Below are positions 1-64,000 of a stretch of 64,000 nucleotides of DNA, in pieces. Source of the stretch: Longimicrobium sp. (GTDB taxonomy: Bacteria > Gemmatimonadota > Gemmatimonadetes > Longimicrobiales > Longimicrobiaceae); NCBI RefSeq assembly GCF_035474595.1, contig NZ_DATIND010000152.1, forward strand, positions 3,518 through 67,517. Reading direction: 5' to 3'. Positions within the stretch are counted from its first letter, which is position 1; the number at the start of each line of letters is the position of its first letter. The translations under genes were made by a program, and so were the position numbers. The notes under the pieces were generated by a model. That model ran no database searches and was not told the origin of the DNA. It was given only the letters and a program-made list of their open reading frames with translations.

Positions 1-2
1 CG

Positions 3-3000
3 CTGGATGTGGACGCGCTCCGCCGCGCGCTCGGCGAGATCGTCCATCGCCACGAATCGCTGCGGACCACGTTCGCGGCGACGGCGGACGGGTCGGTGCA
101 GGTCGTTCACCCACAAGGGGATAGGGGACAGGGGACGGGGGACGGGGAGCACGGCGGGTTCCATCTCCCGGTCTACGATCTGCGCGCGGATCCCGATGCG
201 GAGGCAGAGGCGCGGCGGATCGCGCGGATGGAGGCGGAGACGCCGTTCGACCTGACGCGCGACCTGCTGCTGCGCGCGGTGCTCGTCCGCGTCGCCGAGG
301 ACGAGCATCTGCTGGTGCTCAATCTCCATCACGTCGCGGGGGACGGGTGGTCCGTCGGCGTGCTCTTCCGCGAGCTGGCGGCGCTGTACGCGGCGTTCCG
401 CGCGGGTGAGCCGTCTCCGCTCCCCGACCTTCCCGTGCAGTACGCGGATTTCGCGGTGTGGCAGCGCGAATGGCTGCGCGAGGAGGTGCTGGAGGCGCAG
501 CTCGCGTACTGGCGCGGCCGCCTCGCCGGCGCGCCCGCGGTGCTGGAGCTGCCGACGGACCGTCCGCGTCCGGCCACGCAGAGCTACCGCGGCGCCGTCG
601 TCCCCTTCGACGTCCCCGCAGGGCTGGCGGCGCGGCTGCGCGAGGCGGCGCGGCGCGCGGACGCCACGCCGTTCATGGTGCTGCTGGCGGGCTTCGGGCT
701 CCTCATCCACCGCCTCAGCGGCCGCGACGACGTGGTGGTCGGCTCGCCCATCGCGGGGCGCGTGCGGCGCGAGGTGGAGGGGATGATCGGGTTCTTCGTG
801 AACACGATGGCGCTGCGCACCGACCTCTCCGGCGACCCCTCGTTCGCGCGGCTGATCGCGCGGGTGCGGGAGACGACGCTGGACGCGTACGCGCACCAGG
901 ACCTGCCGTTCGAGCGCGTGGTCGAGGAGCTGCAGCCGGAGCGGACGCTCAGCCGCAACCCGCTGTTCCAGGTGGCGTTCGCGCTGCAGAACGTGGCGAT
1001 GGAGCCGGTGGACGCGCCCGGCGTGCGGCTGCGGCTGGAGGACGTGGACAGCGGCACCAGCAAGTTCGACCTCTTCCTGGAGATGCTGGAGGAGGGCGGC
1101 CGCCTCCGCGGAAACCTGGAGTACGCGACGGATCTCTGGGAGCGCGCGTCGGCCGAGCGGATGGTGTCGCTCTTCATGCGCCTGCTGGAGGAGATGGTTG
1201 GCGATGCAAACCGCCCCATCTCCGCCGCGGGGCTGCTGACCGATGCGGCGCGAACCGAGCTGCTCGCGATCGGAGGCGAGACGGCGCGCGCCTATCCGCG
1301 CGATTCCACCATCCCCGCGCGCTTCGCGGCGATCGCCGCCGCGTGCCCGGACGCCGTCGCCGTCGCGTGGGACGGCGGCGCGATGTCGTACGCGGAGCTG
1401 GACGCGCGCTCCAATCGTCTCGCGCACCACCTGATCGCGCACGGCGTCGGCCCGGACGCGCCCGTCGCGCTGCTGGCGGAGCGCTCGCCGGAGCTGGTCG
1501 TCGCCATCCTCTCGATCCTGAAGGCGGGCGGTGCCTACGTCCCCCTCAACCCCAAATATCCCCGCAGCCGCATCGCGCTGATGCTGGAGGATTGCGGCGC
1601 GCGGCTCGTGATCACCGACGGTCCGCGGGAGATGGGGCGCGCGGGGATGACGGTCGTGCGGCTGGACACGGACGCGGCGGCGATTGCGTCCCGACCGGCC
1701 GATGCGCCGCGTGTCGCCATCGATGCGGAGAACGCGGCGTACGTCATCTACACGTCGGGGTCGACAGGGCGGCCGAAGGGGGTGGTGGTGCCGCATCGCG
1801 CGGTGCTGCGGCTGGTGATCGGGAACGGCTTCGCCGAGATGGGCGCGGACCAGACGTGGCTCCAACTGGCCCCTGTAGCGTTCGACGCGAGCACGCTGGA
1901 GCTGTGGGCGCCGCTGCTGAACGGCGGCCGGCTGGCGCAGTATCCCCCCATCGAGGTGGACCCGGCGGAACTGGGTGCGTTCATCCGGCGGCAGGGCGTC
2001 ACCGGCGCGTGGCTCACCGCTGGCCTCTTCCACGCGATGGTGGACGTCGCGCCCGACGCCATCTTCGCGCTGCGCCAGCTCCTGGCGGGCGGCGACGTCC
2101 TTTCCGCGCCGCACGTGCGCCGGGTGCTGGAATCGGCGCCGCATCTGTGCCTCATCAACGGCTACGGGCCCACCGAGAACACGACGTTCTCCTGCTGCCG
2201 CACCATCGTCGCGGCGGACGTGGCGTGCGCGTCCATCCCCATCGGCACGCCCATCTCCAACAGCACCGCGTACGTTCTGGACGAGCGGATGCGCCCCGTC
2301 CCTCCCGGCATCCCCGGCGAGCTGTACGTGGGCGGCGACGGCCTGGCGCGCGGCTACCTGGGCGCCCCCGCGCTGACGGCCGAGCGCTACGTCCCGCACC
2401 CGTTCAGCGACGTGCCCGGCGCGCGTCTGTACCGCACCGGCGACCGGGTGAGATGGTGCGAAAGTGCGAAAGTGCGAGAGTGCGAAAGTAACTCAACGCG
2501 CGGTGGCGCCTTTTCTCCTCCGACACTCCAGCACCCGACGCTTACGCAATCAGTTGCAGGCCCCGCCGATCCCGTCCCTCCCCCAGGCAGTTTTGGGGGA
2601 GGGAAAGGCGAGGGACGAGCCAGGGAGAGGGCCCGCGGAGCCGAGGAAACGCGCCCGGATTCGTCCGGCGACGAGTCCACTCTCGCACTTTCGCACTCTC
2701 GCACTTTCGCACTTCAGTTCCTCGGCCGCATCGACGAGCAGGTCAAAATTCGCGGCTACCGCATCGAGCCCGGCGAGGTCGCGGCGGTGCTGGAGCGCAG
2801 CCCGCTCGTGGCGCGCGCCGCCGTCCACGTGCGCGAGGACGCGCCGGGGGAGAAGCGCCTCGCCGCCTACGTCATCCCCGCGAAGCGCGAAACCGTCAGC
2901 GGCACGGAAGATGGGGAGACGGCGGACAGGCAGGTGCGGCAGTGGGAGACGCTGTTCGACGACGTCTACACCGGCTCGCGGGGGACGGAAGCGGGGGACG

Positions 3001-4631
3001 AGACCTTCGACATCGTCGGCTGGAACAGCTCGTACACCGGCCAGCCCATCCCCGCGGCCGAGATGCGCGAGTGGGTGGATGCCACCGTGGACCGCATCCG
3101 CGCGCTCCATCCGCGCCGCGTGCTGGAGATCGGCGTCGGCACCGGGCTCCTCCTCTTCCGCGTCGCCCCGTCCGCCGCGGAGTACGTGGGGACGGACATC
3201 AGCGCGCAGGCGCTGGCGCGGCTGGAGGATCGCATCCGCCGCGCGGACGATCTCCCGCCCGTGCGCCTGCTGCAGCGCGAGGCGGCGGAGTTCGGCGGCA
3301 TCGGCGGAGGGTTCGACACCGCGATCCTGAACTCCGTCTGCCAGTACTTCCCCGGCGCGGAATATTTCGCGGAAGTCGTTGCCCGAACGATGGATGCGCT
3401 GGCGGACGGCGGCGCCTTCCTCATCGGCGACGTGCGCGGCCTGTGGACGCTGGACGCCTTCCGCACCGCCATCGAGTTCGACGGCGCGGACGGCTCCGTC
3501 CCCACGCACGACCTGCGGCAGCGCGCGCGGCGGATCGTGGAGGAGGAAGAGGAGCTGGTGGTGGAGCCCGACTTCTTCCGCGCGCTCCGCCGCCGCATCC
3601 CCCGCATCGGGCGCGTGGAGACGCGGATCAAGCGCGGCGCGCACCACAACGAGCTCACCCGCCACCGCTTCGACGTCGTCCTCCGCGCCGGCCCGTCCCC
3701 CGAACTCCCCGCCGCGCCGGCGATGGAGTGGGATGCGGCGCTCTCCATCTCCCGGATCGAATCCATCCTCCGCGCCGATCCCGCATCCCCGCTCGCCGTC
3801 CTCGGCATCCCCGACGCGCGGCTGTGGCGGGAGATGCGGATCGTGGAGGTGCTGGAGATGGAGGACGGCCCCGCCACCGTGGCCGAGGCGCGCGCGCTGC
3901 TGGACGCCGAGCCGTCGCCCGCCATCGACCCCGAAGTGCTGTGGAGGTTGGGAGATACGCTCGGCCTCGCGGTTGACGTCCGCCACGCGGGCCCGCAGGC
4001 GCCGGGGCGCATCGACGCGCTCTTCCGCCGCGTGGACGATGCCGCCCGCTTCCCCGAGCGGCCGCTGGCGGAGAAGGAGCTGATTGGCTTCGCCAACGAC
4101 CCGCTCCGGGCGGTGCAGGCGCGCGATCTGGTGCCGCGGCTGCGCGCGTGGCTGAAGGAGCAGCTCCCCGATCACATGGTGCCATCGGCGGTGGTGGTGA
4201 TGGACGCCTTCCCGCTGACGCCGAACGGGAAGGTGGACCGCCGCGCCCTTCCCGCGCCCGAGCCGGTGCGGCTGGGCGGCGCGGATGTGGGCACGGAGCC
4301 GCGGACGGAGACGGAACGGCGGATCGCGGAGATCTGGGCCGAGGTGCTGCGGCTGGAGCGCGTCTTCGTGGACGACAACTTCTTCGACCTGGGCGGGCAC
4401 TCGCTCCTGGCCACGCAGCTGGCGACACGGGTGCGCGAGGGGTTCGGCATCTCGCTCCCCCTGCACCGCATCTTCGAGGCGCCGACCGTCGCCGCGCTGG
4501 CCGCGGTCGTGGACGGCGAGCGCGACGAGGTGCTGGCGGGGCTGATGGACGAGCTGGACGGCCTGAGCGACGACGAGGTGCGCGCGCTCCTGGCGGCCGA
4601 AGAGAGCGGCGCGGCCGCGGCGGGGGATTGA
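3..4631 (+). CDS. NRPS1, 5'-truncated: C(LCL)-A(Val-like)-N-methyltransferase-T
   Basis: Frame is open to the window edge and starts mid-C domain (HHVAGDGWS). A motifs [21 protein letters not shown]. Hand-read code DALWLGGTFK (Val-type). SAM motif VLEIGVGTG and LNSVCQYFP inserted after A8. T motif GGHSL. Acidic C-terminal docking tail. Confidence 0.93.
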   Translation: MDVDALRRALGEIVHRHESLRTTFAATADGSVQVVHPQGDRGQGTGDGEHGGFHLPVYDLRADPDAEAEARRIARMEAETPFDLTRDLLLRAVLVRVAEDEHLLVLNLHHVAGDGWSVGVLFRELAALYAAFRAGEPSPLPDLPVQYADFAVWQREWLREEVLEAQLAYWRGRLAGAPAVLELPTDRPRPATQSYRGAVVPFDVPAGLAARLREAARRADATPFMVLLAGFGLLIHRLSGRDDVVVGSPIAGRVRREVEGMIGFFVNTMALRTDLSGDPSFARLIARVRETTLDAYAHQDLPFERVVEELQPERTLSRNPLFQVAFALQNVAMEPVDAPGVRLRLEDVDSGTSKFDLFLEMLEEGGRLRGNLEYATDLWERASAERMVSLFMRLLEEMVGDANRPISAAGLLTDAARTELLAIGGETARAYPRDSTIPARFAAIAAACPDAVAVAWDGGAMSYAELDARSNRLAHHLIAHGVGPDAPVALLAERSPELVVAILSILKAGGAYVPLNPKYPRSRIALMLEDCGARLVITDGPREMGRAGMTVVRLDTDAAAIASRPADAPRVAIDAENAAYVIYTSGSTGRPKGVVVPHRAVLRLVIGNGFAEMGADQTWLQLAPVAFDASTLELWAPLLNGGRLAQYPPIEVDPAELGAFIRRQGVTGAWLTAGLFHAMVDVAPDAIFALRQLLAGGDVLSAPHVRRVLESAPHLCLINGYGPTENTTFSCCRTIVAADVACASIPIGTPISNSTAYVLDERMRPVPPGIPGELYVGGDGLARGYLGAPALTAERYVPHPFSDVPGARLYRTGDRVRWCESAKVRECESNSTRGGAFSPPTLQHPTLTQSVAGPADPVPPPGSFGGGKGEGRARERARGAEETRPDSSGDESTLALSHSRTFALQFLGRIDEQVKIRGYRIEPGEVAAVLERSPLVARAAVHVREDAPGEKRLAAYVIPAKRETVSGTEDGETADRQVRQWETLFDDVYTGSRGTEAGDETFDIVGWNSSYTGQPIPAAEMREWVDATVDRIRALHPRRVLEIGVGTGLLLFRVAPSAAEYVGTDISAQALARLEDRIRRADDLPPVRLLQREAAEFGGIGGGFDTAILNSVCQYFPGAEYFAEVVARTMDALADGGAFLIGDVRGLWTLDAFRTAIEFDGADGSVPTHDLRQRARRIVEEEEELVVEPDFFRALRRRIPRIGRVETRIKRGAHHNELTRHRFDVVLRAGPSPELPAAPAMEWDAALSISRIESILRADPASPLAVLGIPDARLWREMRIVEVLEMEDGPATVAEARALLDAEPSPAIDPEVLWRLGDTLGLAVDVRHAGPQAPGRIDALFRRVDDAARFPERPLAEKELIGFANDPLRAVQARDLVPRLRAWLKEQLPDHMVPSAVVVMDAFPLTPNGKVDRRALPAPEPVRLGGADVGTEPRTETERRIAEIWAEVLRLERVFVDDNFFDLGGHSLLATQLATRVREGFGISLPLHRIFEAPTVAALAAVVDGERDEVLAGLMDELDGLSDDEVRALLAAEESGAAAAGD
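116..150 (+). repeat. AGGGGAC heptamer array in frame in the NRPS1 C domain
   Basis: aggggat aggggac aggggac gggggac, encoding GDRGQGTGDG. Confidence 0.85.
2456..2712 (+). repeat. In-frame palindromic A7-A8 insert, copy 1 (85 codons)
   Basis: GTGCGARA arms at 2456-2489 and 2679-2712 are inverted; central CCCTCCCCCAGGCAGTTTTGGGGGAGGG hairpin. Confidence 0.95.
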
Positions 4632-4633
4632 CG

Positions 4634-7600
4634 ATGGCCGACGTCGCCAACCGCCTGCAGGAGCTTTCCCCCGAGCGGCGCCGGCTGCTGGAGCTGCGGC
4701 TGCGGATGCAGCGCGAGCAGGCGGCCGGCCCGGAGCTGCGTCCGCGCGCGCGGCCGGACGGCACCGCGCCGCTCAGCTACGCGCAGGCGCGGCTCTGGGT
4801 GCTGGAACGGATGGACCCCGGCAGCGCCGCGTACAACATGCCGCATCCGCTCCGCATCCGCGGGGATCTGGACGCGGCGGCGCTGGCCCGCGCGCTGGAT
4901 GCGCTCCGCGCGCGCCACGAGACGCTGCGGACGACGATCGCCGAGCGGGACGGCGAGCCGGTGCAGGTCATAGGGGACATCGTAGGGGACAGGGGACAGG
5001 CGACAGGGGATAGGGGGAACGGCGGGAGGGCGGCGCACCTGCCGCTCGTCGATTTGTCCGGTTTGTCCGACGCCGCGCGGGAGGCGGAGGTGCGGCGGCG
5101 GATCGATGCGGACGCGAATACCGGGTTCGACCTGGTCGCGGGGCCGCTGGTGCGCGCGTCGCTGCTGCGGCTGGCGGCGGACGAGCACGTGCTGCTGCTG
5201 TGCATGCACCACGTCGTGAGCGACGGATGGAGCATGGGCGTGTTCGCGCGCGAGCTGGGCGAGCTGTACGCCGCCGGGCGCGACGGGCGCGATCTGAAGA
5301 TGCCGCCGCTGGCCGTGCAGTACGCGGACTTCGCGGCGTGGCAGCGCGAGCATCTCCAGGGCGCGGTGCTGGAGCGGCTGTCGGCGTTCTGGCGCGATGC
5401 GCTGGAGGGCGCGCCGCCCGCGCTCGACCTCCCCACCGACCACCCCCGCCCCCCGGCTGAGAGCCACCGCGGCCGCACGCTGAAGACGCGCATCGAACCC
5501 GCCACCGCGAACCGGCTTCGCGAGCTGGCGCGGAACGAGGGCGCGACGCCGTTCAACGTGCTCGCCGCCGCCGTGCGCGCCACGCTGGCGCGGTACGCGG
5601 GGCAGGACGACGTGGTGCTGGGGACACCGGTCGCGAACCGGACAAGGAGCGAGCTGGAGGGGCTGATCGGCTTCTTCGTGAACACGCTGCCGCTGCGGCT
5701 GCGCATTGATCCCGGCGAGAGCTTCCGCGCGCTGGTGCGGCGCGAGAGGGACGTGGCGCTCGCCGCGTTCAACCACCAGGACCTGCCGTTCGACCGCATC
5801 GTCGAGGCGCTGCGGCTGCCGCGCGACCCCGCGCGCAACCCCGTGTTCCAGGCGATGGTGACGCTGCAGAACGCGCGGATGGAGCCGGTGGCGCTCGGCG
5901 GCGTGGAGATCGCCCCGCTCGCGCCCGAGTACGACACGGCCAAGTTCGACCTCACCTTCGACCACTACGACGAGGACGACGGCGCCCTCCGCGTGGAGGT
6001 CGAGTGGGCGACGGACCTGTGGGACGCGGCGACGATCGAGCACCTGGCCGCGCGTTACGGGACGCTGCTGGACTCCGCGCTGCGGCGGCCGGACACCCCC
6101 GCGGGCGACCTCCCGCTCGTCTCCGGCCCCGAGCGCGCGGAACTGCTGCGGCTCTCCGCCGGGCCGGAGGCGGCGAGCGATCCCTCGCTCACGCTGCACG
6201 CGCTGTTCGAGGCGCAGGCGGCGCGCACCCCGGCGGCCACCGCGGTGACGTTCGAGGGTGAATCGCTGACCTACGCGGAGATGGATGGCCGCGCCAACCA
6301 GCTCGCGCATCTCCTCCGCGCGCGGGGCGTGGGGATGGAGACGCCGGTGGCGGTGATGATGGAGCGCTCGCTGGAGATGGTGGTTGCGCTCTACGGCATC
6401 CTGAAGGCGGGCGGATTCTTCATCCCCATCGACCCCGAGTACCCGGCGGATCGCATCGCGTGGATGCTGGAGGATTGCGCGGCGCGGCTGGTGCTGACGC
6501 AGGAGCGCTGGATCGCGCATCTCCCCGCGTCTCCCGAATCCATCGCGCTGGACGCGGCGGGCGTGCTGGACGGCTTCGACGCGGCGCCCGTCCTCGCAAC
6601 GGCGGACGCGGACGCGCTGGCGTACGTCATCTACACCTCCGGATCGACCGGCCGCCCCAAAGGCGCCGGGAACGCGCACCGCGGCATCGTCAACCGCGTG
6701 CTGTGGATGCTGGACGCGATCCCGCTGCGCGCCGACGACGTGGTGCTGCAGAAGACGCCGTTCACCTTCGACGTCGCGCTGTGGGAGTTCTTCTGCCCGC
6801 TCGCGGCCGGCGCGCGCCTCGCCGTCCTCGCGCCCGGCGCGCACCGCGACCCCGCGCGGGTGACGGAGATGGTCGCGCGCGAGGGGGTGACGGCGCTGCA
6901 CTTCGTCCCTTCGATGATGCAGCTCTGGCTGGACGAAGCGGATCCCGCGCGCGTCCCGACGATCCGCCGCGTAACCGCCAGCGGCGAAGCGATTTCCGCG
7001 GAGCTGCGCGACCGCTTCTTCGCGCGCTTTCCCGCCATCGAGCTGCACAACCTGTACGGCCCCACCGAGGCCGCCGTCGAGGTCACCTGGCACCGGTGCG
7101 CGCCGGGCGAGGGCGCCACCGTCCCCATCGGCCGCCCCGTCGCGAACACGCGCATCCACGTGCTGGACGGGCGCGGCCACCCGTGCCCGAGCGGCGTCCC
7201 CGGCGAGCTGCACATCGCCGGCGTCCAGGTGGCGCGCGGGTACTGGCGCCGCCCGGCGCTGACGGCGGAGCGCTTCGTCCCCGACCCGTTCGGAGCGGCG
7301 GGCGCGCGCATGTACCGCACGGGAGACCGGGCGAGATGGTGCGAAAGTGCGACAGTGCGAGAGTGCGAAAGTAACGGTCCGGCACTCCAGCATCCGACGC
7401 TCACGCAATCGGTGACAGGCCCCGCGAACCCCGTCCCTCCCCCAGGCAGTTTTGGGGGAGGGACAGGCGAGGAACGAGCCAGGGAGAGGGCCGCCGAAGG
7501 CGCGGACACGCACTCTCGTACTCTCGCACTGGAGTACCTGGGCCGCTTCGACTTCCAGGTGAAGATCCGTGGCGTGCGCGTCGAGCTGGGGGAGATCGAG

Positions 7601-10600
7601 TCCGCGCTCGCGGCCGACGCGTCCGTGCGCGAGGCGGTGGTGGTGGCGCGCGGGGCGGGGAACGAGGCGCAGCTGGTCGCGTATGTCGTGGCCGCGCGGG
7701 AGCGGGGGATCGCGGTGGAGGCGCTGCGCGAACGGCTCGCGCGGACGCTGCCACCGTACATGGTGCCCGCCGCGTTCGTGGAGATGGCCGCGCTGCCGCT
7801 CACCTCCAGCGGCAAGGTGGATCGCAAGGCGCTCCCCGCGCCCGCCACGCCCTCCGCCGATGCCCACGCCGCGCCGCGCACGCCGGGCGAGGAGGTGCTG
7901 GCCGGCATCTGGTCGCGCGTCCTCCGCGCCGAGCGCGTGGGGATCGACGACGACTTCTTCCTGCTCGGCGGGCAGTCGCTGCTGGCGACGCAGGTGGTGT
8001 CGCGCATCCGTGGCGCGTTCGGAGTGGAGGTGCCGTTGCGCGCGGTGTTCGAGGCGCCGACCGTCCGCCGCCTGGCCGCGCGGATCGAGGCGCTGCGCGG
8101 CACGGGCGAGGCGCCGCTCCCGCCCGTCGTCCCCACGGATCGCGGCGGGGCGATGCCGCTTTCGTTCGCGCAGGAGCGGACGTGGTTCCTGGAGCGGATG
8201 GAGCCCGAAGCGGGCGCGTACAACATGCCCGTCCGCATCCGCCTGCGCGGCGAGATCGACGCGCAGGCGCTGCGGTGCGCGCTGGAAACCGTGGTCCATC
8301 GCCACGAGGCGCTGCGGACGCGAATCCGCGAGGAAAACGGCCTCGCCACGCAGACGGTCGCCCCGCCGGAGCCTCTCCATCTCCCGCTGGTGGAAGCAGA
8401 TGGCGAGGCCGCGGCGATGCGGGTGCTGGACGAGGAGGCGTGGCGCCCGATCGACCTGGAGCGCGGCCCCACGCTCCGCGCGCTCCTCGTCCGCATCGTG
8501 GCCGAGGACGAGCGCGTAAGCGAGGCCGGCGCCGACGCCGGGTCACTCTCGCACTCTCGCACTCTCGCACTTTCGCACCCCGTTCCCGAGCACGTGCTCG
8601 CGCTGAACGTGCACCACGCGCTCGCCGACGGCTGGTCGCTCGGCATCATCCTGCGCGAGGCGTCGGCGGCGTACGAGACGATCGCGCGCGGCGAGGAGCC
8701 GGAGCTGCCGCCCGTCTCCCTCCAGTACGGCGACTTCGCGGCGTGGCAGCGGGCGCATCTCACCCCCGAGCGCATCGCGGTGGAGGCGCGCTGGTGGCGC
8801 GAACGGCTCGCCGGCGCGCCGCCGCTGCTGGAGCTGCCGACCGATCGTCCGCGTCCCGCGCGCCGCGCCCACCGCGGCGCCGCGCTGACCTTCCATCTCC
8901 CCCTCGATCTCGTGGCGCGGGTCCACGCGCTGGCGGCGGAGGAGGGCGCGACCGCGTTCATGGCGCTGCTGGCCGGCTGGCAGGCGCTGCTGGGGCGGCT
9001 TTCGGGGCAGGAGGACGTTGTCGTCGGGACCCCGCAGGCGGGGCGCGCGCGGGCGGAGACGGAGGGGATCGTCGGCCTGTTCGTGAACATGCTGGCGCTG
9101 CGCGGCGACCTGTCCGGCGACCCGCCGTTCCGGGCGCTATTGGCGCGGGCGCGAGAGGCCACGCTGGGCGCGTTCGCGCACGCCGAGCTGCCGTTCGAGA
9201 AGCTGGTCGAGGCGCTGGAGACCGAGCGCTCGCTCAGCCATGCGCCCGTCTTCCAGGCCATGTTCACGCTGCACAGCCAGGAGACGGGGTGCCTGGCGCT
9301 CCCCGGGGTTTCCGCGTCTTTCGGCGAGATCGGCGAGCGCGCGGCCAAGCTGGACCTGTCGCTGAACCTGGAGGCCACGGCGGGTGGGGGGATGGAGGGC
9401 GTCCTCGAATACGCCACCGACCTCTTCGACGCTGTCACGGCAGAGCGGATCGCCGCGCGTTTCGCGACGCTGATGCAGGCATTCGCCGCCGATCCCGACG
9501 CGCGCATCTCGGCCGCATCCGCGCTGCTGCCGGGCGAGCGCGAGCGGCTGCTGGCCTGGGGCGACGGGGGAGACGCGGCGCCGTTCGTCGCCACGCACCA
9601 GCTCGTCTCCGCCGCCGCGCAGTTGAGGCCCGATACGGCCGCGTTGCGGTTCGGGGAGATGGAGATCGGCTATGGGGAGATGGAGCGCCGCGCGGGTGCA
9701 CTGGCCGCGGTCCTGCGCGAGGCGGGCGTGCGCGCCGGCGTCCCCGTGGCGGTGATGCTGGAGCGCGGGCCGGAGCAGGTGATCGCCGCGCTGGCGGCGT
9801 GGAAGGCGGGCGGCGCGTTCCTCCCCATCGACCCCGCGTACCCGGCCGGGCGGCGCGCGTACATGCTGGCCGACAGCGGCGCGCGCGTCCTCCTCACCAG
9901 CGGAAAGCTGGCGGACGGGCTCGACACCGGCGCCGCGCGCGTGATCGACATCGCCGGCGCGGACGCACGCGAGCCGGTGGATGCGAGCGACGCCGATCCC
10001 GCCACCCTCGCGTACGTCATCTACACCTCCGGCTCCACCGGGCGGCCGAAGGGGGTGGAGGTCTCGCACGGCGCGCTGGCCAATCTCCTTGCCGCGACGC
10101 GCAATGCGTTCGGCGTCCGCGCGGGCGACGTGATGCCGGCGCTGGCCTCGTTCGCCTTCGACATCTGGCTCTTCGAGGCCGTCCTGCCGCTCACCGCGGG
10201 CGCCACCGTGCGCATCGTGAGCCGCGAGCGCGTGCTGGACGCCGCCGCGCTGGCCGAGGACGCGGCGGACGCCACGCTGCTGCACGCCGTCCCCGCACTG
10301 ATGCGCGAGGTGGCGCGTGCGGGGCGGCTTCCGCGGCTGCGGCGCACCTTCGTCGGCGGCGACCGGGTCCCCGCCGACCTGGCGGCGGAGATGCGTGCCG
10401 CCTTCCCATCCGCCGAAACCCACATCCTTTACGGCCCCACGGAGGGGACGATCCTCGCCTCCGCGCACGCCGTCCCCGCGGACGCGCGCGTGGACGGGCA
10501 CCCGATCGGACAGCCGTTCGCCGGCGTGCGCCTGTACGTCTGCGACCCGGCCGGCGGCCTGCAGCCCCCCGGCGTCGCCGGCGAGCTGCTGATCGGCGGC

Positions 10601-13600
10601 GCGGGCGTGGCGCGCGGCTACCTGGGCCGCGCGGCGCTCACTGCGGAGAAGTTCACGCCCGACCCATTCGGAGCGCCGGGAGGGAGGCTGTATCGCACGG
10701 GAGACCGCGCGAGATGGTGCGAAAGCGCGAAAGTGCGAGAGTGCGAAAGTAACCACCCGGCACACCCGCATCCGACGCTCGCGCCGGTGGATGCAGGCCG
10801 CGCCGATTCCGTCCCTCCCCCAGGCAGTTTTGGGGGAGGGACAGGCGAGGAACGAGCCAGGGAGAGGGCCCGCGGAGCCGAGGAAACACTCGCTGCCGAG
10901 CCTCGCGATGAGTCCACTTTCGCACTTTCGCACTCTCGCACTTTCGCACCTTCTCGTACTTTCGCACTTCAGTTCCTGGGTCGATCCGACAACCAGGTGA
11001 AGGTCCGCGGCTTCCGCATCGAGCCGGGCGAGGTGGAGGCGGCGCTCGCGGACCAACGCGGCGTGCTCGAGGCGGTGGTGATGGTTCGCGCCTCCGCGAC
11101 GGGCGAGCCGCGCCTGCTCGGGTGGGTGACGCCGCGTCCCGAATCGGCCATCGACGGCACGACGCTGCGGGCGGCGCTCCGGCGCACGCTCCCCGAGCAC
11201 ATGGTGCCGGCGGAGGTGACGGTCCTCGACGCCTTCCCGCTTACGCCCAACGGCAAGGTCGACCGTGCCGCCCTCCCCGAGCCCGGCCGTACCGCATCCG
11301 CCGCCGACGCCGTGCCGCGCACGCCGACCGAAAAGGCGCTGGCGGAGGTGTGGCGCGAGGTGCTGGGCGTCGATCACGTCGCGCGCGGGGATGGGTTCTT
11401 CGCGCTGGGCGGGCACTCGCTGCTGGCGGCGCGCACGGTGTCGCGGATCCGCGGCGAGCTGGGCGTCGACCTCCCGCTCCGCGACCTGTTCGACGCGCAG
11501 ACGCTGGAGACGCTCGCCGCGCGCATCGACGCGGAGCGCGCCGGCGCGGGAGGCGTGGCGGACGAGCCGATCGCCCGCGTGCCGCGCGACCGGCCGCTGG
11601 CGCTCTCGTTCGCGCAGGAGCGGCTCTGGTTCCTCGATCGCCTGGTTCCCGGCGGCACCGCGTACAACCTGCCGATGCTGCTGCGCCTCCGCGGCCCGCT
11701 GGACCGCGATGTCCTCGCCCGCGCGCTGACCGAAATCGTGCGGCGGCACGAGGCACTGCGCACCGTCTTCGCGCGCACGGACGCCGGGCCGGTGCAGGTC
11801 ATCCATCCCCCCGCGCCCGTCCATCTCCCCTTCACCGACCTGTCGCGCGAGGCCGATCCCCAGGCGGCGTTGCGGGGGGAGATGGATCGCGATGCGTCGA
11901 CCCCGTTCGACCTGGAGCGCGGGCCGCTTCTCCGTCTCCATCTCCTCCGCCTGGGCGACGACGAGCACGCGCTGCTGGTGACGCTGCACCACGTGGCCGG
12001 AGACGCGTGGAGCCTGGAGCGTTTCTACGCCGAGCTGACGGCGCTCTACGGCGCGTTCGCGGCGGGGCGGCCCTCGCCGCTGGACGACCTTCCGGTGCAG
12101 TACGCGGACTTCGCGGCGTGGCAGCGAGGGTGGCTGGCGGGCGACCGGCTCCGCGCGCAGACGGCGTACTGGGCGCGGAAGCTGGCCGGCGCTCCGGTGC
12201 TGGAGCTCCCCGCCGACCGCCCGCGCCACGGCCTGCCGACGCTCGCCGCGGGGCACGTGGAGACCGTGCTCCCGGTGGCCGATGCCGAGCGGATCGAAGC
12301 GGCCGCGCGCGTGGAGGGGGCGACGCCGTTCATGGCGTATCTGGCCCTCTACTGCGCGCTGCTGGCGCGGTGGAGCGGGGAGGACGACGTGGTGGCCGGC
12401 TCCGCCGTGGCGGGGCGGACGCGGGCGGAAACGGAGCCGCTGATCGGCTTCTTCGTGAACGCGCTGGCGCTGCGGACGGACCTCTCCGGCGATCCCACCT
12501 TCCGCGAGCTGCTGCGGCGCGTGCGCGAGACCACGCTGGAGGCGTACGCGCACCAGGACGTGCCCTTCGAGAAGGTGATCGAGTCGCTGAAGCTGGAGCG
12601 CGCGCTCGGCCGCCATCCGCTTACGCCCGCGTCGTTTACGCTGCACCACGAACGCCCCGTCCCCCAGCCGCCCGGGCTGGCGGTGACGGTGGACGCGGAC
12701 GCGGGCGACACCGGCGCGGCCAAGGCCGAGCTGACGCTGGGGATCGTGCGCGGCGAGGGCGCGGCGCGCTGCTCGTGGGAGTACGCCGCCGACCTCTTCG
12801 ACGCGGCGACGATCGAGCGCGTCGCCGGCCGATTCGCGGCGCTGGCGCGCGGGGCGGCGGCCGATCCGGACGCGCGGATCTCCGCGCTGGTGGCCCGCGC
12901 GGAGGCCGGCGAGCGGCGGCAGGTGCTGGCGTGGGGCGTGGCCGAGGCGCCGTATCCCCGCCGCCCCATCCACCGGCTCGTGGCCGAGCAGGCGGCGCGG
13001 ACGCCGGACGCGGTCGCGCTCTCCCGCGGCGCCGAGCGGATGACGTATTCGGAGCTGGACGCCGCCGCCAGCCGCCTCGCGCGCCTTCTCGTCCTTCGCG
13101 GCGTCGGCCCCGAGAGCCGCGTCGGCATCGCCGCGGACCGCATGGCGGGGACGATCGTCGCGGTGCTGGGGGTGCTGAAGGCGGGCGGCGCGTACCTCCC
13201 CCTGGACCCGGCGTACCCGCCGCAGCGGCTGCGCTACATGCTGGACGATTCGGGCGTCCGCACCGTCGTCGCGCCCTCCGCCGCCTCCGCGTCCACGCTG
13301 CCGCTGGACGGCATCGGCGTGGTGGCGCTGGACGCGGAGGCGGACGCGCTCGCGGCGCTTTCGCCGGACGATCCCGGCGTGGAGGTGGACGCGGACAACC
13401 TCGCGTACGTCATCTACACCTCCGGCTCCACCGGGCTGCCGAAGGGCGTGCTCGTGCCCCATCGCGGCATCCCCAACCTGATCGGCGCGCAGGTCCGCCG
13501 CTGGGGCGTCGGCGCGCGGAGCCGCGTGCTGCAGTTCGCCACCTTCGCCTTCGACGCGGCGGTGATCGACGTCTTCACCGCGCTCACCACGGGCGCCACG

Positions 13601-14815
13601 CTGGTCCTGGCCGCGCGCGAGGAGCTGCTTGCGGGCGCGCCGCTCATCGAGCTGCTGCGCCGCGAGCGCATCACCGACGTCACCCTCCCGCCGTCGCTGC
13701 TGGCGGTGCTTCCGGACGCGGACCTTCCCGACCTGCGCACGCTCATCTCCGCGGGCGAGGCGGTGAGCCCGGCGGTGGTCGCGCGCTGGTCGCGCAGGCG
13801 CGAGATGTACGATGCGTACGGGCCCACGGAGATCACCGTCGCCGTCACCACCGGCCGGCTGGCGGCGGACGGGCCGCCGGCGCTGGGCCGCCCGCTGGAG
13901 AACGTGCGCGCGTACGTCCTGGACGCCCGGATGCAGCCGGTGGGCGTGGGGATTCCGGGCGAGCTGTACGTGGGCGGGCCGGGGGTGACGCGCGGCTATC
14001 AGGGCCAGCCGGGGCGCACCGCGGCGGCGTATCTCCCCGATCCGTTCGCGCCGCATCCGGGCGCGCGGATGTACCGCACCGGCGACCGCGTGCGCTGGCT
14101 GGACGACGGGCGGCTGCGGTTCCTGGGGCGGATGGACGCGCAGGTGAAGGTGCGCGGATTCCGCATCGAGCCCGGCGAGATCGCCTCCGTCCTCGCGATG
14201 GCCGATGGGGTGCGCGACGCGGTCGTCGTGCTCCGCGGCCAATCCCCCGACGCCCGCCTCGTCGCCTACGTCGTCCCCGATTCTCCTCCGGACTCCGATC
14301 TCCCGAACAGCGGGAAAAGCGGGGAGACGGGAGATGGAGATGCGTTCGCCGAGCGCCTGCGCGAGCATCTGCGCGCGCGCGTTCCCGAGCACATGATCCC
14401 GAGCGCGATCGTGCCGCTGGATGCGCTGCCGCTGCTGCCGAACGGGAAGATCGACCGCGCGCGCCTCCCCGATCCTCCCGCGCCATCGGGCGGCGCCGCG
14501 CCGCGCGGGGAGGTGGAGCGCACGGTGGCCGCGGCGTGGCGCCATGTGCTCGCGGTCGATGACGTCGGCGTGAACGACAACTTCTTCGAGGTGGGCGGCC
14601 ACTCGCTGCTCGCCGCGCGGCTGCAGGAGGCGCTGGAGAAGGCGCTCGGCCGCGAGATTCCCCTCGTCGACCTCTTCCGCCGCCCCACCATCCGCTCCTT
14701 CGCCGCCGCGCTGGACGCAGACGCCGCGAACGACGGGGCGGCCGCGGAGCCAGCGGCGGCGAAGCGGGGCGATGAGCGGGGCGCGGCGCGGCGGGCGGTG
14801 GTGCGGCGGCGGTAG
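4634..14815 (+). CDS. NRPS2: (C-A-T)x3; A codes approx. Ser-like DVWHTSLVEK, unassigned DIFHFGLILK, aromatic-like DAITIAAVAK
   Basis: ATG 4634 lies 3 nt after the NRPS1 stop; the upstream ORF-track extension overlaps NRPS1. Three HHxxxD C motifs, three A domains, T motifs GGQSL/GGHSL/GGHSL. Confidence 0.93.
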   Translation: MADVANRLQELSPERRRLLELRLRMQREQAAGPELRPRARPDGTAPLSYAQARLWVLERMDPGSAAYNMPHPLRIRGDLDAAALARALDALRARHETLRTTIAERDGEPVQVIGDIVGDRGQATGDRGNGGRAAHLPLVDLSGLSDAAREAEVRRRIDADANTGFDLVAGPLVRASLLRLAADEHVLLLCMHHVVSDGWSMGVFARELGELYAAGRDGRDLKMPPLAVQYADFAAWQREHLQGAVLERLSAFWRDALEGAPPALDLPTDHPRPPAESHRGRTLKTRIEPATANRLRELARNEGATPFNVLAAAVRATLARYAGQDDVVLGTPVANRTRSELEGLIGFFVNTLPLRLRIDPGESFRALVRRERDVALAAFNHQDLPFDRIVEALRLPRDPARNPVFQAMVTLQNARMEPVALGGVEIAPLAPEYDTAKFDLTFDHYDEDDGALRVEVEWATDLWDAATIEHLAARYGTLLDSALRRPDTPAGDLPLVSGPERAELLRLSAGPEAASDPSLTLHALFEAQAARTPAATAVTFEGESLTYAEMDGRANQLAHLLRARGVGMETPVAVMMERSLEMVVALYGILKAGGFFIPIDPEYPADRIAWMLEDCAARLVLTQERWIAHLPASPESIALDAAGVLDGFDAAPVLATADADALAYVIYTSGSTGRPKGAGNAHRGIVNRVLWMLDAIPLRADDVVLQKTPFTFDVALWEFFCPLAAGARLAVLAPGAHRDPARVTEMVAREGVTALHFVPSMMQLWLDEADPARVPTIRRVTASGEAISAELRDRFFARFPAIELHNLYGPTEAAVEVTWHRCAPGEGATVPIGRPVANTRIHVLDGRGHPCPSGVPGELHIAGVQVARGYWRRPALTAERFVPDPFGAAGARMYRTGDRARWCESATVRECESNGPALQHPTLTQSVTGPANPVPPPGSFGGGTGEERARERAAEGADTHSRTLALEYLGRFDFQVKIRGVRVELGEIESALAADASVREAVVVARGAGNEAQLVAYVVAARERGIAVEALRERLARTLPPYMVPAAFVEMAALPLTSSGKVDRKALPAPATPSADAHAAPRTPGEEVLAGIWSRVLRAERVGIDDDFFLLGGQSLLATQVVSRIRGAFGVEVPLRAVFEAPTVRRLAARIEALRGTGEAPLPPVVPTDRGGAMPLSFAQERTWFLERMEPEAGAYNMPVRIRLRGEIDAQALRCALETVVHRHEALRTRIREENGLATQTVAPPEPLHLPLVEADGEAAAMRVLDEEAWRPIDLERGPTLRALLVRIVAEDERVSEAGADAGSLSHSRTLALSHPVPEHVLALNVHHALADGWSLGIILREASAAYETIARGEEPELPPVSLQYGDFAAWQRAHLTPERIAVEARWWRERLAGAPPLLELPTDRPRPARRAHRGAALTFHLPLDLVARVHALAAEEGATAFMALLAGWQALLGRLSGQEDVVVGTPQAGRARAETEGIVGLFVNMLALRGDLSGDPPFRALLARAREATLGAFAHAELPFEKLVEALETERSLSHAPVFQAMFTLHSQETGCLALPGVSASFGEIGERAAKLDLSLNLEATAGGGMEGVLEYATDLFDAVTAERIAARFATLMQAFAADPDARISAASALLPGERERLLAWGDGGDAAPFVATHQLVSAAAQLRPDTAALRFGEMEIGYGEMERRAGALAAVLREAGVRAGVPVAVMLERGPEQVIAALAAWKAGGAFLPIDPAYPAGRRAYMLADSGARVLLTSGKLADGLDTGAARVIDIAGADAREPVDASDADPATLAYVIYTSGSTGRPKGVEVSHGALANLLAATRNAFGVRAGDVMPALASFAFDIWLFEAVLPLTAGATVRIVSRERVLDAAALAEDAADATLLHAVPALMREVARAGRLPRLRRTFVGGDRVPADLAAEMRAAFPSAETHILYGPTEGTILASAHAVPADARVDGHPIGQPFAGVRLYVCDPAGGLQPPGVAGELLIGGAGVARGYLGRAALTAEKFTPDPFGAPGGRLYRTGDRARWCESAKVRECESNHPAHPHPTLAPVDAGRADSVPPPGSFGGGTGEERARERARGAEETLAAEPRDESTFALSHSRTFAPSRTFALQFLGRSDNQVKVRGFRIEPGEVEAALADQRGVLEAVVMVRASATGEPRLLGWVTPRPESAIDGTTLRAALRRTLPEHMVPAEVTVLDAFPLTPNGKVDRAALPEPGRTASAADAVPRTPTEKALAEVWREVLGVDHVARGDGFFALGGHSLLAARTVSRIRGELGVDLPLRDLFDAQTLETLAARIDAERAGAGGVADEPIARVPRDRPLALSFAQERLWFLDRLVPGGTAYNLPMLLRLRGPLDRDVLARALTEIVRRHEALRTVFARTDAGPVQVIHPPAPVHLPFTDLSREADPQAALRGEMDRDASTPFDLERGPLLRLHLLRLGDDEHALLVTLHHVAGDAWSLERFYAELTALYGAFAAGRPSPLDDLPVQYADFAAWQRGWLAGDRLRAQTAYWARKLAGAPVLELPADRPRHGLPTLAAGHVETVLPVADAERIEAAARVEGATPFMAYLALYCALLARWSGEDDVVAGSAVAGRTRAETEPLIGFFVNALALRTDLSGDPTFRELLRRVRETTLEAYAHQDVPFEKVIESLKLERALGRHPLTPASFTLHHERPVPQPPGLAVTVDADAGDTGAAKAELTLGIVRGEGAARCSWEYAADLFDAATIERVAGRFAALARGAAADPDARISALVARAEAGERRQVLAWGVAEAPYPRRPIHRLVAEQAARTPDAVALSRGAERMTYSELDAAASRLARLLVLRGVGPESRVGIAADRMAGTIVAVLGVLKAGGAYLPLDPAYPPQRLRYMLDDSGVRTVVAPSAASASTLPLDGIGVVALDAEADALAALSPDDPGVEVDADNLAYVIYTSGSTGLPKGVLVPHRGIPNLIGAQVRRWGVGARSRVLQFATFAFDAAVIDVFTALTTGATLVLAAREELLAGAPLIELLRRERITDVTLPPSLLAVLPDADLPDLRTLISAGEAVSPAVVARWSRRREMYDAYGPTEITVAVTTGRLAADGPPALGRPLENVRAYVLDARMQPVGVGIPGELYVGGPGVTRGYQGQPGRTAAAYLPDPFAPHPGARMYRTGDRVRWLDDGRLRFLGRMDAQVKVRGFRIEPGEIASVLAMADGVRDAVVVLRGQSPDARLVAYVVPDSPPDSDLPNSGKSGETGDGDAFAERLREHLRARVPEHMIPSAIVPLDALPLLPNGKIDRARLPDPPAPSGGAAPRGEVERTVAAAWRHVLAVDDVGVNDNFFEVGGHSLLAARLQEALEKALGREIPLVDLFRRPTIRSFAAALDADAANDGAAAEPAAAKRGDERGAARRAVVRRR
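4971..5020 (+). repeat. AGGGGAC heptamer array in frame in the NRPS2 first C domain
   Basis: Encodes GDIVGDRGQATGDRGN; same site as in NRPS1. Confidence 0.85.
7339..7529 (+). repeat. In-frame palindromic A7-A8 insert, copy 2 (63 codons)
   Basis: Same arms (right arm shortened) and same core; lies between RW and LEYLGR. Confidence 0.95.
8544..8578 (+). repeat. CACTYTCG octamer array inside a C-domain loop of NRPS2
   Basis: Four full units plus a partial one, the same unit as the right arm of the A-domain inserts; part of an approx. 26-aa extra segment. Confidence 0.9.
10717..10967 (+). repeat. In-frame palindromic A7-A8 insert, copy 3 (83 codons)
   Basis: Same arms (right arm extended) and same core. 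Confidence 0.95.
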
Positions 14816-15271
14816 CGGAGACTCAGCGCGGGGACGGAGGGCGGCTCGATCCCGCCGCATCGCGCCCTCTCCGGCCGGCCTAGGCCGTCCACCTCTCCCG
14901 TACCGGGAGAGGTGGCTGGGCACCATCCGCGCGATGGGATGGCACCTTGCCCGCCTGGCTGGCCCCCTCCCCCCGGGCCCCTCCGCCCGCTCCGCGGGGG
15001 AGGGGAGAACTCAACGCGGGGGGAGCTTCGGGAGCGCGGGGATGCCTGATTGGGCCCACGCATCACACGCAAGGCGATGCGTGCGCGGCGGTTGAGCGCC
15101 ACGATCGAAGTTACCCCCTCCCGTTATCGGGGCCCGTTATCGGGAGGGGGTACGCGGCCCCAGCCGCGGGGGGGGCCGCGCGGGGGGAGGGGTTCCACGG
15201 GAGCGGCCTCAGCGCGCCATCGCCAGGACGCACTGAGTTGATCCATCGATCCACCGATCACCGAAATCCGA
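14816..15271. repeat. Intergenic composite REP-like palindrome cassette 1
   Basis: Unit A 14858-14920, unit B 14949-15020, unit C 15105-15176. Confidence 0.85.
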
Positions 15272-18200
15272 ATGAGCTTCGAAGAGTCCGAAGAGCTGGA
15301 GAATGCGGGCACAGGCGGCACCGACATCGCCGTCATCGGTCTCTCCGCGCGCTTTCCCGGCGGGGAGACGGTGGAGGAGCTGTGGGGGCTGCTCGCCTCG
15401 GGGCGCGAGGCCATCCGCGCGCTCACCGAGGCCGAGCTGCGTGCGTCCGGTGTCCCGAAGTCGGCGCTCGACGACCCGTCGTACGTGAAGCGGATGGGGG
15501 TGCTGCGCGACGTGGAGATGTTCGACGCCGCGTTCTTCGGCTATTCGCCGCGCGAGGCCGAGGTGCTGGAGCCGGCGCACCGCATCTTCCTGGAGTGCGC
15601 CTGGGAGGCGCTCGAGAACGCCGGGTGCGACCCCGCGCGCTTCCCCGGCGCGGTGGGCGTGTTCGCCGGCTGCGGCGAGTCCAACTACACCGAGGCCAAC
15701 GTGTTGCCGCGCCGCGACGTGGTGGCGGCGCTCGGCGGGTTCCAGCTCTCCGTGGGCAGCAACAAGGACTTCTTCGCCACGCGCGTGGCCTACAAGCTGG
15801 ACCTGCGCGGCCCGGCGATGGCCGTGCAGACCGGCTGCTCGTCGTCGCTCGTGGCCATTCACGTGGCCGCGCAGGCGCTGCTGGCGCGCGAGTGCGACGT
15901 GGCGCTGGCGGGCGGCGCGTCCATCCTCGTGCCCCTGCATTCCGGCTACGCGTGGGAGCCCGGCGGCATCATGAGCGCCGACGGCACCTGCCGGCCGTTC
16001 GACGCCGATTCCACCGGCTCGGCGGCGGGGAGCGGCGCGGGCGCGGTGGTGCTGAAGCGCCTGGAAGACGCGCTGCGCGATGGAGATACGGTCCGCGCGG
16101 TGATCCGCGGCTCGGCGGTGAACAACGACGGGGGATTGAAGGTCGCCTTCACCGCGCCCTCCGTGGAAGGCCAGGCGGCGGTGATCGGCGAGGCGCTGGC
16201 GGTGGCCGGCGTGCACCCCGAGTCCATCCGCTTCGTGGAGGGGCACGGGAGCGGCACGGAGCTGGGCGACCCGGTCGAGATCGCCGCGCTGACCGAGGCG
16301 TTCCGGCTGCACACCGGGCGCACCGGCTTCTGCGCGGTCGGCAGCATCAAGAGCAGCGTCGGGCATACGGACGCGGCCGCGGGCGTCGCCGGCTTCATCA
16401 AGACGGTGCTGGCGCTGGAGCACGCCATCGTCCCGCCCACGGCCAACTTCCGCGCGCCGAACCCGCGCATCCCCTTCGCCTCGTCGCCCTTCTACGTCAG
16501 CGCCGCCGCCGAGCCGTGGGAGCGGGGAAGCGAGCCGCGCCGCGCGGGCGTCAGCTCGTTCGGCATCGGGGGGACGAACGCGCACGTGATCCTGGAGGAG
16601 GCGCCCGCGCCGGTGCCGTCCCGTTCGCGCCGCGCGTGGCATCTCCTCACGCTCTCCGCGAAGACGGCATCCGCGCTGGATGCGGCGACGGCGCGGCTGG
16701 CGGCGCATCTCCGCGATCACCCCGGTCTTCCGCTCGCCGACGCCGCCCACACGCTCCAGACGGGACGCCGGGAGATGGCGCACCGGCGCGTCCTGGCCAT
16801 CCGCGAGGGGGAGGATGCGGCGGCGCTGCTGGAGGGGCGCCAGCCGGAGCGCCTCGTCTCCGCGTCGGTGGACGACCAGCTGCGCTCCGTCGCCTTCCTC
16901 TTCCCCGGCGTGGGCGACCAGTACCCGCAGATGGCGCGCGGGCTGTACGAGTCCGAGCCCGTCTTCCGCGCGGAGGTGGACCGCTGCGCGGAGATCCTGC
17001 GCGCGCGCTTCGGCCTGGACCTCGTCGCCGCGCTCTATCCCGGCGCCGCGTCCGCGGAGGCCGACCCCGGCGCGGGCGTCGATCTCCGCGCGATGCTGGC
17101 GCGCGAGGAGGCCGACCCCGCCGCGGAGGCGCTGAACCGCACGGAGGTGGCGCAGCCCGCCGTCTTCGTCGTCGAGTACGCGCTCGCCAGGCTGTGGATG
17201 AGCTGGGGGATTGTGCCCGCCGCGCTCATCGGCCACTCGCTCGGCGAGTACGCGGCGGCGGCGATCGCCGGCATCTTCTCGCTGGAGGACGCGCTGGAGC
17301 TGGTGACGGCGCGCGGGCGGATGATCGGGCAGCTCCCCGCGGGCGCCATGCTCGCCGTCCCCCTCTCGGCCGACGCGGTGCGCCCGTTCCTGGTCGACGG
17401 CGCGGACGTCGCCGCTCTCAACGCGCCGGAGATGTGCACCGTCGCGGGGATGCCGGAGGCGGTGGAGACGGTGCGCCTCCGCCTGGCCGACGCGGGGCAC
17501 GTCGCCAGGCCGCTCCGCGCGACGCACGCCTTCCACTCGCCGCAGATGGACCCGCTGGTCGCGCCGGTGCGGGAGATGGCGGCGCGGATGCGGCTGCGCG
17601 CGCCCGCCATCCCCCTGGTCAGCGACGTCACGGGGACGTGGCTCACGCCGGAGGAGGCGGCCGATCCGGCGTACTGGGCGCGCCACATCCGCGAGCCGGT
17701 GCGGTTCGAGCGCGGCGTCGCGGCGCTCCTCGCCGATCCCGGGCGCGTGCTGCTGGAGCTCGGCCCGGGTCAGACGCTGTCGACCTTTGTGCGCCAGCGC
17801 GCGGACGCGGCCGGCGTCCCCGTCATCCCTACCGTCCGCTACCCGTACGACCGCACGCCGGACGCGGCGTTCGCGATGAATGCGCTCGGGCGGCTCTGGC
17901 TGGCGGGCGTGACGCCGGACTGGCGCGCCTTCCACGACGGCGAGCGCCTGCGCCGCATCCCCCTGCCCACCTACCCGTGGGAGCGCCGCCGCTACTGGAT
18001 CGACACGCCGGCGGAGGGCGATGCCGCTCCCCTCGCGCCGCGGGCGGGCAAGCGCGCGGACCCGGCGGAGTGGCTCTACACGCCGGTGTGGAAGCGCACT
18101 CCCGCCGTCCGCTCGTCTGACGCCGGCGACGGCGCGCGCTGGCTGGTGTTCACGGACGGCGGGGGGATGGGGGATGACGCTGCCGCCGCGCTGCGCGAGC

Positions 18201-19789
18201 GCGGGTGCGAGGTCGTGCTCGTCCGCCCCGGCGAGCGCTTCGAAGCCGCCACCGCGGGGGAGATGGCGATCCGCCCCGGCGCGCGCGAGGACTACGACGC
18301 GCTGGTCCGCGAGGCCGCCGCGGGCGATTCCCCCCTGCACGCGCTCCACCTCGGCGCGCTGGGGGAATCGGGGGCGCGGGGGATGGCGTTCGTGGGCGTC
18401 GCGCTGCTGGCGGCGGCGCTCGGAAGGCGCGGCGTCCCCGCCCGCCTGGTCGCGGTGACGGCGGGCGCGCACGACGTCACCGGCGCGGAGGTGCCGGACC
18501 CGTTCGCCGCGACGGTGGCGGGTGCCTGCGCCGTCGCGCCGGAGGAGCACCCCGCGCTCCGCTGCGCCGTGATCGACGTGGAGCGGGACGATCGCGCCGC
18601 CGCCGCGCTCGTCGCCGCGGAAGCGCTGGGGGCGAGGGAGGATGCCGCCGTCGCCATCCGCCGCGGGCGCCGCTGGGTGCGCGGCTTCGACCGCGTCTCG
18701 CCGTCTCCCATCTCCATCTCCCGTGGCGAAACGTGGTTCTTCGCGGGCGGGCTGGACGGGCGCAACGAGACGCTGGCGCGCCACCTGGCGCTCCGCCACG
18801 GCGCGCGGCTGGTGCTGGCCGACGAGCGCATCCCCGACCGCGCCGCGTGGGACGCCGTGGCCGCCGCGCGGCTGGCCGACGACCCCGTGCGCCGCCGCAT
18901 CGACATCGTCCGCGCGCTGGAATCCGCCGGCATCGAGGTGCTGACGCTGCGCTCCCGGCTCGACAACCCGCGCGTCGCGGGTGATGCGCTGGCCGCCGCG
19001 GAGCGCCGCTTCGGCCGCGTCCACGGCGTCGTCATCTCCCCCACGCTCGACGGGCTGGACGGCTTCGAGGCGCTGGCCGACGCCGCGCCGGGCGACTGGA
19101 CGCGCCGCCTCGGCATCGCCGCGCAGGAGCTGGAATCGCTGCGCGCCGCGCTCGCGTCGAGGGACGTGGGCGTGGTGATGGTGGAATCGTCCCTCACCCC
19201 CGTCCTGGGCGGCGTGGGGCGCGGGCGCATGGCCGCCGCGCAGGCGTTCGTCGACGCCTTCGCCGCCGCCACCCCCGGGTGGACGTCGCTCGCGTGGGAC
19301 CGCTGGCACGACGCGGCCGAGGTGGACGGCGGCTACGGGATGACGGAGGACGAGGCCGCGCGGGCGTTCGAGCACGCGCTCTCGCTGGCCGGCGAGCCGC
19401 GCCTCCTCGTCTCCACCGGCGACGTGGCCGCGCGCATCGCGGAGGCGCACCGGCCGGCGACCCAAACGCCCGCCGGCCACGCGCGCCCGGAGCTGGGGAC
19501 GGACTACGTGGCCCCGCGGACCGAGGCGGAGGAGGCGGTCGCGCGGATGTGGGAGGAGCTGCTGGGGATCGACCGCATCGGCGTGCACGACGACTTCTTC
19601 GGGATGGGCGGGCACTCGCTGCTGGCCACGCAGATCGTGTCGCGCGTGCGCACGCAGTTCGGCCTGGAGCTGCCGCTGAAGTCGGTGTTCGAGGCGCCCA
19701 CCGTCGCGCGCTACGCGGAGCTGATCGAGGCCGCGATCATGGCCGAGATCGAGGAGATGTCGGAGGAGGAGATTCTGAGTTTGGTGTGA
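15272..19789 (+). CDS. PKS1: hybrid-type KS - AT(malonyl) - degenerate KR - carrier protein
   Basis: KS triad TGCSSS, HGSGT, GHTDAAAG. Hybrid KS motif DFFATRVAYKLDLRGP. AT GHSLG plus HAFH. KR-like region lacks GxGxxG and the catalytic Tyr. Carrier GGHSL. Confidence 0.92.
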   Translation: MSFEESEELENAGTGGTDIAVIGLSARFPGGETVEELWGLLASGREAIRALTEAELRASGVPKSALDDPSYVKRMGVLRDVEMFDAAFFGYSPREAEVLEPAHRIFLECAWEALENAGCDPARFPGAVGVFAGCGESNYTEANVLPRRDVVAALGGFQLSVGSNKDFFATRVAYKLDLRGPAMAVQTGCSSSLVAIHVAAQALLARECDVALAGGASILVPLHSGYAWEPGGIMSADGTCRPFDADSTGSAAGSGAGAVVLKRLEDALRDGDTVRAVIRGSAVNNDGGLKVAFTAPSVEGQAAVIGEALAVAGVHPESIRFVEGHGSGTELGDPVEIAALTEAFRLHTGRTGFCAVGSIKSSVGHTDAAAGVAGFIKTVLALEHAIVPPTANFRAPNPRIPFASSPFYVSAAAEPWERGSEPRRAGVSSFGIGGTNAHVILEEAPAPVPSRSRRAWHLLTLSAKTASALDAATARLAAHLRDHPGLPLADAAHTLQTGRREMAHRRVLAIREGEDAAALLEGRQPERLVSASVDDQLRSVAFLFPGVGDQYPQMARGLYESEPVFRAEVDRCAEILRARFGLDLVAALYPGAASAEADPGAGVDLRAMLAREEADPAAEALNRTEVAQPAVFVVEYALARLWMSWGIVPAALIGHSLGEYAAAAIAGIFSLEDALELVTARGRMIGQLPAGAMLAVPLSADAVRPFLVDGADVAALNAPEMCTVAGMPEAVETVRLRLADAGHVARPLRATHAFHSPQMDPLVAPVREMAARMRLRAPAIPLVSDVTGTWLTPEEAADPAYWARHIREPVRFERGVAALLADPGRVLLELGPGQTLSTFVRQRADAAGVPVIPTVRYPYDRTPDAAFAMNALGRLWLAGVTPDWRAFHDGERLRRIPLPTYPWERRRYWIDTPAEGDAAPLAPRAGKRADPAEWLYTPVWKRTPAVRSSDAGDGARWLVFTDGGGMGDDAAAALRERGCEVVLVRPGERFEAATAGEMAIRPGAREDYDALVREAAAGDSPLHALHLGALGESGARGMAFVGVALLAAALGRRGVPARLVAVTAGAHDVTGAEVPDPFAATVAGACAVAPEEHPALRCAVIDVERDDRAAAALVAAEALGAREDAAVAIRRGRRWVRGFDRVSPSPISISRGETWFFAGGLDGRNETLARHLALRHGARLVLADERIPDRAAWDAVAAARLADDPVRRRIDIVRALESAGIEVLTLRSRLDNPRVAGDALAAAERRFGRVHGVVISPTLDGLDGFEALADAAPGDWTRRLGIAAQELESLRAALASRDVGVVMVESSLTPVLGGVGRGRMAAAQAFVDAFAAATPGWTSLAWDRWHDAAEVDGGYGMTEDEAARAFEHALSLAGEPRLLVSTGDVAARIAEAHRPATQTPAGHARPELGTDYVAPRTEAEEAVARMWEELLGIDRIGVHDDFFGMGGHSLLATQIVSRVRTQFGLELPLKSVFEAPTVARYAELIEAAIMAEIEEMSEEEILSLV

Positions 19790-20119
19790 GGCCTCGGGCA
19801 TCGCGCCCTCTCCGGCCGACTGAGGCCGTCCACCTCTCCCGTACCGGGAGAGGTAGCTGGACGGGCATCGCGGGGGAGGGGAGAACTGAACGCGGGGGAG
19901 CTTCCGGGACCGCAGGGATGCTGGATTGGGCCACGCATCACACCGGAAGCGCGGCATGCACCACCACCGGCGCGCCACGTTCGAAGTTACCCCTCCCGTT
20001 ATCGGGAGGGGTACGCGGCCCCAGCCGCGGGGGGAGGGCTCCGCGGGTACGCGCCGAAGCCCGGTTCGAACCGAGGGAATCCGTAGCTCCTGAGCCACGC
20101 ACGCTCGACTGAAAGACCG
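19790..20119. repeat. Intergenic composite REP-like cassette 2
   Basis: Unit A 19799-19860, partial B, unit C 19981-20038. Confidence 0.85.
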
Positions 20120-23100
20120 ATGAGCGACACGCAGACACCGCCGATCTCCCCCGACCGCCTCGCGTCCGCCAAGCGCCAGCTCCTCGCGCGGCGGCTGCGC
20201 GGCGAGGTGAAGGCGCCCGCGCCGCGCGACGCCATCCGCAAGGCGCCGGGCGGGCCCGCGTACCCCATGAGCTATCAGCAGGAGCAGCTCTGGTTCCTGG
20301 ACCAGCTCCAGCCGGGAAGCCCGTTCTACAACATCCCCTCGGCCAACCTGGTCTCCGCGCGCATCGACGTGCCCACGCTGGAGCGCGCGCTGGGCGAGAT
20401 CGTGCGCCGGCACGAGGCGCTGCGCACCGTCTTCCGCCTGGTGGACGGGCGGCCGATGCAGATCGTGCAGCCGCCTTTCGCCCTCCGCGTTCCCGTGGAG
20501 GAGCTGCGCGGCGCGGACGGCGGAGACGCGCCCGCGGAGAGGGTGCGGCGCAAGGTGGGCGAGTGGGGCGCGCTCCCGTTCGACCTGCAGAACGGGCCGC
20601 TCATCCGCGCGCGGCTGTACCGCGTGTCGGAAGACGACTGCATGCTGGCGATGAACATCCACCACATCGCCACCGACGGCTGGTCAATGCCGCTCATCAC
20701 CCGCGAGATGGAGGAGCTGTACGAGGCCTTCGCGCGCGGCGAGCCGTCGCCGCTGGCCGAGCTGGAGGTGCAGTACGCCGACTACTCGGTCTGGCAGCGC
20801 GAGCACCTGGCCGGCGCGGCGATGGAGCGGCAGCTGGGCCACTGGCGCCGCCACCTGGAAGGCGCGCCGCCCTCGCTCGACCTTCCGTACGACCGGCCGC
20901 GCCCCGCCGTGCAGCGCAACCGCGGCGCCATCCACCGCTTCGTCTATCCCGCCGCGCTCACCTCGCAGTTGCACGCGCTGGGGACGGCGGAGCACGCGTC
21001 GGTGAACATGGTGTTCATGGCGGGCTTCAACCTCCTGCTGCAGCGCTACAGCGGGCAGAGCGACCTGGTGGTGGGCACGCTGCTGGGGAACCGCAACCGC
21101 GCGGAGCTGGAGTCGCTGGTCGGCTACTTCGTGAACTCCGGCGCCATCCGCACCCGGCTGGACGGCGACCCCACCTTCCGCGAGGTCGTGCGCCAGGTGC
21201 GCACCTCGGTGCTGGAGGCCGACGCCGCGCAGGAGGTGCCGTTCGACCGCGTGGTGGACGCCGTGGGCGCGCCGCGCGACCCCGCGCGCAACCCGCTGTT
21301 CCAGGTCATGTACTTCCACCACACCTTCGTGGGGATGCACCACCTGGACGACGAGGAGGGGCTGGCGTCGTCGCTGAACCTGCGCTCGCTGTACCAGGAG
21401 ACCGACGTGGTGCTGGTGGACACCGGCGCCGCCAAGTTCGACATGACCTGGGCCACGCTGGAGCAGGACGGCGCGCTCACGTCGATGGTGGAGTATTCGA
21501 CGGATCTGTTCGACGAGTCGACCATCGCCCGCATGGTGGCGCATCTCCGCGCGCTCCTGGCCGACGCCTGCGCCCGCCCGGACGTCCCCCTCTCCCGGCT
21601 GGAGATGGTGACAGCGGAGGAGCGGGAGATGCTGCTCGCCGCGGGGACCAACGAGGGCGCGTTCCCCCGCGGCGTCTCGCTCCCCGCGCTACTGCGGGCG
21701 CGCGCGGAGGCGATGCCGGACGCCGCCGCGGTGGAGTTCGAGGACGCATCGTGGACGTATGCGCAGCTCGCCGCGCGCGCCGACGCCGTCGCCGCGCGGC
21801 TGCTGCGCCTGGGCGTGGCGCCGGGGGACGCGGTCGGCATCGAGGCGGCCAGCACCGCGCGGGTCGTCGCCTCCATCGCGGGGGTGCTGCGGCTGGGCGC
21901 GGCGGTGGTCCCGCTCGACCCCGAATATCCGCGCGAGCGGCTGGCGTTCATGGCCGGCGACACGGGCATCCGCGCCGTCCTCGCCGAAGGAGACCGGCTG
22001 GCGTGGCTCGGCGAGCGCCCCGGCACCACCGTCGTCCGGCTGGACCGCGAGTGGGCGGAGATCGAGGCGGAGCCCGTCCCCCACCATCTCCCCGACGCCG
22101 ATCCCGAGGCCGCCGCCTACCTCATCTACACCTCCGGATCGACCGGGACGCCGAAGGGGGTGCGCGTTCCCCACCGCGCGGTCGTGCGGACCACGCATCG
22201 CCCCGATTACGTGGAGATCGGGCCCGGCGCGCGGATGGCGCAGCAGAGCAGCCTGTCGTTCGACGCGTCGGTGTTCGAGGTGTGGGGCGCGCTGCTGAAC
22301 GGCGCCACGCTGGTGAACGTGCCGCGCGACATCCTCCTCGACGCGGGTGCGTACGGCCGCGCGCTGGCGGAGAAGCGCATCTCCGTGGCCTTCCTCACCA
22401 CCGGGCTCTTCCACCAGGTGGCGGACACGAACCCGGCCGCCTTCGCGTCGCTCGGCCACGTCCTCTTCGGCGGCGAAGCCGTGTCGGCCGCGCACGTGCG
22501 GCGGGTGAGCGAGGCGCATCCCCATCTCCGCCTGACCAACCTGTACGGCCCCACCGAGGTGGCGGTGGTCACCACCAGCCACCGCGTGGCCCCCGCCGAC
22601 GTGGAGCGCGCGTCGATCCCCATCGGCCGGCCGATCGGCGGGACGCGCGTGTACGTGATGACGGCGGGCGGGCAGATGGCGGGTGTGGGCGTGCCCGGCG
22701 AGCTGTACGCGGCGGGCGAGGGCGTGGCGCTGGGCTACCACCGCCGCCCGGAGCTGGATGCGGAGCGTTTCGTTCCGGATCCGTTCGTGGCGGGCGCCAT
22801 CGCGTACCGTACGGGCGACCGCGTGAGATGGTGCGAAAGTGCGAAAGTGCGAGAGTGCGAAAGTAACTCACCGCGCGCGGAGTTTTCTTCTCCGACACCC
22901 GGTCGCCCGACGCTCGCGCGGCCGTATGCAGGCCGCGCCGACCCCGTCCCTCCCCCAGGCAGTTTCGGGGGAGGGACAGGCGAGGAACGAGCCAGGGAGA
23001 GGGCCCACGAGGCCGAGGATCCGCGCGGTGCCGAATCCCGCGACGAACCCACTCTCGCACTCTCGCACTCTCGCACTTTCGCACTTCAGTTCCTGGGTCG

Positions 23101-25093
23101 CATCGACGACCAGGTAAAAGTCCGCGGCTTCCGCATCGAGCCGGGCGAGGTCGAGGCGGCGCTGCGGCTCCATCCCGCGCTCCGCGACGCCGCCGTGGCC
23201 GTGCGCGAGGACGGCGGCGAGAAGCGGCTCGCCGGCTACGTCGTCCCCGTCGCCGAGGCGCCGGCGGCGGACGAGCTGCGCGCGTTCCTGAAGGCGCGGC
23301 TTCCCGCGTACATGGTGCCGGCCGTGTTCGTCACCATGGACGCGCTCCCGCTGGCGCCCAGCGGCAAGGTGGACCGCGCGCGCCTCCCCGCGCCCGACGG
23401 GCGGCGGCTGGAGTCGGCACAGGGGTACGCCGCCCCGCGCACTCCGGCCGAGGAGGCGCTGGCCGGCATCTGGGCCGAGGTGCTGCGCCTCCCGCGCGTG
23501 GGCGTGCACGACAACTTCTTCGCGCTGGGGGGAGATTCCATCGTCTCCATCCAGGTGATCGCACGCGCCAACCAGGCCGGCATCCGCATCTCCCCGCGCC
23601 ACGTGTTCGTGCACCAGACGGTGGCCGAGCTGGCCGCCGCCGCGAACGAGACCGGCGCGCCCGTCGCCGAGCAGGGAATCATCACCGGCCCCGCGCCGCT
23701 CACCCCCATCCAGCGCTGGTTCTTCGCGCAGGAGCCCCCCGAGCCGCACCACTTCAACCTCGCCGTCGTCTGGGAGATGGCGGAGCGCGCCGATGCCGCC
23801 ACCGTGGAGCGCGCCGCCGCCGCCATCGTCGCCCACCACGACGCGCTGCGGATGCGCTTCGAGCACGGCGCGGACGGGTGGCGGCAGACGAACGCCGACG
23901 CGTCCGGCCCCGCGCCGTTCGAGGCCATCGACCTTTCCTCCATCCCCCCCGCGGAGCGCGAGGCGGCGTTCACCGCCCGGGCGGACGCGGTGCAGCGCTC
24001 GCTGGACCTAGCCGCCGGGCCGCTCGTCCGCTTCGCGCGGGTGGAGATGGGCGGCGGCGCGCCGCGCCTCCTCCTCGTCGCGCACCACCTGGTGATGGAC
24101 GCGGTGTCCATCGGCATCGTCGCGGCGGACCTGGAGACGGCGATCCGCCAGCTCGCGGCCGGCGGGGAGGTGCATCTTCCTCCCAAGACCACGTCGTTCC
24201 GCCACTGGGCCGAGCGCCTGGCGGCACACGCGCGCAGCGGCGAGGTGCGCGCGCAGGCGGCGTTCTGGCTGGAGCAGCCCGCCGCCGCGCCGCTCCCCGC
24301 GGACTTCGCGGATGCTCCCAATCCGGAGGGCGAGGCGGACCGTGTCTCCGTCGAGCTGGACGCGGAGACCACGCGCGCGCTGCTGCACGACGCCCCGGCC
24401 GCGTACCAGACGCAGATCGGCGACCTCCTGCTGGCCGCGCTCGCCCGCGCCTTCCGCGGGTGGACGGGGGAGCGCGCGCTGCTGGTGGACGTGGAGGGCC
24501 ACGGCCGCGAGGACCTGTTCGACGGGGTGGACCTGTCGCGCACCGTCGGCTGGTTCACGGCCATCCACCCGCTCCGCATCGAGCTGCCGGAGGAGGACGG
24601 CCCGGGCGAGGCCATCAAGGCGGTGAAGGAGCAGATCCGCGCCGTCCCCGCGCGCGGCATCTCGCACGGGCTGCTGCGCTGGCTCTCGGACGATCCCGAG
24701 ATCCCCGCGCTGCTCGCCGCCCTCCCGCGGCCGCAGGTCGCCTTCAACTACATCGGGCGGATGGAGATGGGGGGCGGGGAGGATGCCGCGCTCCTCCGCC
24801 CGTCGGACGCGGACGCGGGGACCGGCCGCGGCCCCGCCGCCGGGCGCCCGCACCTGGTCTCTATCGACGCGATGGTGATGGACGGTCAACTGCACGCCAC
24901 GTGGAGCTACGGCGCGCGCGTCCACCGCCGCGAGACGATCGGGCGCGTGGCGGAGGCGTTCGTGGCCGAGTTGCGGGCGCTGGTCGAGCACTGCCGCGAC
25001 CCGCGCGCCGGCGGCTACACCCCGTCGGACTTCGCGCTGGCGGAGCTGGACCAGGGTGCGCTGGACTCGCTCCTGGCGCGGCTGGGCGGGTGA
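20120..25093 (+). CDS. NRPS3: C(atypical)-A(aliphatic-like, DAFFLGLVVK)-T-E with C-terminal COM helix
   Basis: C HHIATDG. T GGDSI (pre-E type). E motifs HHLVMDAVS, EGHGRE, RTVGWFT, FNYIG. Ends YTPSDF...LDSLL. Confidence 0.92.
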   Translation: MSDTQTPPISPDRLASAKRQLLARRLRGEVKAPAPRDAIRKAPGGPAYPMSYQQEQLWFLDQLQPGSPFYNIPSANLVSARIDVPTLERALGEIVRRHEALRTVFRLVDGRPMQIVQPPFALRVPVEELRGADGGDAPAERVRRKVGEWGALPFDLQNGPLIRARLYRVSEDDCMLAMNIHHIATDGWSMPLITREMEELYEAFARGEPSPLAELEVQYADYSVWQREHLAGAAMERQLGHWRRHLEGAPPSLDLPYDRPRPAVQRNRGAIHRFVYPAALTSQLHALGTAEHASVNMVFMAGFNLLLQRYSGQSDLVVGTLLGNRNRAELESLVGYFVNSGAIRTRLDGDPTFREVVRQVRTSVLEADAAQEVPFDRVVDAVGAPRDPARNPLFQVMYFHHTFVGMHHLDDEEGLASSLNLRSLYQETDVVLVDTGAAKFDMTWATLEQDGALTSMVEYSTDLFDESTIARMVAHLRALLADACARPDVPLSRLEMVTAEEREMLLAAGTNEGAFPRGVSLPALLRARAEAMPDAAAVEFEDASWTYAQLAARADAVAARLLRLGVAPGDAVGIEAASTARVVASIAGVLRLGAAVVPLDPEYPRERLAFMAGDTGIRAVLAEGDRLAWLGERPGTTVVRLDREWAEIEAEPVPHHLPDADPEAAAYLIYTSGSTGTPKGVRVPHRAVVRTTHRPDYVEIGPGARMAQQSSLSFDASVFEVWGALLNGATLVNVPRDILLDAGAYGRALAEKRISVAFLTTGLFHQVADTNPAAFASLGHVLFGGEAVSAAHVRRVSEAHPHLRLTNLYGPTEVAVVTTSHRVAPADVERASIPIGRPIGGTRVYVMTAGGQMAGVGVPGELYAAGEGVALGYHRRPELDAERFVPDPFVAGAIAYRTGDRVRWCESAKVRECESNSPRAEFSSPTPGRPTLARPYAGRADPVPPPGSFGGGTGEERARERAHEAEDPRGAESRDEPTLALSHSRTFALQFLGRIDDQVKVRGFRIEPGEVEAALRLHPALRDAAVAVREDGGEKRLAGYVVPVAEAPAADELRAFLKARLPAYMVPAVFVTMDALPLAPSGKVDRARLPAPDGRRLESAQGYAAPRTPAEEALAGIWAEVLRLPRVGVHDNFFALGGDSIVSIQVIARANQAGIRISPRHVFVHQTVAELAAAANETGAPVAEQGIITGPAPLTPIQRWFFAQEPPEPHHFNLAVVWEMAERADAATVERAAAAIVAHHDALRMRFEHGADGWRQTNADASGPAPFEAIDLSSIPPAEREAAFTARADAVQRSLDLAAGPLVRFARVEMGGGAPRLLLVAHHLVMDAVSIGIVAADLETAIRQLAAGGEVHLPPKTTSFRHWAERLAAHARSGEVRAQAAFWLEQPAAAPLPADFADAPNPEGEADRVSVELDAETTRALLHDAPAAYQTQIGDLLLAALARAFRGWTGERALLVDVEGHGREDLFDGVDLSRTVGWFTAIHPLRIELPEEDGPGEAIKAVKEQIRAVPARGISHGLLRWLSDDPEIPALLAALPRPQVAFNYIGRMEMGGGEDAALLRPSDADAGTGRGPAAGRPHLVSIDAMVMDGQLHATWSYGARVHRRETIGRVAEAFVAELRALVEHCRDPRAGGYTPSDFALAELDQGALDSLLARLGG
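22831..23084 (+). repeat. In-frame palindromic A7-A8 insert, copy 4 (84 codons)
   Basis: Same arms and core. Confidence 0.95.
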
Positions 25094-25098
25094 GCGGG

Positions 25099-28000
25099 AT
25101 GAGCGACGCCGACCGCCTGGCCGCCCTCCCGGCCGAGAAGCGCCGCCTCCTCGAGGCGCGGCTGCGCATCGCGCGCGACGCCGTGTCCGGCGGCGGCGCC
25201 GGGGCGCTGCGCCCGCGCGCGCGGCCGGACGGCACGGCGCCGCTCTCGTTCGCGCAGCAGCGCCAGTGGCTGCTGGAGCGGATGGATCCGGGGACGGCGA
25301 CCTGGAACATGCCCGTGGCGCTGCGGCTCCGCGGCGCGCTCCACGTCCCGGCGCTGGAGCGCGCGCTCGACGCGCTGCGCGACCGGCACGAGTCGCTGCG
25401 CACCACCTTCGCCGAGCGCGGCGGCGCGGCGGTGCAGGTCGTCCACCCCTTCGTCCCCATCCCCCTGCCGGTCGAGGACCTGTCGCACCTCGACGGTTCG
25501 GAGCGCGAGGCCGAGGCGATGCGGCGCGCGCAGGCGGACATGGACGCGGGGTTCGCCCTGGCGGCCGGGCCGCTCTTCCGCGCGCGGCTGCTGCGGCTGG
25601 CCGCCGCCGACCACGCGCTGCTCCTGTGCATGCACCACATCGTCAGCGACGGGTGGAGCCTGGGGGTGATGGAGCGCGAGCTGGCCGCCCTCTACGCCGC
25701 CTTCGCCGCGGGGGCGCCGAACCCCCTGCCGCCGCCCGCGCTGCAGTACGCGGACTTCGCGGCATGGCAGCGCGAGTGGCTGTCGGGCGACCGGCTGGAC
25801 GGCGAGGTGGAGTTCTGGCGGCGCGCGCTGGCCGGCGCCCCGCCCGCGCTGGCGCTGCCCACCGACCACCCGCGCCCGCCGGTGAAGAGCGCGCGCGGCG
25901 CCCGCGTCTCGGTGGACCTGCCGCACGCGGTGGCGGAGCGGCTGCGCGCGCTGGCGCGGGGCGAGAACGCCACCCTCTTCGCCGTGCTGCTGGCGGCGCT
26001 CCGCGTGGTCCTCACGCGCTGGTCCGGCGACGACGACGTGGTGATCGGTACGCCGGTGGCCGGAAGGACGCGGATGGAGACGGAGGCGCTCGTCGGCTAC
26101 TTCGTGAACACGCTGGCGCTGCGCACGCCGCTCTCCGGCGACCCGCCCTTCCGCGCGCTGCTGCGCCGCGAGGCCGAGACGGCGCTGAGCGCGTTCTCGC
26201 ACCAGGAGCTGCCGTTCGACCGCGTGGTGGACGAGCTGAAGGCGCCGCGCGACCCCTCGCGCACGCCGCTCTTCCAGGTGATGCTCGCGCTCCGCAACGC
26301 CGGCGAGGACGGGCTCCGGCTCCCGGGTCTGGCTGTGGAGCCGATGGCGACGGAGCTGCACGTCAGCCGCTTCGACCTCACCTTCGAGGCGGCCGAATCC
26401 GACGGCGAGATCAACCTGGTCTGCGACTACGACGCCGCGCTCTTCGAGCCGTCCACCGCGCGCGCGCTCCTCGATCACCTCGCCCTCGTCCTCCACCGCG
26501 CCGCCGAATCCCCCGACGCGACGCTCTCCGCAGTGGCGACGTGGGACAAAAAGGACAACGCGCCCCGGGTCGCCCCGAACGACCCGGCATCGCTCCTGTG
26601 GGACAAAAAGGACAACGTCTCGGAGCGAAGCGAAACCGTCGTCAGCCGCTTCCTCGCCGCCGCGGCGCGGACGCCGGATGCGCCCGCGCTGGCGTGGCGC
26701 GATGGGGGGATGACATACGCGGAGCTGGAGATGCGCTCCGCCGCGCTGGCTGCCGGGCTGCGCGCCCGAGGCGCCGGGCCGGAGACGGTCGCCGGCGTGT
26801 TCGCCGAATGGTCGCCGGAGCTGGTGATCGCGCTGCTGGGAGTGATGCGCAGCGGCGCCGCGTATCTCCCGCTCGACGCGTCGCTCCCGCTTGAGCGCAT
26901 CGGCTGGCTGCTGGGGGATACGCACGCGCGCATCGTGGTGACGACGCCCGCCCTGCGCGACAGCCTTCCCGACGGCGGCCGCTTCGTAGCGCTGGTGGAT
27001 GCGGCGGAGACGGCGGACCGGGGGGATTGGGAGGACGGGGAGATCGACCCCGATTCCGCCGCCTGGATCGTCCACACCTCGGGGACGACGGGCGCGCCGA
27101 AGGGCGTCGTGGTCCCGTACGGCGCGGTGGCCGCGCACCTGGCCGCGGTCGCGGAGGCGTACGGGCTGGCGCCGGAGGATCGGACGCTCGGCTTCGCGGC
27201 GCTGTCGTTCGATCCGTCGCTGGAGCAGGTGCTGGCGCCGCTGGCCGTCGGCGCGTCCGTCGCCCTGCGCGACGCGGAGCCGTGGACGCCGGAGGAATTA
27301 GCGCGGCGCCTCCCGGCGCTGGGCGTCACCGTCGCCAATCTCCCCACGCCGTACTGGCACCAGCTCGTCCGCGAGCCGGAGGCGGCCGCCGCGGTGAAGC
27401 GATCCGTCCGCCTCCTCGTTGCCGGCGGCGAAGCCATGCACCCCGACGCCGTCCGCGCCTGGGACGCGCTCCCCGGCGGCGCCGCGCTGCTGAACGCGTA
27501 CGGCCCCACCGAGGCCGTCGTCACCGCCACCTTCTTCCCCGTCCGCGACGGCTTCGCGGCCGCCGACCCTGCGCGCGTCCCCATTGGCGCGGCGATCGCC
27601 GGCCGCGAGCCGCGCGTGGTAGACGCGATGCTGCGCGCGGTCCCGAACGGTGCGCCCGGCGAGCTCTGCCTGGGCGGCCCCGCGCTGGCCCGCGGCTACC
27701 TGCGCGCCCCCGCCCTCACGGCGGAGCGCTTCGTCCCCGACCCGTTTTCCCGCGAGGCGGGGGCGCGGATGTACCGAACGGGCGACCGCGTGAGATGGTG
27801 CGAAAGTGCGAAAGTGCGACAGTGCGAAAGTATCAACTCGGCACTCCCGCATCCGACGCTCACGCCGATGGATGCAGGCCCCGCGAACCCCGTCCCTCCC
27901 CCAGGCAGTTTTGGGGGAGGGACAGGCGAGGAACGAGCCAGGGAGAGGGCCCGCGGAGGCGCGGAAACGCGCACCGCCGACTCCTGCGATGTGTCCACTT

Positions 28001-31000
28001 TCGCACTCTCGCACTCTCGCACTTTCGCACCTTCGCTCGCACTCGATCTCCTCGGCCGCACCGACGCGCAGGTAAAGATCAGCGGCGCGCGCGTCGAGCC
28101 CGGCGAGGTCGAAGCCGCCCTGCGCGCGCTCCCCGACGTGGCGGAATGCGCCGTCGCCGCGCGGGCGGACGCGTCGGGGGAGATGCGGCTCGCGGCGTAC
28201 GTCGTCCCGCGCGGCGAGCTGGACGCCGCCGCCGTCCGCGCCGCGCTGGCCGCGCGCCTCCCGGCGTGGCTCGTCCCCTCGGCAATCGTCCCCATCGGCG
28301 CGATCCCGCGCACGGCCACGGGAAAGATCGACCGCCGCGCCCTCCCGCCGCCCGACTTCGCCGCCGCCTCCGCGCGCGGCGAGCCGCCGGTGACCGAAGA
28401 CGAGCGGATGCTGGCCGCGATCTGGGCCGAGGTGCTGGGCGCGGACGCCATCGCCGCGAGCGACAACTTCTTCGAGCGCGGCGGGCACTCGCTGATGGCC
28501 ACGCAGGTCGTCTCCCGCGTCCGCTCGCTCCTGGGCGTGGAGCTGCCGATGCGCGCCGTCTTCGAATCCCCCGTGCTCCGCGACCAGGCCCGCCGCCTCG
28601 GCGCGCTGCGCGGGGCGGGGGAGATGGAGCAGGCGGGGGATGCGGCGCCGGCGCGGACGGAAGCGGCGGGGGCGCTCCCGCTGTCGTTCGCGCAGGAGCG
28701 GCTCTGGTTCATCGACCGGATGGAGCCGGGGAGCGCCGCCTACAACGTCCCCGCCGTGCTCGACGTCACCGGCCCGCTGGACGTGGCCGCGCTGGAGCGC
28801 GCGCTCGGCGAGATCGTCCGCCGCCACGAGCCGCTGCGCACCGTTTTCGCCATCGAAGGCGACGCGCCGGTGCAGGTCGTGCAGCCTTTCACCGGCTTCC
28901 ATCTCCCCGTCACCGACCTGTCACGGCTCCCGGCGGAGGTGCGCGAGCTGGAGACGGAGCGCGCCCTTGCCGCCGAGGCGCGCGCGCCGTTCGACCTCGC
29001 CGCGGGGCCCGTCTTCCGCGCGCGCCTTATCCGCCAGGGCGAGCGCGAGCACGTCCTCTCGCTCGTCCTCCACCACATCGCCACCGACGCGTGGTCCGGC
29101 GGCATCATCCTGCGCGAGCTGGAGGCGCTGTACGACGCCTTCCGCCGCGGCCAGCCGTCGCCCCTCCCGCCGCTGCCGATGCGCTACGCCGAGTTCGCGG
29201 CGCGGCAACGCCAGTGGCTGAGCGGGCCCGCGCTCGAGCGGCAGCTGGAGTTCTGGCGCGCGCGGCTGGCCGGCGCCCCCGCGCTGCTCGAGCTCCCCGC
29301 CGACCGGCCGCGCCCGGCGGTGCAGGACACGGCCGGCGCCCTCCTCCCCTTCGTCCTTCCCGCCGACGCCGCCACCCTCGCGCGCGCCGCCGCCCGGCGC
29401 GAGGGCGCCACGCTGTTCATGGTGCTGCTGGCCGCCTTCCAGGCGCTCCTGCACCGCTGGACGGGCGAGGAAGACGTGGTGGTCGGCACGCCCATCGCCA
29501 ACCGCGCGCGGCCCGAGCTGGAGGGGCTGGCCGGCTTCTTCGGCAACACGCTGGCGCTGCGCGGCGACCTCTCCGGCGACCCGACGTTCGCCGCGCTGCT
29601 GCGCCGCGTGCGCGACGCCACGCTGGACGCGTACGCCCACCCGGACGTGCCGTTCGAGAAGCTGGTGGACGCGCTGAAGGTGCCGCGCAGCCTGAGCCAC
29701 GCGCCGCTTTTTCAGGTGATGCTCACCGTCCAGAACACGCCAGCGGGGGATGGCGATGCGCTCGGTGAGGCGCGCCTCCGCCCGCGCCGCGTGGAAACGG
29801 CCACGTCGCGCTTCGACCTGACGCTGATCCTGTTCGAGGCGGAGGATGGCCGGATCCGGGGCTGGGCCGAATACGCCACCGCGCTCTTCGACGAATCCAC
29901 CATCGAGCGCCTGACGCGCCACCTCGGGACGCTCCTCCGCGAGGCCGCCGCGTCGCCCGGCATCCCCATCTCCCACCTGTCCCTTCTGTCCGGCGAGGAG
30001 CGCGGCCAGCTCCTCCGCGGCCTCAACCGCACCGATCGCCCGCGCGCGGCGGAAACGGCGCACGCGCTCGTCGCCGCGCAGGCGGCGCGCACGCCGGACG
30101 CCGCCGCGATCGAACATCAGGGCGAGCGGGTGACATACCGGGAGATGGAGGCGCGCGCCAACCGCCTCGCGCACCGCCTGCGCCGCCTGGGCGTCGGCCC
30201 CGACGCGCGCGTCGCCGTGGCGATGGAGCGGTCGGTGGAGATGGTGATCGCCACGCTCGCCGTCGCGAAGGCGGGCGGCTGCTGCGTCGCCGTCGATCCG
30301 GCGTATCCCGCCGATCGCGTCGCGTACATGCTGGCCGACAGCCGCGCCGCCGTCGTCCTCACGACGTCGGACGTCGCCGCGCGCCTCGCCTCGTCCGCCG
30401 CACGCGTCCTCCGCATCGACGCCGAGCGCGAGGAGATCGCGCGCGAGCCGGCGGACGATCCGCGTGTCGAGGTCGATCCCGAGAACCTGTTCTACGTCCT
30501 CTACACCTCCGGTTCCACGGGCCGGCCGAAGGGCGCCGCGCTCCCGCACCGCGCCGTCGCCAACCTCCTGCGCTGGCAGATCGAGCGGTGGGGGGATGCC
30601 GCGCCCGTGCGGACGCTGCAGTTCGCCTCGCTCTCCTTCGACGTCGCGTTCCAGGAGATCTACGCCACGCTCGCCAGCGGCGGCACGCTCGTGCTGATCG
30701 ATGACGACACGCGGCGCGACCCCGAGGCGCTGATGCGGCATCTGCGCGAGCACCGCATCGAGCGGCTGTTCCTGCCGTTCGCGGCGCTGCAGAACCTCGT
30801 CGAGGGGACAGGGAAAAGGGGACAGGGGACAGGGAACGGCGATCCGGCCTCGTCCGCGGCGCATCTCCCCGACCTCCGCGAGGTGATCACCGCGGGCGAG
30901 GCGCTGCGGTCGACGCCGCAGCTGCGCGCCTTCTTCCGCGCGAACCCGCAAGCCGCGCTGGAGAACCAGTACGGGCCCAGCGAGACGCACGTCGTCTCGG

Positions 31001-32181
31001 CGCAGCGCGTGGAGGGCGATCCGGAGGCGTGGCCCGCGCTCCCGCCGATCGGCGCGCCGGTGGACAACACGCGGCTGTACGTGCTGGACGCGCGGATGCA
31101 CCCCGTCCCCCTGGGCGTCCCGGGCGAGCTGTACGCGGGCGGCGCCAGCCTGGCGCGCGGCTATCTCGGCCGCCCCGCGCTCACGGCGGAGCGTTTCGTC
31201 CCCGACCCGTTCGGGCCAGCGGGGGGACGGCTGTATCGCACGGGAGACCGGGTGAGATGGTGCGAAAGTGCGAAAGTGCGAGCTTGCGAAAGTAACAGCC
31301 CGGCACGCCAGCATCCGACGCTCGCGCAGCCGGTCACAGGCCCCGTGAACCCCGTCCCTCCCCCAGGCAGTTTTGGGGGAGGGACAGGCGAGGCACGAGC
31401 CAGGGAGAGGGCCAACGATGCGGCGGACGCGCATGATCGCGAGTCCCGCGACGAGCCCACTCTCGCACTTTCGCACTCTCGCACTTTCGCACTTCAGTTC
31501 CTCGGCCGGACCGACTTCCAGGTAAAGCTCCGCGGCTTCCGCGTGGAGCCCGGCGAAATCGAGGCGGCGCTCACGGAGCACCCGTCGGTCGCCCAGGCCG
31601 CCGTCGTGGTGCGCGGCGACGGGGCGGGGAAGCGGCTCGCGGCGTACGTCGTCCCCGCGGCGGGCGCGGCGGCCGACGTGGCCGGGCTGCGCGCGCACCT
31701 CGCGGGGCGGCTTCCCGAGTACATGGTGCCGGCCGCGTGGCGGGTGATGGACGCGCTCCCGCTCACCCCGTCCGGCAAGCTCGACCGCCGCGCCCTCCCC
31801 GAGCCGGACGCCGCGGCGCCGACCGCCCCGATGGCGACGCCGAAGAGCGCCACGGAGCGCGCCGTCGCCCGCGTCTGGTGCGACGTGCTGGCGGTCGATG
31901 CGGTGGGGCTGGACGAGAACTTCTTCGAGATCGGCGGCCACTCGCTCCTCCTCGTCGCCCTGCAGAAGCGCCTGCGCGACGCGCTGGATGCCGAGATCTC
32001 GGTCATCGACCTCTTCCGCTTCCCCACCGTCCGCGCGCAGGCCGCGCACATCGCGTCGCAGGGGGATGGAGCCGCGGCAGGCGCCGACGCGCGCGGCGAC
32101 ACGCGATCCGAAACGGCCGCGCAGCCCGGCCACGACCGCGCGGCCATGCGGCGCGAGATGCTGCGGCGCGGGCGGAGGTAG
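25099..32181 (+). CDS. NRPS4: (C(LCL)-A-T)x2; A codes DPENVGAVTK (basic residue-like) and DVQFIAQVVK (Pro-like)
   Basis: ATG 25099 lies 5 nt after the NRPS3 stop. Two C domains (HHIVSDG, HHIATDA), two A domains, two GGHSL T domains. Confidence 0.92.
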   Translation: MSDADRLAALPAEKRRLLEARLRIARDAVSGGGAGALRPRARPDGTAPLSFAQQRQWLLERMDPGTATWNMPVALRLRGALHVPALERALDALRDRHESLRTTFAERGGAAVQVVHPFVPIPLPVEDLSHLDGSEREAEAMRRAQADMDAGFALAAGPLFRARLLRLAAADHALLLCMHHIVSDGWSLGVMERELAALYAAFAAGAPNPLPPPALQYADFAAWQREWLSGDRLDGEVEFWRRALAGAPPALALPTDHPRPPVKSARGARVSVDLPHAVAERLRALARGENATLFAVLLAALRVVLTRWSGDDDVVIGTPVAGRTRMETEALVGYFVNTLALRTPLSGDPPFRALLRREAETALSAFSHQELPFDRVVDELKAPRDPSRTPLFQVMLALRNAGEDGLRLPGLAVEPMATELHVSRFDLTFEAAESDGEINLVCDYDAALFEPSTARALLDHLALVLHRAAESPDATLSAVATWDKKDNAPRVAPNDPASLLWDKKDNVSERSETVVSRFLAAAARTPDAPALAWRDGGMTYAELEMRSAALAAGLRARGAGPETVAGVFAEWSPELVIALLGVMRSGAAYLPLDASLPLERIGWLLGDTHARIVVTTPALRDSLPDGGRFVALVDAAETADRGDWEDGEIDPDSAAWIVHTSGTTGAPKGVVVPYGAVAAHLAAVAEAYGLAPEDRTLGFAALSFDPSLEQVLAPLAVGASVALRDAEPWTPEELARRLPALGVTVANLPTPYWHQLVREPEAAAAVKRSVRLLVAGGEAMHPDAVRAWDALPGGAALLNAYGPTEAVVTATFFPVRDGFAAADPARVPIGAAIAGREPRVVDAMLRAVPNGAPGELCLGGPALARGYLRAPALTAERFVPDPFSREAGARMYRTGDRVRWCESAKVRQCESINSALPHPTLTPMDAGPANPVPPPGSFGGGTGEERARERARGGAETRTADSCDVSTFALSHSRTFAPSLALDLLGRTDAQVKISGARVEPGEVEAALRALPDVAECAVAARADASGEMRLAAYVVPRGELDAAAVRAALAARLPAWLVPSAIVPIGAIPRTATGKIDRRALPPPDFAAASARGEPPVTEDERMLAAIWAEVLGADAIAASDNFFERGGHSLMATQVVSRVRSLLGVELPMRAVFESPVLRDQARRLGALRGAGEMEQAGDAAPARTEAAGALPLSFAQERLWFIDRMEPGSAAYNVPAVLDVTGPLDVAALERALGEIVRRHEPLRTVFAIEGDAPVQVVQPFTGFHLPVTDLSRLPAEVRELETERALAAEARAPFDLAAGPVFRARLIRQGEREHVLSLVLHHIATDAWSGGIILRELEALYDAFRRGQPSPLPPLPMRYAEFAARQRQWLSGPALERQLEFWRARLAGAPALLELPADRPRPAVQDTAGALLPFVLPADAATLARAAARREGATLFMVLLAAFQALLHRWTGEEDVVVGTPIANRARPELEGLAGFFGNTLALRGDLSGDPTFAALLRRVRDATLDAYAHPDVPFEKLVDALKVPRSLSHAPLFQVMLTVQNTPAGDGDALGEARLRPRRVETATSRFDLTLILFEAEDGRIRGWAEYATALFDESTIERLTRHLGTLLREAAASPGIPISHLSLLSGEERGQLLRGLNRTDRPRAAETAHALVAAQAARTPDAAAIEHQGERVTYREMEARANRLAHRLRRLGVGPDARVAVAMERSVEMVIATLAVAKAGGCCVAVDPAYPADRVAYMLADSRAAVVLTTSDVAARLASSAARVLRIDAEREEIAREPADDPRVEVDPENLFYVLYTSGSTGRPKGAALPHRAVANLLRWQIERWGDAAPVRTLQFASLSFDVAFQEIYATLASGGTLVLIDDDTRRDPEALMRHLREHRIERLFLPFAALQNLVEGTGKRGQGTGNGDPASSAAHLPDLREVITAGEALRSTPQLRAFFRANPQAALENQYGPSETHVVSAQRVEGDPEAWPALPPIGAPVDNTRLYVLDARMHPVPLGVPGELYAGGASLARGYLGRPALTAERFVPDPFGPAGGRLYRTGDRVRWCESAKVRACESNSPARQHPTLAQPVTGPVNPVPPPGSFGGGTGEARARERANDAADAHDRESRDEPTLALSHSRTFALQFLGRTDFQVKLRGFRVEPGEIEAALTEHPSVAQAAVVVRGDGAGKRLAAYVVPAAGAAADVAGLRAHLAGRLPEYMVPAAWRVMDALPLTPSGKLDRRALPEPDAAAPTAPMATPKSATERAVARVWCDVLAVDAVGLDENFFEIGGHSLLLVALQKRLRDALDAEISVIDLFRFPTVRAQAAHIASQGDGAAAGADARGDTRSETAAQPGHDRAAMRREMLRRGRR
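26541..26616 (+). repeat. 19-nt repeat GTGGGACAAAAAGGACAAC x2 (third copy at 35342-35360)
   Basis: Identical copies at 26541, 26598 and 35342, each read as WDKKDN. Confidence 0.9.
27798..28042 (+). repeat. In-frame palindromic A7-A8 insert, copy 5 (81 codons)
   Basis: Same arms and core. Confidence 0.95.
30803..30840 (+). repeat. AGGGGAC heptamer array in frame in the NRPS4 second A domain
   Basis: Encodes GTGKRGQGTGNG. Confidence 0.85.
31260..31492 (+). repeat. In-frame palindromic A7-A8 insert, copy 6 (77 codons)
   Basis: Same arms and core. Confidence 0.95.
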
Positions 32182-32552
32182 GAGCATTGGTGCGGGGAGA
32201 GGGTGCGGAGCGCGCCCGCGGCGCCGCGCCCTCTCCGGCCGGCTTAGGCCGTCCACCTCTCCCGTACCGGGAGAGGTAGCTGGGTGGGATTGGTGCTGGG
32301 GGGCTGCATCCTGCCCGCCTAACCGCGGAGAAGCCTCCGGAGGCGCGGGGATGCTTGAGTAGGCCACGCATCAAGCGGTCACCCGACGAATGCGCCACCA
32401 CCTGAGCGCCGCGACCGAAGTTACCCCCTCCCGTTATCGAGAGAGGGGACGCGGCCCCAGCCGCGGGGGGAGGGCCCAAGGGGGCGCGGCCGAAGCGCCA
32501 TCAGTGGGTCGCACGACAGCAGGATTGAGTAGCTCATCACAGGATTGAGTAG
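32182..32552. repeat. Intergenic composite REP-like cassette 3
   Basis: Unit A 32225-32284, unit C 32416-32476. Confidence 0.85.
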
Positions 32553-35500
32553 ATGACCGCACACGACTCGATGCACGAGCCAGATAAATCCCTCGCCGCG
32601 TCCGCCGCGTCCGCCGCGCCCGATGCTTCCGATCCCGGCGGCGACTTCGACGTCGCCGTCATCGGCATGTCGGGGCGCTTTCCCGGCGCGGACGGCATCG
32701 ACGAGTTCTGGGCCAACATCCGCGACGGCCGCGAGTGCATCACCCACTCCACCCGCGACGAGCTGCGCGCCTCCGGCCATCCCCCCGAGATCGCCGACGA
32801 TCCCCACCTCGTCCCCGCGACCGGGCGCCTGCGCGACGTGCAGCACTTCGACGCCGCGTTCTTCGGCTTCAGCCCGCGCGAGGCAGAGGCGCTGGAGCCG
32901 TCGCACCGCATCTTCCTGGAGTGCGCGTGGGAGGCCATGGAAGACGCGGGGTACGACCCCTCGCGCGCGGGCGGCGCCGTCGCGGTGTATGCCGGCGCGG
33001 CGGGGCACGGCTACACCGAGCTGAACGTGCGCGGCAGCGCCGCGGCCACTGAGGGGATGACCGGGCTGCAGCTCAGCATGGCCGGCGGCGCCGACTTCCT
33101 GGCCACGCGCACGGCGTACAAGCTGGACCTGCGCGGCCCCGCGGTGACCGTGCAGACCGGGTGCTCCACCTCCCTCGTCGCCGTCCACCTCGCGGCGCAG
33201 AGCCTCCTTCGCGGCGAGTGCGACCTGGCGCTGGCCGGCGGCGCCTGCGTGCACATCCCCGACAGCGGCTACATCTGGAGCCCCGGCGGCCCCGCCTCGC
33301 CCGACGGGCACTGCCGCGCCTTCGACGCCGCGTCGGCGGGGATGGTGGGCGGCAACGGCGCGGGTGTGGTCGTGCTCAAGCGCCTGGCCGACGCGCTCCG
33401 CGACGGCGACGCCATCCGCGCGGTGGTCCGCGGGAGCGCGGTGAACAACGACGGGGCGGGGAAGGTGGCCTACACCGCGCCCAGCGTCGATGGCCAGGCC
33501 GCCGTCATCGCCGAGGCGCTGGCGCTCGCGGGCGTCGATCCCGCCACGGTCGGTCTCGTCGAGACGCACGGCAGCGGCACCGAGCTGGGCGATCCCATCG
33601 AGGTCGCCGCGCTCACCCGCGCCTTCCGCGCCACCGTCGAGCAGGGCGAAGGCTGGTGCGCGCTGGGCGCGGTGAAGACCGCCATCGGCCACCTGGACGC
33701 GGCCGCGGGGATCGCCGGGTTCATCAAGACCGTCCTCTCGCTCGAGCACGCGCGGATCCCGCCGGTGGTGAACTTCACCGCGCCCAACCCGCGCGTTCCC
33801 TTCGCCGGCTCGCCCTTCTTCGTCCCCGACGCGCCGCGGGAGTGGGAGACGGACGGCCATCCGCGCCGCGCCGGCGTCAGCTCGTTCGGCATCGGCGGGA
33901 CGAACGCGCACGTGGTGCTGGAAGAGGCGCCCGCGGCCGTGCCGTCCGGCGCGTCGCGCCCGTGGCAGCTGCTGGCGCTCTCCGCGCGCACCGCTGCGGC
34001 CGCGGATGCGGCGGTCGCGCGGCTGGCCGACCATTTCCAGTCCCATCCCCATCTCCCGCTGGCCGACGTTGCCTTCACGCTGCGCGAGGGGCGGCGCGCC
34101 TTGCCGCACCGCCGCATCGCCGTCGTGCGCGAGGGCGAGGACACGGCGGCGGTGCTGCGCGGCCCGGGGCGCGTCGCGTCCGGCGTCGCGGAGGCGGGCA
34201 GCCTCTCCGTCGCCTTCCTCTTCCCCGGCCTGGGCGACCACTATCCGCAGATGGCGCGCGGGCTGTACGAGGCGGAGCCCGTCTTCCGCGCGGAGGTCGA
34301 CCGCTGCGCGGAGATCCTCGTCCCCCTGCTCGGCCTCGACCTCCGCGACGTCCTCTTCCCCGGCGAGGCGCCGTCCGACGCCGCGCCCGAGGCGTCCGGC
34401 TTCGATCTGCGCCGCATCCTCCGCCCGGACGCGCCCGACCCCGCGGCGGAGCGGCTGAACCGCACCGAGCTCGCGCAGCCCGCCGTCTTCGTCGTCTCCT
34501 GGGCCTTGGCGAAGCTGTGGATGAGCTGGGGGATCGCTCCCGAGGCGGTGATCGGCCACTCGCTGGGCGAGTACGCAGCGGCGTGCGTCGCCGGCGTGCT
34601 GTCGCTGGAGGACGCGCTGGCGCTCGTCGCCGGGCGCGCGGCGCTCATCGGGCGCCTCCCCGGCGGGGCGATGCTCGCCGTCTCCGCCGCGCCGGACGCG
34701 CTCCATCCCCATCTCCCGCAAGACGTTGCGATCGCCACGGTGAACGCGCCGGAGCTGTGTGTGGCCGCGGGGCCCGAGGCGGGGATCGCCGCACTGGAAC
34801 GGCGGCTGGGGGAGATGGGGATCACGGCGCGGCGGCTGGCCACCACGCACGCCTTCCACTCGCCGATGATGGCGCCCGCGGCGGACGCGCTCGCCCGCCT
34901 CGCCGCGTCCGTGCGCCTGCGCCCGCCGCGCATCCCCATCATCTCCAACGTCACCGGCACCTGGCTCACCGACGCCGAGGCGACCGACCCGGCGTACTGG
35001 ACGCGCCACCTCCTGGGCACCGTCCGCTTCGCCGAGGGTGCGGGCGCGCTGCTGAGCGAGCCGGGGCACGTGCTGCTGGAGGTCGGCCCCGGCCAGACCC
35101 TCTCCACCTTCGTCCGCCAGCGCGCGGACGGCGGGGAAGCGGCGCCCGCCGCCGTCGTCCCCTCCCTCCGCTACGCGTACGACCGGCGCCCCGACCAGGC
35201 GGTGCTGCTCGACGCGCTCGGGCGGCTGTGGATGGCGGGCGTGGCGCCGGACTGGAGCGCGTTCCGCGGCGGCGAGCGCCGCCGCCGCGTCCACCTCCCC
35301 ACCTACCCGTGGGACCGGCAGCGCTACTGGATCGACTGGATGTGGGACAAAAAGGACAACAGGAGGGAGACGGGGGAAGGGAAGCGCGCCGACCCCGCCG
35401 AGTGGACGTACGTACCCACCTGGACGCGCACCCCCGCCGCATCTCCCGACGAAACTGTTTCGCGCATCCTCCTCGTCACCGACGGCGGGGCGATGGGAGA

Positions 35501-37109
35501 CGAGTTCGCCGCCGCGTTGTCGGGAGATGGGCGGCAGGTCGTCATCGTCCACCTGGGCGCCGCGTTCGCGCGGGATGGGGACGAATGGACGCTGCGGCCC
35601 GGCTCGCGGGATGATTTCCGTGCGCTTGCGGCCGCGGAGGGAGACAGGAAGCCGCAGTTGGTTGTAGATTTATCGAACGATCCCATCTCCTTCCTCCTGC
35701 TCGCCTCCGCGCTGGCCCACGCGGGGGTGGATACGCGCGTCGTCGCGGTGACCCGCGGCGCGCAGGAGGTGGCCGGCGACGAGGAGATCGATCCCCGCGC
35801 CGCCGCCGTCGCGGCCGCCTGCCGCGCCGCAGCGCTGGAGCACCCCGCGCTCCCCTGCCGCGCAGTTGACGTCACCGGCGACTCGTCCGCGGCCCGGCGG
35901 CTGGCTGACGAGGTGCTGGCGGTGGCGGACGAGCCCGTCGCCGCCCTGCGCGGGCGGCACCGGTGGGCGCGCGGCTTCCGCGCCGTGCGCGCGGAACGGC
36001 CCGCGGCGGCGGTGCGCGAAGGCGGCGTCTACGTCTTCGCGGGGGGGCTGGAGGGGCGCGGCGCCGCGCTCGCCGCCGCGCTGGCGGAGACGCCGGGCGT
36101 GCGCATCGCCGTCGTCGACGCGCGCCTCCCGGTTTCGGGGGAGATGCACCTCTTCCTGGAGATGCTCTCGCCCGGCAACCCCGCGCACGCCGCCGCCAGC
36201 GCGGTGAAGGCGCTCGCCGACGCCGGCGTGGAGGTCGTCACCGACCGCGCCGACCCGGTGCACGAGCTGGACGCCGCCTTCCGCCGCGTGGAGGAGCGCT
36301 GGGGGCGCGTCGACGGCGTATTCCACGCGCTGGGGATGGACGCGCTCGCCGCCCCCGCCGCCGTGGACGAGGTGCAGCCCGCCGGCTGGGCGCTGGAGAT
36401 GGACCGCGTCGACGCGCAGCTCGCCGCGCTGGAGACGGCGATCGCCGGGCGCGCGCTCGATTTCGTGCTGGTGGAGTCGTCGCTCGCGGGCGTCGTGGGC
36501 GCCGTCGGCCTCGCGCGCGTGGCGATGGCGAACGCGCGGGTGGATGCGTGGGCGCAGCGCGCGGCCCGCACCGGCGCGCCCGTCACCAGCATCGCGTGGG
36601 ACCGCGCCGCCGCGCCCGCCGCGTCGACCGATGCTGCCGACGCGCTCTGGATCGCCCCGCACGAAGTCGCCCCCGCGCTGCGGCGCGTGCTGGCGCTCGC
36701 GGGCGAGCCGAACGTGCTGGTCTCCACCGGCGCGCTGGAGCCGCGCATCCGCCGCGGCGCCCGCCCGGCCGAGGCCCCCGCGCGGCGCTACGCCCGCCCC
36801 GGCGACCTGTCCACCGCGTACCAGCCGCCGGAGAGCGACACCGAGGCGCGCATCGCCGAGGTGTGGCAGACGCTGCTGGGCGTGGACCGCGTCGGCGTCC
36901 ACGACGACTTCTTCGCGCTGGGCGGCCACTCGCTGCTCGCCACGCAGATCATCGCGCGGCTGAAGGACATGTTCGAGCTCGAGCTGCCGCTGAAGGTGAT
37001 CTTCGAGGCGCCCACCATCGCGAAGATGTCGCTGCTGGTCGAGGAAGCCATCCTCGCCGAGATCGAGGCGCTGAGCGAGGACGAAGTGAACGAGCTGGTG
37101 GCGGGGTGA
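32553..37109 (+). CDS. PKS2: hybrid-type KS - AT(malonyl) - degenerate KR - carrier protein, paralog of PKS1
   Basis: TGCSTS, HGSGT, GHLDAAAG; GHSLG, HAFH; degenerate KR (FAGGLEGRG, no catalytic Tyr); GGHSL. Confidence 0.92.
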   Translation: MTAHDSMHEPDKSLAASAASAAPDASDPGGDFDVAVIGMSGRFPGADGIDEFWANIRDGRECITHSTRDELRASGHPPEIADDPHLVPATGRLRDVQHFDAAFFGFSPREAEALEPSHRIFLECAWEAMEDAGYDPSRAGGAVAVYAGAAGHGYTELNVRGSAAATEGMTGLQLSMAGGADFLATRTAYKLDLRGPAVTVQTGCSTSLVAVHLAAQSLLRGECDLALAGGACVHIPDSGYIWSPGGPASPDGHCRAFDAASAGMVGGNGAGVVVLKRLADALRDGDAIRAVVRGSAVNNDGAGKVAYTAPSVDGQAAVIAEALALAGVDPATVGLVETHGSGTELGDPIEVAALTRAFRATVEQGEGWCALGAVKTAIGHLDAAAGIAGFIKTVLSLEHARIPPVVNFTAPNPRVPFAGSPFFVPDAPREWETDGHPRRAGVSSFGIGGTNAHVVLEEAPAAVPSGASRPWQLLALSARTAAAADAAVARLADHFQSHPHLPLADVAFTLREGRRALPHRRIAVVREGEDTAAVLRGPGRVASGVAEAGSLSVAFLFPGLGDHYPQMARGLYEAEPVFRAEVDRCAEILVPLLGLDLRDVLFPGEAPSDAAPEASGFDLRRILRPDAPDPAAERLNRTELAQPAVFVVSWALAKLWMSWGIAPEAVIGHSLGEYAAACVAGVLSLEDALALVAGRAALIGRLPGGAMLAVSAAPDALHPHLPQDVAIATVNAPELCVAAGPEAGIAALERRLGEMGITARRLATTHAFHSPMMAPAADALARLAASVRLRPPRIPIISNVTGTWLTDAEATDPAYWTRHLLGTVRFAEGAGALLSEPGHVLLEVGPGQTLSTFVRQRADGGEAAPAAVVPSLRYAYDRRPDQAVLLDALGRLWMAGVAPDWSAFRGGERRRRVHLPTYPWDRQRYWIDWMWDKKDNRRETGEGKRADPAEWTYVPTWTRTPAASPDETVSRILLVTDGGAMGDEFAAALSGDGRQVVIVHLGAAFARDGDEWTLRPGSRDDFRALAAAEGDRKPQLVVDLSNDPISFLLLASALAHAGVDTRVVAVTRGAQEVAGDEEIDPRAAAVAAACRAAALEHPALPCRAVDVTGDSSAARRLADEVLAVADEPVAALRGRHRWARGFRAVRAERPAAAVREGGVYVFAGGLEGRGAALAAALAETPGVRIAVVDARLPVSGEMHLFLEMLSPGNPAHAAASAVKALADAGVEVVTDRADPVHELDAAFRRVEERWGRVDGVFHALGMDALAAPAAVDEVQPAGWALEMDRVDAQLAALETAIAGRALDFVLVESSLAGVVGAVGLARVAMANARVDAWAQRAARTGAPVTSIAWDRAAAPAASTDAADALWIAPHEVAPALRRVLALAGEPNVLVSTGALEPRIRRGARPAEAPARRYARPGDLSTAYQPPESDTEARIAEVWQTLLGVDRVGVHDDFFALGGHSLLATQIIARLKDMFELELPLKVIFEAPTIAKMSLLVEEAILAEIEALSEDEVNELVAG

Positions 37110-37321
37110 GGAAGGAGGAGAGGCTTGGGCGGCAGGGCGGAGACATCCTGCCCGCCCGGCTGGCCCCTCCCCTCGGAGAACTCATCGAGGCGGCACCATC
37201 GCCTCGGAGCCGCAGAGATGGTGCGTTGCGAGTCCGCGAAGGCGGACTTCGGGCCGTTGTTGCCGCGAATTCATTCGCCCCTGGAAAGCCGGGGCGCAGA
37301 CCTGTTCAGCAAACCACCGAG

Positions 37322-38410
37322 ATGACGATGTCCCAAGCCGTTTCGCCGCTGCCGGAAATGCCGATGCCGGAAACGAAGAAGAAGCCCAAGGCCGTGAAGT
37401 GCGTGGTGTGGGACCTGGACCACACCGTGTGGGACGGCATCCTGCTCGAGGACGACCACGTGGAGCTGCGGCCGGGGGTGCTCGGCATCCTGCGCACGCT
37501 GGACGAGCGCGGCATCCTGCAGTCCATCGCCAGCCGCAACGACCGCGACCGCGCGATGGAGCGCCTGCGCGCGCTCGGCATCGACGACTACTTCCTGCAT
37601 CCGCAGATCGACTGGAGCGCCAAGGGGCAGAACGTCGAGCGCATCGCCAGGAAGCTGAACATCGGCCTCGACACCTTCCTGTTCATCGACGACCAGCCGT
37701 TCGAGCGCGAGGAGGTGGCGTTCGCCTGCCCGCAGGTGCGCACCATGGACGCGGCCGACCTGGCCACGCTCCTCGATCTCCCGGAGATGAACCCCGAGTT
37801 CATCACCGACGACAGCCGCCGGCGCCGCGAGATGTACCGCGCCGACATCGAGCGGCAGCAGGCCGAGGAGACCTTCGCCGGCCCCAGCGAGGAGTTCCTG
37901 CGCGGGCTGCGGATGCGCTTCACCCTGGCCCCGTGCGGCGAGGAAGACCTGCAGCGCGCCGAGGAGCTGACGGTGCGCACCAACCAGCTGAACACCACCG
38001 GCTACACCTACGGCTACGACGAGCTGGACGCCTTCCGCACCTCGCCGGACCACGTCCTCCTGGTCGCGGGGCTGGACGACCGCTACGGCACCTACGGCAA
38101 GATCGGCCTGGCGCTGGTGGAGAAGACGAGCGCCGGGTACTGGACGGTGAAGCTGCTGCTGATGAGCTGCCGGGTGATGAGCCGCGGCGTGGGCACCATC
38201 ATGATGAGCCACATCATGCGCCTGGCGAAGGACGCGGGCGCGAAGCTCCGCGCCGAGTTCGTCCCCAACGGCCGCAACCGGATGATGGAGGTCACCTACC
38301 GCTTCGGCGGCTTCCACGAGGTCGAGCGCCGCGGCGACATGATCCTCTTCGAGCACGACCTCGCGGCCATCGCCCCCTTCCCCGAGTACGTCGAGGTGGA
38401 GGTGGGATAA
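37322..38410 (+). CDS. fkbH: FkbH-like HAD-superfamily glyceryl transferase (HAD-IIIC plus GNAT-like C-terminal domain)
   Basis: KCVVWDLDHTVWDG, SIASRN, FIDDQPFERE, RTNQLN, LMSCRV are FkbH-family motifs. The start could be 37322, 37328 or 37358. Confidence 0.88.
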   Translation: MTMSQAVSPLPEMPMPETKKKPKAVKCVVWDLDHTVWDGILLEDDHVELRPGVLGILRTLDERGILQSIASRNDRDRAMERLRALGIDDYFLHPQIDWSAKGQNVERIARKLNIGLDTFLFIDDQPFEREEVAFACPQVRTMDAADLATLLDLPEMNPEFITDDSRRRREMYRADIERQQAEETFAGPSEEFLRGLRMRFTLAPCGEEDLQRAEELTVRTNQLNTTGYTYGYDELDAFRTSPDHVLLVAGLDDRYGTYGKIGLALVEKTSAGYWTVKLLLMSCRVMSRGVGTIMMSHIMRLAKDAGAKLRAEFVPNGRNRMMEVTYRFGGFHEVERRGDMILFEHDLAAIAPFPEYVEVEVG

Positions 38411-39017
38411 GGGATGAAGCGTCACAAACCCTGACGTCATCCTGAGGGCGGCCACGTCGCCGCCGGTCCCGCGCCGATGACGGCAGCCCGAAGTATCCAT
38501 AGCCGGAGCATGAGCGTCAGCCGGCGGAAACGCGCGGCGTCATCGGTGCGGGGAGCAACCACCGGTGATCGCCCGGCGCCGCGGCCCTCTCCCCCGGCCC
38601 CTCCCCCAAAACTGCCTGGGGGAGGGGAGACCTCATCGCGAGGAGAGTCGGCGGCTCGATTCAGGATTGCATCCTGCCCGCCTGGCTGGCCCCCTCCCCC
38701 CGGCCCCTCCGCCCGCTCCGCGGGGGAGGGGAGGACTCAACGCGGGGAAGGCTTCGGCGCCGCGCGGGGATGCTGGAGCGGGCAACGCATCACACCACAG
38801 CTGAAGCGTACGCCACCACTTGCGCGCCGCAATCGAAGGTACCCCCCCCGTTATCGGGAGGGGGGTACGCGGCCCCAGCCGCGGGTGGAGGGCCCCACGG
38901 GCGCCGCGGAAGGGAGCTGATGCCTGGTATGCGGTGAGTTCGATCGGCTAATCGGTGATTTCAGCCGTGCTGGCAAGTGCGAGGGGATCCAGTCACCACC
39001 ATCCCAGCGAGCACCCC
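38411..39017. repeat. Intergenic composite REP-like cassette 4, including a free copy of the insert core hairpin
   Basis: GTCATCCTGAG half-element near 38433, core hairpin 38582-38627, unit B 38676-38746, unit C 38833-38893. Confidence 0.85.
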
Positions 39018-42000
39018 ATGCAGGACCTGCTCGACCGCAAGGCGGGCCTCACCGACGCCCGGCGCGCGCTGCTGGAGAAGCGGCTGCGCGGCGAGTCCCG
39101 CGGCGCCCGTCCGCGCGAGGCGATCACCCGCTGCGCCGGCGACGGGCCCGTCTTCCCGCTCTCGTTCGCGCAGGAGCGGATGTGGTTCCTGGCGCAGATG
39201 GACCCGGGCAGCCCCATGTACCAGGTCCCCGTCGCCATCTCCATCCGCGCCGACGTGGACGTGGACGTCCTGGAGCGCGCCGTGGCCGAGGTGGTGCGCC
39301 GACACGAGGCGCTGCGCACCGTCTACCGCATGGTGGGTGGCGAGCTGAAGTCCGTCGTCCTTCCGCCGTACCCGGCGCGCGTGGACGTCTTCGACCATCG
39401 CGGCCGCATCGCCGCGGGCGAGAGCGTGCGGGCGCTCATCGCGGAAGAGGGCGCGCGGCCGATCGACATCTCCACCGGCCCGCTGGTGCGCGTCACCCTG
39501 CTGCGCGTGAGCGACGAGCGCTGCGTGCTGGTGAAGACCACGCACCACATCACCACCGACGGCTGGTCCGAGCCCGTCATCTTCTCCGAGATCGACCACC
39601 TGTACGGCCGCTTCGCGCGCGGGCTGCCCAGCGATCTGCCCGAGCCCCCTCTCCGCTACGCCGACTACGCCGTCTGGCAGCGGCGCTGGCTTTCCGGCGA
39701 CACGCTGCGCGAGCAGGTGGACTACTGGCGGAAGCTCCTGGCCGGCGCCCCCGCGCTCGACCTCCCCACCGACCGTCCCCGCCCGCCCGCCGAAAGCCAC
39801 CGCGGCGCCATCCTCCGCTTCACCGTGCCGCCCGGGCTGACGCTGGCGCTGCGCGAGCTGTGCGCGCGCGAGCGGGTGACGCTGAACATGGTGCTCACCG
39901 CGGGCTTCTTCGCGCTGCTGCACAAGTATTCGGGGCAGAGCGACATCGTGCTCGGCGCGCTCTTCGGCAACCGCAGCCGCGCGGAGCTGGAGCGCATCGT
40001 GGGCTACTTCGTGAACACCGCCGCGCTGCGGATGGACGTGTCGGACGACCCCACCTTCGTGGAGATGGTGGCCCGCGCGCGGACCGCGGTGCTGGACGCC
40101 GACGCGCACCAGGACCTCCCGTTCGAGAAGCTGGTCGACGAGCTGGACCTGCCGCGCGACCTCAGCCGCCACCCGCTGTTCCAGGTGATGTACTTCCACC
40201 ACGTGTACGTGGAGATGCACCGCGCCTCGGACGACGGGATGCTGAGCGCGCTGGACCCGCGGCCGGTGCACGTGGAGCACAGCGTGGCGCTGGTCGACAC
40301 CGGCGTCTCCAAGTTCGACCTGCTGCTGAGCACCATCGAGTCCGGCGACGGGCTGATGGCCACGCTGGAGTTCGCCACCGACCTGTGGGACGTGGCGTCG
40401 ATGCAGGCGTTCTCCGCGCGGCTGCTGGCGCTGCTCGGCGACGCCGCCGCCCGCCCGCACGCCCGCCTCTCGCGCCTGTCGATGCTGGACGACGCCGAGC
40501 GCGAGTCCATCCTCCGCGCCTCCCGCGGCATCGAGCGGGAGATCCCGTTCATCCCCCTCCCCCGCCGCTTCGAGACACAGGCGGCGGCGACGCCGGGCGC
40601 GCCCGCGCTAACGTACGACGGCGCGACGCTCACCTACGCCGAGCTGAACGCGCGCGCCAACCGCCTGGCGCGCCGCCTCCGCGCGCTCGGCGCCGGGCCG
40701 GAGGTGCGTGTGGGTGTCTGCCTGGAGCGCACGCCGGAGCTCGTCGTCTCCCTCCTCGCCGTCCTGAAGTCGGGCGCGGCGTACGTCCCGCTCGACCCGG
40801 CGCATCCCTCCGCCCGCCTGCGCGCGCTGCTGGCCGACGCGCGCGCCCCGCTCCTCATCACCACGTGGGGGAGATGGGAGGCGATCGGCGGCGACCGTGT
40901 CTCGCCTGTCCTCATCGACGCGCACGCGGAGGAGATCGGGCGGGAGGAAGATGGCGATCTGGAGATGGAGATCGATCCGCGCACGCTCGCCTACGTCCTC
41001 TTCACCTCCGGCTCCACGGGAACGCCGAAGGGGGTGGAGGTCCAGCACGGCGGCGTCTCCAACCTCCTCGGCTGGATGCGGGAGATGGTGACGGACGACG
41101 AGCGCGCCGCCGTTCTCGCCTCGACCTCCGCCTCCTTCGACGTCTCCGTCGCGGAGATCTTCGACACCCTCTGCAACGGTGGCCGCCTCGTTCTCGTCGC
41201 CAACGCGCTCGACCTCGTGGGCCTCCCCGGCGCGGACGCGGTGACGATGGGGGTGATGGTCCCCACCGCCGCCGCCGAGCTTCTCCGCGCCGGCGCCCTC
41301 CCGCCGCGGATGGCGACGCTGAACCTGGGCGGTGAGGCGCTCCCGGCCACGCTGGTGGATGCGCTGCACGCGGCCGGTTCGGTGCGCACCGTCCGCAACC
41401 TCTACGGCCCCACCGAGGCGACGGTCTACTCCACCGTCGCCGTCGCCGAGCCCGGCGCGGAGCGCGTGAGCATCGGCCGCCCCGCCGCCAACACGCGCGC
41501 CTGGGTGCTGGACGCGGCGATGGAGCCCGTGCCGCCCGGCATCCCCGGCGAGCTGTACGTGGCGGGGGCGCAGGTGGCGCGCGGCTACCTGCATCGCCCC
41601 GCGCTCACGGCGGAGCGATTCCTCCCCGACCCGTTCTCTCGCGAGGGCGGGGCGCGGATGTATCGGACGGGCGACCGCGTGAGATGGTGCGAAAGTGCGA
41701 GAGTGCGAGAGTGCGAAAGTAACTCATCGCGAGGTGAGACTTTCTCTCCCCCGACACCCAATCGCCCGACGCTCGCGCCGGCGGATGCAGGCCGCGCCGA
41801 CCCCGTCCCTCCCGCAGGCAGTTCTGGGGGAGGGACAGGCGAGGCACGAGCCAGGGAGAGGGCCCACGGAGGCGAGGAAACGCACTCTGCCAGTCCGCGC
41901 GAAGACCCCACTTTCGCACTCTCGCACTCTCGCACTTTCGCACCTTCTCTCGCACTCGAATACCTCGGGCGCCTGGACAGCCAGGTAAAAGTCCGCGGCC

Positions 42001-43877
42001 ACCGCGTCGAACTGGGCGAGGTCGAGCACGCGCTCCTCCATCACCCCGCCGTGCACGAGGCCGTCGCGGTCGTGCGCGACGGGCGGCTCGTCGCGTACAC
42101 CGTCGCCGCGCCGGGGGTGGAGATGGTGGCGCCGGCCGGGCTGCGCGCCTTCCTCCGCGAGCGGCTGCCGGAGATCATGGTCCCCGCCGCCATCGTGGCG
42201 ATGGACGCGTTCCCGACCACCACGAGCGGGAAGATCGACCGCGACGCGCTCCCCGCCCCGCGCGGCGAGGACGAATCGCCCGCGCCCGCGTCCGCCGGCG
42301 GCGAGCCGTCGAACGCGGTCGAGGCGGCGCTGGCGCGCGTCTGGGCCGACGTGCTCGGGCGCGACCGCATCGGCATCCACGACGATTTCTTCGCGATGGG
42401 GGGAGATTCCATCCTCTCCATCCACGTGATCCTCCGCGCGGCGCAGGAGGGGATCCGCATCGTCCCGCGCCAGATCTTCGCGCACCCCACCATCGCCGGC
42501 CTCGCCGCGGTGGCGGGATCGGCGCCGGTGATCCACGCCGAGCAGGGCCCCGTCACCGGCGACGCGCCGCTGGTGCCCGTGCAGGGATGGTTCTTCGAGC
42601 AGGACCTCCCCGACGCGCACCACTGGAACCACGCGGTGATGGTCCGCGCCGCCGAGCGCATCGACCCCGCCGTCCTCCTCCGCGCGGTGGATGCGGTGAT
42701 GGCGCACCACGACGCCCTCCGCGCCGTCTTCCGCCGCGGCGACGAGGGGTGGACGCAGCACTTCCCCGCGCCCGGCGCCCCATCCCCCGTCGATTTCGCC
42801 GACCTCGCCGGCGTGCCGGACGACGGGCTCGCCGCCGCCATCGCCGCGCGGGCGGAGGAGGCGCACGCGTCGCTGGACCTGGAGCGCGGGCCGGTGATGC
42901 GCGCGGTGCTCTTCGACTGCGGCCCGGCGCGCCCGCAGCGGCTCGTCGTCACCAGCCACCATCTCGTGGTGGACGTGGTCTCGTGGCCGCCGCTGCTGGA
43001 GGACCTGGAGACGGCGTACCGCGCGCTCGCCGCCGGCGCCGATCCCCATCTCCCGCCCAGGACCACGTCGTACGCGCAGTGGGCGCGGCGGCTGGCGGAG
43101 TTCGCGCGCACCCCCGAGCTGCGCGCGGAACTCGGCTACTGGTGCGATGCCATCCCCCTCGCCCACCCCCCGCTCCCCGCGGACGGCGACGGCGCGGACG
43201 TGGAGGGCGCCGCGCACGCCGTGGTCGTGGAGCTGGACGAGGCGGAGACGCGCGCGCTGCTGGAAGACGTGCCGCGCGCACACGGCACGCAGATCAACGA
43301 CGCGCTCCTCGCCGCGGTCGCGCACGCCGTCGCGGAGTGGACCGGCCGCGCGGAGGTGCTGGTGGAGGTGGAGTCGCACGGCCGCGAGGACCTGTTCGAC
43401 GACATGCATCCGGCGCGCACCACCGGCTGGTTCACGACCATGCATCCGCTCCTCCTCCGCGCCGAAGCCGCCATCGGCGAAACGCTGCGCGCGACGAAGG
43501 AGATGCGGAGCGCCGTCCCCCGCCGCGGCCTCGGCTACGGGCTGCTGCGCTGGGGTGGAGATCCGGCCGATCGCGCGCTGCTGGCCGCCCGCGCCCGCCC
43601 CGAGATCAGCGTCAACTACCTGGGGCAGATGGACAACCGCGCGCCCGACGCCGCGTCGCTCTTCGTCCCCGCCGCCGAGCCGCTGGGCGCGCTCCGCTCC
43701 CCCCGCGCCCCGCGCCGCTACCGCATCGCCCTGGAGTCGATGACCGCGGACGGCCGCCTCCGCCTGATGTTCTTCCACGGCCCCGCCATCTACCGCCGCG
43801 CCACCATCGAGCGCCTGGCGAACGGGTGCATCACGGCGCTCCGGGAGTTGATCGGGACGGCGAGCGGGGATGGGTGA
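39018..43877 (+). CDS. NRPS5: C(atypical)-A(Ala-clade variant, DVAVNGLVYK)-T-E, no COM tail
   Basis: C HHITTDG. T GGDSI. E-like HHLVVDVVSW, ESHGRE, RTTGWFT, VNYLG. The protein ends without TPSDF. Confidence 0.92.
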   Translation: MQDLLDRKAGLTDARRALLEKRLRGESRGARPREAITRCAGDGPVFPLSFAQERMWFLAQMDPGSPMYQVPVAISIRADVDVDVLERAVAEVVRRHEALRTVYRMVGGELKSVVLPPYPARVDVFDHRGRIAAGESVRALIAEEGARPIDISTGPLVRVTLLRVSDERCVLVKTTHHITTDGWSEPVIFSEIDHLYGRFARGLPSDLPEPPLRYADYAVWQRRWLSGDTLREQVDYWRKLLAGAPALDLPTDRPRPPAESHRGAILRFTVPPGLTLALRELCARERVTLNMVLTAGFFALLHKYSGQSDIVLGALFGNRSRAELERIVGYFVNTAALRMDVSDDPTFVEMVARARTAVLDADAHQDLPFEKLVDELDLPRDLSRHPLFQVMYFHHVYVEMHRASDDGMLSALDPRPVHVEHSVALVDTGVSKFDLLLSTIESGDGLMATLEFATDLWDVASMQAFSARLLALLGDAAARPHARLSRLSMLDDAERESILRASRGIEREIPFIPLPRRFETQAAATPGAPALTYDGATLTYAELNARANRLARRLRALGAGPEVRVGVCLERTPELVVSLLAVLKSGAAYVPLDPAHPSARLRALLADARAPLLITTWGRWEAIGGDRVSPVLIDAHAEEIGREEDGDLEMEIDPRTLAYVLFTSGSTGTPKGVEVQHGGVSNLLGWMREMVTDDERAAVLASTSASFDVSVAEIFDTLCNGGRLVLVANALDLVGLPGADAVTMGVMVPTAAAELLRAGALPPRMATLNLGGEALPATLVDALHAAGSVRTVRNLYGPTEATVYSTVAVAEPGAERVSIGRPAANTRAWVLDAAMEPVPPGIPGELYVAGAQVARGYLHRPALTAERFLPDPFSREGGARMYRTGDRVRWCESARVRECESNSSRGETFSPPTPNRPTLAPADAGRADPVPPAGSSGGGTGEARARERAHGGEETHSASPREDPTFALSHSRTFAPSLALEYLGRLDSQVKVRGHRVELGEVEHALLHHPAVHEAVAVVRDGRLVAYTVAAPGVEMVAPAGLRAFLRERLPEIMVPAAIVAMDAFPTTTSGKIDRDALPAPRGEDESPAPASAGGEPSNAVEAALARVWADVLGRDRIGIHDDFFAMGGDSILSIHVILRAAQEGIRIVPRQIFAHPTIAGLAAVAGSAPVIHAEQGPVTGDAPLVPVQGWFFEQDLPDAHHWNHAVMVRAAERIDPAVLLRAVDAVMAHHDALRAVFRRGDEGWTQHFPAPGAPSPVDFADLAGVPDDGLAAAIAARAEEAHASLDLERGPVMRAVLFDCGPARPQRLVVTSHHLVVDVVSWPPLLEDLETAYRALAAGADPHLPPRTTSYAQWARRLAEFARTPELRAELGYWCDAIPLAHPPLPADGDGADVEGAAHAVVVELDEAETRALLEDVPRAHGTQINDALLAAVAHAVAEWTGRAEVLVEVESHGREDLFDDMHPARTTGWFTTMHPLLLRAEAAIGETLRATKEMRSAVPRRGLGYGLLRWGGDPADRALLAARARPEISVNYLGQMDNRAPDAASLFVPAAEPLGALRSPRAPRRYRIALESMTADGRLRLMFFHGPAIYRRATIERLANGCITALRELIGTASGDG
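41687..41955 (+). repeat. In-frame palindromic A7-A8 insert, copy 7 (89 codons)
   Basis: Same arms; the core carries substitutions (PPAGSSGGG). Confidence 0.95.
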
Positions 43878-44227
43878 AGGAGATCTGGACTGACCGTTAG
43901 GAGGGGCTTCGGCACCGAGCGGAGATGCTCCGCCCGCTTGGCTGGCCCACGCCCCCGGCCCCACCGCCCGCTCCGCGGGGGAGGGGAGAACTAACCGCGA
44001 GGAGCCTCGGAGCGCGCCACGATGGCTGGGTTTCGCCTCGCGGCACACCACCGCCCGACGACTGCATCACCGCCCGAGCGCCCAATCGAAGTTACCCCCT
44101 CCCGTTATCGGGGCCCGTTATCGGGAGGGGGTACGCGGCCCCAGCCGCGGGGAGGGCCCACGGGGGCGCGGCCGCAATGAAGCCCGGCAGCGCCACCCAT
44201 CCGCGGTAACGAGAGCCTGAGCCTGAG
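43878..44227. repeat. Intergenic composite REP-like cassette 5
   Basis: Unit B 43932-43998, unit C 44086-44158. Confidence 0.85.
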
Positions 44228-47671
<3,444 letters not shown>

Positions 47672-47762
47672 CGCGCTGGCATCGGTCTGGCTGGTTACGA
47701 TGCTGCGCCCGTCGTGGATCGGCGGACGCGAGTCCGATCGTCTCCCCGAGCGACGAGTTGTC

Positions 47763-48380
47763 ATGCGCGCGAGTTCTCGCCATCTACCCGCCGTCCTGCT
47801 CTTCCTGAGCCTCGCTCTTCTCGTGGCCGCGCCTGCCCGCGCGCAGTACCAGCGGCTGGGCTTCGTCTCCGCGGGCGTCGGCGGCGCGCCGCAGGAGGCG
47901 TATCTCGATGCGCAATTCACCATCGCGGCCGGGTTCATCGCCCGCTTCGGGCCGCCGGTGGGCGTGAGCGTGGGGGTTCGCAGCATCACCGCCTACTCGC
48001 GGCTGAGGCCGGATGAGAGCGCGCTCCTGGATTCGCTCGGCGCCGCGTCCGGCGAGGTGGAGGGCGGCTCGGCCACGGTGAGCGAGGTGGGGCTGGACCT
48101 GATGGCGGGGTACGACACCGGCGCGCTGGGCGGCTACGGCTGGTACGGCATCCACTACTACAACGAATCGCGCAGCGACGCGGTGATCACCACGCCCGGC
48201 GGCACCTTCCAGTCGGACGTGCGCAACCGCGCGGACCTGGGCCCGTCGTACGGCGCGGGGGTGCAGTGGCGCATCGTGCCGCGCGCCGCCGTGTTCGCCG
48301 AGTGGTTCCGCGGCGGCGGCTTCGACGACCGGATGATCCGCCTCGAAGGCCTCCGCCTGGGCGTCAACGGCGTGTTCTGA
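47763..48380 (+). CDS. Secreted, probable outer-membrane beta-barrel protein
   Basis: Signal peptide ending ARA-Q, alternating Gly/aromatic strands, C-terminal ...LGVNGVF. Confidence 0.6.
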   Translation: MRASSRHLPAVLLFLSLALLVAAPARAQYQRLGFVSAGVGGAPQEAYLDAQFTIAAGFIARFGPPVGVSVGVRSITAYSRLRPDESALLDSLGAASGEVEGGSATVSEVGLDLMAGYDTGALGGYGWYGIHYYNESRSDAVITTPGGTFQSDVRNRADLGPSYGAGVQWRIVPRAAVFAEWFRGGGFDDRMIRLEGLRLGVNGVF

Positions 48381-48422
48381 TAGGTCCGGAGATGAGCCTG
48401 TGCTTTCGCGCCGCACCCGTCC

Positions 48423-48647
48423 GACGTCATCCTGAGGCCGACCACACTGTAACTATTGTCTGCACGAAAGGTTGCAGGCCGAAGGATCCATAGCCGCGGC
48501 AGCACGTGAGTCGGTGGGATGCACTGAGACCGAAATCGGGCCGATCGTGCAATCCGGCAGCGCACGTGCGGCCTCGCTTATGGATCCTTCGGCCTGCAAA
48601 CGTTCGTCCGGGGGCAACGACGGTGTGGCCGGCCTCAGGATGACGTC
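48423..48647. mobile_element. MITE/REP-like 225-bp element with nested terminal inverted repeats
   Basis: 25-bp outer IR GACGTCATCCTGAGGCCG(A/G)CCACAC (1 mismatch) and 21-bp perfect inner IR TTGCAGGCCGAAGGATCCATA. Left-half copy at 50731-50817. Confidence 0.7.
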
Positions 48648-48724
48648 TCTCTGCGCAATTGGAATGCACAGGTGATTGCCAGATCCGGTATGATTGTTCC
48701 TCCAGATGGTACAAATCTCCGTGC

Positions 48725-48768
48725 GAAAAACGAAGCACCCCCGCGGCCCGGCCGCGGGGGTGCTTCGT
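48725..48768 (-). terminator. Rho-independent terminator of the DUF4097-like gene
   Basis: Approx. 17-bp stem ACGAAGCACCCCCGCGG followed by T5 on the minus strand. Confidence 0.8.
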
Positions 48769-48788
48769 CGATCTGGATCGATCCCGGT

Positions 48789-49613
48789 CTACCGCCCGCG
48801 GCGCACGGTTACCGGGCCGTTGGTGGTCACGGCGCGGACGGGGGCGCCGCCGCCGCCCAGCTGCGTGGTGAACTGGCGCGGGAAGCGGCCCTGCACGGTC
48901 ACGGGGATGTCGACGTTCATCGGGCCGTTCACGGTGCCGGTGGTGAGCGTGGCGCTGTAGCCCTGCGGCACCGTCAGCGCGACCGGGCCGTTGGTGGTTT
49001 CGGCGTCCAGCCCCTCGCCGTTCCAGCGCGAGCCGGAGAGGCGCACCGCGAGCGGCCCGTTGGTGGCGCGGGCGTGCACGTTGCCGCCCAGGTCGTTCAG
49101 CGCCAGCGGGCCGTTGCGCACGCTCAGCTCCATCCGCCCGGTCACGCCCGTCACCCCCAGCGGCCCGTTGTTGGCCGTCAGCCGCAGGTCCATCCGGCGG
49201 GGGACGAACACGACGTAGGTCACCGAGTACCCGGTGCGCCGCGCGCTCTCCGGCCCCTCCGCGTAGATCTCGCCGCCGGCGGTGTGCACGCGCACGCGCC
49301 CGGCGATGGCCCGCGCGTCGTCGCGCGACGGCGCCCACGCCTGGATGCGCTGCTGCACCAGCACGTCCGCGCCGTCCCAGGCGCGCACGCTCACGCCGCC
49401 GTTCTCGCGCCCGTCCACCACCAGCACCCGCGGCGCGGCGATGCGCGTCTCGCGCTGCTCGCAGACGGTGGCGCGGTCGTTGTCGCGGTTCCAGCGCTCG
49501 CAGTTGGCGGCCCACTCGCGCGCGTCGTCGCCGTCCTGCGCGGCGGCGGGGCGGGGGAGGAGCGCCAGGGCGGCCAGCGCCAGGGTGGCGAGCGGAAGGC
49601 GGAGGGTGCGCAT
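48789..49613 (-). CDS. Secreted DUF4097-like beta-strand repeat protein
   Basis: Signal peptide MRTLRLPLATLALAAL...AAA-Q; repeated (T/N)NGP(L/V/M) strands; downstream terminator. Confidence 0.72.
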   Translation of the reverse strand: MRTLRLPLATLALAALALLPRPAAAQDGDDAREWAANCERWNRDNDRATVCEQRETRIAAPRVLVVDGRENGGVSVRAWDGADVLVQQRIQAWAPSRDDARAIAGRVRVHTAGGEIYAEGPESARRTGYSVTYVVFVPRRMDLRLTANNGPLGVTGVTGRMELSVRNGPLALNDLGGNVHARATNGPLAVRLSGSRWNGEGLDAETTNGPVALTVPQGYSATLTTGTVNGPMNVDIPVTVQGRFPRQFTTQLGGGGAPVRAVTTNGPVTVRRGR

Positions 49614-49740
49614 CGGTAGGCAATCTCGTTCTGGGGGGTCGATGTCCATCGCAGTCGTCGCATCTTTCGACGCCGCCATCTCCCGAATGGTTTGAACCCG
49701 CGGGCGCGGAAGCTGGCCGACCCCACCGAAATCACCCTCC

Positions 49741-49790
49741 CCACTCCCGCACTTTCGCACTTCGCACTTTCGCACTTCTGTTCCGCACTC
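49741..49790. repeat. Free intergenic CACTTTCG-type octamer array
   Basis: ccactcccgcactttcgcacttcgcactttcgcacttc. Confidence 0.8.
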
Positions 49791-49870
49791 CCGCGCCTTT
49801 CCCCCGCCGCCCCGCCGCCCCATCTTCATCCCACACCCGACATCTCCATCCCCGCCCCGACATCCTCCCG

Positions 49871-50698
49871 ATGCCGAACATCACGGTCAACGGCGCGAGC
49901 CTGTGGTACGACGAGCACGGCAGCGGCGCGGAGACGATCGTCTTCGCGCACGGACTGCTGTGGGACGGGCGGATGTTCGACGCGCAGGTGGCCGCGCTGA
50001 AGCATCGCTACCGCTGCATCACCTTCGACTTCCGCGGCCAGGGGCGGAGCGCGGTGGCGGCCGGCGGCTACGACATGGACACCCTGGCGGACGACGCGGC
50101 GGAGCTCATCGAGAAGCTCGGCGCGAAGCCCTGCCACTTCGTGGGCCTGTCGATGGGCGGCTTCGTGGGGATGCGGCTGGCGGCGCGGCGTCCCGAGCTG
50201 ATCCGCTCGCTGGTGCTGATGGAGACCTCGGCCGAGCCCGAGCCGCCGGAGAGCGCGTCGCGCTACCGCATGCTGGGCGCCATCGTCCGCGTGCTGGGGA
50301 AGATGGGGATGCGGATGGTGATGCCGCGCGTGATGCGCATCATGTTCGGCGGCAGGTTCCTGGACGACCCCACGCGCGAGGCGGAGCGCCAGCTCTGGCG
50401 CGAGCGGGGGATGGCGAACCACCGCGTGGGCATCACCCGCGCGCTCCGCGGCGTCATCGACCGCAAGCCGGTGCTGGCCGAACTGGACCGCATCGCCTGT
50501 CCCACGCTGGTGATGGTGGGAGACGAGGACGTGGCCACGGTCCCCGAGAAGGCCGAGCGCATCCGCGGCGCCATCCGCGGCGCGCGCCTGGTGATCATCC
50601 CCGGCGCCGGCCACACCTCCTCCGTCGAGGAGCCGCTCTTCGTCAACCGCGTGCTGACGGAGTTCCTGGCGCGCATGGCCGCCTCCGCCTCGGCGTGA
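49871..50698 (+). CDS. Alpha/beta-fold hydrolase (enol-lactonase-like)
   Basis: HGLLWD oxyanion region, nucleophile GLSMGG, GDED acid, AGH base. Confidence 0.85.
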   Translation: MPNITVNGASLWYDEHGSGAETIVFAHGLLWDGRMFDAQVAALKHRYRCITFDFRGQGRSAVAAGGYDMDTLADDAAELIEKLGAKPCHFVGLSMGGFVGMRLAARRPELIRSLVLMETSAEPEPPESASRYRMLGAIVRVLGKMGMRMVMPRVMRIMFGGRFLDDPTREAERQLWRERGMANHRVGITRALRGVIDRKPVLAELDRIACPTLVMVGDEDVATVPEKAERIRGAIRGARLVIIPGAGHTSSVEEPLFVNRVLTEFLARMAASASA

Positions 50699-50870
50699 AC
50701 GATTCTTCCGCGGACGGTAGCCACCACGATGACGTCATCCTGAGGCCGGCCACTCCGCAAGCCGAGTCCGCGCAAGTATTTGCAGGCCGAAGGATCTGTC
50801 GCCCGTCCAGCACGTGACCCGGAGCCGTGCTTGAATCGCGTGAGGCGAGAGGATGTCGGGCCGCCGAGGT

Positions 50871-51050
50871 GGGCGAAAACTGCGACTCACGTCGCGGCTA
50901 CAACGGCACGCAGTCCGCCTTCGCGGACTTCATCGGCGCGAGCGATGGATGGGAGGCGATGCGGTCACGAAGGGCGTTGCCCCGCGCGCAGGGCTTCGGT
51001 CGCAGTCCCGCAGGGACTTTGTGCTCTTGTTGCCCGCGAATTCCATTCGC
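50871..51050. repeat. Inverted pair of AGTCC(GCGAAGGCG/CGCAG)GACT...TTGTTGCC(C)GCGAATTC REP-like units (third copy at 37231-37280)
   Basis: 50871-50929 is reversed, 51004-51050 is forward; both match 37231-37280. Confidence 0.75.
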
Positions 51051-51124
51051 AGGGTGCGGAGGGTTGCTGCACGCGCCCGCATCATCCCTGCCGCTGATCC
51101 TTTCTCCGGCCTGCCGCCGCATCG

Positions 51125-52324
51125 ATGCTAGCCGACCCGCGCCCCGAGCTTCGCCCGCTGCTGGGCCGCATCTCCGCCTTCGTGCAGGGCGAGCTGGCGC
51201 CGCTGGAGGAGCGCTTCCTGCGCGAGCCCGTGCGCGCCATCCTCCCCGCGATCCGCGAGGCGCGCGAGCGGGTGAAGGCGGCCGGGATCTGGGCGCCGCA
51301 TCTCCCGCGCGACCTGGGCGGCCTGGGGCTGCCGCTGGCCGACTTCGCGCACGTCAGCGAGGCGCTGGGCCGCTCGCCGCTCGGCCACCTGGCGTTCAAC
51401 GCGCAGGCGCCCGACGTCGGCAACATGGAGCTGCTGCACGCCCACGGCAGCGAAGAGCAGAAGGATCGCTGGCTCCGTCCGCTGGCCGCCGGCGCGCTCC
51501 GCAGCTGCTTCTCCATGACCGAGCCCGACCGCGCCGGCTCCAACCCCGTGTGGCTGGAAACCACAGCGCGGCGCGACGGCGGCGACTACGTCATCGACGG
51601 GCGCAAGTGGTTCACCTCGTCGGCCGACGGCGCCGCGTTCGCCATCGTCATGGCCGTCACCAACCCCGACGCCGAGCGGCCGCACGCGCGCGCCAGCATG
51701 ATCGTCGTCCCCGCCGACACCCCCGGCTTCCGCATCGTCCGCAACATCCCCGTGATGGGCGAGGCGGGCGAGGACTGGTTCTCGCACGCCGAGGTCACGT
51801 ACGACGGCGTTCGCGTGCCCGTCGGGAACCGCATCGGGGCCGAGGGCGCGGGGTTCCTGCTGGCGCAGGAGCGGCTGGGGCCGGGGCGCATCCACCACTG
51901 CACGCGGTGGATCGGCGTGTCGGAGCGCGCCTTCGAGCTGATGTGCCGCCGCGCCGCGACGCGGGAGCTGGCGCCCGGGGAACTGCTTGCCGATCAGCAG
52001 GCCGTGCAGCACTGGATCGCCGAGAGCCGCGCCGAGATCGACGCCGCGCGCCTGCTCACGCTGAACGCCGCCGCGGTGATCGATGCCAGGGGCGCCCGCG
52101 CGGCGCGGGTGGAGATCAGCACCATCAAGTTCTACGTGGCCGGCGTGCTGCAGCGCGTGCTGGACCGCGCCATCCAGGTCCACGGCGCGCTGGGGATGAC
52201 CGACGACCTGCTCCTCTCGTGGTGGTATCGCCACGAGCGCGGCGCCCGCATCTACGACGGCCCCGACGAGGTGCACAAGTCGCTCGTCGCGCGCGAGGTG
52301 CTGAAGAAGTACCGGAGTGCGTGA
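51125..52324 (+). CDS. Acyl-CoA dehydrogenase (ACAD10/11-like)
   Basis: FSMTEP, GSNP, GRKWFTS, AQERLGPGRIHH, AIQVHGALG, RIYDGPDEVH. Confidence 0.9.
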   Translation: MLADPRPELRPLLGRISAFVQGELAPLEERFLREPVRAILPAIREARERVKAAGIWAPHLPRDLGGLGLPLADFAHVSEALGRSPLGHLAFNAQAPDVGNMELLHAHGSEEQKDRWLRPLAAGALRSCFSMTEPDRAGSNPVWLETTARRDGGDYVIDGRKWFTSSADGAAFAIVMAVTNPDAERPHARASMIVVPADTPGFRIVRNIPVMGEAGEDWFSHAEVTYDGVRVPVGNRIGAEGAGFLLAQERLGPGRIHHCTRWIGVSERAFELMCRRAATRELAPGELLADQQAVQHWIAESRAEIDAARLLTLNAAAVIDARGARAARVEISTIKFYVAGVLQRVLDRAIQVHGALGMTDDLLLSWWYRHERGARIYDGPDEVHKSLVAREVLKKYRSA

Positions 52325-52346
52325 GTGCGGAAGTGCGTGAGTGCGT
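52315..52346. repeat. GTGCG(TG/GA)A octamer variant array across the ACAD stop codon
   Basis: gagtgcgtgagtgcggaagtgcgtgagtgcgt. Confidence 0.7.
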
Positions 52347-52528
52347 TGGTTCCGCGCGCGTTGGGATGCTGACCGGCGTCCTCGCGTTCCCGCAGCCTCG
52401 CGCCGCCCTCTCCCCGCGCCTGAGAGCGCTCGTCCTCTCCCGTACCGGCGAGGGGGGTAGCCTGGCCACGCGCGGGGCCTGCAACCTCTGGCCGCACCCA
52501 TGTTCCGGAGTGGCGGTGATGCGGGATG

Positions 52529-52587
52529 GCTACCTCTCCCGGTACGGGAGAGGTGGACGGCCTGAGCCGGCCGGAGAGGGCGCGATG
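52529..52587 (-). repeat. Unit A palindrome copy outside the cluster, reverse orientation
   Basis: Reverse complement of the CGCCCTCTCCGGCCGG...CCACCTCTCCCGTACCGGGAGAGGT unit. Confidence 0.85.
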
Positions 52588-52659
52588 CCGCGGGCGCGCG
52601 GCGAAGTTCGAGCCTACGTCTGCTTCTATCTTCGAGACGCCCACCGACGCGGAATCCCG

Positions 52660-53763
52660 ATGTCCACCGATCCCACGCCGCCCGTCGTCGCGCCGACCTC
52701 CACCCCCCTCGACCGCGACGCCCCCGTCCGCCCCGGCGAGGAGCTGGACGCCGCCGCGCTCTCCGCCTATCTCCGCGACCACCTCCCCGGCATCGGCGGC
52801 GACGTGGAGGTGCGGCAGTTTCCGCGCGGATTCTCCAACCTGACGTACCTTGTCCGTGCGGGCGGGCGCGAGATGGTGCTGCGGCGGCCGCCGTTCGGCG
52901 CGGCGGTGCGCGGCGGGCACGACGTCGTCCGCGAGCACCGCATCCTCGCGGCGCTGCATCCCGTCTGGCCGAAGGTGCCGCGCCCCGTCCTCTGCTGCGA
53001 CGACGAGTCGGTGCTCGGCGCGCCCTTCTACCTGATGGAGCGCGTCCCCGGCATCATCCTGCGCGACCGTCCGCCCGCGGGCCTCGACCTCGGCCCCGAG
53101 TCCATGCGCCGCGTCTGCCTCGCCGCCATCGATACCCTCGCCGAGCTGCACAACGTGGACTGGCGCGCCGCCGGCCTCGAGGGCATCGGCCGCCCCGAAG
53201 GCTACGTCGCGCGACAGGTCGAGGGCTGGACCGCGCGCTGGGAGAAATCGAAGACCGACGACGTCGCCGCGATGGACGAGGCCGCCGCCTGGCTCGCCGC
53301 CCATCTCCCGCCCGAGGGCCCGGCATCCGTCATCCATAACGACTACAAGTACGACAACCTGGTCCTCGACCCCGCGGACCCGGCCCACGTCCGCGCCGTG
53401 CTCGACTGGGAGATGGCGACGCTCGGCGATCCGCTGATGGACCTCGGCACTACCCTCGCGTACTGGGCCGAGCCGGGCGACCCGCCCGAGCTGAAGTCGT
53501 TCGGCATCACCCACCTCCCCGGCAACCTGGACCGCCGAGGTGTCGCCAGCCGCTGGGAGGAGCGGACGGGGCGCGACGCCTCCGGCATCCTCTTCCACTA
53601 CGTGTACGGGCTGTTCAAGGTGGGCGTCATCGTGCAGCAGATCTACGCCCGATACCGTGCCGGGAAGACGCAGGACCCGCGCTTCGCCGGCCTCATCCAC
53701 CTGGTCCGCGCCACCGGCCGCATGGCCGCTCAGGCCGTCGAGCGCGGCACGATCGGCGCCTGA
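52660..53763 (+). CDS. APH-family phosphotransferase, the usual partner of ACAD10/11-type genes
   Basis: GFSNLTY, VLRRPP, HNDYKYDN, LDWEMATLGDPLMDLG. Confidence 0.88.
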   Translation: MSTDPTPPVVAPTSTPLDRDAPVRPGEELDAAALSAYLRDHLPGIGGDVEVRQFPRGFSNLTYLVRAGGREMVLRRPPFGAAVRGGHDVVREHRILAALHPVWPKVPRPVLCCDDESVLGAPFYLMERVPGIILRDRPPAGLDLGPESMRRVCLAAIDTLAELHNVDWRAAGLEGIGRPEGYVARQVEGWTARWEKSKTDDVAAMDEAAAWLAAHLPPEGPASVIHNDYKYDNLVLDPADPAHVRAVLDWEMATLGDPLMDLGTTLAYWAEPGDPPELKSFGITHLPGNLDRRGVASRWEERTGRDASGILFHYVYGLFKVGVIVQQIYARYRAGKTQDPRFAGLIHLVRATGRMAAQAVERGTIGA

Positions 53764-54008
53764 CACAAGTCGCTGCGCCTGTTCGACTTGGGAGAGAGGG
53801 AGATGGAGATCGCCACGCCGTGACGCCGGGCGCGCTCGGCTCGTCTCTCCCCTGCGGCTCGCGAACTCTCGCCCGGGCGTGGAGGATTGCGGATCGCGCC
53901 CGGATGGACATATTTCGATGAACCCCTGCGCTCCAGACGCACCGCGAGCCGCCGCGCGCGCAGCCCGGCCGCCCCGCCGCTTCCACCCTCTCCCACCGGA
54001 GCCCTCCC

Positions 54009-54458
54009 GTGAAGCCCATCGCCCCGCTCGGGCTTGCCGCCGCGGCGCTGCTGTTCGCCGCCTCCGGCGCGGCCGCGCAGACCCCGCAGGCCGACACCGT
54101 CCTGACCGCCGCCGGCGCGTCGCCCGCGGACCCGGTGGCCGCCGTCAGCCGCGTGCGCGGCCGCCGCGACGTGCTGACCCTCGAGGAGATCCAGGCCACG
54201 CACCTGACCAACGTGTTCGAGGTCGTGTCACGGCTGCGGCCGCAGTGGCTGCACAACCGCGGCGGGCCGTACCCGGACCCGGACGGCTCGGTGGAGGTGC
54301 AGGTGTTCTTCAACGGCCAGCCTGTGGGCAACACCGAGGCGCTGAAGCAGTATCCCACCAACACGGTGGCCACCATGCGCTTCGTGGACCCCATCCGCGC
54401 CCGCGCCACCTACGGCCCCCCCAACGGCCGCGGCGTCATCACCGTCACCAGCCGCTGA
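54009..54458 (+). CDS. Small secreted protein with a TonB-receptor-plug-like domain
   Basis: GTG start with upstream GGAG, signal peptide, LTLEEIQA...RLRPQWL...YGPPNGRGVITVTS. Confidence 0.65.
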   Translation: MKPIAPLGLAAAALLFAASGAAAQTPQADTVLTAAGASPADPVAAVSRVRGRRDVLTLEEIQATHLTNVFEVVSRLRPQWLHNRGGPYPDPDGSVEVQVFFNGQPVGNTEALKQYPTNTVATMRFVDPIRARATYGPPNGRGVITVTSR

Positions 54459-54706
54459 ACGTCGCCGGATCGGGAGGAGGCAGCGGAGAACTACTCCGCA
54501 AACCTCCCTGACCCCGCGCCCGGATCGGGATTGATCACACATACGCCAGAGGGCCGGAGAACTTCGCCTTGGACGATCGTCGAGCGGCATCCTCGGCGCT
54601 TGACGGCACCTATCCGACAATATTTACTTACGGGAGGCAGTTTGCGGTCGTCCTTTCATGCGGCACGTCCCGGTGTGTTCCCCTCCCCTTTCGCAGGAGC
54701 CCGCTC

Positions 54707-55150
54707 GTGAAGAGCCTTTTCCTTGCCTGCAACTCGGTCGCGCTCGTGCTGTTCGCCACCGCCGCCGCCGCGCAGACGCAGCCCCCCGACACCGTCCCCC
54801 CCGCCACGGCCGCGTCACCCGCGAGTCCCGCCGCCGCCAGGCGCGCGCGCATCCAGCGCGACCTCATCACGCAGGAGGAGATCGATGCCGCGCAGGTGGC
54901 CACGGCTTACGACGTGGTGCAGCGGCTGCGGCCACAGTGGCTGCGCAACCGCGGCGGCCCGGTGCCGGACCCGGACGGCTCGGTCGAGGTGCGGGTCTAC
55001 TACAACTCGCAGCCGATGGGCGGAGTCGAGGCGCTGAGAGACTACACGGCCGGCCAGGTGGCCACGTTGCGCTACTTCGATCCCATCAACGCCCGCACGA
55101 TGTATGGCCCGGGGAACGGCCGCGGCGTGATCGTCGTCACCGGCCGCTGA
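54707..55150 (+). CDS. Small secreted plug-like protein, tandem paralog of 54009-54458
   Basis: AGGAG SD before GTG 54707. Shares RLRPQWLxNRGGPxPDPDGSVEV with the previous gene. Confidence 0.65.
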   Translation: MKSLFLACNSVALVLFATAAAAQTQPPDTVPPATAASPASPAAARRARIQRDLITQEEIDAAQVATAYDVVQRLRPQWLRNRGGPVPDPDGSVEVRVYYNSQPMGGVEALRDYTAGQVATLRYFDPINARTMYGPGNGRGVIVVTGR

Positions 55151-55175
55151 ACGGACCGGGCATCACACCAGAGAA

Positions 55176-55216
55176 GCGGAGCAGCAGAGGGAACGCCTCT
55201 GCTGCTCCGCATCTTT
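55176..55216 (+). terminator. Terminator-like hairpin after the plug-like genes
   Basis: 15-bp perfect stem GCGGAGCAGCAGAGG, 5-nt loop, then ATCTTT. Confidence 0.7.
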
Positions 55217-55368
55217 GCGTGCCGATCATCGGTCTTCCCGACCGAGCCGCTGGGCGCACGTCTGGAACAGACTGTCCTGCCGGTGGCCGCTTCGGCGTGA
55301 GGCTTGTCACTTTCTTCGAGTTCCGCCACATTATGTGAGTCCCACGCCCCCCGGAGGTCCGCTTCGCG

Positions 55369-56304
55369 ATGCAGCCCTACTCGCTCGTCCTGCACGGCTT
55401 CGAGAACCGCGATGGCGGTCTCCCCGGCGCCCTCGTCCGCGATCTGCTCGACGCGGTCGACGACGGCGCGAAGGGGGCCGTGCGCCTGCGCTTCGAGGGC
55501 CGCAGCCGCGCGAAGGGCGGGTTCGCTCCCGGATGGGTGAACGACGCCGCCACCTTCCAGGTCGTCGGCCTCCTCCCCGAAAACGCGGGGATCGAGCTGA
55601 GCGCGCCCACCTTCCTGGAAACGCTCCCCGAGCGCTTCGCACAGGGCGACCTGTTCCGCGTCGTGAACCCCGACGACACGGCGCTGACGCTCCTGGGCTG
55701 CAGCCTGGGCGAGGCGGTGCGCGGAGAGGCGGACAGCGACGCGTTCGACGAGCCGCTCCTGGCCACCTTCGAGGAGTTCCGCCGCGTCTTCCGCCACGGT
55801 GTCCAGTCGCTCGAGATCCGCAATGGACGCCCAGGGTCGACCCCGCTCGTCGTCACCCGGCAGGGAATCCAGACGGTGCACCGGCTGAAGAGCAGCACGC
55901 CCCGGCCGCGCCGGGTCCGGCTCGCGGGGAAGCTCGACGCGATCCGCCACAGCGACCGCGCGTTCACGCTGGTGATCGAATCCGGCGCGCAGATCCGCGG
56001 CGTGCTGATCGAGGGCGAGCCGGAAGATCTGGCAGGACATTTCGGCCGCACCACCATCGTCTCCGGCACGGCGCAGTTCCGCCCGTCCGGCACGCTGCTG
56101 CGGGTCGAGGCCGACCACCTGGAGCGGGGAACGGACAAAGACCTCGCCCGGTGGTCCGCCGTTCCCGCGCCGCTCGACCCGCAGCCCGAGAACCGGCGCT
56201 CCTGGCAGCCGCAGCATCGGAACGGGCTGGCGTCGATCGTCGGCGCGTGGCCCGGCGACGAGGGCGACGAGGAGTTCTTCCGGATGCTGGAGGAGCGAGC
56301 GTGA
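55369..56304 (+). CDS. Hypothetical 311-aa protein, putative antitoxin/partner of the PIN toxin
   Basis: GGAGG upstream. GTGA overlap with the PIN gene. Acidic C-terminus WPGDEGDEEFFRML. Confidence 0.6.
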   Translation: MQPYSLVLHGFENRDGGLPGALVRDLLDAVDDGAKGAVRLRFEGRSRAKGGFAPGWVNDAATFQVVGLLPENAGIELSAPTFLETLPERFAQGDLFRVVNPDDTALTLLGCSLGEAVRGEADSDAFDEPLLATFEEFRRVFRHGVQSLEIRNGRPGSTPLVVTRQGIQTVHRLKSSTPRPRRVRLAGKLDAIRHSDRAFTLVIESGAQIRGVLIEGEPEDLAGHFGRTTIVSGTAQFRPSGTLLRVEADHLERGTDKDLARWSAVPAPLDPQPENRRSWQPQHRNGLASIVGAWPGDEGDEEFFRMLEERA

Positions 56305-56747
56305 TCGCGCGGGACCGGCTGGTCCTGCTGGACACGAACGTGCTCCTCCACATCCTGCGCGGCCGCGCGGCGGGAACGTGGCTGCTGGAGCGGTTCGCCC
56401 TCCTCGCGCGCCCGGAGAAGCCGCTGGTGTCCGTGGTCAGCATGGGCGAGATGTGGCGCATGGCCGAGCGCCGCCGCTGGGGCCCCGCGCAACGCGAGAA
56501 GCTGGAGGCCGTCGGGTCTGCCGTGCTGGTGATCGATCTGGAGCCGGCGGTGGTCCGCGGCTACGGCGAGCTGGGCGCGTACCTGGACGACCGCGGCGTT
56601 CCCATCCCGCAGAACGACCTCTGGATCGCATCCACCGCGCACGCCAAGCACGCGACGCTGCTCACCGCCGACCGCCACTTCGACGCGCTGGCCGATGCCG
56701 GGCGCCTCACCCGCGAGTTCGTCGATCCCGGCGATCTTCCGAGGTGA
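56301..56747 (+). CDS. vapC: PIN-domain (VapC-like) ribonuclease toxin
   Basis: LLDTNV, SxGE, IPQNDLWIASTA, LLTADRHF: the acidic PIN tetrad. Confidence 0.85.
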   Translation: MIARDRLVLLDTNVLLHILRGRAAGTWLLERFALLARPEKPLVSVVSMGEMWRMAERRRWGPAQREKLEAVGSAVLVIDLEPAVVRGYGELGAYLDDRGVPIPQNDLWIASTAHAKHATLLTADRHFDALADAGRLTREFVDPGDLPR

Positions 56748-56816
56748 CTTCCTGCACCAGCGAAGGGGCCGTGCCCGGCATCGGGCGCGGCCCTTCGTCG
56801 TGCATCGCCCGACGGG

Positions 56817-57116
56817 TCAGACGGTGCCGCCCGGCCCGCACGCGTCGGGCGAGGTGCACACGCAGCTCTGCGGCGGCGGCGCGCACCACTGGTCGGTGTT
56901 GCAGCAGATGCGCACCGGGTCGGTGCGAGGGTACAGGCACTGGCAGGTGACCTCGCCGAAGGTCTGCGTCGCCTGGCAGCTGGGCGTGGGGTAGGCGCAC
57001 GCCGAGGGGCGGGTGTCGTAGCCATGTCCCCGCACGGTCCCCGCCGAGTCCATCCCCTCGCCGGTCGTGAACGAGTCCACCGCGAGGTGTTCCAGGTCCA
57101 GCCGCAGCTTGTTCAT
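56817..57116 (-). CDS. Cys-rich RiPP-like precursor peptide with a pinensin-type leader
   Basis: GGGAGG SD. Leader MNKLRLDLEHLAVDSFTT...GTVRGH. Core has 10 Cys and many Ser/Thr. Confidence 0.7.
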   Translation of the reverse strand: MNKLRLDLEHLAVDSFTTGEGMDSAGTVRGHGYDTRPSACAYPTPSCQATQTFGEVTCQCLYPRTDPVRICCNTDQWCAPPPQSCVCTSPDACGPGGTV

Positions 57117-57432
57117 CGTGCCCTCCCCTGTTCGGGTGTCGGTCGATCCCGCGCATCCGCATCACGACGATGCGTCTCGAACGGTGCGGCTGACTGCGTG
57201 CGGCTCCAACCTCCCCGGAGCGAAACCGCCGGACTCCGGCACGAAGCGGAGCGGCAAGGGTGCGATGCTTCGACCCCTCTCGCCCGTCGATCCGGCCGAT
57301 CTCCCGAATGGCATCCATACGGACGAGGGGGCCGCACCCAGCCGGGCGCGGCCCCTTCGCTCTTCATCCACCCGAGTCGCGGGCGTTCATCCACCGCTCA
57401 CCGCAGGGAGAATTCAGCGGAGGCAGGGGACG

Positions 57433-57478
57433 AAAAAGCGGAGGGGCCGCGCCCAAACCCGGGCGCGGCCCCTCCGCT
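57433..57478 (-). terminator. Rho-independent terminator of the nuclease gene
   Basis: 18-bp stem AGCGGAGGGGCCGCGCCC followed by T-run on the minus strand. Confidence 0.8.
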
Positions 57479-57506
57479 CTCCATCGTACCGAAGCAGCTC
57501 AGCGCG

Positions 57507-60218
57507 TCAGGCGCCGATGCTGTCCAGGATGCGCTGCGCGGCGGCGACCAGCGCGTCGCCCTGTGCCTGCGAGAGGCGGCCCGACTGCACCGCCGCCTGC
57601 ACCTCGTTGATGAACGCGCCCAGCTGGCCGCGAGCCGCGTCGATTTCGCCGCGGGCGAGCGAGGCGCCGGCCGCGCGCAGCTTGGCGTTGGCCGAAGCCG
57701 CCGCGCCGCCCATCGCGCCGTTCACCTGCGCCTGCAGGTTCGCGATCGCCTGCTGCGCGCTCAGCACGGTCACGGTCGCGGTCTTCGTCGACACCGCGCC
57801 GTCGTCGTCCGTCACCGTCACGGTCACCGTGAAGGTGCCCGCCGCGGCGTAGGTGTGGCTCAGCGAGAACGACTGCCCGGAGAGCGCCAGCGGCTGCGCG
57901 CCCGCGCCGTCGCCGTAGTTCACCGTGGCCGTCCACGTGTCCGCGCCCGGGTCGGTGAACGAGCCCGCCGCCGTGTACGTCTCGTGCGGCAGCAGGGAGC
58001 CGCCCGCGAACGCCGCCACCGCCGGGGCCACGTTGAACACCGTCACCGCCGTGGTCGCGGTGGCCTCGGCGCCGTGCACGTCGGTCACCGTGAGCGTCAC
58101 GATGTAGTTGCCGTTGTCGGCGTAGGTGTGGCTCGGCTTCACGCCGGTGCCCGTGGTGCCGTCGCCGAAGTCCCAGGCGTAGGTCAGCGCGTCGCCGTCG
58201 GCGTCGCTCGAGGCGCCGGCGTCCAGCGTCACCGCCGAACCCTCCATCCCGGTGTACGGACCGTCGGTGGCCGCCACGGGGGCGTGGTCGCCGGTCTCCA
58301 CCAGGATCTGGATCTGCTTCGGCAGCTTGCTCAGGAAGTCGTACCCCGTCTCCTGCTCCAGCTGGTGCACCGTCACCTGGAAGTTCTGCCAGGGCACATT
58401 GCGGATGCCGACCGACGACTGCGGCACGCCCGGCGTGGTCAGGTTCGGCATCTTCACCGCGATCACCTGCAGGTCGGCCGCCGAGTGCACGTCGGCCAGC
58501 CCCTCGCCGCCGTCCATGATCACCGCGACCTTCCACGTGTAGTCGGGGATCGCGACCTTGCCCTCGTTCTTCAGCGTGCCCGGGGTGGCCGCGTACTCGC
58601 CGCCCGCCACCACGTAGATCTCCTTGCCGCTCGTCCGCGCCAGGTCGTTCAGGTAGTTCTCGAACTGGCTCCAGGGGCCCTGGTTGTTCTCGGCGCCCTG
58701 CGGGATGATGTTCGTGAGCAGGAAGGTGGTGGCGTTCTCCTGGTCGGTGGTGGTCCGGCTCTCCGACTGCACCATGTGGCCGCGGTCGTAGCCGCCGTTG
58801 CGGTAGTCGAAGTCCACCACGTGGTACACGTCGGCCGGCAGCGTCTGGTCGGCGCTGAAGCAGTCGCAGCGCGGAACACCGCTGAACTGGCTGGCGTTCA
58901 GGTTCCAGCTCACCCAGTCGGGCTCGCCGCGCGCCGGGTTGTAGCCCGACACGTACTGCGCCTTGCTCAGCACGATCTCACCCGCCGGCACGCCCGTGGG
59001 GGCGCCGAACTCCAGGTGGTTGCGGTAGATGGCGCTGGTGGGCGCCGTGGCCGGGATCACCGTGAACGGCACCTCGCCGTACACGCCGTCGGGCGCGGTG
59101 GCGCGGATGTTCGCGCTTCCCGCCGACACGCCGGTGATGTACCCCAGGCTGTCGACCGTGGCCACCGCCGGGTCCGAGCTGCTCCACACCAGCGCCGGCG
59201 TGACCGTGGCGCTGGTGGTGGTGCGCGTGGTGGGGAAGGCGGGCTTGGTGTACCCCGCCGGCACCTGCGCCGGGTCGTTGATGGAGATGGAGATGCTGGC
59301 CACGTCGCCCGGGTTCACCACGAACAGCGGGGCGGTGCCGGTGACGCCGTTCGAGGCGGTGGCCGTCAGGTGCGCCACGCCCGTCGAAACGCCGGTGGCC
59401 ACGCCGCTGTTGGCGTCGACCGTGGCGATCGAGGTGTTGTCGCTGCTCCAGGTGAAGTTGGTGGCGGCCGGCTTCCCGACCGAGTCCACCGCGCTGGCCG
59501 TGACCTTGAAGGTCGTGCCCGGCGTCACCCACGAGATGCGCACGCTCACGCTTACCGGCGAGCCGCCCTGGTTGGGCTGCCCCGGCGTGCCCTTGTCGCC
59601 CAGCCCGTAGGTGCTGACCGAGGTGGACCAGTTGGAGCCGCCGATGATGGTGTTGTCGGCGGTCAGGTCGATCACCCCGCGCGACGCGCCGGTGGGCGGC
59701 GAGTACGGGCCGGGCGCCGCGGGAAGCACGCGGGTGGCGTAGGCCACCGAGTCCAGCGTCACGTTCCCCGGCGTGCGCAGCGCCAGCCACTCGTTGGCGC
59801 TGCTGCTGCTCCCGTTGTTCAGCGTGATCGACGAGCCGTACGAGTAGGCCACCGGAACGCCGCCGTTGGTGGCGGTGTTCGCGTTGTTGCCGAACACCAC
59901 GTACTCGCCCGGGTCCACCACCACGCTGCTGGCGATGGTGTGCGACTCGCTGGCCGTGAGCCCCGCGGCCGACACGATCTTGTAGCCCTGCAGGTCCACG
60001 GCGGCCGTGCCGCCGTTGTACACCTCGAACCACTCGCCGGCGGTGTCGCCCACCTTGGAGGGGTCGGGCATCACTTCGGTGATCATGATGCCGGTGCTCG
60101 AAACTACGTCGAGACGCGGAGTGGCCGGTGCCACCAGCTCGGTGCCGGTGTCCGCGCACGCCGCGATGACGAGTCCGAGCGCGGCGGTCAGCGCCACGCG
60201 GATCGTAGTCGGTCGCAT
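57507..60218 (-). CDS. Lipoprotein DNA/RNA non-specific endonuclease: LTD - 2 Ig-like (Big_2) - NUC - PKD repeats - helical tail
   Basis: Lipobox VIAAC. LTD ITEVMPDP...EWFEVYN. WSSxxxxxATVD repeats. DRGH motif plus NIIPQ. WDFGDG PKD motif. Confidence 0.88.
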   Translation of the reverse strand: MRPTTIRVALTAALGLVIAACADTGTELVAPATPRLDVVSSTGIMITEVMPDPSKVGDTAGEWFEVYNGGTAAVDLQGYKIVSAAGLTASESHTIASSVVVDPGEYVVFGNNANTATNGGVPVAYSYGSSITLNNGSSSSANEWLALRTPGNVTLDSVAYATRVLPAAPGPYSPPTGASRGVIDLTADNTIIGGSNWSTSVSTYGLGDKGTPGQPNQGGSPVSVSVRISWVTPGTTFKVTASAVDSVGKPAATNFTWSSDNTSIATVDANSGVATGVSTGVAHLTATASNGVTGTAPLFVVNPGDVASISISINDPAQVPAGYTKPAFPTTRTTTSATVTPALVWSSSDPAVATVDSLGYITGVSAGSANIRATAPDGVYGEVPFTVIPATAPTSAIYRNHLEFGAPTGVPAGEIVLSKAQYVSGYNPARGEPDWVSWNLNASQFSGVPRCDCFSADQTLPADVYHVVDFDYRNGGYDRGHMVQSESRTTTDQENATTFLLTNIIPQGAENNQGPWSQFENYLNDLARTSGKEIYVVAGGEYAATPGTLKNEGKVAIPDYTWKVAVIMDGGEGLADVHSAADLQVIAVKMPNLTTPGVPQSSVGIRNVPWQNFQVTVHQLEQETGYDFLSKLPKQIQILVETGDHAPVAATDGPYTGMEGSAVTLDAGASSDADGDALTYAWDFGDGTTGTGVKPSHTYADNGNYIVTLTVTDVHGAEATATTAVTVFNVAPAVAAFAGGSLLPHETYTAAGSFTDPGADTWTATVNYGDGAGAQPLALSGQSFSLSHTYAAAGTFTVTVTVTDDDGAVSTKTATVTVLSAQQAIANLQAQVNGAMGGAAASANAKLRAAGASLARGEIDAARGQLGAFINEVQAAVQSGRLSQAQGDALVAAAQRILDSIGA

Positions 60219-60601
60219 TGCTCGGGGGGGTGTGCAGTGAAGTAGAGGCGCCCCCGTCATCGAAGACGGCGGGGGCGCTCGCCCGAGACTGTCGGGCGGA
60301 GCAGAATGTAACACCTTTTGCGCCAGCGGGCAAACGTTTCGTGGTAACACAGCGGTCCCGGCGGACGGCGGTGTTCGAAACCAGCTAAAGGATTGCGGCG
60401 CAACAGCTTGCGATCGATCGTGGCGACATCGGTTTCGGCCGTTTCGGAGCGCCCGCGCGGCCTCCGGTGGACAGCCGCGAAGCGCTCCCCGGAGACCCGT
60501 GCTCCGCCGGTGGCGCGGAGGGCGCGGAGCGGGGTCCGGCGACGGCCGGCGGGGATGCATCCGGGCCGGCCTCGCACCCTCCCGAACCGCTGACGCGACC
60601 G

Positions 60602-61078
60602 ATGAAGCTGCACCTGCTCGACCGCACGCAGAAGCTCCCCATCTCCCTCGCCCGGGCGTGGGACTTCTTCTCCGACGCCCCCAACCTGGCGCGCATCACC
60701 CCGCCGTGGATGGGGTTCGAGGTCACCTCGCCGCTGCCGGAGCGGATGTACGCAGGGATGATCGTCGTCTACCGCGTCCGCCCGCTCCTGGGCGTTCCGC
60801 TCCGCTGGGTGACGGAGATCACGCACGTGGACGAGCCGCGCCGCTTCGTCGACGAGCAGCGCTTCGGGCCGTACCGCTTCTGGCACCACGAGCATCGGTT
60901 CAGCGAGATCGACGGTGGGGTGGAGATGCGCGACCTGGTGCATTACGCGCTGGCGCCCGGCGGCGGCCCGGTGCGGCGCTTCGTCGTCACCCCGCGGCTG
61001 AACCGGATCTTCGACCACCGCCGCCGCGTGCTGGAGGAGATGTTCGGGCCCTGGAAGGGAGATGGTGGCGGGGGATGA
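60602..61078 (+). CDS. SRPBCC-family protein
   Basis: WDFFSDAPNL..ITPP, WVTEIT, FVDEQRFGPYRFWHHEH. Confidence 0.85.
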   Translation: MKLHLLDRTQKLPISLARAWDFFSDAPNLARITPPWMGFEVTSPLPERMYAGMIVVYRVRPLLGVPLRWVTEITHVDEPRRFVDEQRFGPYRFWHHEHRFSEIDGGVEMRDLVHYALAPGGGPVRRFVVTPRLNRIFDHRRRVLEEMFGPWKGDGGGG

Positions 61079-61154
61079 CGGACGGTTGTCGGAAGACGGG
61101 GCCTGTGGGTAGCTTTCGGCCTGCCGCGCGTGCTCCACCCCGGACCGGTCCCCG

Positions 61155-61619
61155 ATGCTCCTCCACCTCCTCGAGCAGACGCAGAAGTTTCCCGCCTCGA
61201 TGGAAGAGGTCTGGGCGTTCTTCTCCGATCCCCGCAACCTGCCGCGCATCACCCCGCCGGCCATGCGGCTGCGCATCACGTCGCCGCTCCCGCCGGCGAT
61301 GTACGCGGGGATGCTCGTGTCCTACCGCGTCCGCCCGCTGCCGGCGATGACGGTGGACTGGGTGACGCAGATCACGCACGTGGAGCCCTCCGTCCGCTTC
61401 GTGGACGAGCAGCGGATCGGGCCGTACCGCTTCTTCCAGCACCAGCACGCGTTCCGGGAGATCGAGGGCGGGGTGGAGATGCACGACCTGGTGCAGTACG
61501 CCCTTCCGCGCGGCGGCGGGATGGCGCGGCGCTTCCTGGTCGCCCCCGCGCTCCGCGACATGTTCATCTATCGCAACCAGACGCTCGCGGAGCTCCTCGG
61601 CGCATGGACGGGCGGATGA
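61155..61619 (+). CDS. SRPBCC-family protein, tandem paralog
   Basis: WAFFSDPRNL..ITPP, FVDEQRIGPYRFFQHQH. Confidence 0.85.
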   Translation: MLLHLLEQTQKFPASMEEVWAFFSDPRNLPRITPPAMRLRITSPLPPAMYAGMLVSYRVRPLPAMTVDWVTQITHVEPSVRFVDEQRIGPYRFFQHQHAFREIEGGVEMHDLVQYALPRGGGMARRFLVAPALRDMFIYRNQTLAELLGAWTGG

Positions 61620-62797
61620 GCGACCCGCGCCCGGCCGCCGCCCGCCCGCCCGCCACGGCGGTGGACCCGTTCGCGCCGAAGCCGCACCCCGTGCTCACGT
61701 GGACGGCCGTGGTCTGCGGCACGCTGGCGCTGCTGATCATCGGCGCCGACCTGGGGCCGCGCGCCTTCTTCATGGGCGTGGTGCTGGCCGTGGTTCCCGT
61801 TCCCGTCTACCTGGCCCTCGCGCTCTGGCTGGACCGCTTCGAGCCCGAGCCCCCCGTCGCCCTGGCGCAGACCTTCGCGTGGGGCGCCTCGGTGGCCATC
61901 CTCGTGGCGCTTTTGCTGAACACCTACACCGAATCGACCATGGCGCGGCTCTTCGGCGAGCGCGCGGCCGAGGTGGCCGGGCGCATCGTCAGCGCGCCGC
62001 TGGTCGAGGAGCTGTCGAAGGGGATCGCGCTCGTGGTCCTCTTCCGCACCCTGCACGACGAGTACGACGACGTGCTGGACGGCGTGGTGTACGCGTCGAT
62101 GGTGGGGCTGGGCTTCGCGATGATCGAGAACGTGCAGTACTACGGCGCCGCGGTGCAGGAGGGCGGGCACAACTCGGCGCTCACCTTCGCCATCCGGGGG
62201 ATGATGGCGCCCTTCGCGCACCCGCTCTTCACCGCCATGTTCGGCGTGGGGCTGGGCTACGCCCGCGAGAAGGGGCAGCCGGCGCGCCGCTTCTGGGCGC
62301 CGCCTGTGGGGTTCGCGGCGGCTGTGGGGCTGCACGCGCTCTGGAACTGGTCCGCCGGGTTCGACGACACCTGGTTCGTGATCCTCTACGCGCTGGTGAT
62401 GTTCCCCGCCTTCCTGGGGCTCCTGGTGATCGTCTACCTCTCGCTGGTGCGCGAGGGGCGCATCATCCGCGAGCACCTGGGCGGGCTGGTGGAGACGGGG
62501 CTGCTGAGCGCGGACGAGCTGGAGCGCCTGTGCGTGGTGCGCAGCCGGCTGCGCGCGTCGTACGGGGCGTGGCGCACGGGCGGCCTGCTGCGCTGGCGCG
62601 AGCGCCGCGAGCTGCACCGCATCGCCAGCGAGCTGGCGTTCCACCGCTGGCGCGTTCAGCGCGGCCTCTCCCTCGGCGCCGACGCCGACGCCCGCCGTGA
62701 GAGCGCCTATCTCCACCGCCTGGAGTCGCTCTGCAGCGCGGAGATAGGGGACAGGGGACAGGGGACAGGGGACAGCGAAAAGAAGAGGGGGCGATAA
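61616..62797 (+). CDS. prsW: PrsW-family intramembrane metalloprotease
   Basis: ATGA overlap with the previous gene. EELSK, GLGFAMIEN, HPLFT and HALWN motifs; multiple hydrophobic segments. Confidence 0.87.
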   Translation: MSDPRPAAARPPATAVDPFAPKPHPVLTWTAVVCGTLALLIIGADLGPRAFFMGVVLAVVPVPVYLALALWLDRFEPEPPVALAQTFAWGASVAILVALLLNTYTESTMARLFGERAAEVAGRIVSAPLVEELSKGIALVVLFRTLHDEYDDVLDGVVYASMVGLGFAMIENVQYYGAAVQEGGHNSALTFAIRGMMAPFAHPLFTAMFGVGLGYAREKGQPARRFWAPPVGFAAAVGLHALWNWSAGFDDTWFVILYALVMFPAFLGLLVIVYLSLVREGRIIREHLGGLVETGLLSADELERLCVVRSRLRASYGAWRTGGLLRWRERRELHRIASELAFHRWRVQRGLSLGADADARRESAYLHRLESLCSAEIGDRGQGTGDSEKKRGR

Positions 62798-62800
62798 GTT

Positions 62801-62871
62801 CTCCGCGCCTCCGCGCCTCCGCGCCTCCGCGCCTCCGCGCCTCCGCGCCTCCGCGCCTCCGCGCCTCCGCG
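62801..62871. repeat. (CTCCGCGC)x8 plus a partial unit, tandem microsatellite
   Basis: Perfect 8-bp units at 62801-62864, flanked by GGGGACA arrays in inverted orientation (62744-62775, 62901-62935). Confidence 0.95.
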
Positions 62872-63058
62872 TGAGATCCCACCCCATTCGTTCTTTCGTG
62901 CCGTCCCTGTCCCCTTTCCCCGTCCCCTCTTCCCTGCAGTTCCCTTGGCATCTCCGCGCGGCGGGCTTATCTTCGCGGCACCCCCACACCTCGGAACCCG
63001 CGCACTGCCGTAACTCCGTGCGCGGCCGCACCGTCCATCGCAGCAGCTCCGCAGGTCC

Positions 63059-64000
63059 ATGCACCCAACGCACTTCCAGGCGCGGGCGCTTCCGCTCGCG
63101 CTGATGCTTGCGGCCGCCGCCGCGTGCACCCCCGCGCCGTACCACGTCGCGCGGCCCGCGCCGGCCCCGCAGCCCGCGCCCGCCGCCGAGGCCGCCCCCG
63201 CGCCGGACTCCGCCGCGCCGGAGAAGGCCGACGAGAACTTCGCGCTGGGGCGCGTGCAGAACGGCACCGTGGGCCGCGAGCTGCTGGGGAGCGCCACCTA
63301 CGACCTTCCCGTCGAGCCCAACCAGTGGGTGTCGATGGAGCTCTCCTTCCTGGTGAACCAGCGCCACGAGGTGGTCGGCCGCTGGCTGGAACGGGGCGAC
63401 CGCTACGCCGCCTTCGTGCAGGAGACCTTCGCCGCCGCGGGCATTCCGCGCGACCTGCACCACCTGGCGATGGTGGAGAGTGGCTACCAGCCCACGGTGC
63501 GCAGCCGCGCCGGCGCGGTGGGGATGTGGCAGTTCATGTCCGGCACGGGGCGGGGGATGGGGCTGCGCATCGACGACCAGGTGGACGAGCGGATGGACCC
63601 GGTGCGCTCCACCCGCGCCGCCGCGCGCCACCTGCGCCAGCTGTGGGAGGACTTCGGGCACGACTGGGCGCTGGCCGCGGCCGCCTACAACGCCGGCGGC
63701 GGGCGGATCAGCCGCGGGCTGCGCAGCTACTCGGCGAACGGGTTCTGGGACCTGGCCGAGCGCGGGAACCTGGCCGAGGAGACGCGCCGCTACGTCCCCC
63801 GTCTCTACGCCGTCACCATCATCGCCAAGGACCCGGCGCGCTTCGGCTTCGCGCGTCCGGCGGGCGTGGTGCGGAGCTTCGAGTTCGACAGCATGCAGGT
63901 CGACCTTCCCACGCCGCTGCCGGTGCTCGCGCGGGCGGGAAGCATCTCCCTGGCGCAGCTGGCCGAGCTGAACCCGCACCTGGTCCGCGGCACCGCGCCC
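63059..64000 (+). CDS. Lytic transglycosylase (SLT/MltD-like) lipoprotein, 3'-truncated
   Basis: Own translation from ATG 63059: lipobox AAAAC, AMVESGY, AGAVGMWQFM, AAYNAG, ETRRYVP. The frame runs off the window. Confidence 0.88.
   Translation, partial: MHPTHFQARALPLALMLAAAAACTPAPYHVARPAPAPQPAPAAEAAPAPDSAAPEKADENFALGRVQNGTVGRELLGSATYDLPVEPNQWVSMELSFLVNQRHEVVGRWLERGDRYAAFVQETFAAAGIPRDLHHLAMVESGYQPTVRSRAGAVGMWQFMSGTGRGMGLRIDDQVDERMDPVRSTRAAARHLRQLWEDFGHDWALAAAAYNAGGGRISRGLRSYSANGFWDLAERGNLAEETRRYVPRLYAVTIIAKDPARFGFARPAGVVRSFEFDSMQVDLPTPLPVLARAGSISLAQLAELNPHLVRGTAP

Follow-up and report, generated by a model that had tools for sequence, protein, structure and literature searches.

Eight of the nine NRPS adenylation (A) domains in one antibiotic-type gene cluster of Longimicrobium sp. 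carry a DNA insert at the identical codon position between motifs A7 (YRTGD) and A8 (GRxDxQVK), where it displaces a five-residue beta-turn. The window, i.e. the whole stretch of 64,000 nt analyzed in this study, contains elements starting at 2456, 7339, 10717, 22831, 27798, 31260, 41687 and 46774. We consider that the insert is probably a composite palindromic repeat of non-coding character, which is tolerated in frame in the A7-A8 hairpin and has been spread or homogenised among the A domains by recombination. The insert lies at the border of Acore and Asub, the subdomain boundary to which a first-pass annotation of this DNA had assigned it, and A8 is the hinge of the adenylation domain (PMC8097286). 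The coordinates of all features are listed in Table 1.

Table 1. Coordinates of the inserts, their parts, the empty site and solo octamer arrays in the window.
Feature	Position	Strand	Description	Basis
Host A7 motif, copy 1 A domain	2430..2444	+	YRTGD	Translation, regex scan, Pfam AMP-binding
Left arm, copy 1	2448..2489	+	Degenerate unit GTGAGATG, then (GTGCGARA)x4	TRF, pattern scan
Complete in-frame insert, copy 1	2457..2711	+	255 nt, 85 codons	Comparison with uninserted A domain
Left spacer, copy 1	2490..2571	+	Differs among copies	Alignments, fold
Core, copy 1	2572..2633	+	Invariant, 62 nt, CCGTCCCTCCCCCAGGCAGTTTTGGGGGAGGGA..AGGCGAGGRACGAGCCAGGGAGAGGGCC, 12-bp hairpin	8 matches in window vs 0 expected
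Right spacer, copy 1	2634..2677	+	Variable, small local hairpin CCGGATTCGTCCGG	Alignment, fold
Right arm, copy 1	2678..2714	+	(CACTYTCG)x4.6, reverse complement of left arm	TRF, fold
Host A8 (hinge) motif, copy 1 A domain	2724..2768	+	GRIDEQVKIRGYRIE	Translation
Copy 2	7331..7529	+	Insert 7340-7528, 189 nt; right spacer and most of right arm deleted	
Solo right-type octamer array	8541..8578	+	In frame in condensation domain, in the turn directly before HHxxxDG	
Copy 3	10709..10969	+	Insert 10718-10966, 249 nt; right arm extended	
Ninth A domain, empty site	14072..14140	+	YRTGDRVRW-LDDGR-LRFLGRMDAQVK	
Copy 4	22823..23085	+	Insert 22832-23083, 252 nt; copy used for structure prediction	
Copy 5	27790..28038	+	Insert 27799-28041, 243 nt	
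Copy 6	31252..31494	+	Insert 31261-31491, 231 nt	
Copy 7	41679..41951	+	Insert 41688-41954, 267 nt	
Copy 8	46763..47031	+	Insert 46772-47029, 258 nt	
Solo octamer array	49739..49778	+	Intergenic, between divergent genes	
Variant octamer array	52315..52346	+	(GAGTGCGT)x4, provides the TGA stop codon and 3' terminus of an acyl-CoA dehydrogenase gene	

Copy 1 displays the complete anatomy of the element. Tandem Repeats Finder (TRF) delimits a left array (GTGCGAAA)x4.2 at 2456-2489 and a right array (CACTTTCG)x4.6 at 2678-2714. The fold-back with octamer arms proposed in the first-pass annotation is borne out, with (GTGCGARA)x4 on the left and (TYTCGCAC)x4 on the right paired over ~33 bp. So is the variation in right-arm length: this arm is longer in copies 3, 5 and 7 and shorter in copy 2. 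The left spacer is partially complementary to the right spacer in the predicted fold, and possesses an additional segment of ~24 nt in copies 1, 4, 7 and 8 (21 nt in copy 4). In the host frame of copy 1, the left arm encodes a stretch of 14 residues and the right arm one of 13 residues. Two kinds of dispersed repeat DNA make up the element: inverted octamer arrays, (GTGCGARA)n...(TYTCGCAC)n, which form the outer hairpin, and a REP-like 62-nt core nested in its loop.

The copy 1 insert stands in place of the five-residue beta-turn between RW and L(Q/E)(F/Y)LGR. The bounds 2456-2712 given earlier locate a real element, but its true start is a few bases upstream, and the element includes the AGA codon at 2451-2453. 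This codon was assigned to the element because AGA occurs at seven of the eight insert junctions and otherwise accounts for only 2 of 1135 Arg codons in the NRPS genes. Pfam also detects in this A domain a true methyltransferase, inserted between A8 and A9. No target-site duplication was found at the insert junctions; the 15-nt LDDGR turn of the empty site is missing there. The V-R codons at the empty-site junction contain GTGCG.

It had been proposed that the design of the element lets it land in genes in either orientation. This finds no support, as all eight copies and two related copies from a metagenome-assembled genome (MAG) share one orientation and frame. Among the best 120 A-domain matches, 9 have an arms-only hairpin at A7-A8 and 111 show the usual spacing of ~13 residues. 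A core-only version is present at the A7-A8 site in the MAG loci L014 and L020.

The first-pass annotation also described the insert arms as stop-free in all six frames but not a multiple of three. Both statements hold for the octamer arrays, where the former can be read from the unit itself and the latter agrees with an 8-nt unit and arms of 34-37 nt, but neither extends to the complete inserts. Seven whole inserts contain stops in two to four of the six frames, copy 3 has them in a single frame, and the lengths of the eight complete inserts are each divisible by three (Table 1). The host frame is open in 8/8 copies, with no stops. At least six separate indels were found among the copies, every one a multiple of three, and the MAG copies L014, L020, L005, L008 and L027 are likewise divisible by three with the host frame open. 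Such strict frame conservation argues that the insert is translated and not removed, and the inserts are apparently read through as extra peptide. The cell probably tolerates the element because only versions that leave the host frame open, with a length divisible by three, survive. The translated product would be a largely disordered excursion of 63-89 residues from the surface hairpin before the Acore/Asub hinge.

The inserts are far more alike than the domains that host them. DNA identity among the copies is 78-88%, with ~100% in the arms and the core, whereas the host A domains are only 55-64% identical to one another in DNA and 38-54% in protein. The insert and host similarity matrices are uncorrelated (r = -0.18). 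Module duplication as the origin of the eight copies was rejected on these grounds. The copies are mosaic, with the four-gamete test failing for 188 of 300 informative-site pairs, and the empty A domain is no outgroup to those bearing inserts. We infer that the composite entered A domains which had already diverged and was then kept similar by recombination or gene conversion. Homology for the exchange could be supplied by the perfectly repeated arms and perhaps by conserved A7/A8 DNA, and the octamer core GTGCG pre-existing in the host V-R codons may account for the preference of site. The use of one identical codon position with exact loss of the five-residue turn is more regular than random insertion followed by selection predicts. 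We see a minor chance that the inserts are recombination linkers instead of tolerated junk, namely lineage-specific, near-identical, hairpin-forming cassettes of the same phase at the 3' border of each Acore. Through homologous recombination, these would allow Longimicrobia to delete, duplicate or swap Acore units or modules in frame, and new internal sequence such as the core would move between modules in a homing-like manner via the arms. If the inserts are tolerated repeats, as we prefer, any effects on slippage, ribosome speed or module shuffling would be by-products and not design.

At the protein level, constraint on the insert is absent. Substitutions are spread evenly over the three codon positions (0.145, 0.164 and 0.134), and the copies agree less in protein (70% identity) than in DNA (83%), in keeping with the weak selection on the peptide that had been suspected earlier. 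The share of rare codons is 30-38% in the inserts vs 4% in the host. In the AlphaFold2 model of copy 4, the A domain is predicted with pLDDT above 90 and the insert with 36-66, mostly below 50; two extended hairpin strands flank the insert, and a short helix (ERARERA..) within it has moderate confidence. Where the query has ~81 residues, 74 solved A-domain sequences have ~2. The model suggests that the insert forms a surface loop at the tip of the A7-A8 beta-hairpin and is tolerated by the fold. No match to the insert peptide was found among 5.8 billion proteins, and an exhaustive HMMER search of 1.84 billion cluster representatives recovered the composite peptide only from the window's own proteins and one ORF of 102 residues. 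No recognisable folded enzyme was detected in the insert by Pfam, which gives NRPS domains only, plus the methyltransferase elsewhere.

These data weigh on the proposal that the insert is an adaptive protein insertion, a loop of 63-89 residues with a function in the synthetase such as docking, control of domain alternation or oligomerisation, and is kept in 8/9 domains for that reason. Its in-frame retention in these domains, the shorter versions that other Longimicrobia carry at A7-A8, its position next to the A8 hinge and the predicted short helix would suit such a role, and retention of this kind could mean that the loop is useful. However, the even substitutions, the excess of DNA over protein identity, the rare codons and the low pLDDT all oppose it, as do the intergenic location of the core DNA elsewhere, its other-frame reading at other NRPS sites and the one module of the assembly line that lacks the insert. 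We therefore regard an adaptive loop as unlikely.

What the first-pass annotation missed is that the arms and the core belong to genome-wide, mostly non-coding repeat families of Longimicrobiaceae. The window contains 51 occurrences of a 22-nt arm pattern, vs 0.01 expected. The core pattern was found at 29 mostly intergenic loci in six Longimicrobium/Longimicrobiaceae MAGs, of which 24 have no convincing spanning ORF and five are inside NRPS ORFs. In loci L005, L008 and L027 the core DNA is read in another frame (..SLPQAVLGEG..) and at other NRPS positions. The unit is therefore DNA and not a protein domain, because it is read in different frames at different NRPS sites. A total of 156 octamer arrays were located in 748 kb of metagenome loci: 108 are non-coding, 26 are in candidate ORFs, and 22 are too near a contig end to be classified. 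Paired arrays have the single polarity GTGCG..CGCAC, 11:0 in the metagenome loci and 8:0 in the window. The arrays are common near gene ends, and solo arrays upstream of starts show a modest excess of the TTTCGCAC sense (89 vs 61), as counted by a crude method. Arrays of the heptamer AGGGGAC are also present in the window. Since arms and core are members of mostly non-coding repeat families, a selfish or neutral DNA origin is the simplest reading.

The source of the composite was also sought. No intergenic copy of the exact composite and no donor copy was seen in the 64-kb window, and none of ten non-NRPS ORFs scanned in the window matched a transposase family in Pfam (four had other hits and six had none). 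A phage origin of the core was rejected, with no match in viral contigs.

The insert is palindromic, with a 33-bp outer stem and the 12-bp core hairpin, and the folding energy of the 273-nt insert is -145.7 kcal/mol (z = -7.6 vs shuffles). A function in cis as nucleic acid, in which the hairpin and the rare codons slow ribosomes after emergence of Acore, stabilise the mRNA or bind a factor, would draw on this stability, on the near-invariance of arms and core at every codon position, on a rare-codon density eight-fold above background precisely at the subdomain boundary, and on the frequency of octamer arrays near gene ends. Purifying selection, acting on a binding site or on the structure of the nucleic acid, could also explain why arms and core are nearly identical across the eight copies. 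Stem covariation in the eight copies is essentially absent according to RNAalifold (a compensatory change in 1/66 predicted pairs) because the paired columns never vary, and this outcome speaks neither for nor against structure of the insert in these copies. No Rfam family was matched over the whole window at the gathering threshold, and permissive E-values gave only chance-level matches to the insert (E >= 0.07). The scarcity of compensatory changes and the absence of Rfam matches do not favour a cis function; in addition, older arms-only MAG copies such as L027 have decayed without compensation, the arm and core repeats reside at unrelated coding and non-coding places, and the stem is not followed by a T-run. 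Overall, we hold a function of this kind to be improbable.

A further proposal is that near-identical, same-phase repeats at the 3' edges of Acore drive module deletion, module duplication or Acore swaps in frame and are maintained because they accelerate product diversification. The eight same-frame direct repeats do contain perfect tracts of 34-60 nt at the Acore/Asub boundary, the copies are mosaic, and natural NRPS diversification swaps Acore units and retains Asub (PMC8097286). Nevertheless, recombinant modules were not encountered, evolvability is subject to weak second-order selection, and the heptamer and octamer repeats found elsewhere in genes are not at borders of exchange units. 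Maintenance for this purpose is thus quite doubtful.

The contingency loci of Neisseria and Haemophilus are phase-variable tandem units inside ORFs whose length is not a multiple of three. The arms resemble them in having an 8-nt unit, ~4 per arm, inside an ORF, and it had been suggested that gain or loss of one unit would frameshift the megasynthase, making each insert a reversible ON/OFF switch. The number of arm units indeed varies among copies and loci. However, all 8 assembled copies are ON, the length differences between copies are all multiples of three and include no clean 8-nt step, and merely ~4 units per arm are available. With eight such switches acting independently in a single assembly line, the pathway would be mostly OFF. 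No OFF allele or polymorphism was seen. Octamer arrays also differ from contingency loci in being mostly non-coding and paired into hairpins. The assembled copies give no evidence of a designed on/off switch, and we think phase variation very unlikely.

Assembled contigs of soil metagenome runs were consulted through Logan, and these break at the repeat. Soil run X1 covers the unique flanks at ~17x with 100% identity, and its unitigs end in the repeat; the left half of copy 8 is on an X1 unitig at single-copy depth. The 'joints' seen in Logan soil contigs are other A domains or other hairpins and not deletions at this locus. Exact-protein look-ups with the neighbouring genes returned one 2-kb contig identical to the window and nothing else.

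Removal of the insert before expression, as an intron, an intein or an excised DNA segment, is hardly credible: a GTGAGA start in five copies with a ..TTCAG end in four (GT..AG-like), a Cys in first position in 7/8 inserts and the joining of both ends by the fold-back hint at it, but frame and freedom from stops are kept, which removal would make unneeded, and no Rfam intron was matched. Spliceosomal-type GT..AG removal was rejected, as three copies have GCG and GT-to-AG removal would delete conserved host residues. An intein requires Cys/Ser/Thr at its N-terminus, His-Asn at its C-terminus with Cys/Ser/Thr next to it, and splicing blocks within a length of at least ~130 residues; this was also rejected, since the inserts have 63-89 residues and end with ..RTFA followed by Leu, with no C-terminal HN + Cys/Ser/Thr.

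The tolerated composite repeat was further compared with known systems. Rickettsia palindromic elements (RPEs), described by Ogata et al. (2000) and summarised in PMC10969869, are dispersed palindromes of 100-250 bp found both in intergenic regions and in ORFs, where they are in frame, stop-free and translated as extra peptide at positions compatible with the fold. The inserts share these traits: they are dispersed palindromes, in frame and stop-free, apparently translated, and located at a fold-compatible site. They differ from RPEs in occurring in Gemmatimonadota/Longimicrobiaceae, in having tandem octamer arrays as arms and a nested REP-like core, and in their location at one homologous site of paralogous domains, whereas RPEs reside in unrelated genes. 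Our best reading is that the inserts are RPE-type in-frame palindromic repeats, as a functional class and not as a sequence family. Sequence similarity to RPE families is not expected because of the 73% GC content and the different phylum.

REP, REPIN and BIME sequences of proteobacteria are high-copy short palindromes in mosaics; a REPIN consists of two inverted REPs and a spacer that form one long hairpin with fixed polarity as a unit, and REPINs lie outside genes and are linked to RAYT, an IS200/IS605-like tyrosine transposase (PMC3116915, PMC3337134). The inserts likewise combine inverted repeat units and a spacer into one unit of fixed polarity, and their core displays the familiar C-rich/G-rich hairpin + GGGAGAGGG layout. 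However, the core lacks the GTAG head, and all eight copies lie within genes, where they appear to be translated. MITEs, including intragenic ERIC, BOX and Anabaena MITEs, are small non-autonomous elements with inverted ends that can add peptide in ORFs (PMC10969869). The inserts are also small repeats with inverted ends in ORFs, but they have no target-site duplication, 15 nt of the host loop being missing instead, and their ends are tandem arrays and not unique terminal inverted repeats. We know of no parent insertion sequence for the composite element.

The short tandemly repeated repetitive (STRR) heptamers of heterocystous cyanobacteria are genome-wide arrays of a 7-nt unit, located chiefly outside coding sequence and frequently close to gene ends. 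The octamer arrays are similar in all three respects, but they also occur in inverted pairs, which form long hairpins and are embedded in frame in coding sequence time and again. Interrupted A domains (Labby et al. 2015, cited in PMC8097286) embed the folded enzymes MT, KR or Ox at A8-A9, A2-A3 and A4-A5. Foreign sequence inside an apparently intact A domain is common to both, whereas the insert here is at A7-A8, gives no family match and is disordered in the prediction, which separates it from the known cases.

The architecture of the element, a REP-like core nested within a hairpin of tandem octamers, is new, and its use of one homologous site in paralogous domains is an unusual regularity; questions about target choice, concerted evolution and gene conversion thereby become testable. 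Provided that the modules are active, 63-89 unstructured residues can be accommodated at the tip of the A7-A8 hairpin, beside the hinge of Asub rotation. This tip is absent from the known sites of interrupted A domains and would be useful in NRPS engineering for tags, probes or split points. Domain predictors should anticipate an additional A7-A8 loop, and short-read assemblies of biosynthetic clusters of Longimicrobia break at the repeats, inside A domains. Several of the protein-search matches are annotated as 'partial', which fits assembly breaks in inserts. More generally, 'selfish DNA in genes', as known from Rickettsia, would reach a free-living, high-GC soil phylum.

The window has a GC content of 73% and codes for a hybrid NRPS-PKS assembly line with C, A, T, MT, KS, AT and KR domains. 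Copy 1 of the insert sits within an adenylation domain, between motifs A7 and A8 (see table), and a homologous insert occupies the identical codon position in eight of the nine A domains of the window. The ninth (A7 at 14072) is without the insert and reads YRTGDRVRW-LDDGR-LRFLGRMDAQVK; in the filled domains this five-residue turn is absent, and 63-89 residues are found instead between RW and L(Q/E)(F/Y)LGR. The copy 1 A domain (2430-4631) also contains a genuine methyltransferase between A8 and A9 (Pfam Methyltransf_12), and thus has two interruptions: repeat DNA at A7-A8 and an enzyme at A8-A9. The NRPS ORFs 20120-25093 and 23878-32181 overlap by about 1.2 kb in differing frames. The start of the second gene is probably close to 25.1 kb (public-collection product of 2360 residues), so that the overlap would be an artefact of listing the longest ORF.

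Repeat features and flanking motifs in the window
Feature	Position	Remark
Motif A7 (YRTGD), copy 1 host domain	2430-2444	
Copy 1 left arm, (GTGCGARA)x4.2	2456-2489	tandem-repeat listing
Copy 1 right arm, (CACTYTCG)x4.6	2678-2714	tandem-repeat listing; reverse complement of left arm
Motif A8 (GRIDEQVKIRGYRIE), copy 1 host domain	2724-2768	
Solo right-type octamer array	8541-8578	in frame in C domain
Solo octamer array	49739-49778	intergenic
Variant octamer array, (GAGTGCGT)x4	52315-52346	overlaps final codons of acyl-CoA dehydrogenase gene 51125-52324

Alignment of the eight copies divides each into five parts: left arm, left spacer, core, right spacer and right arm. The left arm is composed of a degenerate unit GTGAGATG and four GTGCGARA units, and the right arm of three to six TYTCGCAC units; both spacers are variable, and the 62-nt core is almost invariant (CCGTCCCTCCCCCAGGCAGTTTTGGGGGAGGGACAGGCGAGGAACGAGCCAGGGAGAGGGCC). 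The inverted, pairing octamer arms described at 2456-2712 in the first-pass annotation were confirmed by the tandem-repeat listing. Moreover, a 22-nt arm pattern has 51 matches in the window with up to three mismatches, against 0.01 expected from shuffles, and the RNA fold of 2448-2720 reaches -145.7 kcal/mol (z = -7.6 against dinucleotide shuffles) with a 33-bp outer stem between the arms and a 12-bp inner hairpin. The element matches no family in Rfam. RNAalifold detected essentially no compensatory change across the eight copies, because the stems are identical in every copy and the paired columns never vary. The fold is genuine as sequence complementarity; as a selected structure it is without covariation support.

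The core is a dispersed repeat. A scan covering one genome per species returned 29 loci of the core pattern, all in six Longimicrobium/Longimicrobiaceae (Gemmatimonadota) MAGs. No convincing coding frame crosses the element at 24 of these loci, where it typically lies past stop codons or amid other repeats and has the consensus ..AGCCGCGAGCGAAGCGAGCCC-GTCCCTCCCCCAGGCTGTTTTGGGGGAGGGAC-AGGCGCGAAGCGCC-AGGGAGAGGGCC. The other five are located within long NRPS ORFs. In loci L014 and L020 the core occupies the A7-A8 site in the same orientation, frame and sub-variant (..GCGAGGAACGAGCC..) as in the window, with octamer arms absent. In L005, L008 and L027 the intergenic-type unit lies in the linker preceding a C domain, within a C domain and upstream of A3, and the core DNA is translated in another frame (..TSEASPSLPQAVLGEGxARSARERA..). 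The core is thus read in two frames depending on site and is usually untranslated, which marks it as a DNA element rather than a module of protein. A REP-like composite, ..ACCCCCTCCCGTTATCGGGGCCCGTTATCGGGAGGGGGT-CGCGGCCCCAGCCGCG-GGGAGGGCC, with a three-part layout like the insert core, is also common to two intergenic regions between megasynthase genes, 14930-15170 and 43930-44165. Its depth in X1, a soil metagenome run containing the locus, is about 338 versus about 17 for single-copy sequence.

The arm pattern was found in metagenomes at no fewer than 119 loci, with 156 arrays among the matches listed. No coding frame spans 108 of these arrays, 22 lie at contig ends, and 26 were called coding, most of the last being located directly upstream of a start codon. 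Eleven pairs of arrays within 400 nt were present among the matches listed, all in the polarity GTGCG...CGCAC and never the reverse; together with the eight pairs of the window the ratio is 19:0, indicating that the hairpin is the unit rather than a chance juxtaposition. Several intergenic pairs among these matches lie between genes or past stop codons. Two intergenic octamer hairpins (L074 9210-9365 and L115 1187-1287) hold a second terminator-like GC-rich stem in the loop, followed by a T-run in L074 but not in L115, so that another element is nested between the arms, comparable to the core in the window.

Many solo arrays (metagenome loci L031-L149, also L010) are positioned directly 5' of start codons with the sense strand TTTCGCAC, for example in L060, L072, L086, L093, L126, L128 and L131; a crude count of sense strands among the matches listed gave 89 versus 61. 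Either a 5'-leader or promoter-proximal role or an insertion preference could be involved. Within the window, the variant array provides the TGA stop of the acyl-CoA dehydrogenase gene. The array in the C domain belongs to a stretch of about 25 residues inserted in frame (..SEAGADAGSLSHSRTLALSHPVP..) in the turn that directly precedes HHxxxDG; this insertion is absent from all other C domains of the window. A second short-tandem-repeat family, (AGGGGAC)n, is embedded in frame in NRPS condensation and adenylation domains at 116-148, 4984-5024 and 30803-30837, encoding ..GDRGQGTGDG..-type peptides. The intergenic region 62746-62936 has the inverted-tandem-arms layout of the insert with different units, in the order (AGGGGAC)x4, perfect (CTCCGCGC)x8.9 and degenerate GTCCCCT-type units.

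With an insert-bearing A-domain segment as query, 111 of the best 120 protein matches show the usual spacing between A7 and A8, about 13 residues. The other nine come from Longimicrobium MAGs and soil metagenomes; the 34-45 residues that they have there are plainly arms-only octamer hairpins, as in protein P0002 (RW-REVRECESAKVRRSHGDDSREDSSTLALSHARTFA-LEFVGR), and three further hairpins of this kind were found in L027, L035 and L049. The A7-A8 loop of Longimicrobia is therefore occupied in three ways, by arms only, by core only, or by arms with a nested core, the last in this genome. Among 1.84 billion cluster representatives, the full composite peptide is matched by nothing but the proteins of the window itself. 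P0011, a Longimicrobia A domain, has an A7-A8 hairpin plus a second octamer-derived peptide (..GPTPALPHSRTHALPTAD..) 3' of A8, so that other A-domain loops are colonised too.

Without the insert, the nine A domains share 38-54% protein and 55-64% DNA identity, whereas the inserts share 78-88% DNA identity with arms and core near 100%. The similarity matrix of the inserts is uncorrelated with that of the hosts (r = -0.18), and the empty A domain is not an outgroup to the filled ones. From these comparisons the inserts are younger than their host domains, or homogenised relative to them. The copies are also mosaic: all four combinations of left-spacer indel and right-arm extension were found, and the four-gamete test fails for 188 of the 300 informative-site pairs in the inserts, with a PHI-type test borderline (p = 0.05). 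The Arg codon of 'RW' at the junction is AGA in seven of the eight copies and CGC at the empty site; of the 1135 Arg codons in the remainder of the NRPS genes, only 2 are AGA. The unit common to the domains thus extends into the host motif, and the start of the element lies a few bases 5' of 2456, the position first assigned to it.

Taken together, a nested palindromic repeat, built from mostly non-coding repeat families, lies in frame in eight diverged paralogous domains, and we infer that it spread through recombination. Octamer hairpins would have come to occupy the A7-A8 loops of several modules, where the perfectly repeated 34-nt arms, perhaps with conserved A7/A8 DNA, would supply the identity for gene conversion. 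Conversion would then copy the DNA between the arms, the REP-like core and spacers, from module to module and keep the copies alike. Such a spread would produce the shared site, shared orientation, clean loss of the turn, mosaic copies and shared AGA. The junction codons of the empty site, GTG CGC TGG, already include the GTGCG of the octamer, and we speculate that this microhomology may have seeded or attracted an array. A transposition-like route of the composite (REPIN/RAYT or MITE) is still conceivable, but target-site duplications are absent at the inserts and none of the ten scanned non-NRPS ORFs of the window matches a transposase family. Module duplication as the origin of the eight copies was ruled out by the identity gap between insert and host together with the uncorrelated matrices.

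All eight inserts (255, 189, 249, 252, 243, 231, 267 and 258 nt for copies 1-8) have a length that is a multiple of three and no stop in the host frame, and stops are frequent in the other frames. The earlier description as stop-free in all six frames fits the octamer arrays, and that as not a multiple of three fits the unit and arms; neither applies to the complete insert. At least six distinct indels separate the aligned copies, each a multiple of three. Among them are a left-spacer indel of about 24 nt and a large right-side deletion in copy 2; the right arm is extended by 18 nt in copy 3 and by 12 nt in copies 5 and 7, and 3-nt differences affect copies 4 and 8. This pattern is expected from selection for an intact reading frame, which would be unneeded if the segment were removed from DNA, RNA or protein, and so argues against the excision or splicing suggested initially. 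The locus was found in soil metagenome runs only, as Logan contigs. In those of X1, the unique flanks have about 17x depth at 100% identity and the left half of copy 8 has equal depth; the unitigs stop inside the repeat. Nothing observed points to the proposed phase-variation switch. The tract could slip, but every one of the eight copies is ON and none of the length differences is a clean 8-nt step; an arm has only about four units, and a pathway with eight independent switches would seldom have all of them ON at once.

Rare codons, with relative usage below 10%, make up 30-38% of insert codons versus 4% in host genes. Pairwise differences between inserts are similar at codon positions 1, 2 and 3 (0.145, 0.164 and 0.134), and protein identity (70%) is lower than DNA identity (83%), in agreement with the weak selection on the peptide noted in the first-pass annotation. 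In the 90 nt of host sequence 3' of the insert, identity is 0.76, 0.80 and 0.62 at the three positions, clearly lower at the third; in the 90 nt 5' of it the contrast is weak (0.65, 0.64 and 0.57). At the sequence level, protein constraint on the insert is undetectable beyond 'no stop, no frameshift'. With a strong stem and an eight-fold enrichment in rare codons, ribosome pausing is a plausible side-effect.

AlphaFold2 modelling of the copy 4 A domain from a 40-row alignment gave a mean pLDDT of 84.8, with most blocks above 90 and insert residues 416-457 and 473-487 below 50. Both host strands are prolonged into the arms (E399-412 and E491-499), and the insert is predicted to contain one helix at moderate confidence. 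The insert flanks match 74 solved A-domain sequences in the Protein Data Bank, where about two residues, such as 578-579 of LgrA, stand in place of the roughly 81 of the insert. The insert is placed by the model at the tip of a surface hairpin. A8 is the hinge of the approximately 140-degree Asub rotation, and known interrupted A domains carry folded enzymes at A8-A9, A2-A3 or A4-A5, not at A7-A8 (PMC8097286).

Of known phenomena, the palindromic elements of Rickettsia are the closest: dispersed palindromic repeats found in frame within genes at fold-compatible positions (PMC10969869). REPIN/BIME mosaics are similar in architecture, and cyanobacterial STRR repeats share the tandem short units of the arms. 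The insert differs from all three in its tandem-octamer arms, in the nesting of one repeat inside another, in its phylum, and in its recurrence at one homologous site adjoining the NRPS A-domain hinge. Nothing on these elements was found in the literature on Longimicrobium repeats. The inserts offer a natural permissive site in A domains and a tractable case of repeat spread by conversion, and they are a possible, though unproven, source of in-frame recombination between modules.

Follow-up and report, generated by a model that had tools for sequence, protein, structure and literature searches.

The locus and its two divergent condensation domains

The window analysed here, a stretch of 64,000 nucleotides from Longimicrobium sp., encodes two polyketide synthase (PKS) modules and, downstream of each, a C-A-T-E protein whose N-terminal condensation (C) domain differs from the ordinary C domains of the same locus. 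The relevant features are located as follows:

15272..19789, forward strand: PKS1, KS-AT-KR(inactive)-carrier protein, predicted to supply the donor (Pfam)
20261..21637, forward strand: condensation domain (FHH-type), N-terminus of the C-A-T-E protein of ORF 20120-25093 (Pfam PF00668, AF2)
20660..20680, forward strand: catalytic motif HHIATDG, intact, with a clade-specific Thr at its fifth position and then DGWSMP instead of DGWSxG
21074..21112, forward strand: GTLLGNRNRAELE, covering the end of beta8 and the first part of the floor loop, with clade-specific L282 and G284 instead of the P and A of ordinary domains (GTPIANR)
21305..21322, forward strand: strand beta10, VMYFHH (DSSP strand q357-362 in both AF2 models, mapping to FscG C3, conservation)
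21323..21442, forward strand: latch (bridge) loop, enlarged to 40 residues up to KFD (AF2 models, homologue alignment)
32553..37109, forward strand: PKS2, again KS-AT-KR(inactive)-carrier protein, preceding the second C domain of FHH-type (Pfam)
37322..38410, forward strand: gene with an FkbH domain, located between PKS2 and the protein that carries the second FHH-type domain (NCBIfam TIGR01686, Pfam HAD-type matches)
40179..40322, forward strand: second copy of the beta10 and latch variant, FQVMYFHHVYVEMHRAS...SKFDL, in the C domain of ORF 38955-43877 (C-A-T-E), after PKS2

Exact translation of positions 21299-21445 (forward strand) gives FQVMYFHHTFVGMHHLDDEEGLASSLNLRSLYQETDVVLVDTGAAKFDM, residues 394-442 of ORF 20120-25093, which reads FQVMYFHHTFVGMHH...KFDM and lies within an intact C domain. 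The domain belongs to the NRPS condensation superfamily (Pfam PF00668, residues 48-506 of the ORF, 561 bits) and, besides HHxxxDG, its other core motifs are likewise intact. Its AF2 model (pLDDT 91) displays the ordinary C fold, with Txo2 (6p1j), FscG C3 (7kvw), DhbF (5u89) and TycC6 (2jgp) as best PDB matches and TM values of 0.8-0.85 against solved C domains, and in this model the segment corresponds to beta10 followed by an enlarged latch. In an alignment of all 11 C/E domains of the window, the seven ordinary C domains show FQVAFALQN, FQAMVTLQN, FQVMLALRN, FQVMLTVQN and similar strands, then a short loop and KFDL, whereas in both post-PKS C domains LQN is missing and about 13 residues are added. 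A previous sequence-only reading of this DNA had described the segment as unusual, His-rich, longer and devoid of LQN next to an intact HHxxxDG, and the exact translation, the 11-domain alignment and a 787-domain background bear this out; nevertheless, FHH itself is a substitution of xLQ on beta10, outside the insertion, and the added residues are confined to the loop downstream.

F360 (21314-21316) and H362 (21320-21322) stand in place of the x and Q of canonical xLQN. In the two AF2 models (pLDDT 91) the first half of the latch (q363-379, with H368/H369) is of low confidence and the second half (q380-402, comprising L380, R383 and LVDTG with D395) of high confidence. Further clade-specific changes are F257N, Y329D and L361H, together with LLG instead of PIA at the end of beta8. 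Based on an alignment to 7KVW checked on seven residue identities, M358, F360, H362, D395 and T404 align with FscG M2917, S2919, Q2921, P2941 and E2950, which are found beside the acceptor substrate at the active site (PMC8097023). The FscG residues at these positions are described in the vicinity of the acceptor side chain rather than of the donor, which speaks against the donor-side reading given below. [quoted passage not shown] No other element of C domains varies as much in structure as the latch, the loop joining beta10 and beta11 (PMC11186497). In the latch of SrfA-C, L360 lines the edge of the acyl-donor pocket (PMC11142918), and in a Cy-domain structure the opening of the donor tunnel lies between strands beta8 and beta10 (PMC9547227). 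By homology to the fuscachelin C3 structure and from these published descriptions, we infer that F360 and H362 face the substrate tunnel, where they may contact the donor, while the side chain of H361 is probably directed away from it.

Extent and conservation of the FHH-type clade

At least 60 C domains carry the feature and form a clade, here called FHH-type. Wherever a source is named it is Longimicrobium, Longimicrobiaceae or Gemmatimonadetes, and across 185,579 species genomes no other lineage showed the feature. FHH-type is a distinct C-domain subtype restricted to Longimicrobiaceae (Gemmatimonadota), and the window domain nests among the bacterial LCL-like domains of its own phylum. The background for comparison was drawn from an all-representatives HMMER search with the clade profile, the top ranks of which are dominated by giant multi-C NRPSs (summed score). 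Since in the 787 HHxxxD[GA] C/E domains of 150 such NRPSs the latch spacing has a sharp maximum at 27 residues, longer loops are rare, have low-complexity sequence and retain LQN, and [YF]F[HL]H is found in none (0/787), the feature is not a product of chance; clade latches span 39-41 residues, about 13 more than the canonical 27. The sequence-only reading had proposed a specialised C subtype, and in agreement with this the feature is clade-restricted and foreign to ordinary LCL domains, in which the motif was looked for as a common element regardless of context and was not seen.

Among 51 clade members (45-76% overall identity), F360 is present in all 51, H362 in 50, V365 in 48 and H361 in 47, the latter position varying between H, L and V among sister sequences. 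Likewise, L282 and G284 are found in 37/37 members, against P in 79% and A in 93% of the background. Only F360 and H362 are universal or nearly so. The second HH (MHH) is gone in much of the wider clade (for instance FHHASVNAAGG and FHHATVPSYD), and a four-His metal site was rejected upon the loss of H368 and H369 in several sub-clades. One member, P0323, displays Q at 362 (YFHQ) and is still found in a PKS-FkbH-C context. A sister group consists of orphan C-A-T proteins, with no PKS nearby, that share the same F-x-H-x-F-V-x-x-H core. When the 95-residue latch segment alone was used as query, 2 weak matches were obtained and known relatives were missed, the index being too sparse for short queries; literature searches on the YFHH motif, E-domain Asn975/Tyr976 and VibH N335 returned nothing usable.

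Upstream PKS modules and candidate roles of the variant

The AT of PKS1 bears HAFH at 17525-17536, which we take to be malonyl-type. Its KR region, SSLTPVLGGVGRGRMAAAQ (19187-19264), has a Met at the expected position of the catalytic Tyr and GGLDGRNE (18737-18778) instead of GxGxxG, and its carrier protein contains a GGHSL motif (19607-19633); in PKS2 the KR region SSLAGVVGAVGLARVAMANARVD (36477-36554) is also devoid of the Tyr. The FkbH assignment of the gene downstream of PKS2 is based on a TIGR01686 score of 278 bits (cut-off 146.65), and the PKS-FkbH-C order is seen again in other loci and in L. terrae CB-286315, a cultured type strain with the same gene arrangement (GCA_014198875, JACHOW010000014). 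In 21 of 25 readable contexts the FHH-type C domain comes after a KS-AT-KR-CP module, from which an FkbH gene separates it in some loci. In all 11 modules checked (both window PKSs and nine homologous loci) the KR has neither the catalytic Tyr nor the Gly-rich NADPH motif, and therefore it is reasonable to infer that the donor would arrive in the beta-keto state. All FHH-type C domains are N-terminal in their protein, the donor being received in trans from a PCP-like PKS carrier protein (GGHSL) with a conserved acidic tail, EEMSEEEILSLV. The codes of the downstream A domains vary (Val/Ile-like, Gly-like, basic-like, aromatic-like), and in many members of the clade the protein is just C-A-T, about 1120 aa in length and with no E domain. 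The possibility that the feature tracks the acceptor amino acid or a downstream E domain was rejected in view of these widely varying codes and the many E-less members, as was a subtype-specific N-terminal LSxAKRxLLExRLRG leader, which is also carried by ORF B, with an ordinary C domain.

We give an even chance to the hypothesis that the FHH-type is an ordinary amide-forming C domain with a lineage-specific adaptation of its donor side for beta-keto chains. The domain heads C-A-T(-E) proteins encoded nearly always right after a KS-AT-KR0-carrier-protein module, predicted to be unable to reduce its own beta-keto group, and its most likely chemistry would be the ordinary one, in which an amide bond between the upstream thioester and the downstream aminoacyl-PCP is formed via the intact HHxxxDG. 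The changed beta10, beta8 and latch residues would reshape the donor side of the substrate tunnel plus the lid, and a tunnel of this shape would accommodate a peptidyl-gamma-amino-beta-ketoacyl chain, in which a C3 carbonyl is expected in place of the alpha N-H of a peptidyl donor, and no alpha side chain. A role in substrate handling is favored because the invariant residues are those at the inward-facing i and i+2 positions (F360, H362), and because the co-varying L282 and G284 flank the same tunnel mouth as beta10. The donor side in particular is favored because the donor context is constant (PKS in 21/25, inactive KR in 11/11) while the acceptor varies.

Several observations count against this donor-side hypothesis. 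By gene order four clade members, L008, L027, P0329 (L124) and P0370 (L003), follow NRPS proteins, P0329, P0370 and L008 being located after an E-domain protein. The F-x-H core of the orphan sisters, with no PKS, must either predate the PKS link or be independent of it. Neither FHH nor a consistently longer latch was found at three Tyr-less-KR PKS-to-C junctions of other taxa, and consequently the variant is not generally used for beta-keto donors. Duplication affects the PKS together with the C-A-T gene as one block, so that the association of the PKS with the feature is confounded by descent, and the orientation of the beta10 residues is derived by homology only. The beta-keto polyketide donors put forward in the sequence-only reading thus fit the upstream PKSs and their defective KRs, but not the NRPS-following members, the orphan sisters and the FHH-less junctions; in the same way, the search for the motif in other clusters gave at least 60 C domains that mostly come after a PKS, yet the link is not exclusive.

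A rather unlikely but credible alternative is a lineage-specific structural variant with no donor-specific role, which arose once, was retained for the sake of fold or packing (a D329-H361 pair, for instance, in place of canonical Y329-L361) and acquired its PKS link by block inheritance. The NRPS-following members and the core common to orphan sisters are consistent with it, as are the known variability of the latch (PMC11186497), the low model confidence of the first half of the loop and the paired Y329D and L361H changes, which along with F257N resemble compensating packing changes. Nevertheless, F360 and H362 remain invariant at tunnel-facing positions in sequences with no more than 45-60% identity, the Gln-to-His change affects a position at which 64% of ordinary relatives have Gln, and the changes cluster at the tunnel mouth (end of beta8, beta10) instead of being scattered.

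It is improbable that the domain is bifunctional, with H362, perhaps together with H368 or D395, acting as a second acid/base or metal ligand in a further step on the beta-keto intermediate, such as enolisation or epimerisation at C4, next to the ketone, or an oxazole-type cyclodehydration of the acylamino-ketone. The acylamino-ketone from a KR0 module is chemically prone to such reactions, and a His conserved in 50/51 members replaces an inert Gln at a tunnel position. A parallel exists in Cy and E domains, which use residues on the same C-lobe strands, the Cy Thr flanking the donor opening (PMC9547227), and FNYIG or VNYLG occupies the corresponding place in the E domains of the window. On the other hand, HHxxxDG is canonical, P0323 has Q at 362 in the same PKS-FkbH-C context and the orphan sisters, without a PKS, have the His. 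The lack of conservation of the second HH in the wider clade makes a multi-His metal site unlikely and thereby weakens the metal binding or extra activity suggested in the earlier reading, which is further disfavored by the low confidence of the loop and the probably outward H361. That tunnel-facing His362 catalyzes a second step after or instead of amide formation, enabled by the unreduced beta-keto group, is in our view very doubtful.

Recognition of the partner protein, in which the longer latch would touch the PKS, either at its PCP-like carrier or at its acidic C-terminal tail, as the chain is handed over in trans, accords with the N-terminal position of all FHH-type C domains and with the conserved tail but is highly improbable, as the latch covers the active site between the two lobes, away from both described carrier-protein docking faces, the invariant residues are on a buried strand and not in the exposed loop, and the ordinary N-terminal C domain of ORF B, in the same cluster, has this LSxxRRxLLExRLR leader too but an unaltered latch.

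The way in which C domains recognise their donors is poorly understood, and this limits NRPS and PKS-NRPS engineering. The clade represents a sharply defined natural experiment, in which Gln-to-His and x-to-Phe changes are combined with a longer lid in at least 60 domains at KR0 PKS junctions. If the changes encode donor recognition, they would supply a portable signature to predict or engineer the passage of beta-keto intermediates from PKS to NRPS. Should they add chemistry, the FHH-type would be a new functional C subtype and a fourth chemistry of beta10/latch remodelling beside Cy, E and dual E/C domains, and if neither applies they are a phylum-specific structural quirk, useful only to mark this family of uncharacterised Gemmatimonadota hybrid clusters. 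The presence of the arrangement in cultured L. terrae makes the question testable.

Comparison with known C-domain subtypes

Cy and E domains belong to the same superfamily and gained their chemistry via C-lobe strand residues facing the HHxxxDG site; the Cy dyad Thr/Asp lies on C-terminal-lobe strands facing this site, with the Thr beside the donor opening (PMC9547227). Unlike them, the FHH-type domain keeps a canonical HHxxxDG and an A-T acceptor module. Cy domains have DxxxxD in place of HHxxxDG, whereas the window domain has HHIATDG and matches the EpoB Cy domain only weakly (E = 2.6e-12). E domains follow their own PCP and have no acceptor module; the window domain precedes A-T, and the true E domains of the window align separately, with HHLVMDAVS and FNYIG or HHLVVDVVS and VNYLG, the second motif of each occupying the place of YFHH.

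At the gate position, FscG R2577, Arg is found in 73% of LCL and Gly in 80% of DCL domains (PMC8097023). The clade (n=37) has R in 25, Q in 10 and G in 0, the window copy has Q (YQQEQLWFL) and its closest relatives have R in 88/89, so the clade is LCL-like at the gate, with no Gly as in DCL, but the window copy itself does not have the Arg. DCL domains directly follow an E domain and have an acidic residue at the position of GrsB1 E386. The window copies follow PKS carrier proteins, and D395 is acidic but commonly so in LCL-like relatives.

In fungal-type Hybrid C domains of PKS-NRPSs a beta-keto polyketide thioester is condensed with an aminoacyl-PCP (PMC10212144). These domains (PsoA, 9X2C) are the nearest functional analogue, as they too adjoin a PKS carrier protein, but sequence affinity is lacking, PsoA being only distantly related (E = 3e-25, query 9-363 only, against 1e-83 for Txo2).

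The fold, the core motifs and HHxxxDG are common to the FHH-type and LCL domains (Txo2/Txo1 6P1J/6OYF, FscG C3 7KVW, TycC6 2JGP), and the best sequence matches are to LCL structures (E = 1e-83 to 1e-65, 31-35% identity). The canonical LCL strand FQVMFxLQN, followed by a latch of about 27 residues, is replaced in the window domain by FQVMYFHHT and 40 residues. LCL domains thus have x-L-Q-N on beta10, a latch of 27 and PIA on beta8, whereas the FHH-type has F-H-H-T, 39-41 and LLG, plus DGWSMP, N257 and D329, and, unlike in the LCL structures, its usual donor carrier is part of a PKS module.

The hybrid cluster and its two unusual C domains

The window carries a high-GC hybrid NRPS/PKS cluster with every gene on the + strand. 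In ORF C, the C-A-T-E NRPS protein after PKS1, the Pfam Condensation domain covers aa 48-506 (561 bits), and the translation of the segment at 21299-21445 (+), identical to that of the sequence-only reading, corresponds to aa 394-442. Alignment of all 11 C/E domains bears out what had been noticed there: in the ordinary C domains a short loop and KFDL come after FQVAFALQN, FQAMVTLQN, FQVMLALRN or FQVMLTVQN, whereas this domain has no LQN and is about 13 residues longer. The C domain that follows PKS2 (40179-40322, FQVMYFHHVYVEMHRAS...SKFDL) differs in the same two ways, and HHxxxDG is intact in both domains.

Features of the window
5'-cut, +, gene 1, C-A-MT-T
+, gene 2, three-module NRPS
15272-19789, +, PKS1, KS-AT-KR-CP
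18737-18778 and 19187-19264, KR-like domain of PKS1 (Met or Val at the Tyr position in the two PKSs)
20120-25093, +, ORF C, C-A-T-E (Pfam)
Between ORF C and PKS2, +, two-module NRPS
32553-37109, +, PKS2
36477-36554, KR-like domain of PKS2, without catalytic Tyr and Gly-rich NADPH motif
37322-38410, +, FkbH-domain gene between PKS2 and ORF E (TIGR01686, 278 bits)
38955-43877, +, ORF E, C-A-T-E
After ORF E, +, ORF F, C-A-T
50827-53763, 978-aa protein with APH phosphotransferase domain
55215-56747, PIN-domain protein
61130-62797, PrsW-family protease
2441-2712, 7332-7372, 10707-10970, 22816-23087, 27783-28045, 31245-31492, 41672-41958 and 46764-47030, A-domain elements
8542-8588, half-copy of the A-domain element
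14842-14916, 19797-19857 and 32210-32280, 61-75-nt repeat; 52529-52603, inverted copy

No release domain (TE or reductase) was seen among the ORFs scanned after ORF F (47700-64000), one of which encodes an OMP beta-barrel-like protein. The assembly line may go on elsewhere, or it may finish with no canonical domain for release.

In eight of the nine A domains of the window, core motifs A7 (YRTGDRVRW) and A8 (LQFLGRxDxQVK) are separated, always at one position, by an in-frame element of ~200-270 nt flanked by ~49-nt inverted repeats of GTGCGA[AG]A octamers (24 exact octamer triplets versus 0 expected). The exception is ORF B's third A domain (near 14100). A single arm-like copy is found within a C domain, the second of ORF B, immediately ahead of HHxxxDG. 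In most other loci the orthologous A domains have no insertion, and of 128 fetched loci just two (L016, L124) contain the octamer array. The element resembles a site-specific palindromic (MITE/REP-like) sequence that a surface hairpin of the A domain tolerates, and an Rfam search returned nothing above threshold. A REP- or terminator-like nature is possible for the 61-75-nt repeat (89-97% match), copies of which follow ORF B, PKS1 and ORF D just past their stop codons, with an inverted one within or beside the region of the 978-aa APH-domain ORF.

Distribution and structural position of the FHH strand and latch

Among 787 HHxxxD[GA] domains of 150 giant NRPSs, taken as background, the PLFQVMF-to-KFDL spacing peaks sharply at 27 residues, with most domains at 26-32, the rare long loops are low-complexity insertions that retain LQN, and [YF]F[HL]H is absent (0/787). 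A back-translated pattern, F-Q-x-[LMVIF]-Y-F-H-H-x-[FY]-V, scanned over 185,579 species with one genome each, gave 42 matches: 29 NRPS C domains, all from Longimicrobium, Longimicrobiaceae or 'Gemmatimonadetes' MAGs of 72-76% GC, and 13 fortuitous hits to tiny ORFs in genomes of low GC. These 29 loci were picked by the motif itself, and conservation figures are to be taken from the profile-derived set, in which the latch columns were masked in the HMMs, making the sample independent of the motif. This search assigned 38 further domains to the clade by >=90 bits, with [YF]FHH in 36 and YFHQ in one; a borderline sister group reads AFVHNFVRH, or FFLHAFVVQH in protein P0010. In the clade alignment (51 sequences, 45-76% identical to the window copy; q1 = aa 40 of ORF C) F360 and an acidic residue at 395 are found in 51/51, H362 in 50, V365 in 48, H361 in 47 and H368 in 40, and the loop has 35-42 residues, mostly 39-41. 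Given the background, the species-wide scan and the conservation counts, the FHH/latch feature is, as judged from sequence, real, selected and clade-restricted, and the proposed distinction from ordinary LCL domains held, the motif not being common among them.

Both AlphaFold2 models (mixed MSA and clade-only MSA) show an ordinary C fold with pLDDT 91, for which the best Foldseek matches are Txo2, FscG PCP2-C3, DhbF and TycC6. In the models, q357-362 (VMYFHH) is a beta-strand, q363-379 a low-confidence excursion with short helical turns, q380-402 is confident and the following strand begins at q403; so modelled, the segment is beta10 plus the latch/bridge, the latch being defined as the loop joining beta10 and beta11 (PMC11186497). 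HMMER alignment to 7KVW, with a chain-to-paper offset of +2480 that recovers seven residues named in PMC8097023 (M2917, S2919, Q2921, R2923, P2941, T2944, E2950), equates M358 with M2917, F360 with S2919, H362 with Q2921, F364 with R2923 (bridge start), D395 with P2941 and T404 with E2950; M2917, S2919, Q2921, P2941 and E2950 surround the acceptor substrate at the FscG active site (PMC8097023). Based on this mapping, 'FHH' is at the sequence level a substitution of canonical x-L-Q, with H362 in place of the LQN Gln. [quoted passage not shown] Latch residue L360 of SrfA-C borders the acyl-donor pocket (PMC11142918). Cy domains have the opening of their donor tunnel between beta8 and beta10, and a catalytic Thr/Asp dyad on C-terminal-lobe strands, the Thr of which flanks this opening (PMC9547227).

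As i, i+2 positions, the invariant F360 and H362 are expected to face the tunnel, and H361, which varies among sister sequences, would point away from it, perhaps pairing with the clade-specific D329 (Tyr in 85% of relatives). Further clade-specific residues are L282 and G284 at the beta8 end (GTLLGNR versus GTPIANR), T146, P152 and N257; in the orientation we infer, the beta8-end and beta10 residues lie around the mouth of the tunnel.

Upstream PKS modules and acceptor side

Upstream modules were sought by tblastn with the window's own domains, gene order serving as proxy for assembly order. The anticipated PKS is present: KS-AT-KR-CP directly precedes C in 11 loci, as well as at window ORF C, L124 and L128, and a second arrangement, PKS-FkbH-C, occurs at window ORF E, in cultured Longimicrobium terrae (L123) and in L127, and with the PKS cut off in L002, L031, L042 and L125. 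The link stands in 21 of 25 readable contexts and fails for four clade members that follow NRPS proteins: an E-terminated protein in L008, a C-A-T protein in L027, and a C*-A-T-E protein for P0329 (L124) and P0370 (L003). Nor is FHH a general feature of KR-less junctions, as it is found with none of three Tyr-less-KR modules from other taxa (L050, L062, L079); a reciprocal scan of metagenome contigs with a profile of the defective KR and its carrier protein gave only distant modules from other taxa, mostly with active KR and canonical latch.

Since in PKS1, PKS2 and nine homologous loci the catalytic Tyr position is M, V, I, L, A, S or H and a GGLDGRNE-like sequence replaces the Gly-rich NADPH motif, the KR-like domain appears conserved as inactive. 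The AT domain has HAFH, which with such a KR we take to predict a malonyl extension left as beta-keto thioester. The carrier proteins of PKS1 and PKS2 have a PCP-type GGHSL motif and an acidic tail (EEMSEEEILSLV). As the extension is predicted to stay beta-keto, the donor would be a peptidyl-gamma-amino-beta-ketoacyl chain on a PCP-like (GGHSL) carrier.

Acceptors differ, the Stachelhaus-type codes of the downstream A domains being Val/Ile-like, Gly-like, basic-like and aromatic-like when read against a PheA segment that yields DAWTIAAIC. The clade includes many C-A-T proteins of ~1120 aa without E domain, and the N-terminal leader LSxAKRxLLExRLRG is common to the clade and the ordinary C domain of ORF B. 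Sister stand-alone C-A-T proteins (~1125 aa, latch AFVHNFVRH; L126 8025-11414 and L130 6674-10051, from a JGI metagenome contig and a Gemmatimonadota MAG, another cluster member being named Longimicrobiaceae) have a conserved non-NRPS neighbourhood of DeoC, HAD hydrolase, DUF1540 and DSBA.

No FkbI/J/K partners of the FkbH gene, whose product would place a glyceryl unit on a carrier protein, were seen in 37110-38954 or among the downstream ORFs scanned. In L129 (1-6308, Longimicrobiaceae MAG) four genes separate the PKS from the FHH-like C domain of P0010, encoding an FkbK-like 3-hydroxyacyl-CoA dehydrogenase, an unannotated 82-aa ORF (possibly a carrier protein), an acyl-CoA dehydrogenase and an FkbH-like protein, the set expected for a hydroxymalonyl/methoxymalonyl-ACP pathway.

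Possible function and relation to known C domains

The best-supported hypothesis, with about an even chance of being right, is that this C domain forms amide bonds in the ordinary way, its donor-side tunnel and lid being adapted in a lineage-specific manner: the non-reducing PKS module would deliver a beta-keto chain, and the altered tunnel and lid would suit it. That the variant is purely structural, a phylogenetic hitch-hiker, seems unlikely to us, and would agree with the F-x-H core of the PKS-less orphan sister group (P0372, P0379; no PKS nearby) and with inheritance of PKS and C-A-T unit as a block. The extra activity suggested earlier is chemically attractive, Cy and E domains using the same structural region, but conservation does not extend to the second HH, and Gln replaces H362 in one member from the same context, which makes an added catalytic step distinctly improbable. 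A docking role for the latch loop fits poorly with carrier-protein binding sites and is the least credible.

No description of the motif or of the products of these clusters was found in the literature searched, and the FHH-type domain is experimentally approachable through L. terrae. By sequence the window domain is nested among the bacterial LCL-like C domains of its own phylum and, judged by defining motifs, is neither a Cy, an E nor a DCL domain; the fungal Hybrid C domains are the closest functional analogue, although their sequence relation to it is only distant.

Follow-up and report, generated by a model that had tools for sequence, protein, structure and literature searches.

Docking mismatches in a Longimicrobium-type NRPS-PKS gene cluster are scars of lost modules and point to assembly that probably departs from gene order

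The window analysed here, a 64,000-nucleotide stretch of Longimicrobium sp. contig NZ_DATIND010000152.1, carries a set of NRPS and PKS genes, all on the forward strand. NRPS1 (9..4631), whose 5' part is cut by the window start, has the order C-A(N-methyltransferase)-T and ends in a docking tail (4512-4628; ...LMDELDGLSDDEVRALL...). It is followed by NRPS2 (4634..14815), composed of a docking N-terminal region (4634-4753), three LCL C-A-T modules and a basic tail toward PKS1. PKS1 (15272..19789) and PKS2 (32553..37109) both have the order KS-AT(HAFH)-KR-like-ACP and end in docking tails at 19718-19786 (...AEIEEMSEEEILSLV) and 37032-37106 (...AEIEALSEDEVNELVAG), respectively. NRPS3 (20120..25093) and NRPS4 (25099..32181) lie between them, a HAD-family gene (37322..38410), FkbH-like by eye, lies beyond PKS2, and the series ends with NRPS5 (39018..43877) and NRPS6 (44228..47671). 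Over 47 kb no ORF is interrupted by a frameshift or stop, and GC3 is ~0.95. The genes past NRPS6 (OMP barrel, DUF4097, generic hydrolase, acyl-CoA dehydrogenase, APH) look unrelated, and an Rfam search of the window gave no hits. Exact look-ups of the NRPS6, NRPS2 and acyl-CoA dehydrogenase proteins likewise gave no match. Orthologs of NRPS1 in L041 and L042 (73% identity) are the first megasynthase genes of their clusters and begin with a loading A-T module; the idea that NRPS1 starts with a COM acceptor fed by NRPS3 or NRPS5 was rejected on this ground. Eight of the nine A domains carry a palindromic in-frame insert at the Acore/Asub hairpin, each of a different length (189-267 nt) and every length a multiple of 3; short versions of the A7-A8 insert are found in the A domains of related clusters.

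T domains are recognized by a GGDSI-type core, and E domains by HHxxxD, EGHGRE-type and RTVGWF motifs. NRPS3 has a docking N-terminus followed by LCL-type C-A-T-E; its T core reads GGDSI (at 23528), and the E domain (23672-25090) has all of its motifs (AHHLVMDAVS, VEGHGRED, RTVGWFT and FNYIG) and looks active. The protein ends in ...GGYTPSDFALAELDQGALDSLLARLGG*, and a COM donor, i.e. TPSDF plus an amphipathic helix, occupies its extreme C-terminus (25019..25090; TPSDFALAELDQGALDSLLARLGG). In a six-frame scan this was the only [TA][PA][ST]DF motif in the window, which bears out the first-pass annotation, where NRPS3 had been described as ending in an E domain and a TPSDF helix. The NRPS3 stop codon and a 5-nt spacer (25091..25098) separate the donor from the start codon of NRPS4 at 25099. 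NRPS4 comprises a docking N-terminus (25099-25224), C1 (25225-26580), A-T, a further C-A-T module and a basic tail toward PKS2. Its start, MSDADRLAALPAEKRRLLEARLRIAR..., fits the 'L[ST/P]xxKRxLLExRLR' docking region that stands before LCL domains. We scored the C domains with HMMs trained on external domains only and labelled by context, 53 lying after A-T and 29 directly after E. C1 of NRPS4 scores 567 bits with the LCL model versus 220 bits with the DCL model and carries PLSFAQQRQW, fitting the LSxAQxRxW-type N-terminal motif of LCL domains; its best solved-structure matches are Txo1/Txo2 and the TycC PCP-C chain (2jgp), which we take to be LCL-type. The first-pass annotation had proposed the non-colinear order NRPS1-NRPS2-PKS1-NRPS3-NRPS6-NRPS4-PKS2-NRPS5 and had named an inactive NRPS3 E domain or a DCL-type C1 in NRPS4 as findings against it; the T and E motifs are intact, and the LCL typing of C1 agrees with that annotation. 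Its description of the NRPS4 and NRPS2 N-termini as nearly identical was overstated, although the likeness is there: 33 of 50 aligned residues are the same, above the 46.6% identity of the whole proteins.

NRPS5 consists of a docking N-terminus and LCL C-A-T(GGDSI at 42399)-E (42543-43856) with E motifs present. Its ORF ends right after ...ALRELI with GTASGDG* (43854-43877), giving the C-terminus ...ALRELIGTASGDG*, and so lacks TPSDF, as had been noted in the first pass. The ORF leaves the final 34 positions of the E/COM model uncovered, with no seam, lid or helix of a COM donor, the element that a colinear NRPS5-to-NRPS6 COM junction would need; no remnant of the donor was found downstream or across the window. 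The spacer to NRPS6 (43878..44227) consists of high-copy repeats with a word depth of up to ~1180 versus ~15 in the flanks and contains an inverted repeat (44093-44133) with 20-nt arms that are 90% complementary. Contigs break in these repeats, and the adjacency of NRPS5 and NRPS6 rests on the assembly together with synteny in relatives. Logan contigs of soil-metagenome run X1 match the NRPS3/NRPS4 junction, the NRPS5 stop and the NRPS6 stop without differences, ruling out a frameshift or assembly error at these three places. NRPS6 begins with the only COM-acceptor motif of the window (44228-44293), which is followed by a DCL-type C domain (44246-45610; 574 bits with the DCL versus 296 bits with the LCL model), A, T and a tail (47576-47668). 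It is the only DCL domain in the window, as the first-pass annotation had it. The best PDB matches of this domain are McyB, PvdL, BacC, SrfA-C and TycB, whose matched C domains sit downstream of an E domain. A docking helix of the form '[LMI]S.[DE]E...L' is absent after the T domain of NRPS6; in the window the motif occurs only in NRPS1, PKS1 and PKS2. The NRPS6 tail has the first helix only and resembles the short tails of L069, L075 and L120, but lacks the conserved acidic helix. No TE, reductase or terminal C domain was found in the megasynthases of the window, NRPS6 included (21 kb of the 85.4-kb source contig lie outside the window), and the window offers no termination domain to any of the proposed orders; a thioesterase-like signal is confined to a sub-threshold Pfam match in a generic alpha/beta hydrolase (49871-50698).

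Three Longimicrobium-type relatives are colinear: L123/L124 (MAG GCA_036377595.1, contig DASUYB010000065.1), L042/L125 (JGI Ga0070686_100000101) and L012/L122 (MAG GCA_045803205.1). Like the window, they have the succession NRPS1-NRPS2-PKS1-NRPS3(E)-...-NRPS4-PKS2-HAD gene-NRPS5(E)-DCL module, with 63-88% protein identity and the same docking classes. However, between their NRPS3 and NRPS4 homologs they keep a one-module bridge ('mid') with the order COM acceptor-DCL-A-T-docking tail, encoded as a separate protein in L124 (1079 aa) and L125 (1134 aa) and as a cis fusion in L122. This is where the first-pass annotation would lead one to expect a DCL-A-T module. At the place where the window has only the stop codon and spacer, L124 and L125 have a bridge gene of ~3.3-3.4 kb and a spacer of 172-566 nt. 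The relatives also retain the COM donor on NRPS5, which runs on past ELI as HC...GGFTPSDF plus the COM helix; the homology of the window's NRPS5 breaks off at the codon after ELI, and unrelated, repeat-rich DNA stands in place of its donor. Their NRPS5 is followed by a three-module protein (COM acceptor-DCL...docking tail), after which L012 and the related L001 have another NRPS with a docking N-terminus. NRPS6 is 68.7% identical to module 1 of this three-module protein and 43.6% identical to the bridge. By these identities it is an ortholog of module 1, and the possibility that it is the bridge gene relocated to the cluster end was rejected. Its tail aligns with the T-C linker of the three-module protein and ends inside that linker; NRPS6 is thus the three-module protein cut after its first T domain. 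No remnant of module 2 or of the bridge was found in the window. The docking mismatches of the window are scars of these events, namely bridge loss, replacement of the NRPS5 donor and truncation of the three-module protein, whereas in the relatives gene order agrees with docking logic. The stop codon and spacer between NRPS3 and NRPS4 mark the deletion scar, and because the bridge module is lost, the docking ends of the neighbouring enzymes no longer match.

A bridge-less NRPS3|NRPS4 junction is also present in a diverged relative, L121 (ENA contig NODE_6_length_84201; ~75% protein identity), which has two modules without an A domain (C-T only). Both the window and L121 have lost the bridge gene. 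The distance from the NRPS3 stop to the NRPS4 start is 4-5 nt in both, and L121 matches the window at 20 of 24 positions of the COM donor and 41 of 53 of the docking N-terminus. This recurrence, like the uninterrupted ORFs, speaks for continued use of the genes. Quartets that bear on a single or separate bridge loss conflict: NRPS3 and PKS1 pair L121 with L124, while the 5' part of NRPS4 and the COM donor group the window and L121 together. Compared across relatives, the NRPS3 donor matches their COM donors at 15-20 of 23-24 positions (15-16 for the donors serving NRPS6 orthologs and, equally close, 16 for the L124 and L125 orthologs), and the NRPS4 N-terminus matches its homologs at 40-41 of 53. 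The acceptors of NRPS6 and the bridge differ at only 4-5 of 22 positions, which speaks for a compatible pairing of the NRPS3 donor with NRPS6. The ancestral order, which the relatives keep, ran from NRPS1 (loading A-T, C-A(MT)-T, docking tail) through NRPS2, PKS1 and NRPS3 (E and COM donor) to the bridge, and on through NRPS4, PKS2 and NRPS5 (E and COM donor) to the three-module protein and further modules. No characterised product was found among the relatives or for the cluster family; the literature yielded nothing beyond a genome note on the BGCs of Longimicrobium terrae.

The docking elements of the window comprise three tails (NRPS1, PKS1, PKS2), four docking N-termini, one COM pair and two donor-less ends. 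The sole remaining COM pair is the NRPS3 donor and the NRPS6 acceptor. The 19 kb between them are occupied by NRPS4, PKS2, the HAD gene and NRPS5, whereas every one of the 20 external E-to-DCL cases surveyed has its donor and acceptor genes side by side. All docking tails of NRPS1, bridge and PKS type in the cluster family carry a '[LM]S.[DE]E' helix. The tails of NRPS1 (LDGLSDDEVRALL) and the bridge (LDAMSDEEAAAL) belong to one class, and the bridge tail serves NRPS4 in the relatives. Within the N-termini two subclasses can be told apart: those of NRPS2 type ('RLRMQ') pair with 'LSD[DE]E' tails and those of NRPS4 type ('RLR[MLI]AR') with 'M[ST]DEE' tails. The combination of a T-domain docking tail with an 'LSxxKRxLLxxRL' N-terminus is frequent among 72 trans T-to-LCL junctions surveyed. 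NRPS1 to NRPS2, PKS1 to NRPS3 and PKS2 to NRPS5 fit this class, but NRPS4 has the N-terminal half without an adjacent partner.

The NRPS3 and NRPS6 ends have the build known from the COM junctions of tyrocidine, gramicidin S and surfactin synthetases (TycA/TycB1 etc.) and from the cis E-COM-C of BacC, namely T(GGDSI)-E-TPSDF-helix as donor and, at the N-terminus of the partner, an acceptor lying within a DCL C domain (PMC12402864); BacC, SrfA-C and TycB are among the best solved relatives of the NRPS6 C domain. Cis and trans forms of COM junctions coexist in general (PMC12402864), and here the same junction is cis in L122 and trans in L124 and L125. Unlike TycA/TycB1-type junctions, however, the donor NRPS3 is not adjacent to the acceptor NRPS6, the adjacent NRPS5 has no donor, and the junction is a putative one. 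With the bridge lost and the NRPS5 donor gone, NRPS3 to NRPS6 is the only docking-competent E-to-C link, which supports this part of the order put forward in the first pass. Together, these observations indicate that the working order of the enzymes probably differs from gene order. We read the window as the distal part of a hybrid NRPS-PKS assembly line of Longimicrobium type, reshaped by deletions. The order NRPS1-NRPS2-PKS1-NRPS3-NRPS6-NRPS4-PKS2-NRPS5, to which in part the agreement of the context-trained HMMs and the PDB anchors on C types leads, is inferred as its most likely productive route, a first choice that we hold tentatively and with more doubt than confidence. Along this route NRPS3 would epimerise its residue and use the sole remaining COM pair to dock onto NRPS6, where the DCL domain would accept the D-configured chain. 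NRPS6, which as one C-A-T unit now resembles the lost bridge, could then hand the chain to the LCL domain of NRPS4, from which it would move on through PKS2 to NRPS5. The step from NRPS3 to NRPS6 appears well supported; the weak points are release and the step from NRPS6 to NRPS4, for which docking evidence is lacking because NRPS6 has no docking helix. The proposed order is supported in its first non-colinear step; the missing docking helix of NRPS6, the missing termination domain, the orthology of NRPS6 to a module other than the bridge, and the four docking N-termini facing only three tails count against it. It is conceivable, if unlikely, that the rearrangement was a natural re-programming by docking edits, in which the non-orthologous NRPS6 was recruited in place of the lost bridge via cross-talk between near-identical COM pairs and trimmed to one module, and the NRPS5 donor was removed, yielding a new, shorter peptide-polyketide by this same order.

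That the line instead remains colinear, NRPS3 feeding NRPS4 and NRPS5 feeding NRPS6, we consider improbable. It would require the NRPS4 LCL domain to pick the L-epimer from the E equilibrium, or the docking N-terminus to tolerate the acidic COM helix, with translational coupling and proximity offsetting poor docking. NRPS4 starts just 4-5 nt after the NRPS3 stop in the window and in L121 alike, which would suit such coupling, and the NRPS3 helix (...LAELDQGALDSLLARL) and the bridge docking tail (...LLAELDAMSDEE) have the core 'LAELD' in common. In the unrelated cluster L053, an E domain with a TPSDF tail independently stands right before a docking-N-terminus LCL protein, a precedent which suggests that E-TPSDF-to-LCL junctions may work directly; moreover, the adjacency of NRPS5 and NRPS6 and its E-to-DCL logic are ancestral. 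Among the loci compared outside the window and L121, however, 20 of 21 trans E-to-C junctions lead to DCL domains, and NRPS6 would be the last module, yet without a release domain. NRPS5, furthermore, lacks the whole COM donor, and removal of the COM donor helix of TycA abolishes transfer to TycB1, so that no product is formed (PMC12402864), which argues against a step from NRPS5 to NRPS6. Distinctly improbable in our view is a forked line, in which the NRPS1 tail serves both NRPS2 and NRPS4 and the routes are NRPS1-NRPS2-PKS1-NRPS3-NRPS6 and NRPS1-NRPS4-PKS2-NRPS5. The docking inventory fits it, every hand-off being class-matched and the donor-less NRPS6 and NRPS5 being the termini, as do the shared class of the NRPS1 and bridge tails and the 33 of 50 matching N-terminal residues of NRPS2 and NRPS4. 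The counterparts of NRPS2 and NRPS4 in the colinear relatives, though, have N-termini alike at 31 of 51 positions, so that the likeness is ancestral, no special sign of branching and no cause of it by itself; the consistent difference between NRPS2-type and NRPS4-type subclasses could encode specificity, and a release domain is absent for both branches. The branch at NRPS1 had been the fallback of the first-pass annotation, and the linear order has no better support.

The pathway may also have been disabled recently, an explanation to which we assign a low but appreciable probability. A large deletion of all that lay beyond module 1 of the three-module protein, presumably with the termination module among it, and the replacement of the NRPS5 donor would then have left a relic whose mismatches have no functional meaning and in which the ORFs survive intact only because too little time has passed since the damage. 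The lack of a release domain, the stop of NRPS6 in a linker with unrelated genes behind it, and the high-copy repeat DNA in place of the NRPS5 3' end are as expected of such a relic, as are the two C-T modules of L121 and the palindromic inserts in the A domains. On the other hand, ~47 kb of coding sequence run without a frameshift or stop, and the eight inserts are all in frame, which argues that the genes were under selection until recently; likewise, the bridge-less junction has been kept in two diverged genomes. The dN/dS of NRPS6 equals that of the other genes, all lying at 0.41-0.47, a range that does not separate used from unused genes and would be inflated if, as is probable, the extreme GC3 constrains synonymous sites.

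The cluster is of an ordinary type, a Longimicrobium-type peptide-polyketide line from soil; its evolutionary scar is instructive. If the rewired order is real, the cluster can be set beside its colinear relatives as a natural before-and-after series for the re-routing of an NRPS-PKS line, showing the effects of module loss, COM donor loss and multi-module truncation and useful for docking cross-talk rules and engineering; comparison with the relatives would then account for the mismatch better than motif logic alone, and genome miners would be warned that gene-order product predictions for such clusters can mislead. Re-programming, if true, would be a natural counterpart to engineered COM-swap experiments. 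In the plipastatin synthase, subunit PPSE is reported to have been translocated forward with COM replacement (PMC9519435). The idea there is the same, in that relocating a subunit and editing its COM domains can alter the succession of subunits; the difference is that the Bacillus system was engineered, whereas here the re-ordering would be natural, via deletions, and is putative. If the cluster is instead a relic, it records how such clusters decay in uncultured Gemmatimonadota. The HAD-family gene is the most conserved of the cluster, with 84% identity to L012 and 88% to L123.

The window has a G+C content of ~74%, and its coding frames are marked by a frame-specific GC3 of ~0.95. The hybrid NRPS-PKS cluster comprises nine genes, all on the + strand: NRPS1 (<9-4631; C-A(MT)-T), NRPS2 (4634-14815; three C-A-T modules), PKS1 (15272-19789; KS-AT-KR-like-ACP), NRPS3 (20120-25093; C-A-T-E), NRPS4 (25099-32181; C-A-T-C-A-T), PKS2 (32553-37109), a HAD-family gene, FkbH-like by eye (37322-38410), NRPS5 (39018-43877; C-A-T-E) and NRPS6 (44228-47671; C-A-T). 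No TE was found on the megasynthases of the window, and NRPS6 is followed by genes for an OMP barrel, a DUF4097 protein, a generic alpha/beta hydrolase, an acyl-CoA dehydrogenase and a phosphotransferase. The closest relatives are Longimicrobium and Longimicrobiaceae MAGs, and the window sequence is present in a 2019 soil-metagenome run (X1). The HAD-family gene is the best conserved of the cluster (84-88% identity vs 68-76% for the synthetases) and sits between PKS2 and NRPS5, a position kept by every relative seen; in its vicinity, neither a separate carrier protein nor further glyceryl/methoxymalonyl pathway genes were noticed.

The junction between NRPS3 and NRPS4 is unusual, and what the first-pass annotation had observed there is real. 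NRPS3 has the T core GGDSI and an E domain retaining HHxxxD, EGHGRE, RTVGWFT and FNYIG, and its C-terminus, ...GGYTPSDFALAELDQGALDSLLARLGG, carries the annotated TPSDF COM helix, the sole motif of this type in a six-frame scan of the window. NRPS4 starts 5 nt past the NRPS3 stop with the N-terminus MSDADRLAALPAEKRRLLEARLR...LRPRARPDGTAPLSFAQ, which had been called nearly identical to that of NRPS2; the two are similar (33/50 aligned residues identical), not near-identical. For the C typing that the annotation had proposed, 40 related loci supplied external C domains, which were sorted by context into two sets, and one HMM was built per set, from 29 domains directly after E in the same protein (DCL) and 53 after A-T (LCL). 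The first C domain of NRPS4 is LCL, as claimed, and not DCL (567 vs 220 bits), and that of NRPS6 is DCL (574 vs 296 bits for LCL). NRPS6 also has the only N-terminal COM acceptor motif in the window, and the remaining full-length C domains are all LCL (that of NRPS1, clipped by the window start, fell outside the scoring), so that NRPS6 does stand alone as a DCL protein with a COM-acceptor start. The best solved-structure matches, McyB, PvdL, BacC, SrfA-C and TycB for NRPS6 and Txo1/2 and TycC PCP-C for NRPS4, agree with these predicted types, the former being chains that follow E in their synthetases. X1 contigs match the window without differences at 25007-25414 (junction of NRPS3 with NRPS4), 42800-43992 (NRPS5 stop) and 47468-48450 (NRPS6 stop and next gene). 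At 25332-25775, a stretch inside the first C domain of NRPS4, X1 word depth reaches ~1870 vs ~15 around. Trans E junctions lead to DCL in 20/21 cases across 125 fetched loci, counted with the window and the related contig L121 left out. The sole E-to-LCL trans junction outside this lineage is in an unrelated metagenome cluster (L053, 2652-13597), where a protein ending in E and ...YTPSDFPLASLNEKSLKKLEMLIEHSQE directly precedes an LCL-domain protein whose docking N-terminus is LTPAKMGLLEQRLERAR.

The E-to-DCL hand-off via COM domains, docking tails, and gene order differing from module order are already established. The literature search found no product of and no study on this cluster family; the value of the case lies in the comparative series, which shows the origin of the docking mismatch. 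Three related clusters are colinear. In MAG GCA_036377595.1, a single 73.8 kb contig (L124 and L123) carries homologs of PKS1 and NRPS3, a one-module bridge gene, homologs of NRPS4 and PKS2, the HAD gene, an NRPS5 homolog and a 3274-aa protein. Here, the NRPS3 homolog has an E domain and the C-terminus ...TPSDFALAGLDQAGLDALFAEIGE, the bridge is a free-standing 1079-aa DCL-A-T protein starting with MDRRNVEDVYPLSPLQ and ending in ...LLAELDAMSDEEAAALADVGEG, the NRPS4 homolog starts with MADATDRLAGLSPEKRRLLEMRLRMAR, the NRPS5 homolog has an E domain and the C-terminus ...GGFTPSDFPEAGLDQASLDALMAQLGG, and the 3274-aa protein has three modules and the end ...LAELSDEELAALLAEV. JGI contig Ga0070686_100000101 (L042 and L125) shows the same layout with a bridge of 1134 aa; its NRPS1 homolog is the first megasynthase gene and opens with a loading A-T module. 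In MAG GCA_045803205.1 (L122), the bridge is joined in cis to the NRPS3 homolog, giving C-A-T-E-DCL-A-T-docking tail, and a second contig (L012) carries the PKS2 homolog, the HAD gene, an NRPS5 homolog with a COM donor, a 3387-aa three-module protein and another NRPS with a docking N-terminus. Between NRPS3 and NRPS4, the relatives thus have the very DCL-A-T module that had been expected there, and the bridge is the ancestral connector of the two. The arrangement of the window is shared by L121, an 84 kb ENA contig with an NRPS3 homolog ~75% identical, an NRPS4 homolog starting 4 nt past its stop, and conserved COM donor (20/24) and docking N-terminus (41/53); quartet distances conflict on a single loss of the bridge vs two. 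This closest bridge-less relative also has two C-T-only modules (3-4637 and 14742-20129), each with an in-frame absence of the A domain, in the last module of its NRPS2 homolog and the first module of its NRPS4 homolog.

Over its full length, NRPS6 shares 68.7% identity with module 1 of the L123 three-module protein and 68.5% with its L012 counterpart, vs only 43.6% with the bridge. Its code DVASAALTYK, read with the GrsA ruler, fits module 1 (DVASAGQTYK, DVASGALTYK) but none of the bridge codes, which also vary among themselves. The C-terminus of NRPS6 aligns to the relatives' cis T-C linker and ends there, and no module-2 remnant was found 3' of the gene. NRPS5 (C-terminus ...ALRELIGTASGDG) retains the E motifs HHLVVD and ESHGRE and, as annotated, has no TPSDF, the last 34 E/COM model positions being absent; its likeness to the relatives stops at the codon after ...ELI, with unrelated repeat sequence beyond. 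The NRPS5/NRPS6 spacer (43910-44205) is repeat-built, with X1 word depth up to ~1180 vs ~15, and contigs break there. The window thus differs from its colinear relatives by three losses, namely, the bridge gene, the COM donor of NRPS5 and all that followed module 1 in the three-module protein.

Docking tails with the '[LM]S.[DE]E' helix are found on three proteins of the window (NRPS1, PKS1, PKS2) and docking N-termini on four (NRPS2, 3, 4, 5); NRPS3 has the one COM donor and NRPS6 the one COM acceptor, and two proteins, NRPS5 and NRPS6, are without any donor element. The NRPS3 donor is equally similar to donors serving NRPS6 orthologs and to its L124/L125 orthologs (~16/24 each), and the NRPS6 and bridge acceptor types differ at 4-5/22 positions, making COM cross-talk between NRPS3 and NRPS6 plausible. 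TycA without its COM donor helix gave no product with TycB1 (PMC12402864), which argues against a hand-off from NRPS5 to NRPS6. The predicted link from NRPS3 to NRPS6 is the best-supported hand-off, and beyond NRPS6 the evidence for a route thins: the NRPS6 tail has the first helix only, much like some short natural tails (L069, L075, L120), but is missing the conserved acidic helix.

Among the readings of the assembly order, the proposed 1-2-PKS1-3-6-4-PKS2-5 ranks first, though we hold it tentatively; it would rebuild the ancestral E-to-DCL-A-T-to-LCL logic. Next comes a recently disabled pathway, which we consider rather unlikely. That the colinear order is simply tolerated seems improbable, even with L053 as an independent junction of E-TPSDF with a docking-N-terminus LCL protein, and a fork at NRPS1, ranked last, is more doubtful still. 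The dN/dS ratio, 0.41-0.47 everywhere, does not discriminate between these readings.

Among the A-domain codes extracted, DALWLGGTF- and DVWHTSLVEK fit N-Me-Val and a Ser-like residue, DAITIAAVAK an aromatic residue, DAFFLGLVVK (NRPS3) an aliphatic residue and DVQFIAQVVK Pro, going by published codes. In PKS1 and PKS2, the KS Cys/His/His residues and the AT HAFH are present, and both AT domains have GHSLG...HAFH, indicative of malonyl-CoA. The KR-like domains (PKS1 18570-19400, PKS2 35950-36700) give weak Pfam KR matches. Both lack the catalytic Tyr, reading ...GRGRMAAAQAF and ...GLARVAMANARV where YAAAN is expected, and have a degenerate NADPH motif (AGGLDGRN and AGGLEGRG); both modules are thus probably non-reducing, and their ketide units may remain beta-keto.

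Furthermore, 8/9 A domains of the window share a homologous in-frame insert, always located in the hairpin that joins A7 (YRTGDRxRW) to A8 (LxFLGRxDxQVK), at 2457-2711, 7340-7528, 10718-10966, 22832-23083, 27799-28041, 31261-31491, 41688-41954 and 46772-47029. The inserts are 189-267 nt long, all multiples of 3, with a conserved inner hairpin and arms of inverted runs of the 8-mer GTGCGARA, whose translation includes LSHSRTFA. Their GC3 is ~0.6 vs ~0.95 in the host genes, and the copies are 84% identical among themselves, the flanks 65-67%. The NRPS3 copy has a predicted RNA fold of -144.5 kcal/mol (z -8.45), and the insert has no Rfam match. Inserts occur in 24/364 surveyed A domains, exclusively in Longimicrobium-type loci, and the relatives' versions are short, with arms only. 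The insert is reminiscent of Rickettsia in-frame palindromic elements, but occupies a single, constant position in a domain family. Its arms reach word depths of ~3700 in X1. Off the A7-A8 site, an arm of the family lies inside NRPS2 (8545-8578, - strand) and an inner hairpin in the intergenic spacer that separates NRPS5 from the HAD gene (38597-38628, - strand). A low-depth X1 contig (3.1 vs ~16) links 46763 to 47030 without the insert, with 23 nt (TCCGCAGGCTGCCCGACGGGCGG) in its place whose translation resembles an ordinary ...RLPDGR... hairpin turn; this is apparently the empty-site allele of a related strain, or else a paralog.

Follow-up and report, generated by a model that had tools for sequence, protein, structure and literature searches.

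Eight of the nine adenylation (A) domains of a hybrid NRPS-PKS cluster from Longimicrobium sp. carry inserts that probably derive from a dispersed palindromic repeat. In the account to which we give a probability of roughly three in four, a form of this repeat (family B, described below), lying antisense between octamer arms, has come to occupy translated A-domain loops and has spread among them after the domains diverged. The window, i.e. the whole stretch of 64,000 nt that was analysed, has a GC content of 73%. The centre of the repeat is a 28-mer, CCCTCCCCCAAAACTGCCTGGGGGAGGG, which is also found free in an intergenic spacer at 38599-38626 (plus strand); the reverse-complement match of this free copy to the core of the second insert (7435-7462), on which the original prediction was built, is perfect over its whole length.

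At up to three mismatches, the window contains nine copies of the 28-mer. Eight lie on the minus strand, all inside A-domain inserts; five of these are exact (beginning at 2576, 7435, 10813, 27894 and 31356) and three are inexact (22948, one mismatch; 41807 and 46894, two mismatches each). The ninth, at 38599, is on the plus strand in a non-coding spacer. Five substitutions are found across the eight insert copies, four of them in the loop. As the stem (CCCTCCCCC/GGGGGAGGG) is simple in composition, the match might be viewed as a chance encounter of a C-run and a G-run, of the low-complexity kind expected in a genome with 73% GC. However, 100 dinucleotide-preserving shuffles yielded no match against the nine observed, the 10-nt loop is identical as well, and an 11-nt head lies beside all nine copies. 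The shuffle control refutes this explanation, whose probability is close to nil.

This head, GGCCCTCTCCC, occurs exactly nine times in the window, each time upstream of a 28-mer and on the same strand. A same-strand sequence preceding both the free copy and copy 2 had been noticed before, and its presence thus extends to all nine copies. The similarity is nevertheless not unbroken: the head is separated from the 28-mer by 5 nt in the free copy and by 19 nt in all eight inserts, so that a 14-nt indel, unmentioned in the original prediction, interrupts the alignment.

The inserts and the single site devoid of one are as follows:

2457-2711, plus strand: insert c1, 255 nt, 85 aa, in frame; core antisense at 2576-2603
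7340-7528, plus strand: insert c2, 189 nt, 63 aa, right arm shortened; core antisense at 7435-7462
10718-10966, plus strand: insert c3, 249 nt; core antisense at 10813-10840
14099-14113, plus strand: empty site in the sole A domain of nine without insert; reads RW-LDDGR-LRFLGR, an ordinary five-residue turn
22832-23083, plus strand: insert c4, 252 nt; core antisense at 22948-22975, one mismatch in the loop
27799-28041, plus strand: insert c5, 243 nt; core antisense at 27894-27921
31261-31491, plus strand: insert c6, 231 nt; core antisense at 31356-31383
41688-41954, plus strand: insert c7, 267 nt, the most complete; core antisense at 41807-41834, two mismatches
46772-47029, plus strand: insert c8, 258 nt; core antisense at 46894-46921, two mismatches in the loop

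In the eight domains concerned, 58-84 extra residues are found right after the Arg-Trp behind motif A7 (YRTGD) and before motif A8 (L(Q/E)(F/Y)LGR). The ends of the inserts are made of about four tandem octamers (GTGCGAAA/GTGCGAGA at the left and the complement at the right), and the 28-mer occupies the centre of each insert, antisense to the gene. Between the arms lies an element of about 60 nt that, once reverse-complemented, aligns with family B. The most complete insert (c7) forms a long hairpin that is closed by a terminal stem of 35 bp (dG -99 kcal/mol, z = -10.3). The view of the insert as a hairpin core wrapped in octamer arms, already put forward in the original prediction, therefore agrees with the 35-bp stem formed by the arms around the family B-like element.

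All eight inserts have an open reading frame and a length divisible by three, although at least six independent indels have occurred. As units of 8 nt should shift the frame by slippage, the persistence of open frames indicates that the frame is under selection. In an AlphaFold2 model computed from an alignment of the A domains of the window, the insert falls in a beta-hairpin turn where Acore and Asub meet, with strand 374-383 on one side and strand 483-486 on the other; the pLDDT is 75-94 for the core of the domain and below 50 for residues 383-483. These data argue for inserts that are read through as a disordered loop, the frame being observed and the protein predicted. The inserts match no Pfam family. 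A protein search with the insert peptide gave 12 candidates sharing words with it, none of which reached a score; the search thus gave no evidence of the insert among catalogued proteins. The first A domain of the window is additionally interrupted by a methyltransferase.

Two other explanations of the inserts were considered and discarded. Seven of the eight begin with Cys, as an intein might, but their size (58-84 aa), the complete lack of domain hits and their repeat-derived sequence argue against an intein. An assembly artefact was rejected on the basis of the eight in-frame copies and of an independent assembly of run X1, from the soil metagenome in which the window originated, which crosses the right junction of insert c2 without any mismatch; in this run, 94% of the sampled words of the window are found at a depth of about 18.

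The free copy and the related elements of the cluster spacers are located as follows:

38583-38662, plus strand: free element (head, hairpin and tail module), intergenic
38583-38593, plus strand: head GGCCCTCTCCC of the free element
38598-38627: hairpin of the free element, 11-bp stem and 8-nt loop, enclosing the 28-mer at 38599-38626
38628-38662, plus strand: tail module of the free element, beginning with GAGACCTCATCGCGAGGAGAG
38688-38765, plus strand: elem2 (the second element of the same scaffold), next to the free copy
38839-38868, no strand assigned: hairpin repeat of the CCCGTTATCGGG type, which the other four cluster spacers also contain
14961-15040, plus strand: elem2 copy, spacer following the three-module NRPS gene
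43932-43992, plus strand: elem2 copy, spacer preceding the last NRPS gene

The spacer that holds the free copy is 544 nt long and extends from the stop codon of a HAD-like gene (38410) to the start of the next NRPS gene (about 38955). The free element begins 172 nt 3' of that stop codon and has the same strand as the HAD-like gene. The sole long ORF that runs through the spacer (38477-38920, 147 aa) has a GC content of 0.69/0.78/0.71 at codon positions 1/2/3, compared with a GC3 of 0.89-0.95 for the real genes of the window; it thus lacks a coding signature, and the site of the free copy is non-coding. The computed fold of the free hairpin has an RNA dG of -24.7 kcal/mol. The sequence behind its stem reads GAGACCTCAT, i.e. 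the T run of an intrinsic terminator is absent, and no terminator-like site was called in the region 38300-39050. A search of Rfam 15 gave zero matches, whether with the window at the gathering score or with the spacer and one canonical copy at E<=1.

Three copies of elem2 are present in the window, each in a spacer between genes of the cluster. The free copy aligns with the neighbouring elem2 over about 75 nt, with the same junction between head and stem. Both share the head, a 13-nt gap and the tail (GAGAC(C)TCAnCGCGrGGA) and differ in the loop, which is GCCCGCTCCGC in elem2. The latter is an abundant local subtype, with a depth of about 1,700-1,900 in run X1 compared with about 18 for unique sequence. 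In each of the five cluster spacers, a shared set of three or four repeat modules forms a mosaic of constant order. From these alignments, we read the free copy as a decayed or recombined family member in which an elem2 scaffold bears the loop of the 28-mer. It is an ordinary and probably inert member of a palindromic repeat family found throughout the lineage, and any role other than the formation of a hairpin would be conjecture.

This family was searched for in one genome per prokaryotic species, leaving two loop positions of the 28-mer free. At least 126 copies were found on at least 120 stretches of genome bins, nearly all from Longimicrobium and one from a Gemmatimonadaceae bin. None of the 126 copies among the matches listed has an A7 or A8 motif within 450 nt. 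The 28-mer is therefore not confined to this cluster, nor are its listed relatives in related bins associated with NRPS genes. It belongs to a palindromic family that is spread through genomes of the Longimicrobium type (Gemmatimonadota).

The elements of the genome bins measure about 65 nt and have the 28-mer as their 3' hairpin, which a variable middle separates from a head (GGCCCTCACCCCC in canonical members); two main forms exist. Family A (GGCCCTCACCCCC-AGCGTCGCTCCGCGACGCATCC-28-mer) accounts for 94 and family B (GGCCCCCTCCCCC-GCTCGTTCCTCGCGGC-28-mer) for 23 of the 126 copies among the matches listed. The first hairpin of family A shows compensatory variants. The longest spanning ORF was abandoned as a measure of coding status, as spurious ORFs of 128-1494 aa cover every copy at 73% GC; its place was taken by a test for stop codons that relies on GC3 and was controlled with random positions. 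According to this test, 88 of the 114 testable copies among the matches listed (77%) lie 29-50 nt past the stop codon of a co-oriented ORF with a high GC3, a situation found for only 37 of 360 random positions. In those 88 listed copies, the element starts 0-10 nt past the stop codon. Among the matches listed, TAG makes up 66% of the adjacent stop codons, compared with 44% for the other ORFs of the same loci (p = 4e-4). At least five T are present in the 8 nt following the stem in 32% of the listed copies versus 0.6% at random, and 32-50% of the genome-bin copies among the matches listed have a T-rich, terminator-like tail. Its position after stop codons, the enrichment in TAG and the T-rich tails give the canonical element the look of a terminator: it looks like a dispersed and oriented gene-end repeat, a kind of portable intrinsic terminator.

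In run X1, the summed contig depth is about 640 for the 28-mer and about 290 for the head, versus about 18 for unique sequence. This corresponds to about 35 and 16 copy-equivalents, respectively, nine of which are those of the window. The copy figures for the bins stem from other species and those for X1 from the summed depths of short assembled contigs, neither being counts in the source genome. Two longer X1 contigs, at a genome-like depth of 19-20, bear the head and the 28-mer within different flanks. Both the bin copies and the X1 copy-equivalents place the core in an extragenic repeat pool, as had been supposed from the single free copy.

The octamer arms constitute a second dispersed repeat. 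A 26-mer of the arms (GTGCGAAAGTGCGAGAGTGCGAAAGT) was found at no fewer than 121 sites on at least 115 metagenome stretches, and its depth in run X1 is 4,400-9,300. Among the matches listed, almost all arm sites are outside NRPS genes, at the starts or ends of genes. Arms often form inverted pairs around unrelated sequences; 37 such pairs are found among the matches listed, enclosing 4-373 nt and spanning 69-477 nt. In one Longimicrobium locus (L041), inverted octamer arrays surround a family A element in an intergenic region between two convergent genes. The large number of arm sites and this intergenic composite of arms and core support the link between the inserts and the extragenic pool that was initially postulated. 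On related contigs, inserts made of arms only (23-26 aa) occupy the position following the RW in five of ten A domains among the matches listed, and the other five have an empty loop. The insert-type core with its flank was found in this window only. Neither a target-site duplication nor a constant flank was detected at the 37 listed arm pairs or at the eight inserts. The outer terminus GAACGGCA abuts 15% of the listed arrays, compared with 1.9% of the controls; it is a subfamily mark only.

Reverse-complemented inserts match family B in the head, the middle (GCTCGTTCCTCG) and the hairpin, and the free copy is devoid of the middle segment of about 14 nt that the inserts and family B retain. 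Judged from these alignments, the free copy and the insert cores are related, the former being neither donor nor product of the latter: the missing segment, the lack of a T tail and the elem2 scaffold argue against a donor.

The inserts share 83% identity overall, whereas the 600 nt of A-domain DNA flanking them on each side share 57-58%. Within the inserts, identity reaches 94-95% in the arms and 96.5% in the core, and falls to 74% in linker 1 and 61% in linker 2. The flanks of the insert-bearing domains are equally similar to those of the domain without insert. Synonymous third positions of the flanks are 56% identical versus 44% expected by chance. When corrected for composition, the excess over chance is 0.45-0.63 for the linkers versus 0.22 for the synonymous sites of the flanks. 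As the linkers are more alike than these sites, the composite would have spread after the divergence of the A domains, though not recently. Gene-conversion tracts extending into the flanks were looked for and are not supported, as identity is high only at the universal A7 and A8 motifs and equally so in the empty paralog.

These data also bear on the possibility that the direction is the reverse, i.e. that an old and functional insert was inherited through module duplication and that a piece of coding sequence ended up in the spacer as the intergenic copy. The identical codon position of the insert in eight domains would fit such a history, as would the presence of arm-type inserts at the same site in related NRPSs and the identity of linker 2, which is close to that of the flanks (61% versus 57-58%). 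However, once chance is taken into account, the linkers have diverged less than the synonymous sites of the flanks (0.45-0.63 versus 0.22), and an empty loop is ordinary, being found in one paralog of the window and in half of the ten related A domains among the matches listed. Moreover, the free copy follows the purely intergenic elem2 over its ~75 nt of alignment and lacks 14 nt present in every insert, and the intergenic copies of other species (at least 126) have no NRPS context among those listed. A coding origin of the free copy is thus very improbable.

The much stronger conservation of arms and core than of linkers hints at something other than a purely neutral translated loop. Homogenisation against the repeats of the genome could account for it, as could constraint on the hairpins. 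The hairpins might act as RNA or DNA within the NRPS genes, through RNase III or other processing, pausing, excision of an intervening sequence or service as a recombination joint, with a regulatory role for the free copy. The near-perfect duplex of the 35-bp terminal stem (z = -10.3), the 94-97% identity of arms and core beside drifting linkers, the location in the loop of four of the five substitutions of the eight 28-mers, the compensatory variants in the first hairpin of family A and the identical order of modules in the five cluster spacers would all be in keeping with such a function. Nevertheless, the constraint on frame and length in all eight inserts implies reading by the ribosome and would be needless under excision, Rfam yielded no match, and conversion against numerous genomic copies explains the conservation of arms and core equally well. 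An action of the hairpins as nucleic acid is accordingly rated as improbable. An equally low probability is given to active maintenance of arms and core, either as an in-frame recombination joint at the Acore/Asub hinge or for control at the RNA level (RNase III, ribosome pausing). If this were true, eight A domains that are only ~57% identical would share a co-oriented block of 94-97% identity for the shuffling of modules or subdomains, and the intergenic family would be the reservoir that homogenises those joints.

Taken as a whole, the preferred account, in which dispersed repeats colonised translated loops, can be drawn as follows. The free copy would be a small palindromic repeat that is non-autonomous and falls in the REP/BIME/MITE class. 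Most likely it does nothing beyond folding into a stable hairpin, as DNA or as mRNA, and would at most serve the operon as a 3'-end or processing barrier. A family B copy would have come to sit in antisense orientation between inverted octamer arrays; such arrays are also found, with no core, in the A7-A8 loop of other NRPSs. The composite would then have reached eight of the nine A domains once these had diverged, either by gene conversion seeded in pre-existing, nearly identical arms or by insertion with a preference for this site, through an enzyme whose gene lies outside the window. The inserts would be read as a disordered loop of 58-84 residues at the Acore/Asub junction. The mobility of the repeats is deduced from their distribution, as no mobilising enzyme, target-site duplication or fixed flank was found.

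The nearby gene for a RAYT/TnpA(Y1), DUF559 or GIY-YIG protein that had been suggested as a flanking partner of the repeat was not found: a Pfam scan of the ~30 ORFs of the window detected no Y1/RAYT, DDE, DUF559 or GIY-YIG protein. Besides the synthetases, these ORFs encode an OMP, an acyl-CoA dehydrogenase, an APH-family kinase, a PIN-domain protein, a secreted endonuclease, a PrsW protease and an SLT transglycosylase. A single-copy RAYT (Y1 HUH) encoded elsewhere might nonetheless act on the 28-mer element as a genuine REP/REPIN substrate and might also have seeded the inserts. The element is indeed a short, GC-rich, imperfect and extragenic palindrome with many copies per genome. A separate palindrome of the classical REP form, headed by GTAG, lies 21-55 nt behind 28 of the 126 listed copies on the same strand, in a BIME-like arrangement, and the absence of target-site duplications is what HUH enzymes would leave. 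On the other hand, no RAYT or Y1 gene is present among the ORFs of the window, the GTAG-headed REP is absent from it, and the element itself has no fixed GT[AG]G head, the enrichment being that of the adjacent TAG stop codon. In addition, copies are single and oriented like the upstream gene; two copies per locus were found in only 6 of the 120 listed loci, so inverted doublets are not a feature of the family, and the rare inverted pairs are explained by convergent gene ends. A REP/REPIN system in the strict sense is thus considered unlikely. The term 'REP-like', used in the original prediction, holds for the palindrome and the copy number and does not hold for inverted doublets or for a RAYT in the window; it can be retained in a loose sense only.

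The free copy, ordinary in itself, indicates where the inserts come from: they are repeat DNA of the extragenic pool, neither a novel domain for catalysis or docking nor an intein or intron. Several consequences follow. The novelty lies in a repeat family nested in a second repeat and carried as an in-frame passenger by eight of nine A domains, a variant of the phenomenon known for Rickettsia palindromic elements (RPEs). For annotation, gene callers take such repeats for protein, as exemplified by the 147-aa ORF of the spacer, and tools that predict the boundaries or specificity of A domains may mishandle the 58-84 added residues. For the study of mobile elements, a family located after stop codons and a family of tandem 8-mers, in a poorly studied phylum, would nest in each other and persist in essential catalytic domains. 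For NRPS engineering, the A7-A8 turn tolerates 23-89 extra residues with open frames (eight natural cases here and five in related contigs), and the blocks shared by the inserts are plausible natural crossover points.

Interrupted A domains contain methyltransferase or other domains between A8 and A9 or between A2 and A3. As in those proteins, extra sequence inside the A domain is tolerated here, but the present inserts stand between A7 and A8; they are made of repeat DNA, have no Pfam match and are disordered according to prediction.

Like MITEs, the composite insert has long terminal inverted repeats (the 35-bp stem), a size of 189-267 nt, no coding capacity of its own and modules present in multiple copies. 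However, it has neither a target-site duplication nor a fixed length (69-477 nt for the listed arm pairs), its 'TIRs' consist of tandem 8-mers, which slippage could also lengthen, and the free copy is just a hairpin. Assignment to MITEs was rejected on the absence of a target-site duplication.

According to two reports (PMC3337134, PMC3116915), REPINs consist of two inverted REPs mobilised by a RAYT. The likeness to REP/REPIN-RAYT systems and BIMEs lies in extragenic, GC-rich, imperfect palindromes that are present in tens to hundreds of copies and form mosaics with other repeats. The present copies differ in being single and oriented with respect to genes, in having no fixed GTAG head and in the lack of a RAYT in the window. 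Membership of the 28-mer element in the REP/REPIN-RAYT class is not established.

SPRITE elements of Streptococcus pneumoniae are dispersed, look like rho-independent terminators and cluster with BOX and RUP elements, with mutual insertion (PMC10969869). The canonical copies described here resemble them by their position after stop codons and their T-rich tails, as do the mosaic spacers and the nested composites; sequence and host are unrelated, and the copy in the window has no T tail. To our knowledge, colonisation of coding regions is not a described feature of SPRITE.

RPEs are found both between genes and in frame within unrelated ORFs, where they are tolerated in the protein (PMC10969869). 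In the same way, the palindromic repeat of this cluster exists as one intergenic copy and as eight in-frame coding copies, the latter at what is predicted to be a tolerant surface spot (pLDDT below 50, in place of an ordinary loop of five residues). Unlike RPEs, to which they are unrelated in sequence and which belong to another phylum, the coding copies are composites of octamer-array arms and an antisense core, and they occupy one homologous codon position in paralogous domains of a single cluster instead of being scattered among genes. In functional terms, the nearest counterparts are RPEs for the coding copies and SPRITE-type, terminator-like repeats for the intergenic family.

The first hairpin of family A, the main form (about 65 nt) of the palindromic 28-mer element, carries compensatory double changes among the listed loci L001–L120, which derive nearly all from Longimicrobium genome bins: GCGTCGC/GCGACGC is replaced by GCGCCGC/GCGGCGC in L021, L052 and L071, and by GCATCGC/GCGATGC in L093. 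Changes of this kind suggest that it is the hairpin structure as such that is maintained. A classical GTAG-headed REP (GTAGGGGCGCGATTCATCGCGCCC) is present in at least 57 copies in the same loci and, among the matches listed there, 28 of the 57 lie 21–55 nt behind the 28-mer element on the same strand. This REP was found neither in the window nor in the metagenome loci listed.

Octamer arrays, the tandem 8-mers that flank the core of the A-domain inserts, also occur outside the A domains:

8547-8578, solo octamer array, in frame in a condensation domain (residues AEDE[RVSEAGADAGSLSHSRTLALSHPVP]EHVLALNVHHALADGWS)
52313-52348, octamer array GAGTGCGTGAGTGCGGAAGTGCGTGAGTGCGTTG overlapping the end of an acyl-CoA dehydrogenase gene

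The former lies in an insertion of about 25 residues just upstream of the HHxxxDG motif that is absent from the six other condensation domains found in the window. The TGA of the latter is the stop codon of the gene (...KKYRSA*), and arrays similarly supply stop codons in L041 and L124, two related loci.

A domain 1 is interrupted twice, as it contains, besides the repeat insert, a methyltransferase domain that follows A8 and precedes the C-terminal A10 region:

3123-3425, methyltransferase domain (residues 1039-1139 of ORF 9-4631)

The loop DNA of the only insert-less A domain (14084-14128; GACGGCCGGCTGCGGTTC) is similar to the outer termini of arm elements in the metagenome loci L121–L235 when these are joined (GAACGGCA / TGCCGTTC). 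Among those listed, these termini adjoin 15% of the intergenic octamer arrays versus 1.9% for controls. The match to the outer terminus in L207 and L232 involves the Trp codon and the codons after it (TGGACGGAA). The resemblance could reflect either target mimicry or chance.

Repeats also occur in the spacers between the cluster genes:

14816-15271, 19790-20119, 32182-32552, 38411-38954 and 43878-44227, five spacers
38408-38458, further repeat (...GACGTCATCCTGAGGGCGGCCAC...) directly 3' of the stop of the HAD-like gene
38477-38920, 147-aa ORF with an ATG start, through the repeat mosaic

The further repeat has a source-metagenome depth of about 200, and similar GTCATCCTGAG motifs are present in L137 and L227. 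The ORF, whose product would be of low complexity and rich in Pro, Arg and Gly (...PAPPPKLPGGGE...), was rejected as a real gene because its codon-position GC is that of non-coding DNA; gene callers may nevertheless annotate this ORF. All five spacers share a CCACCTCTCCCGTACCGGGAGAGGTGG hairpin, elem2 (a repeat on the same scaffold as the free 28-mer copy, with a different loop) and a CCCGTTATCGGG hairpin, in identical order and with 88–99% identity. Given this shared organization, they would be either paralogous units or BIME-like mosaics.
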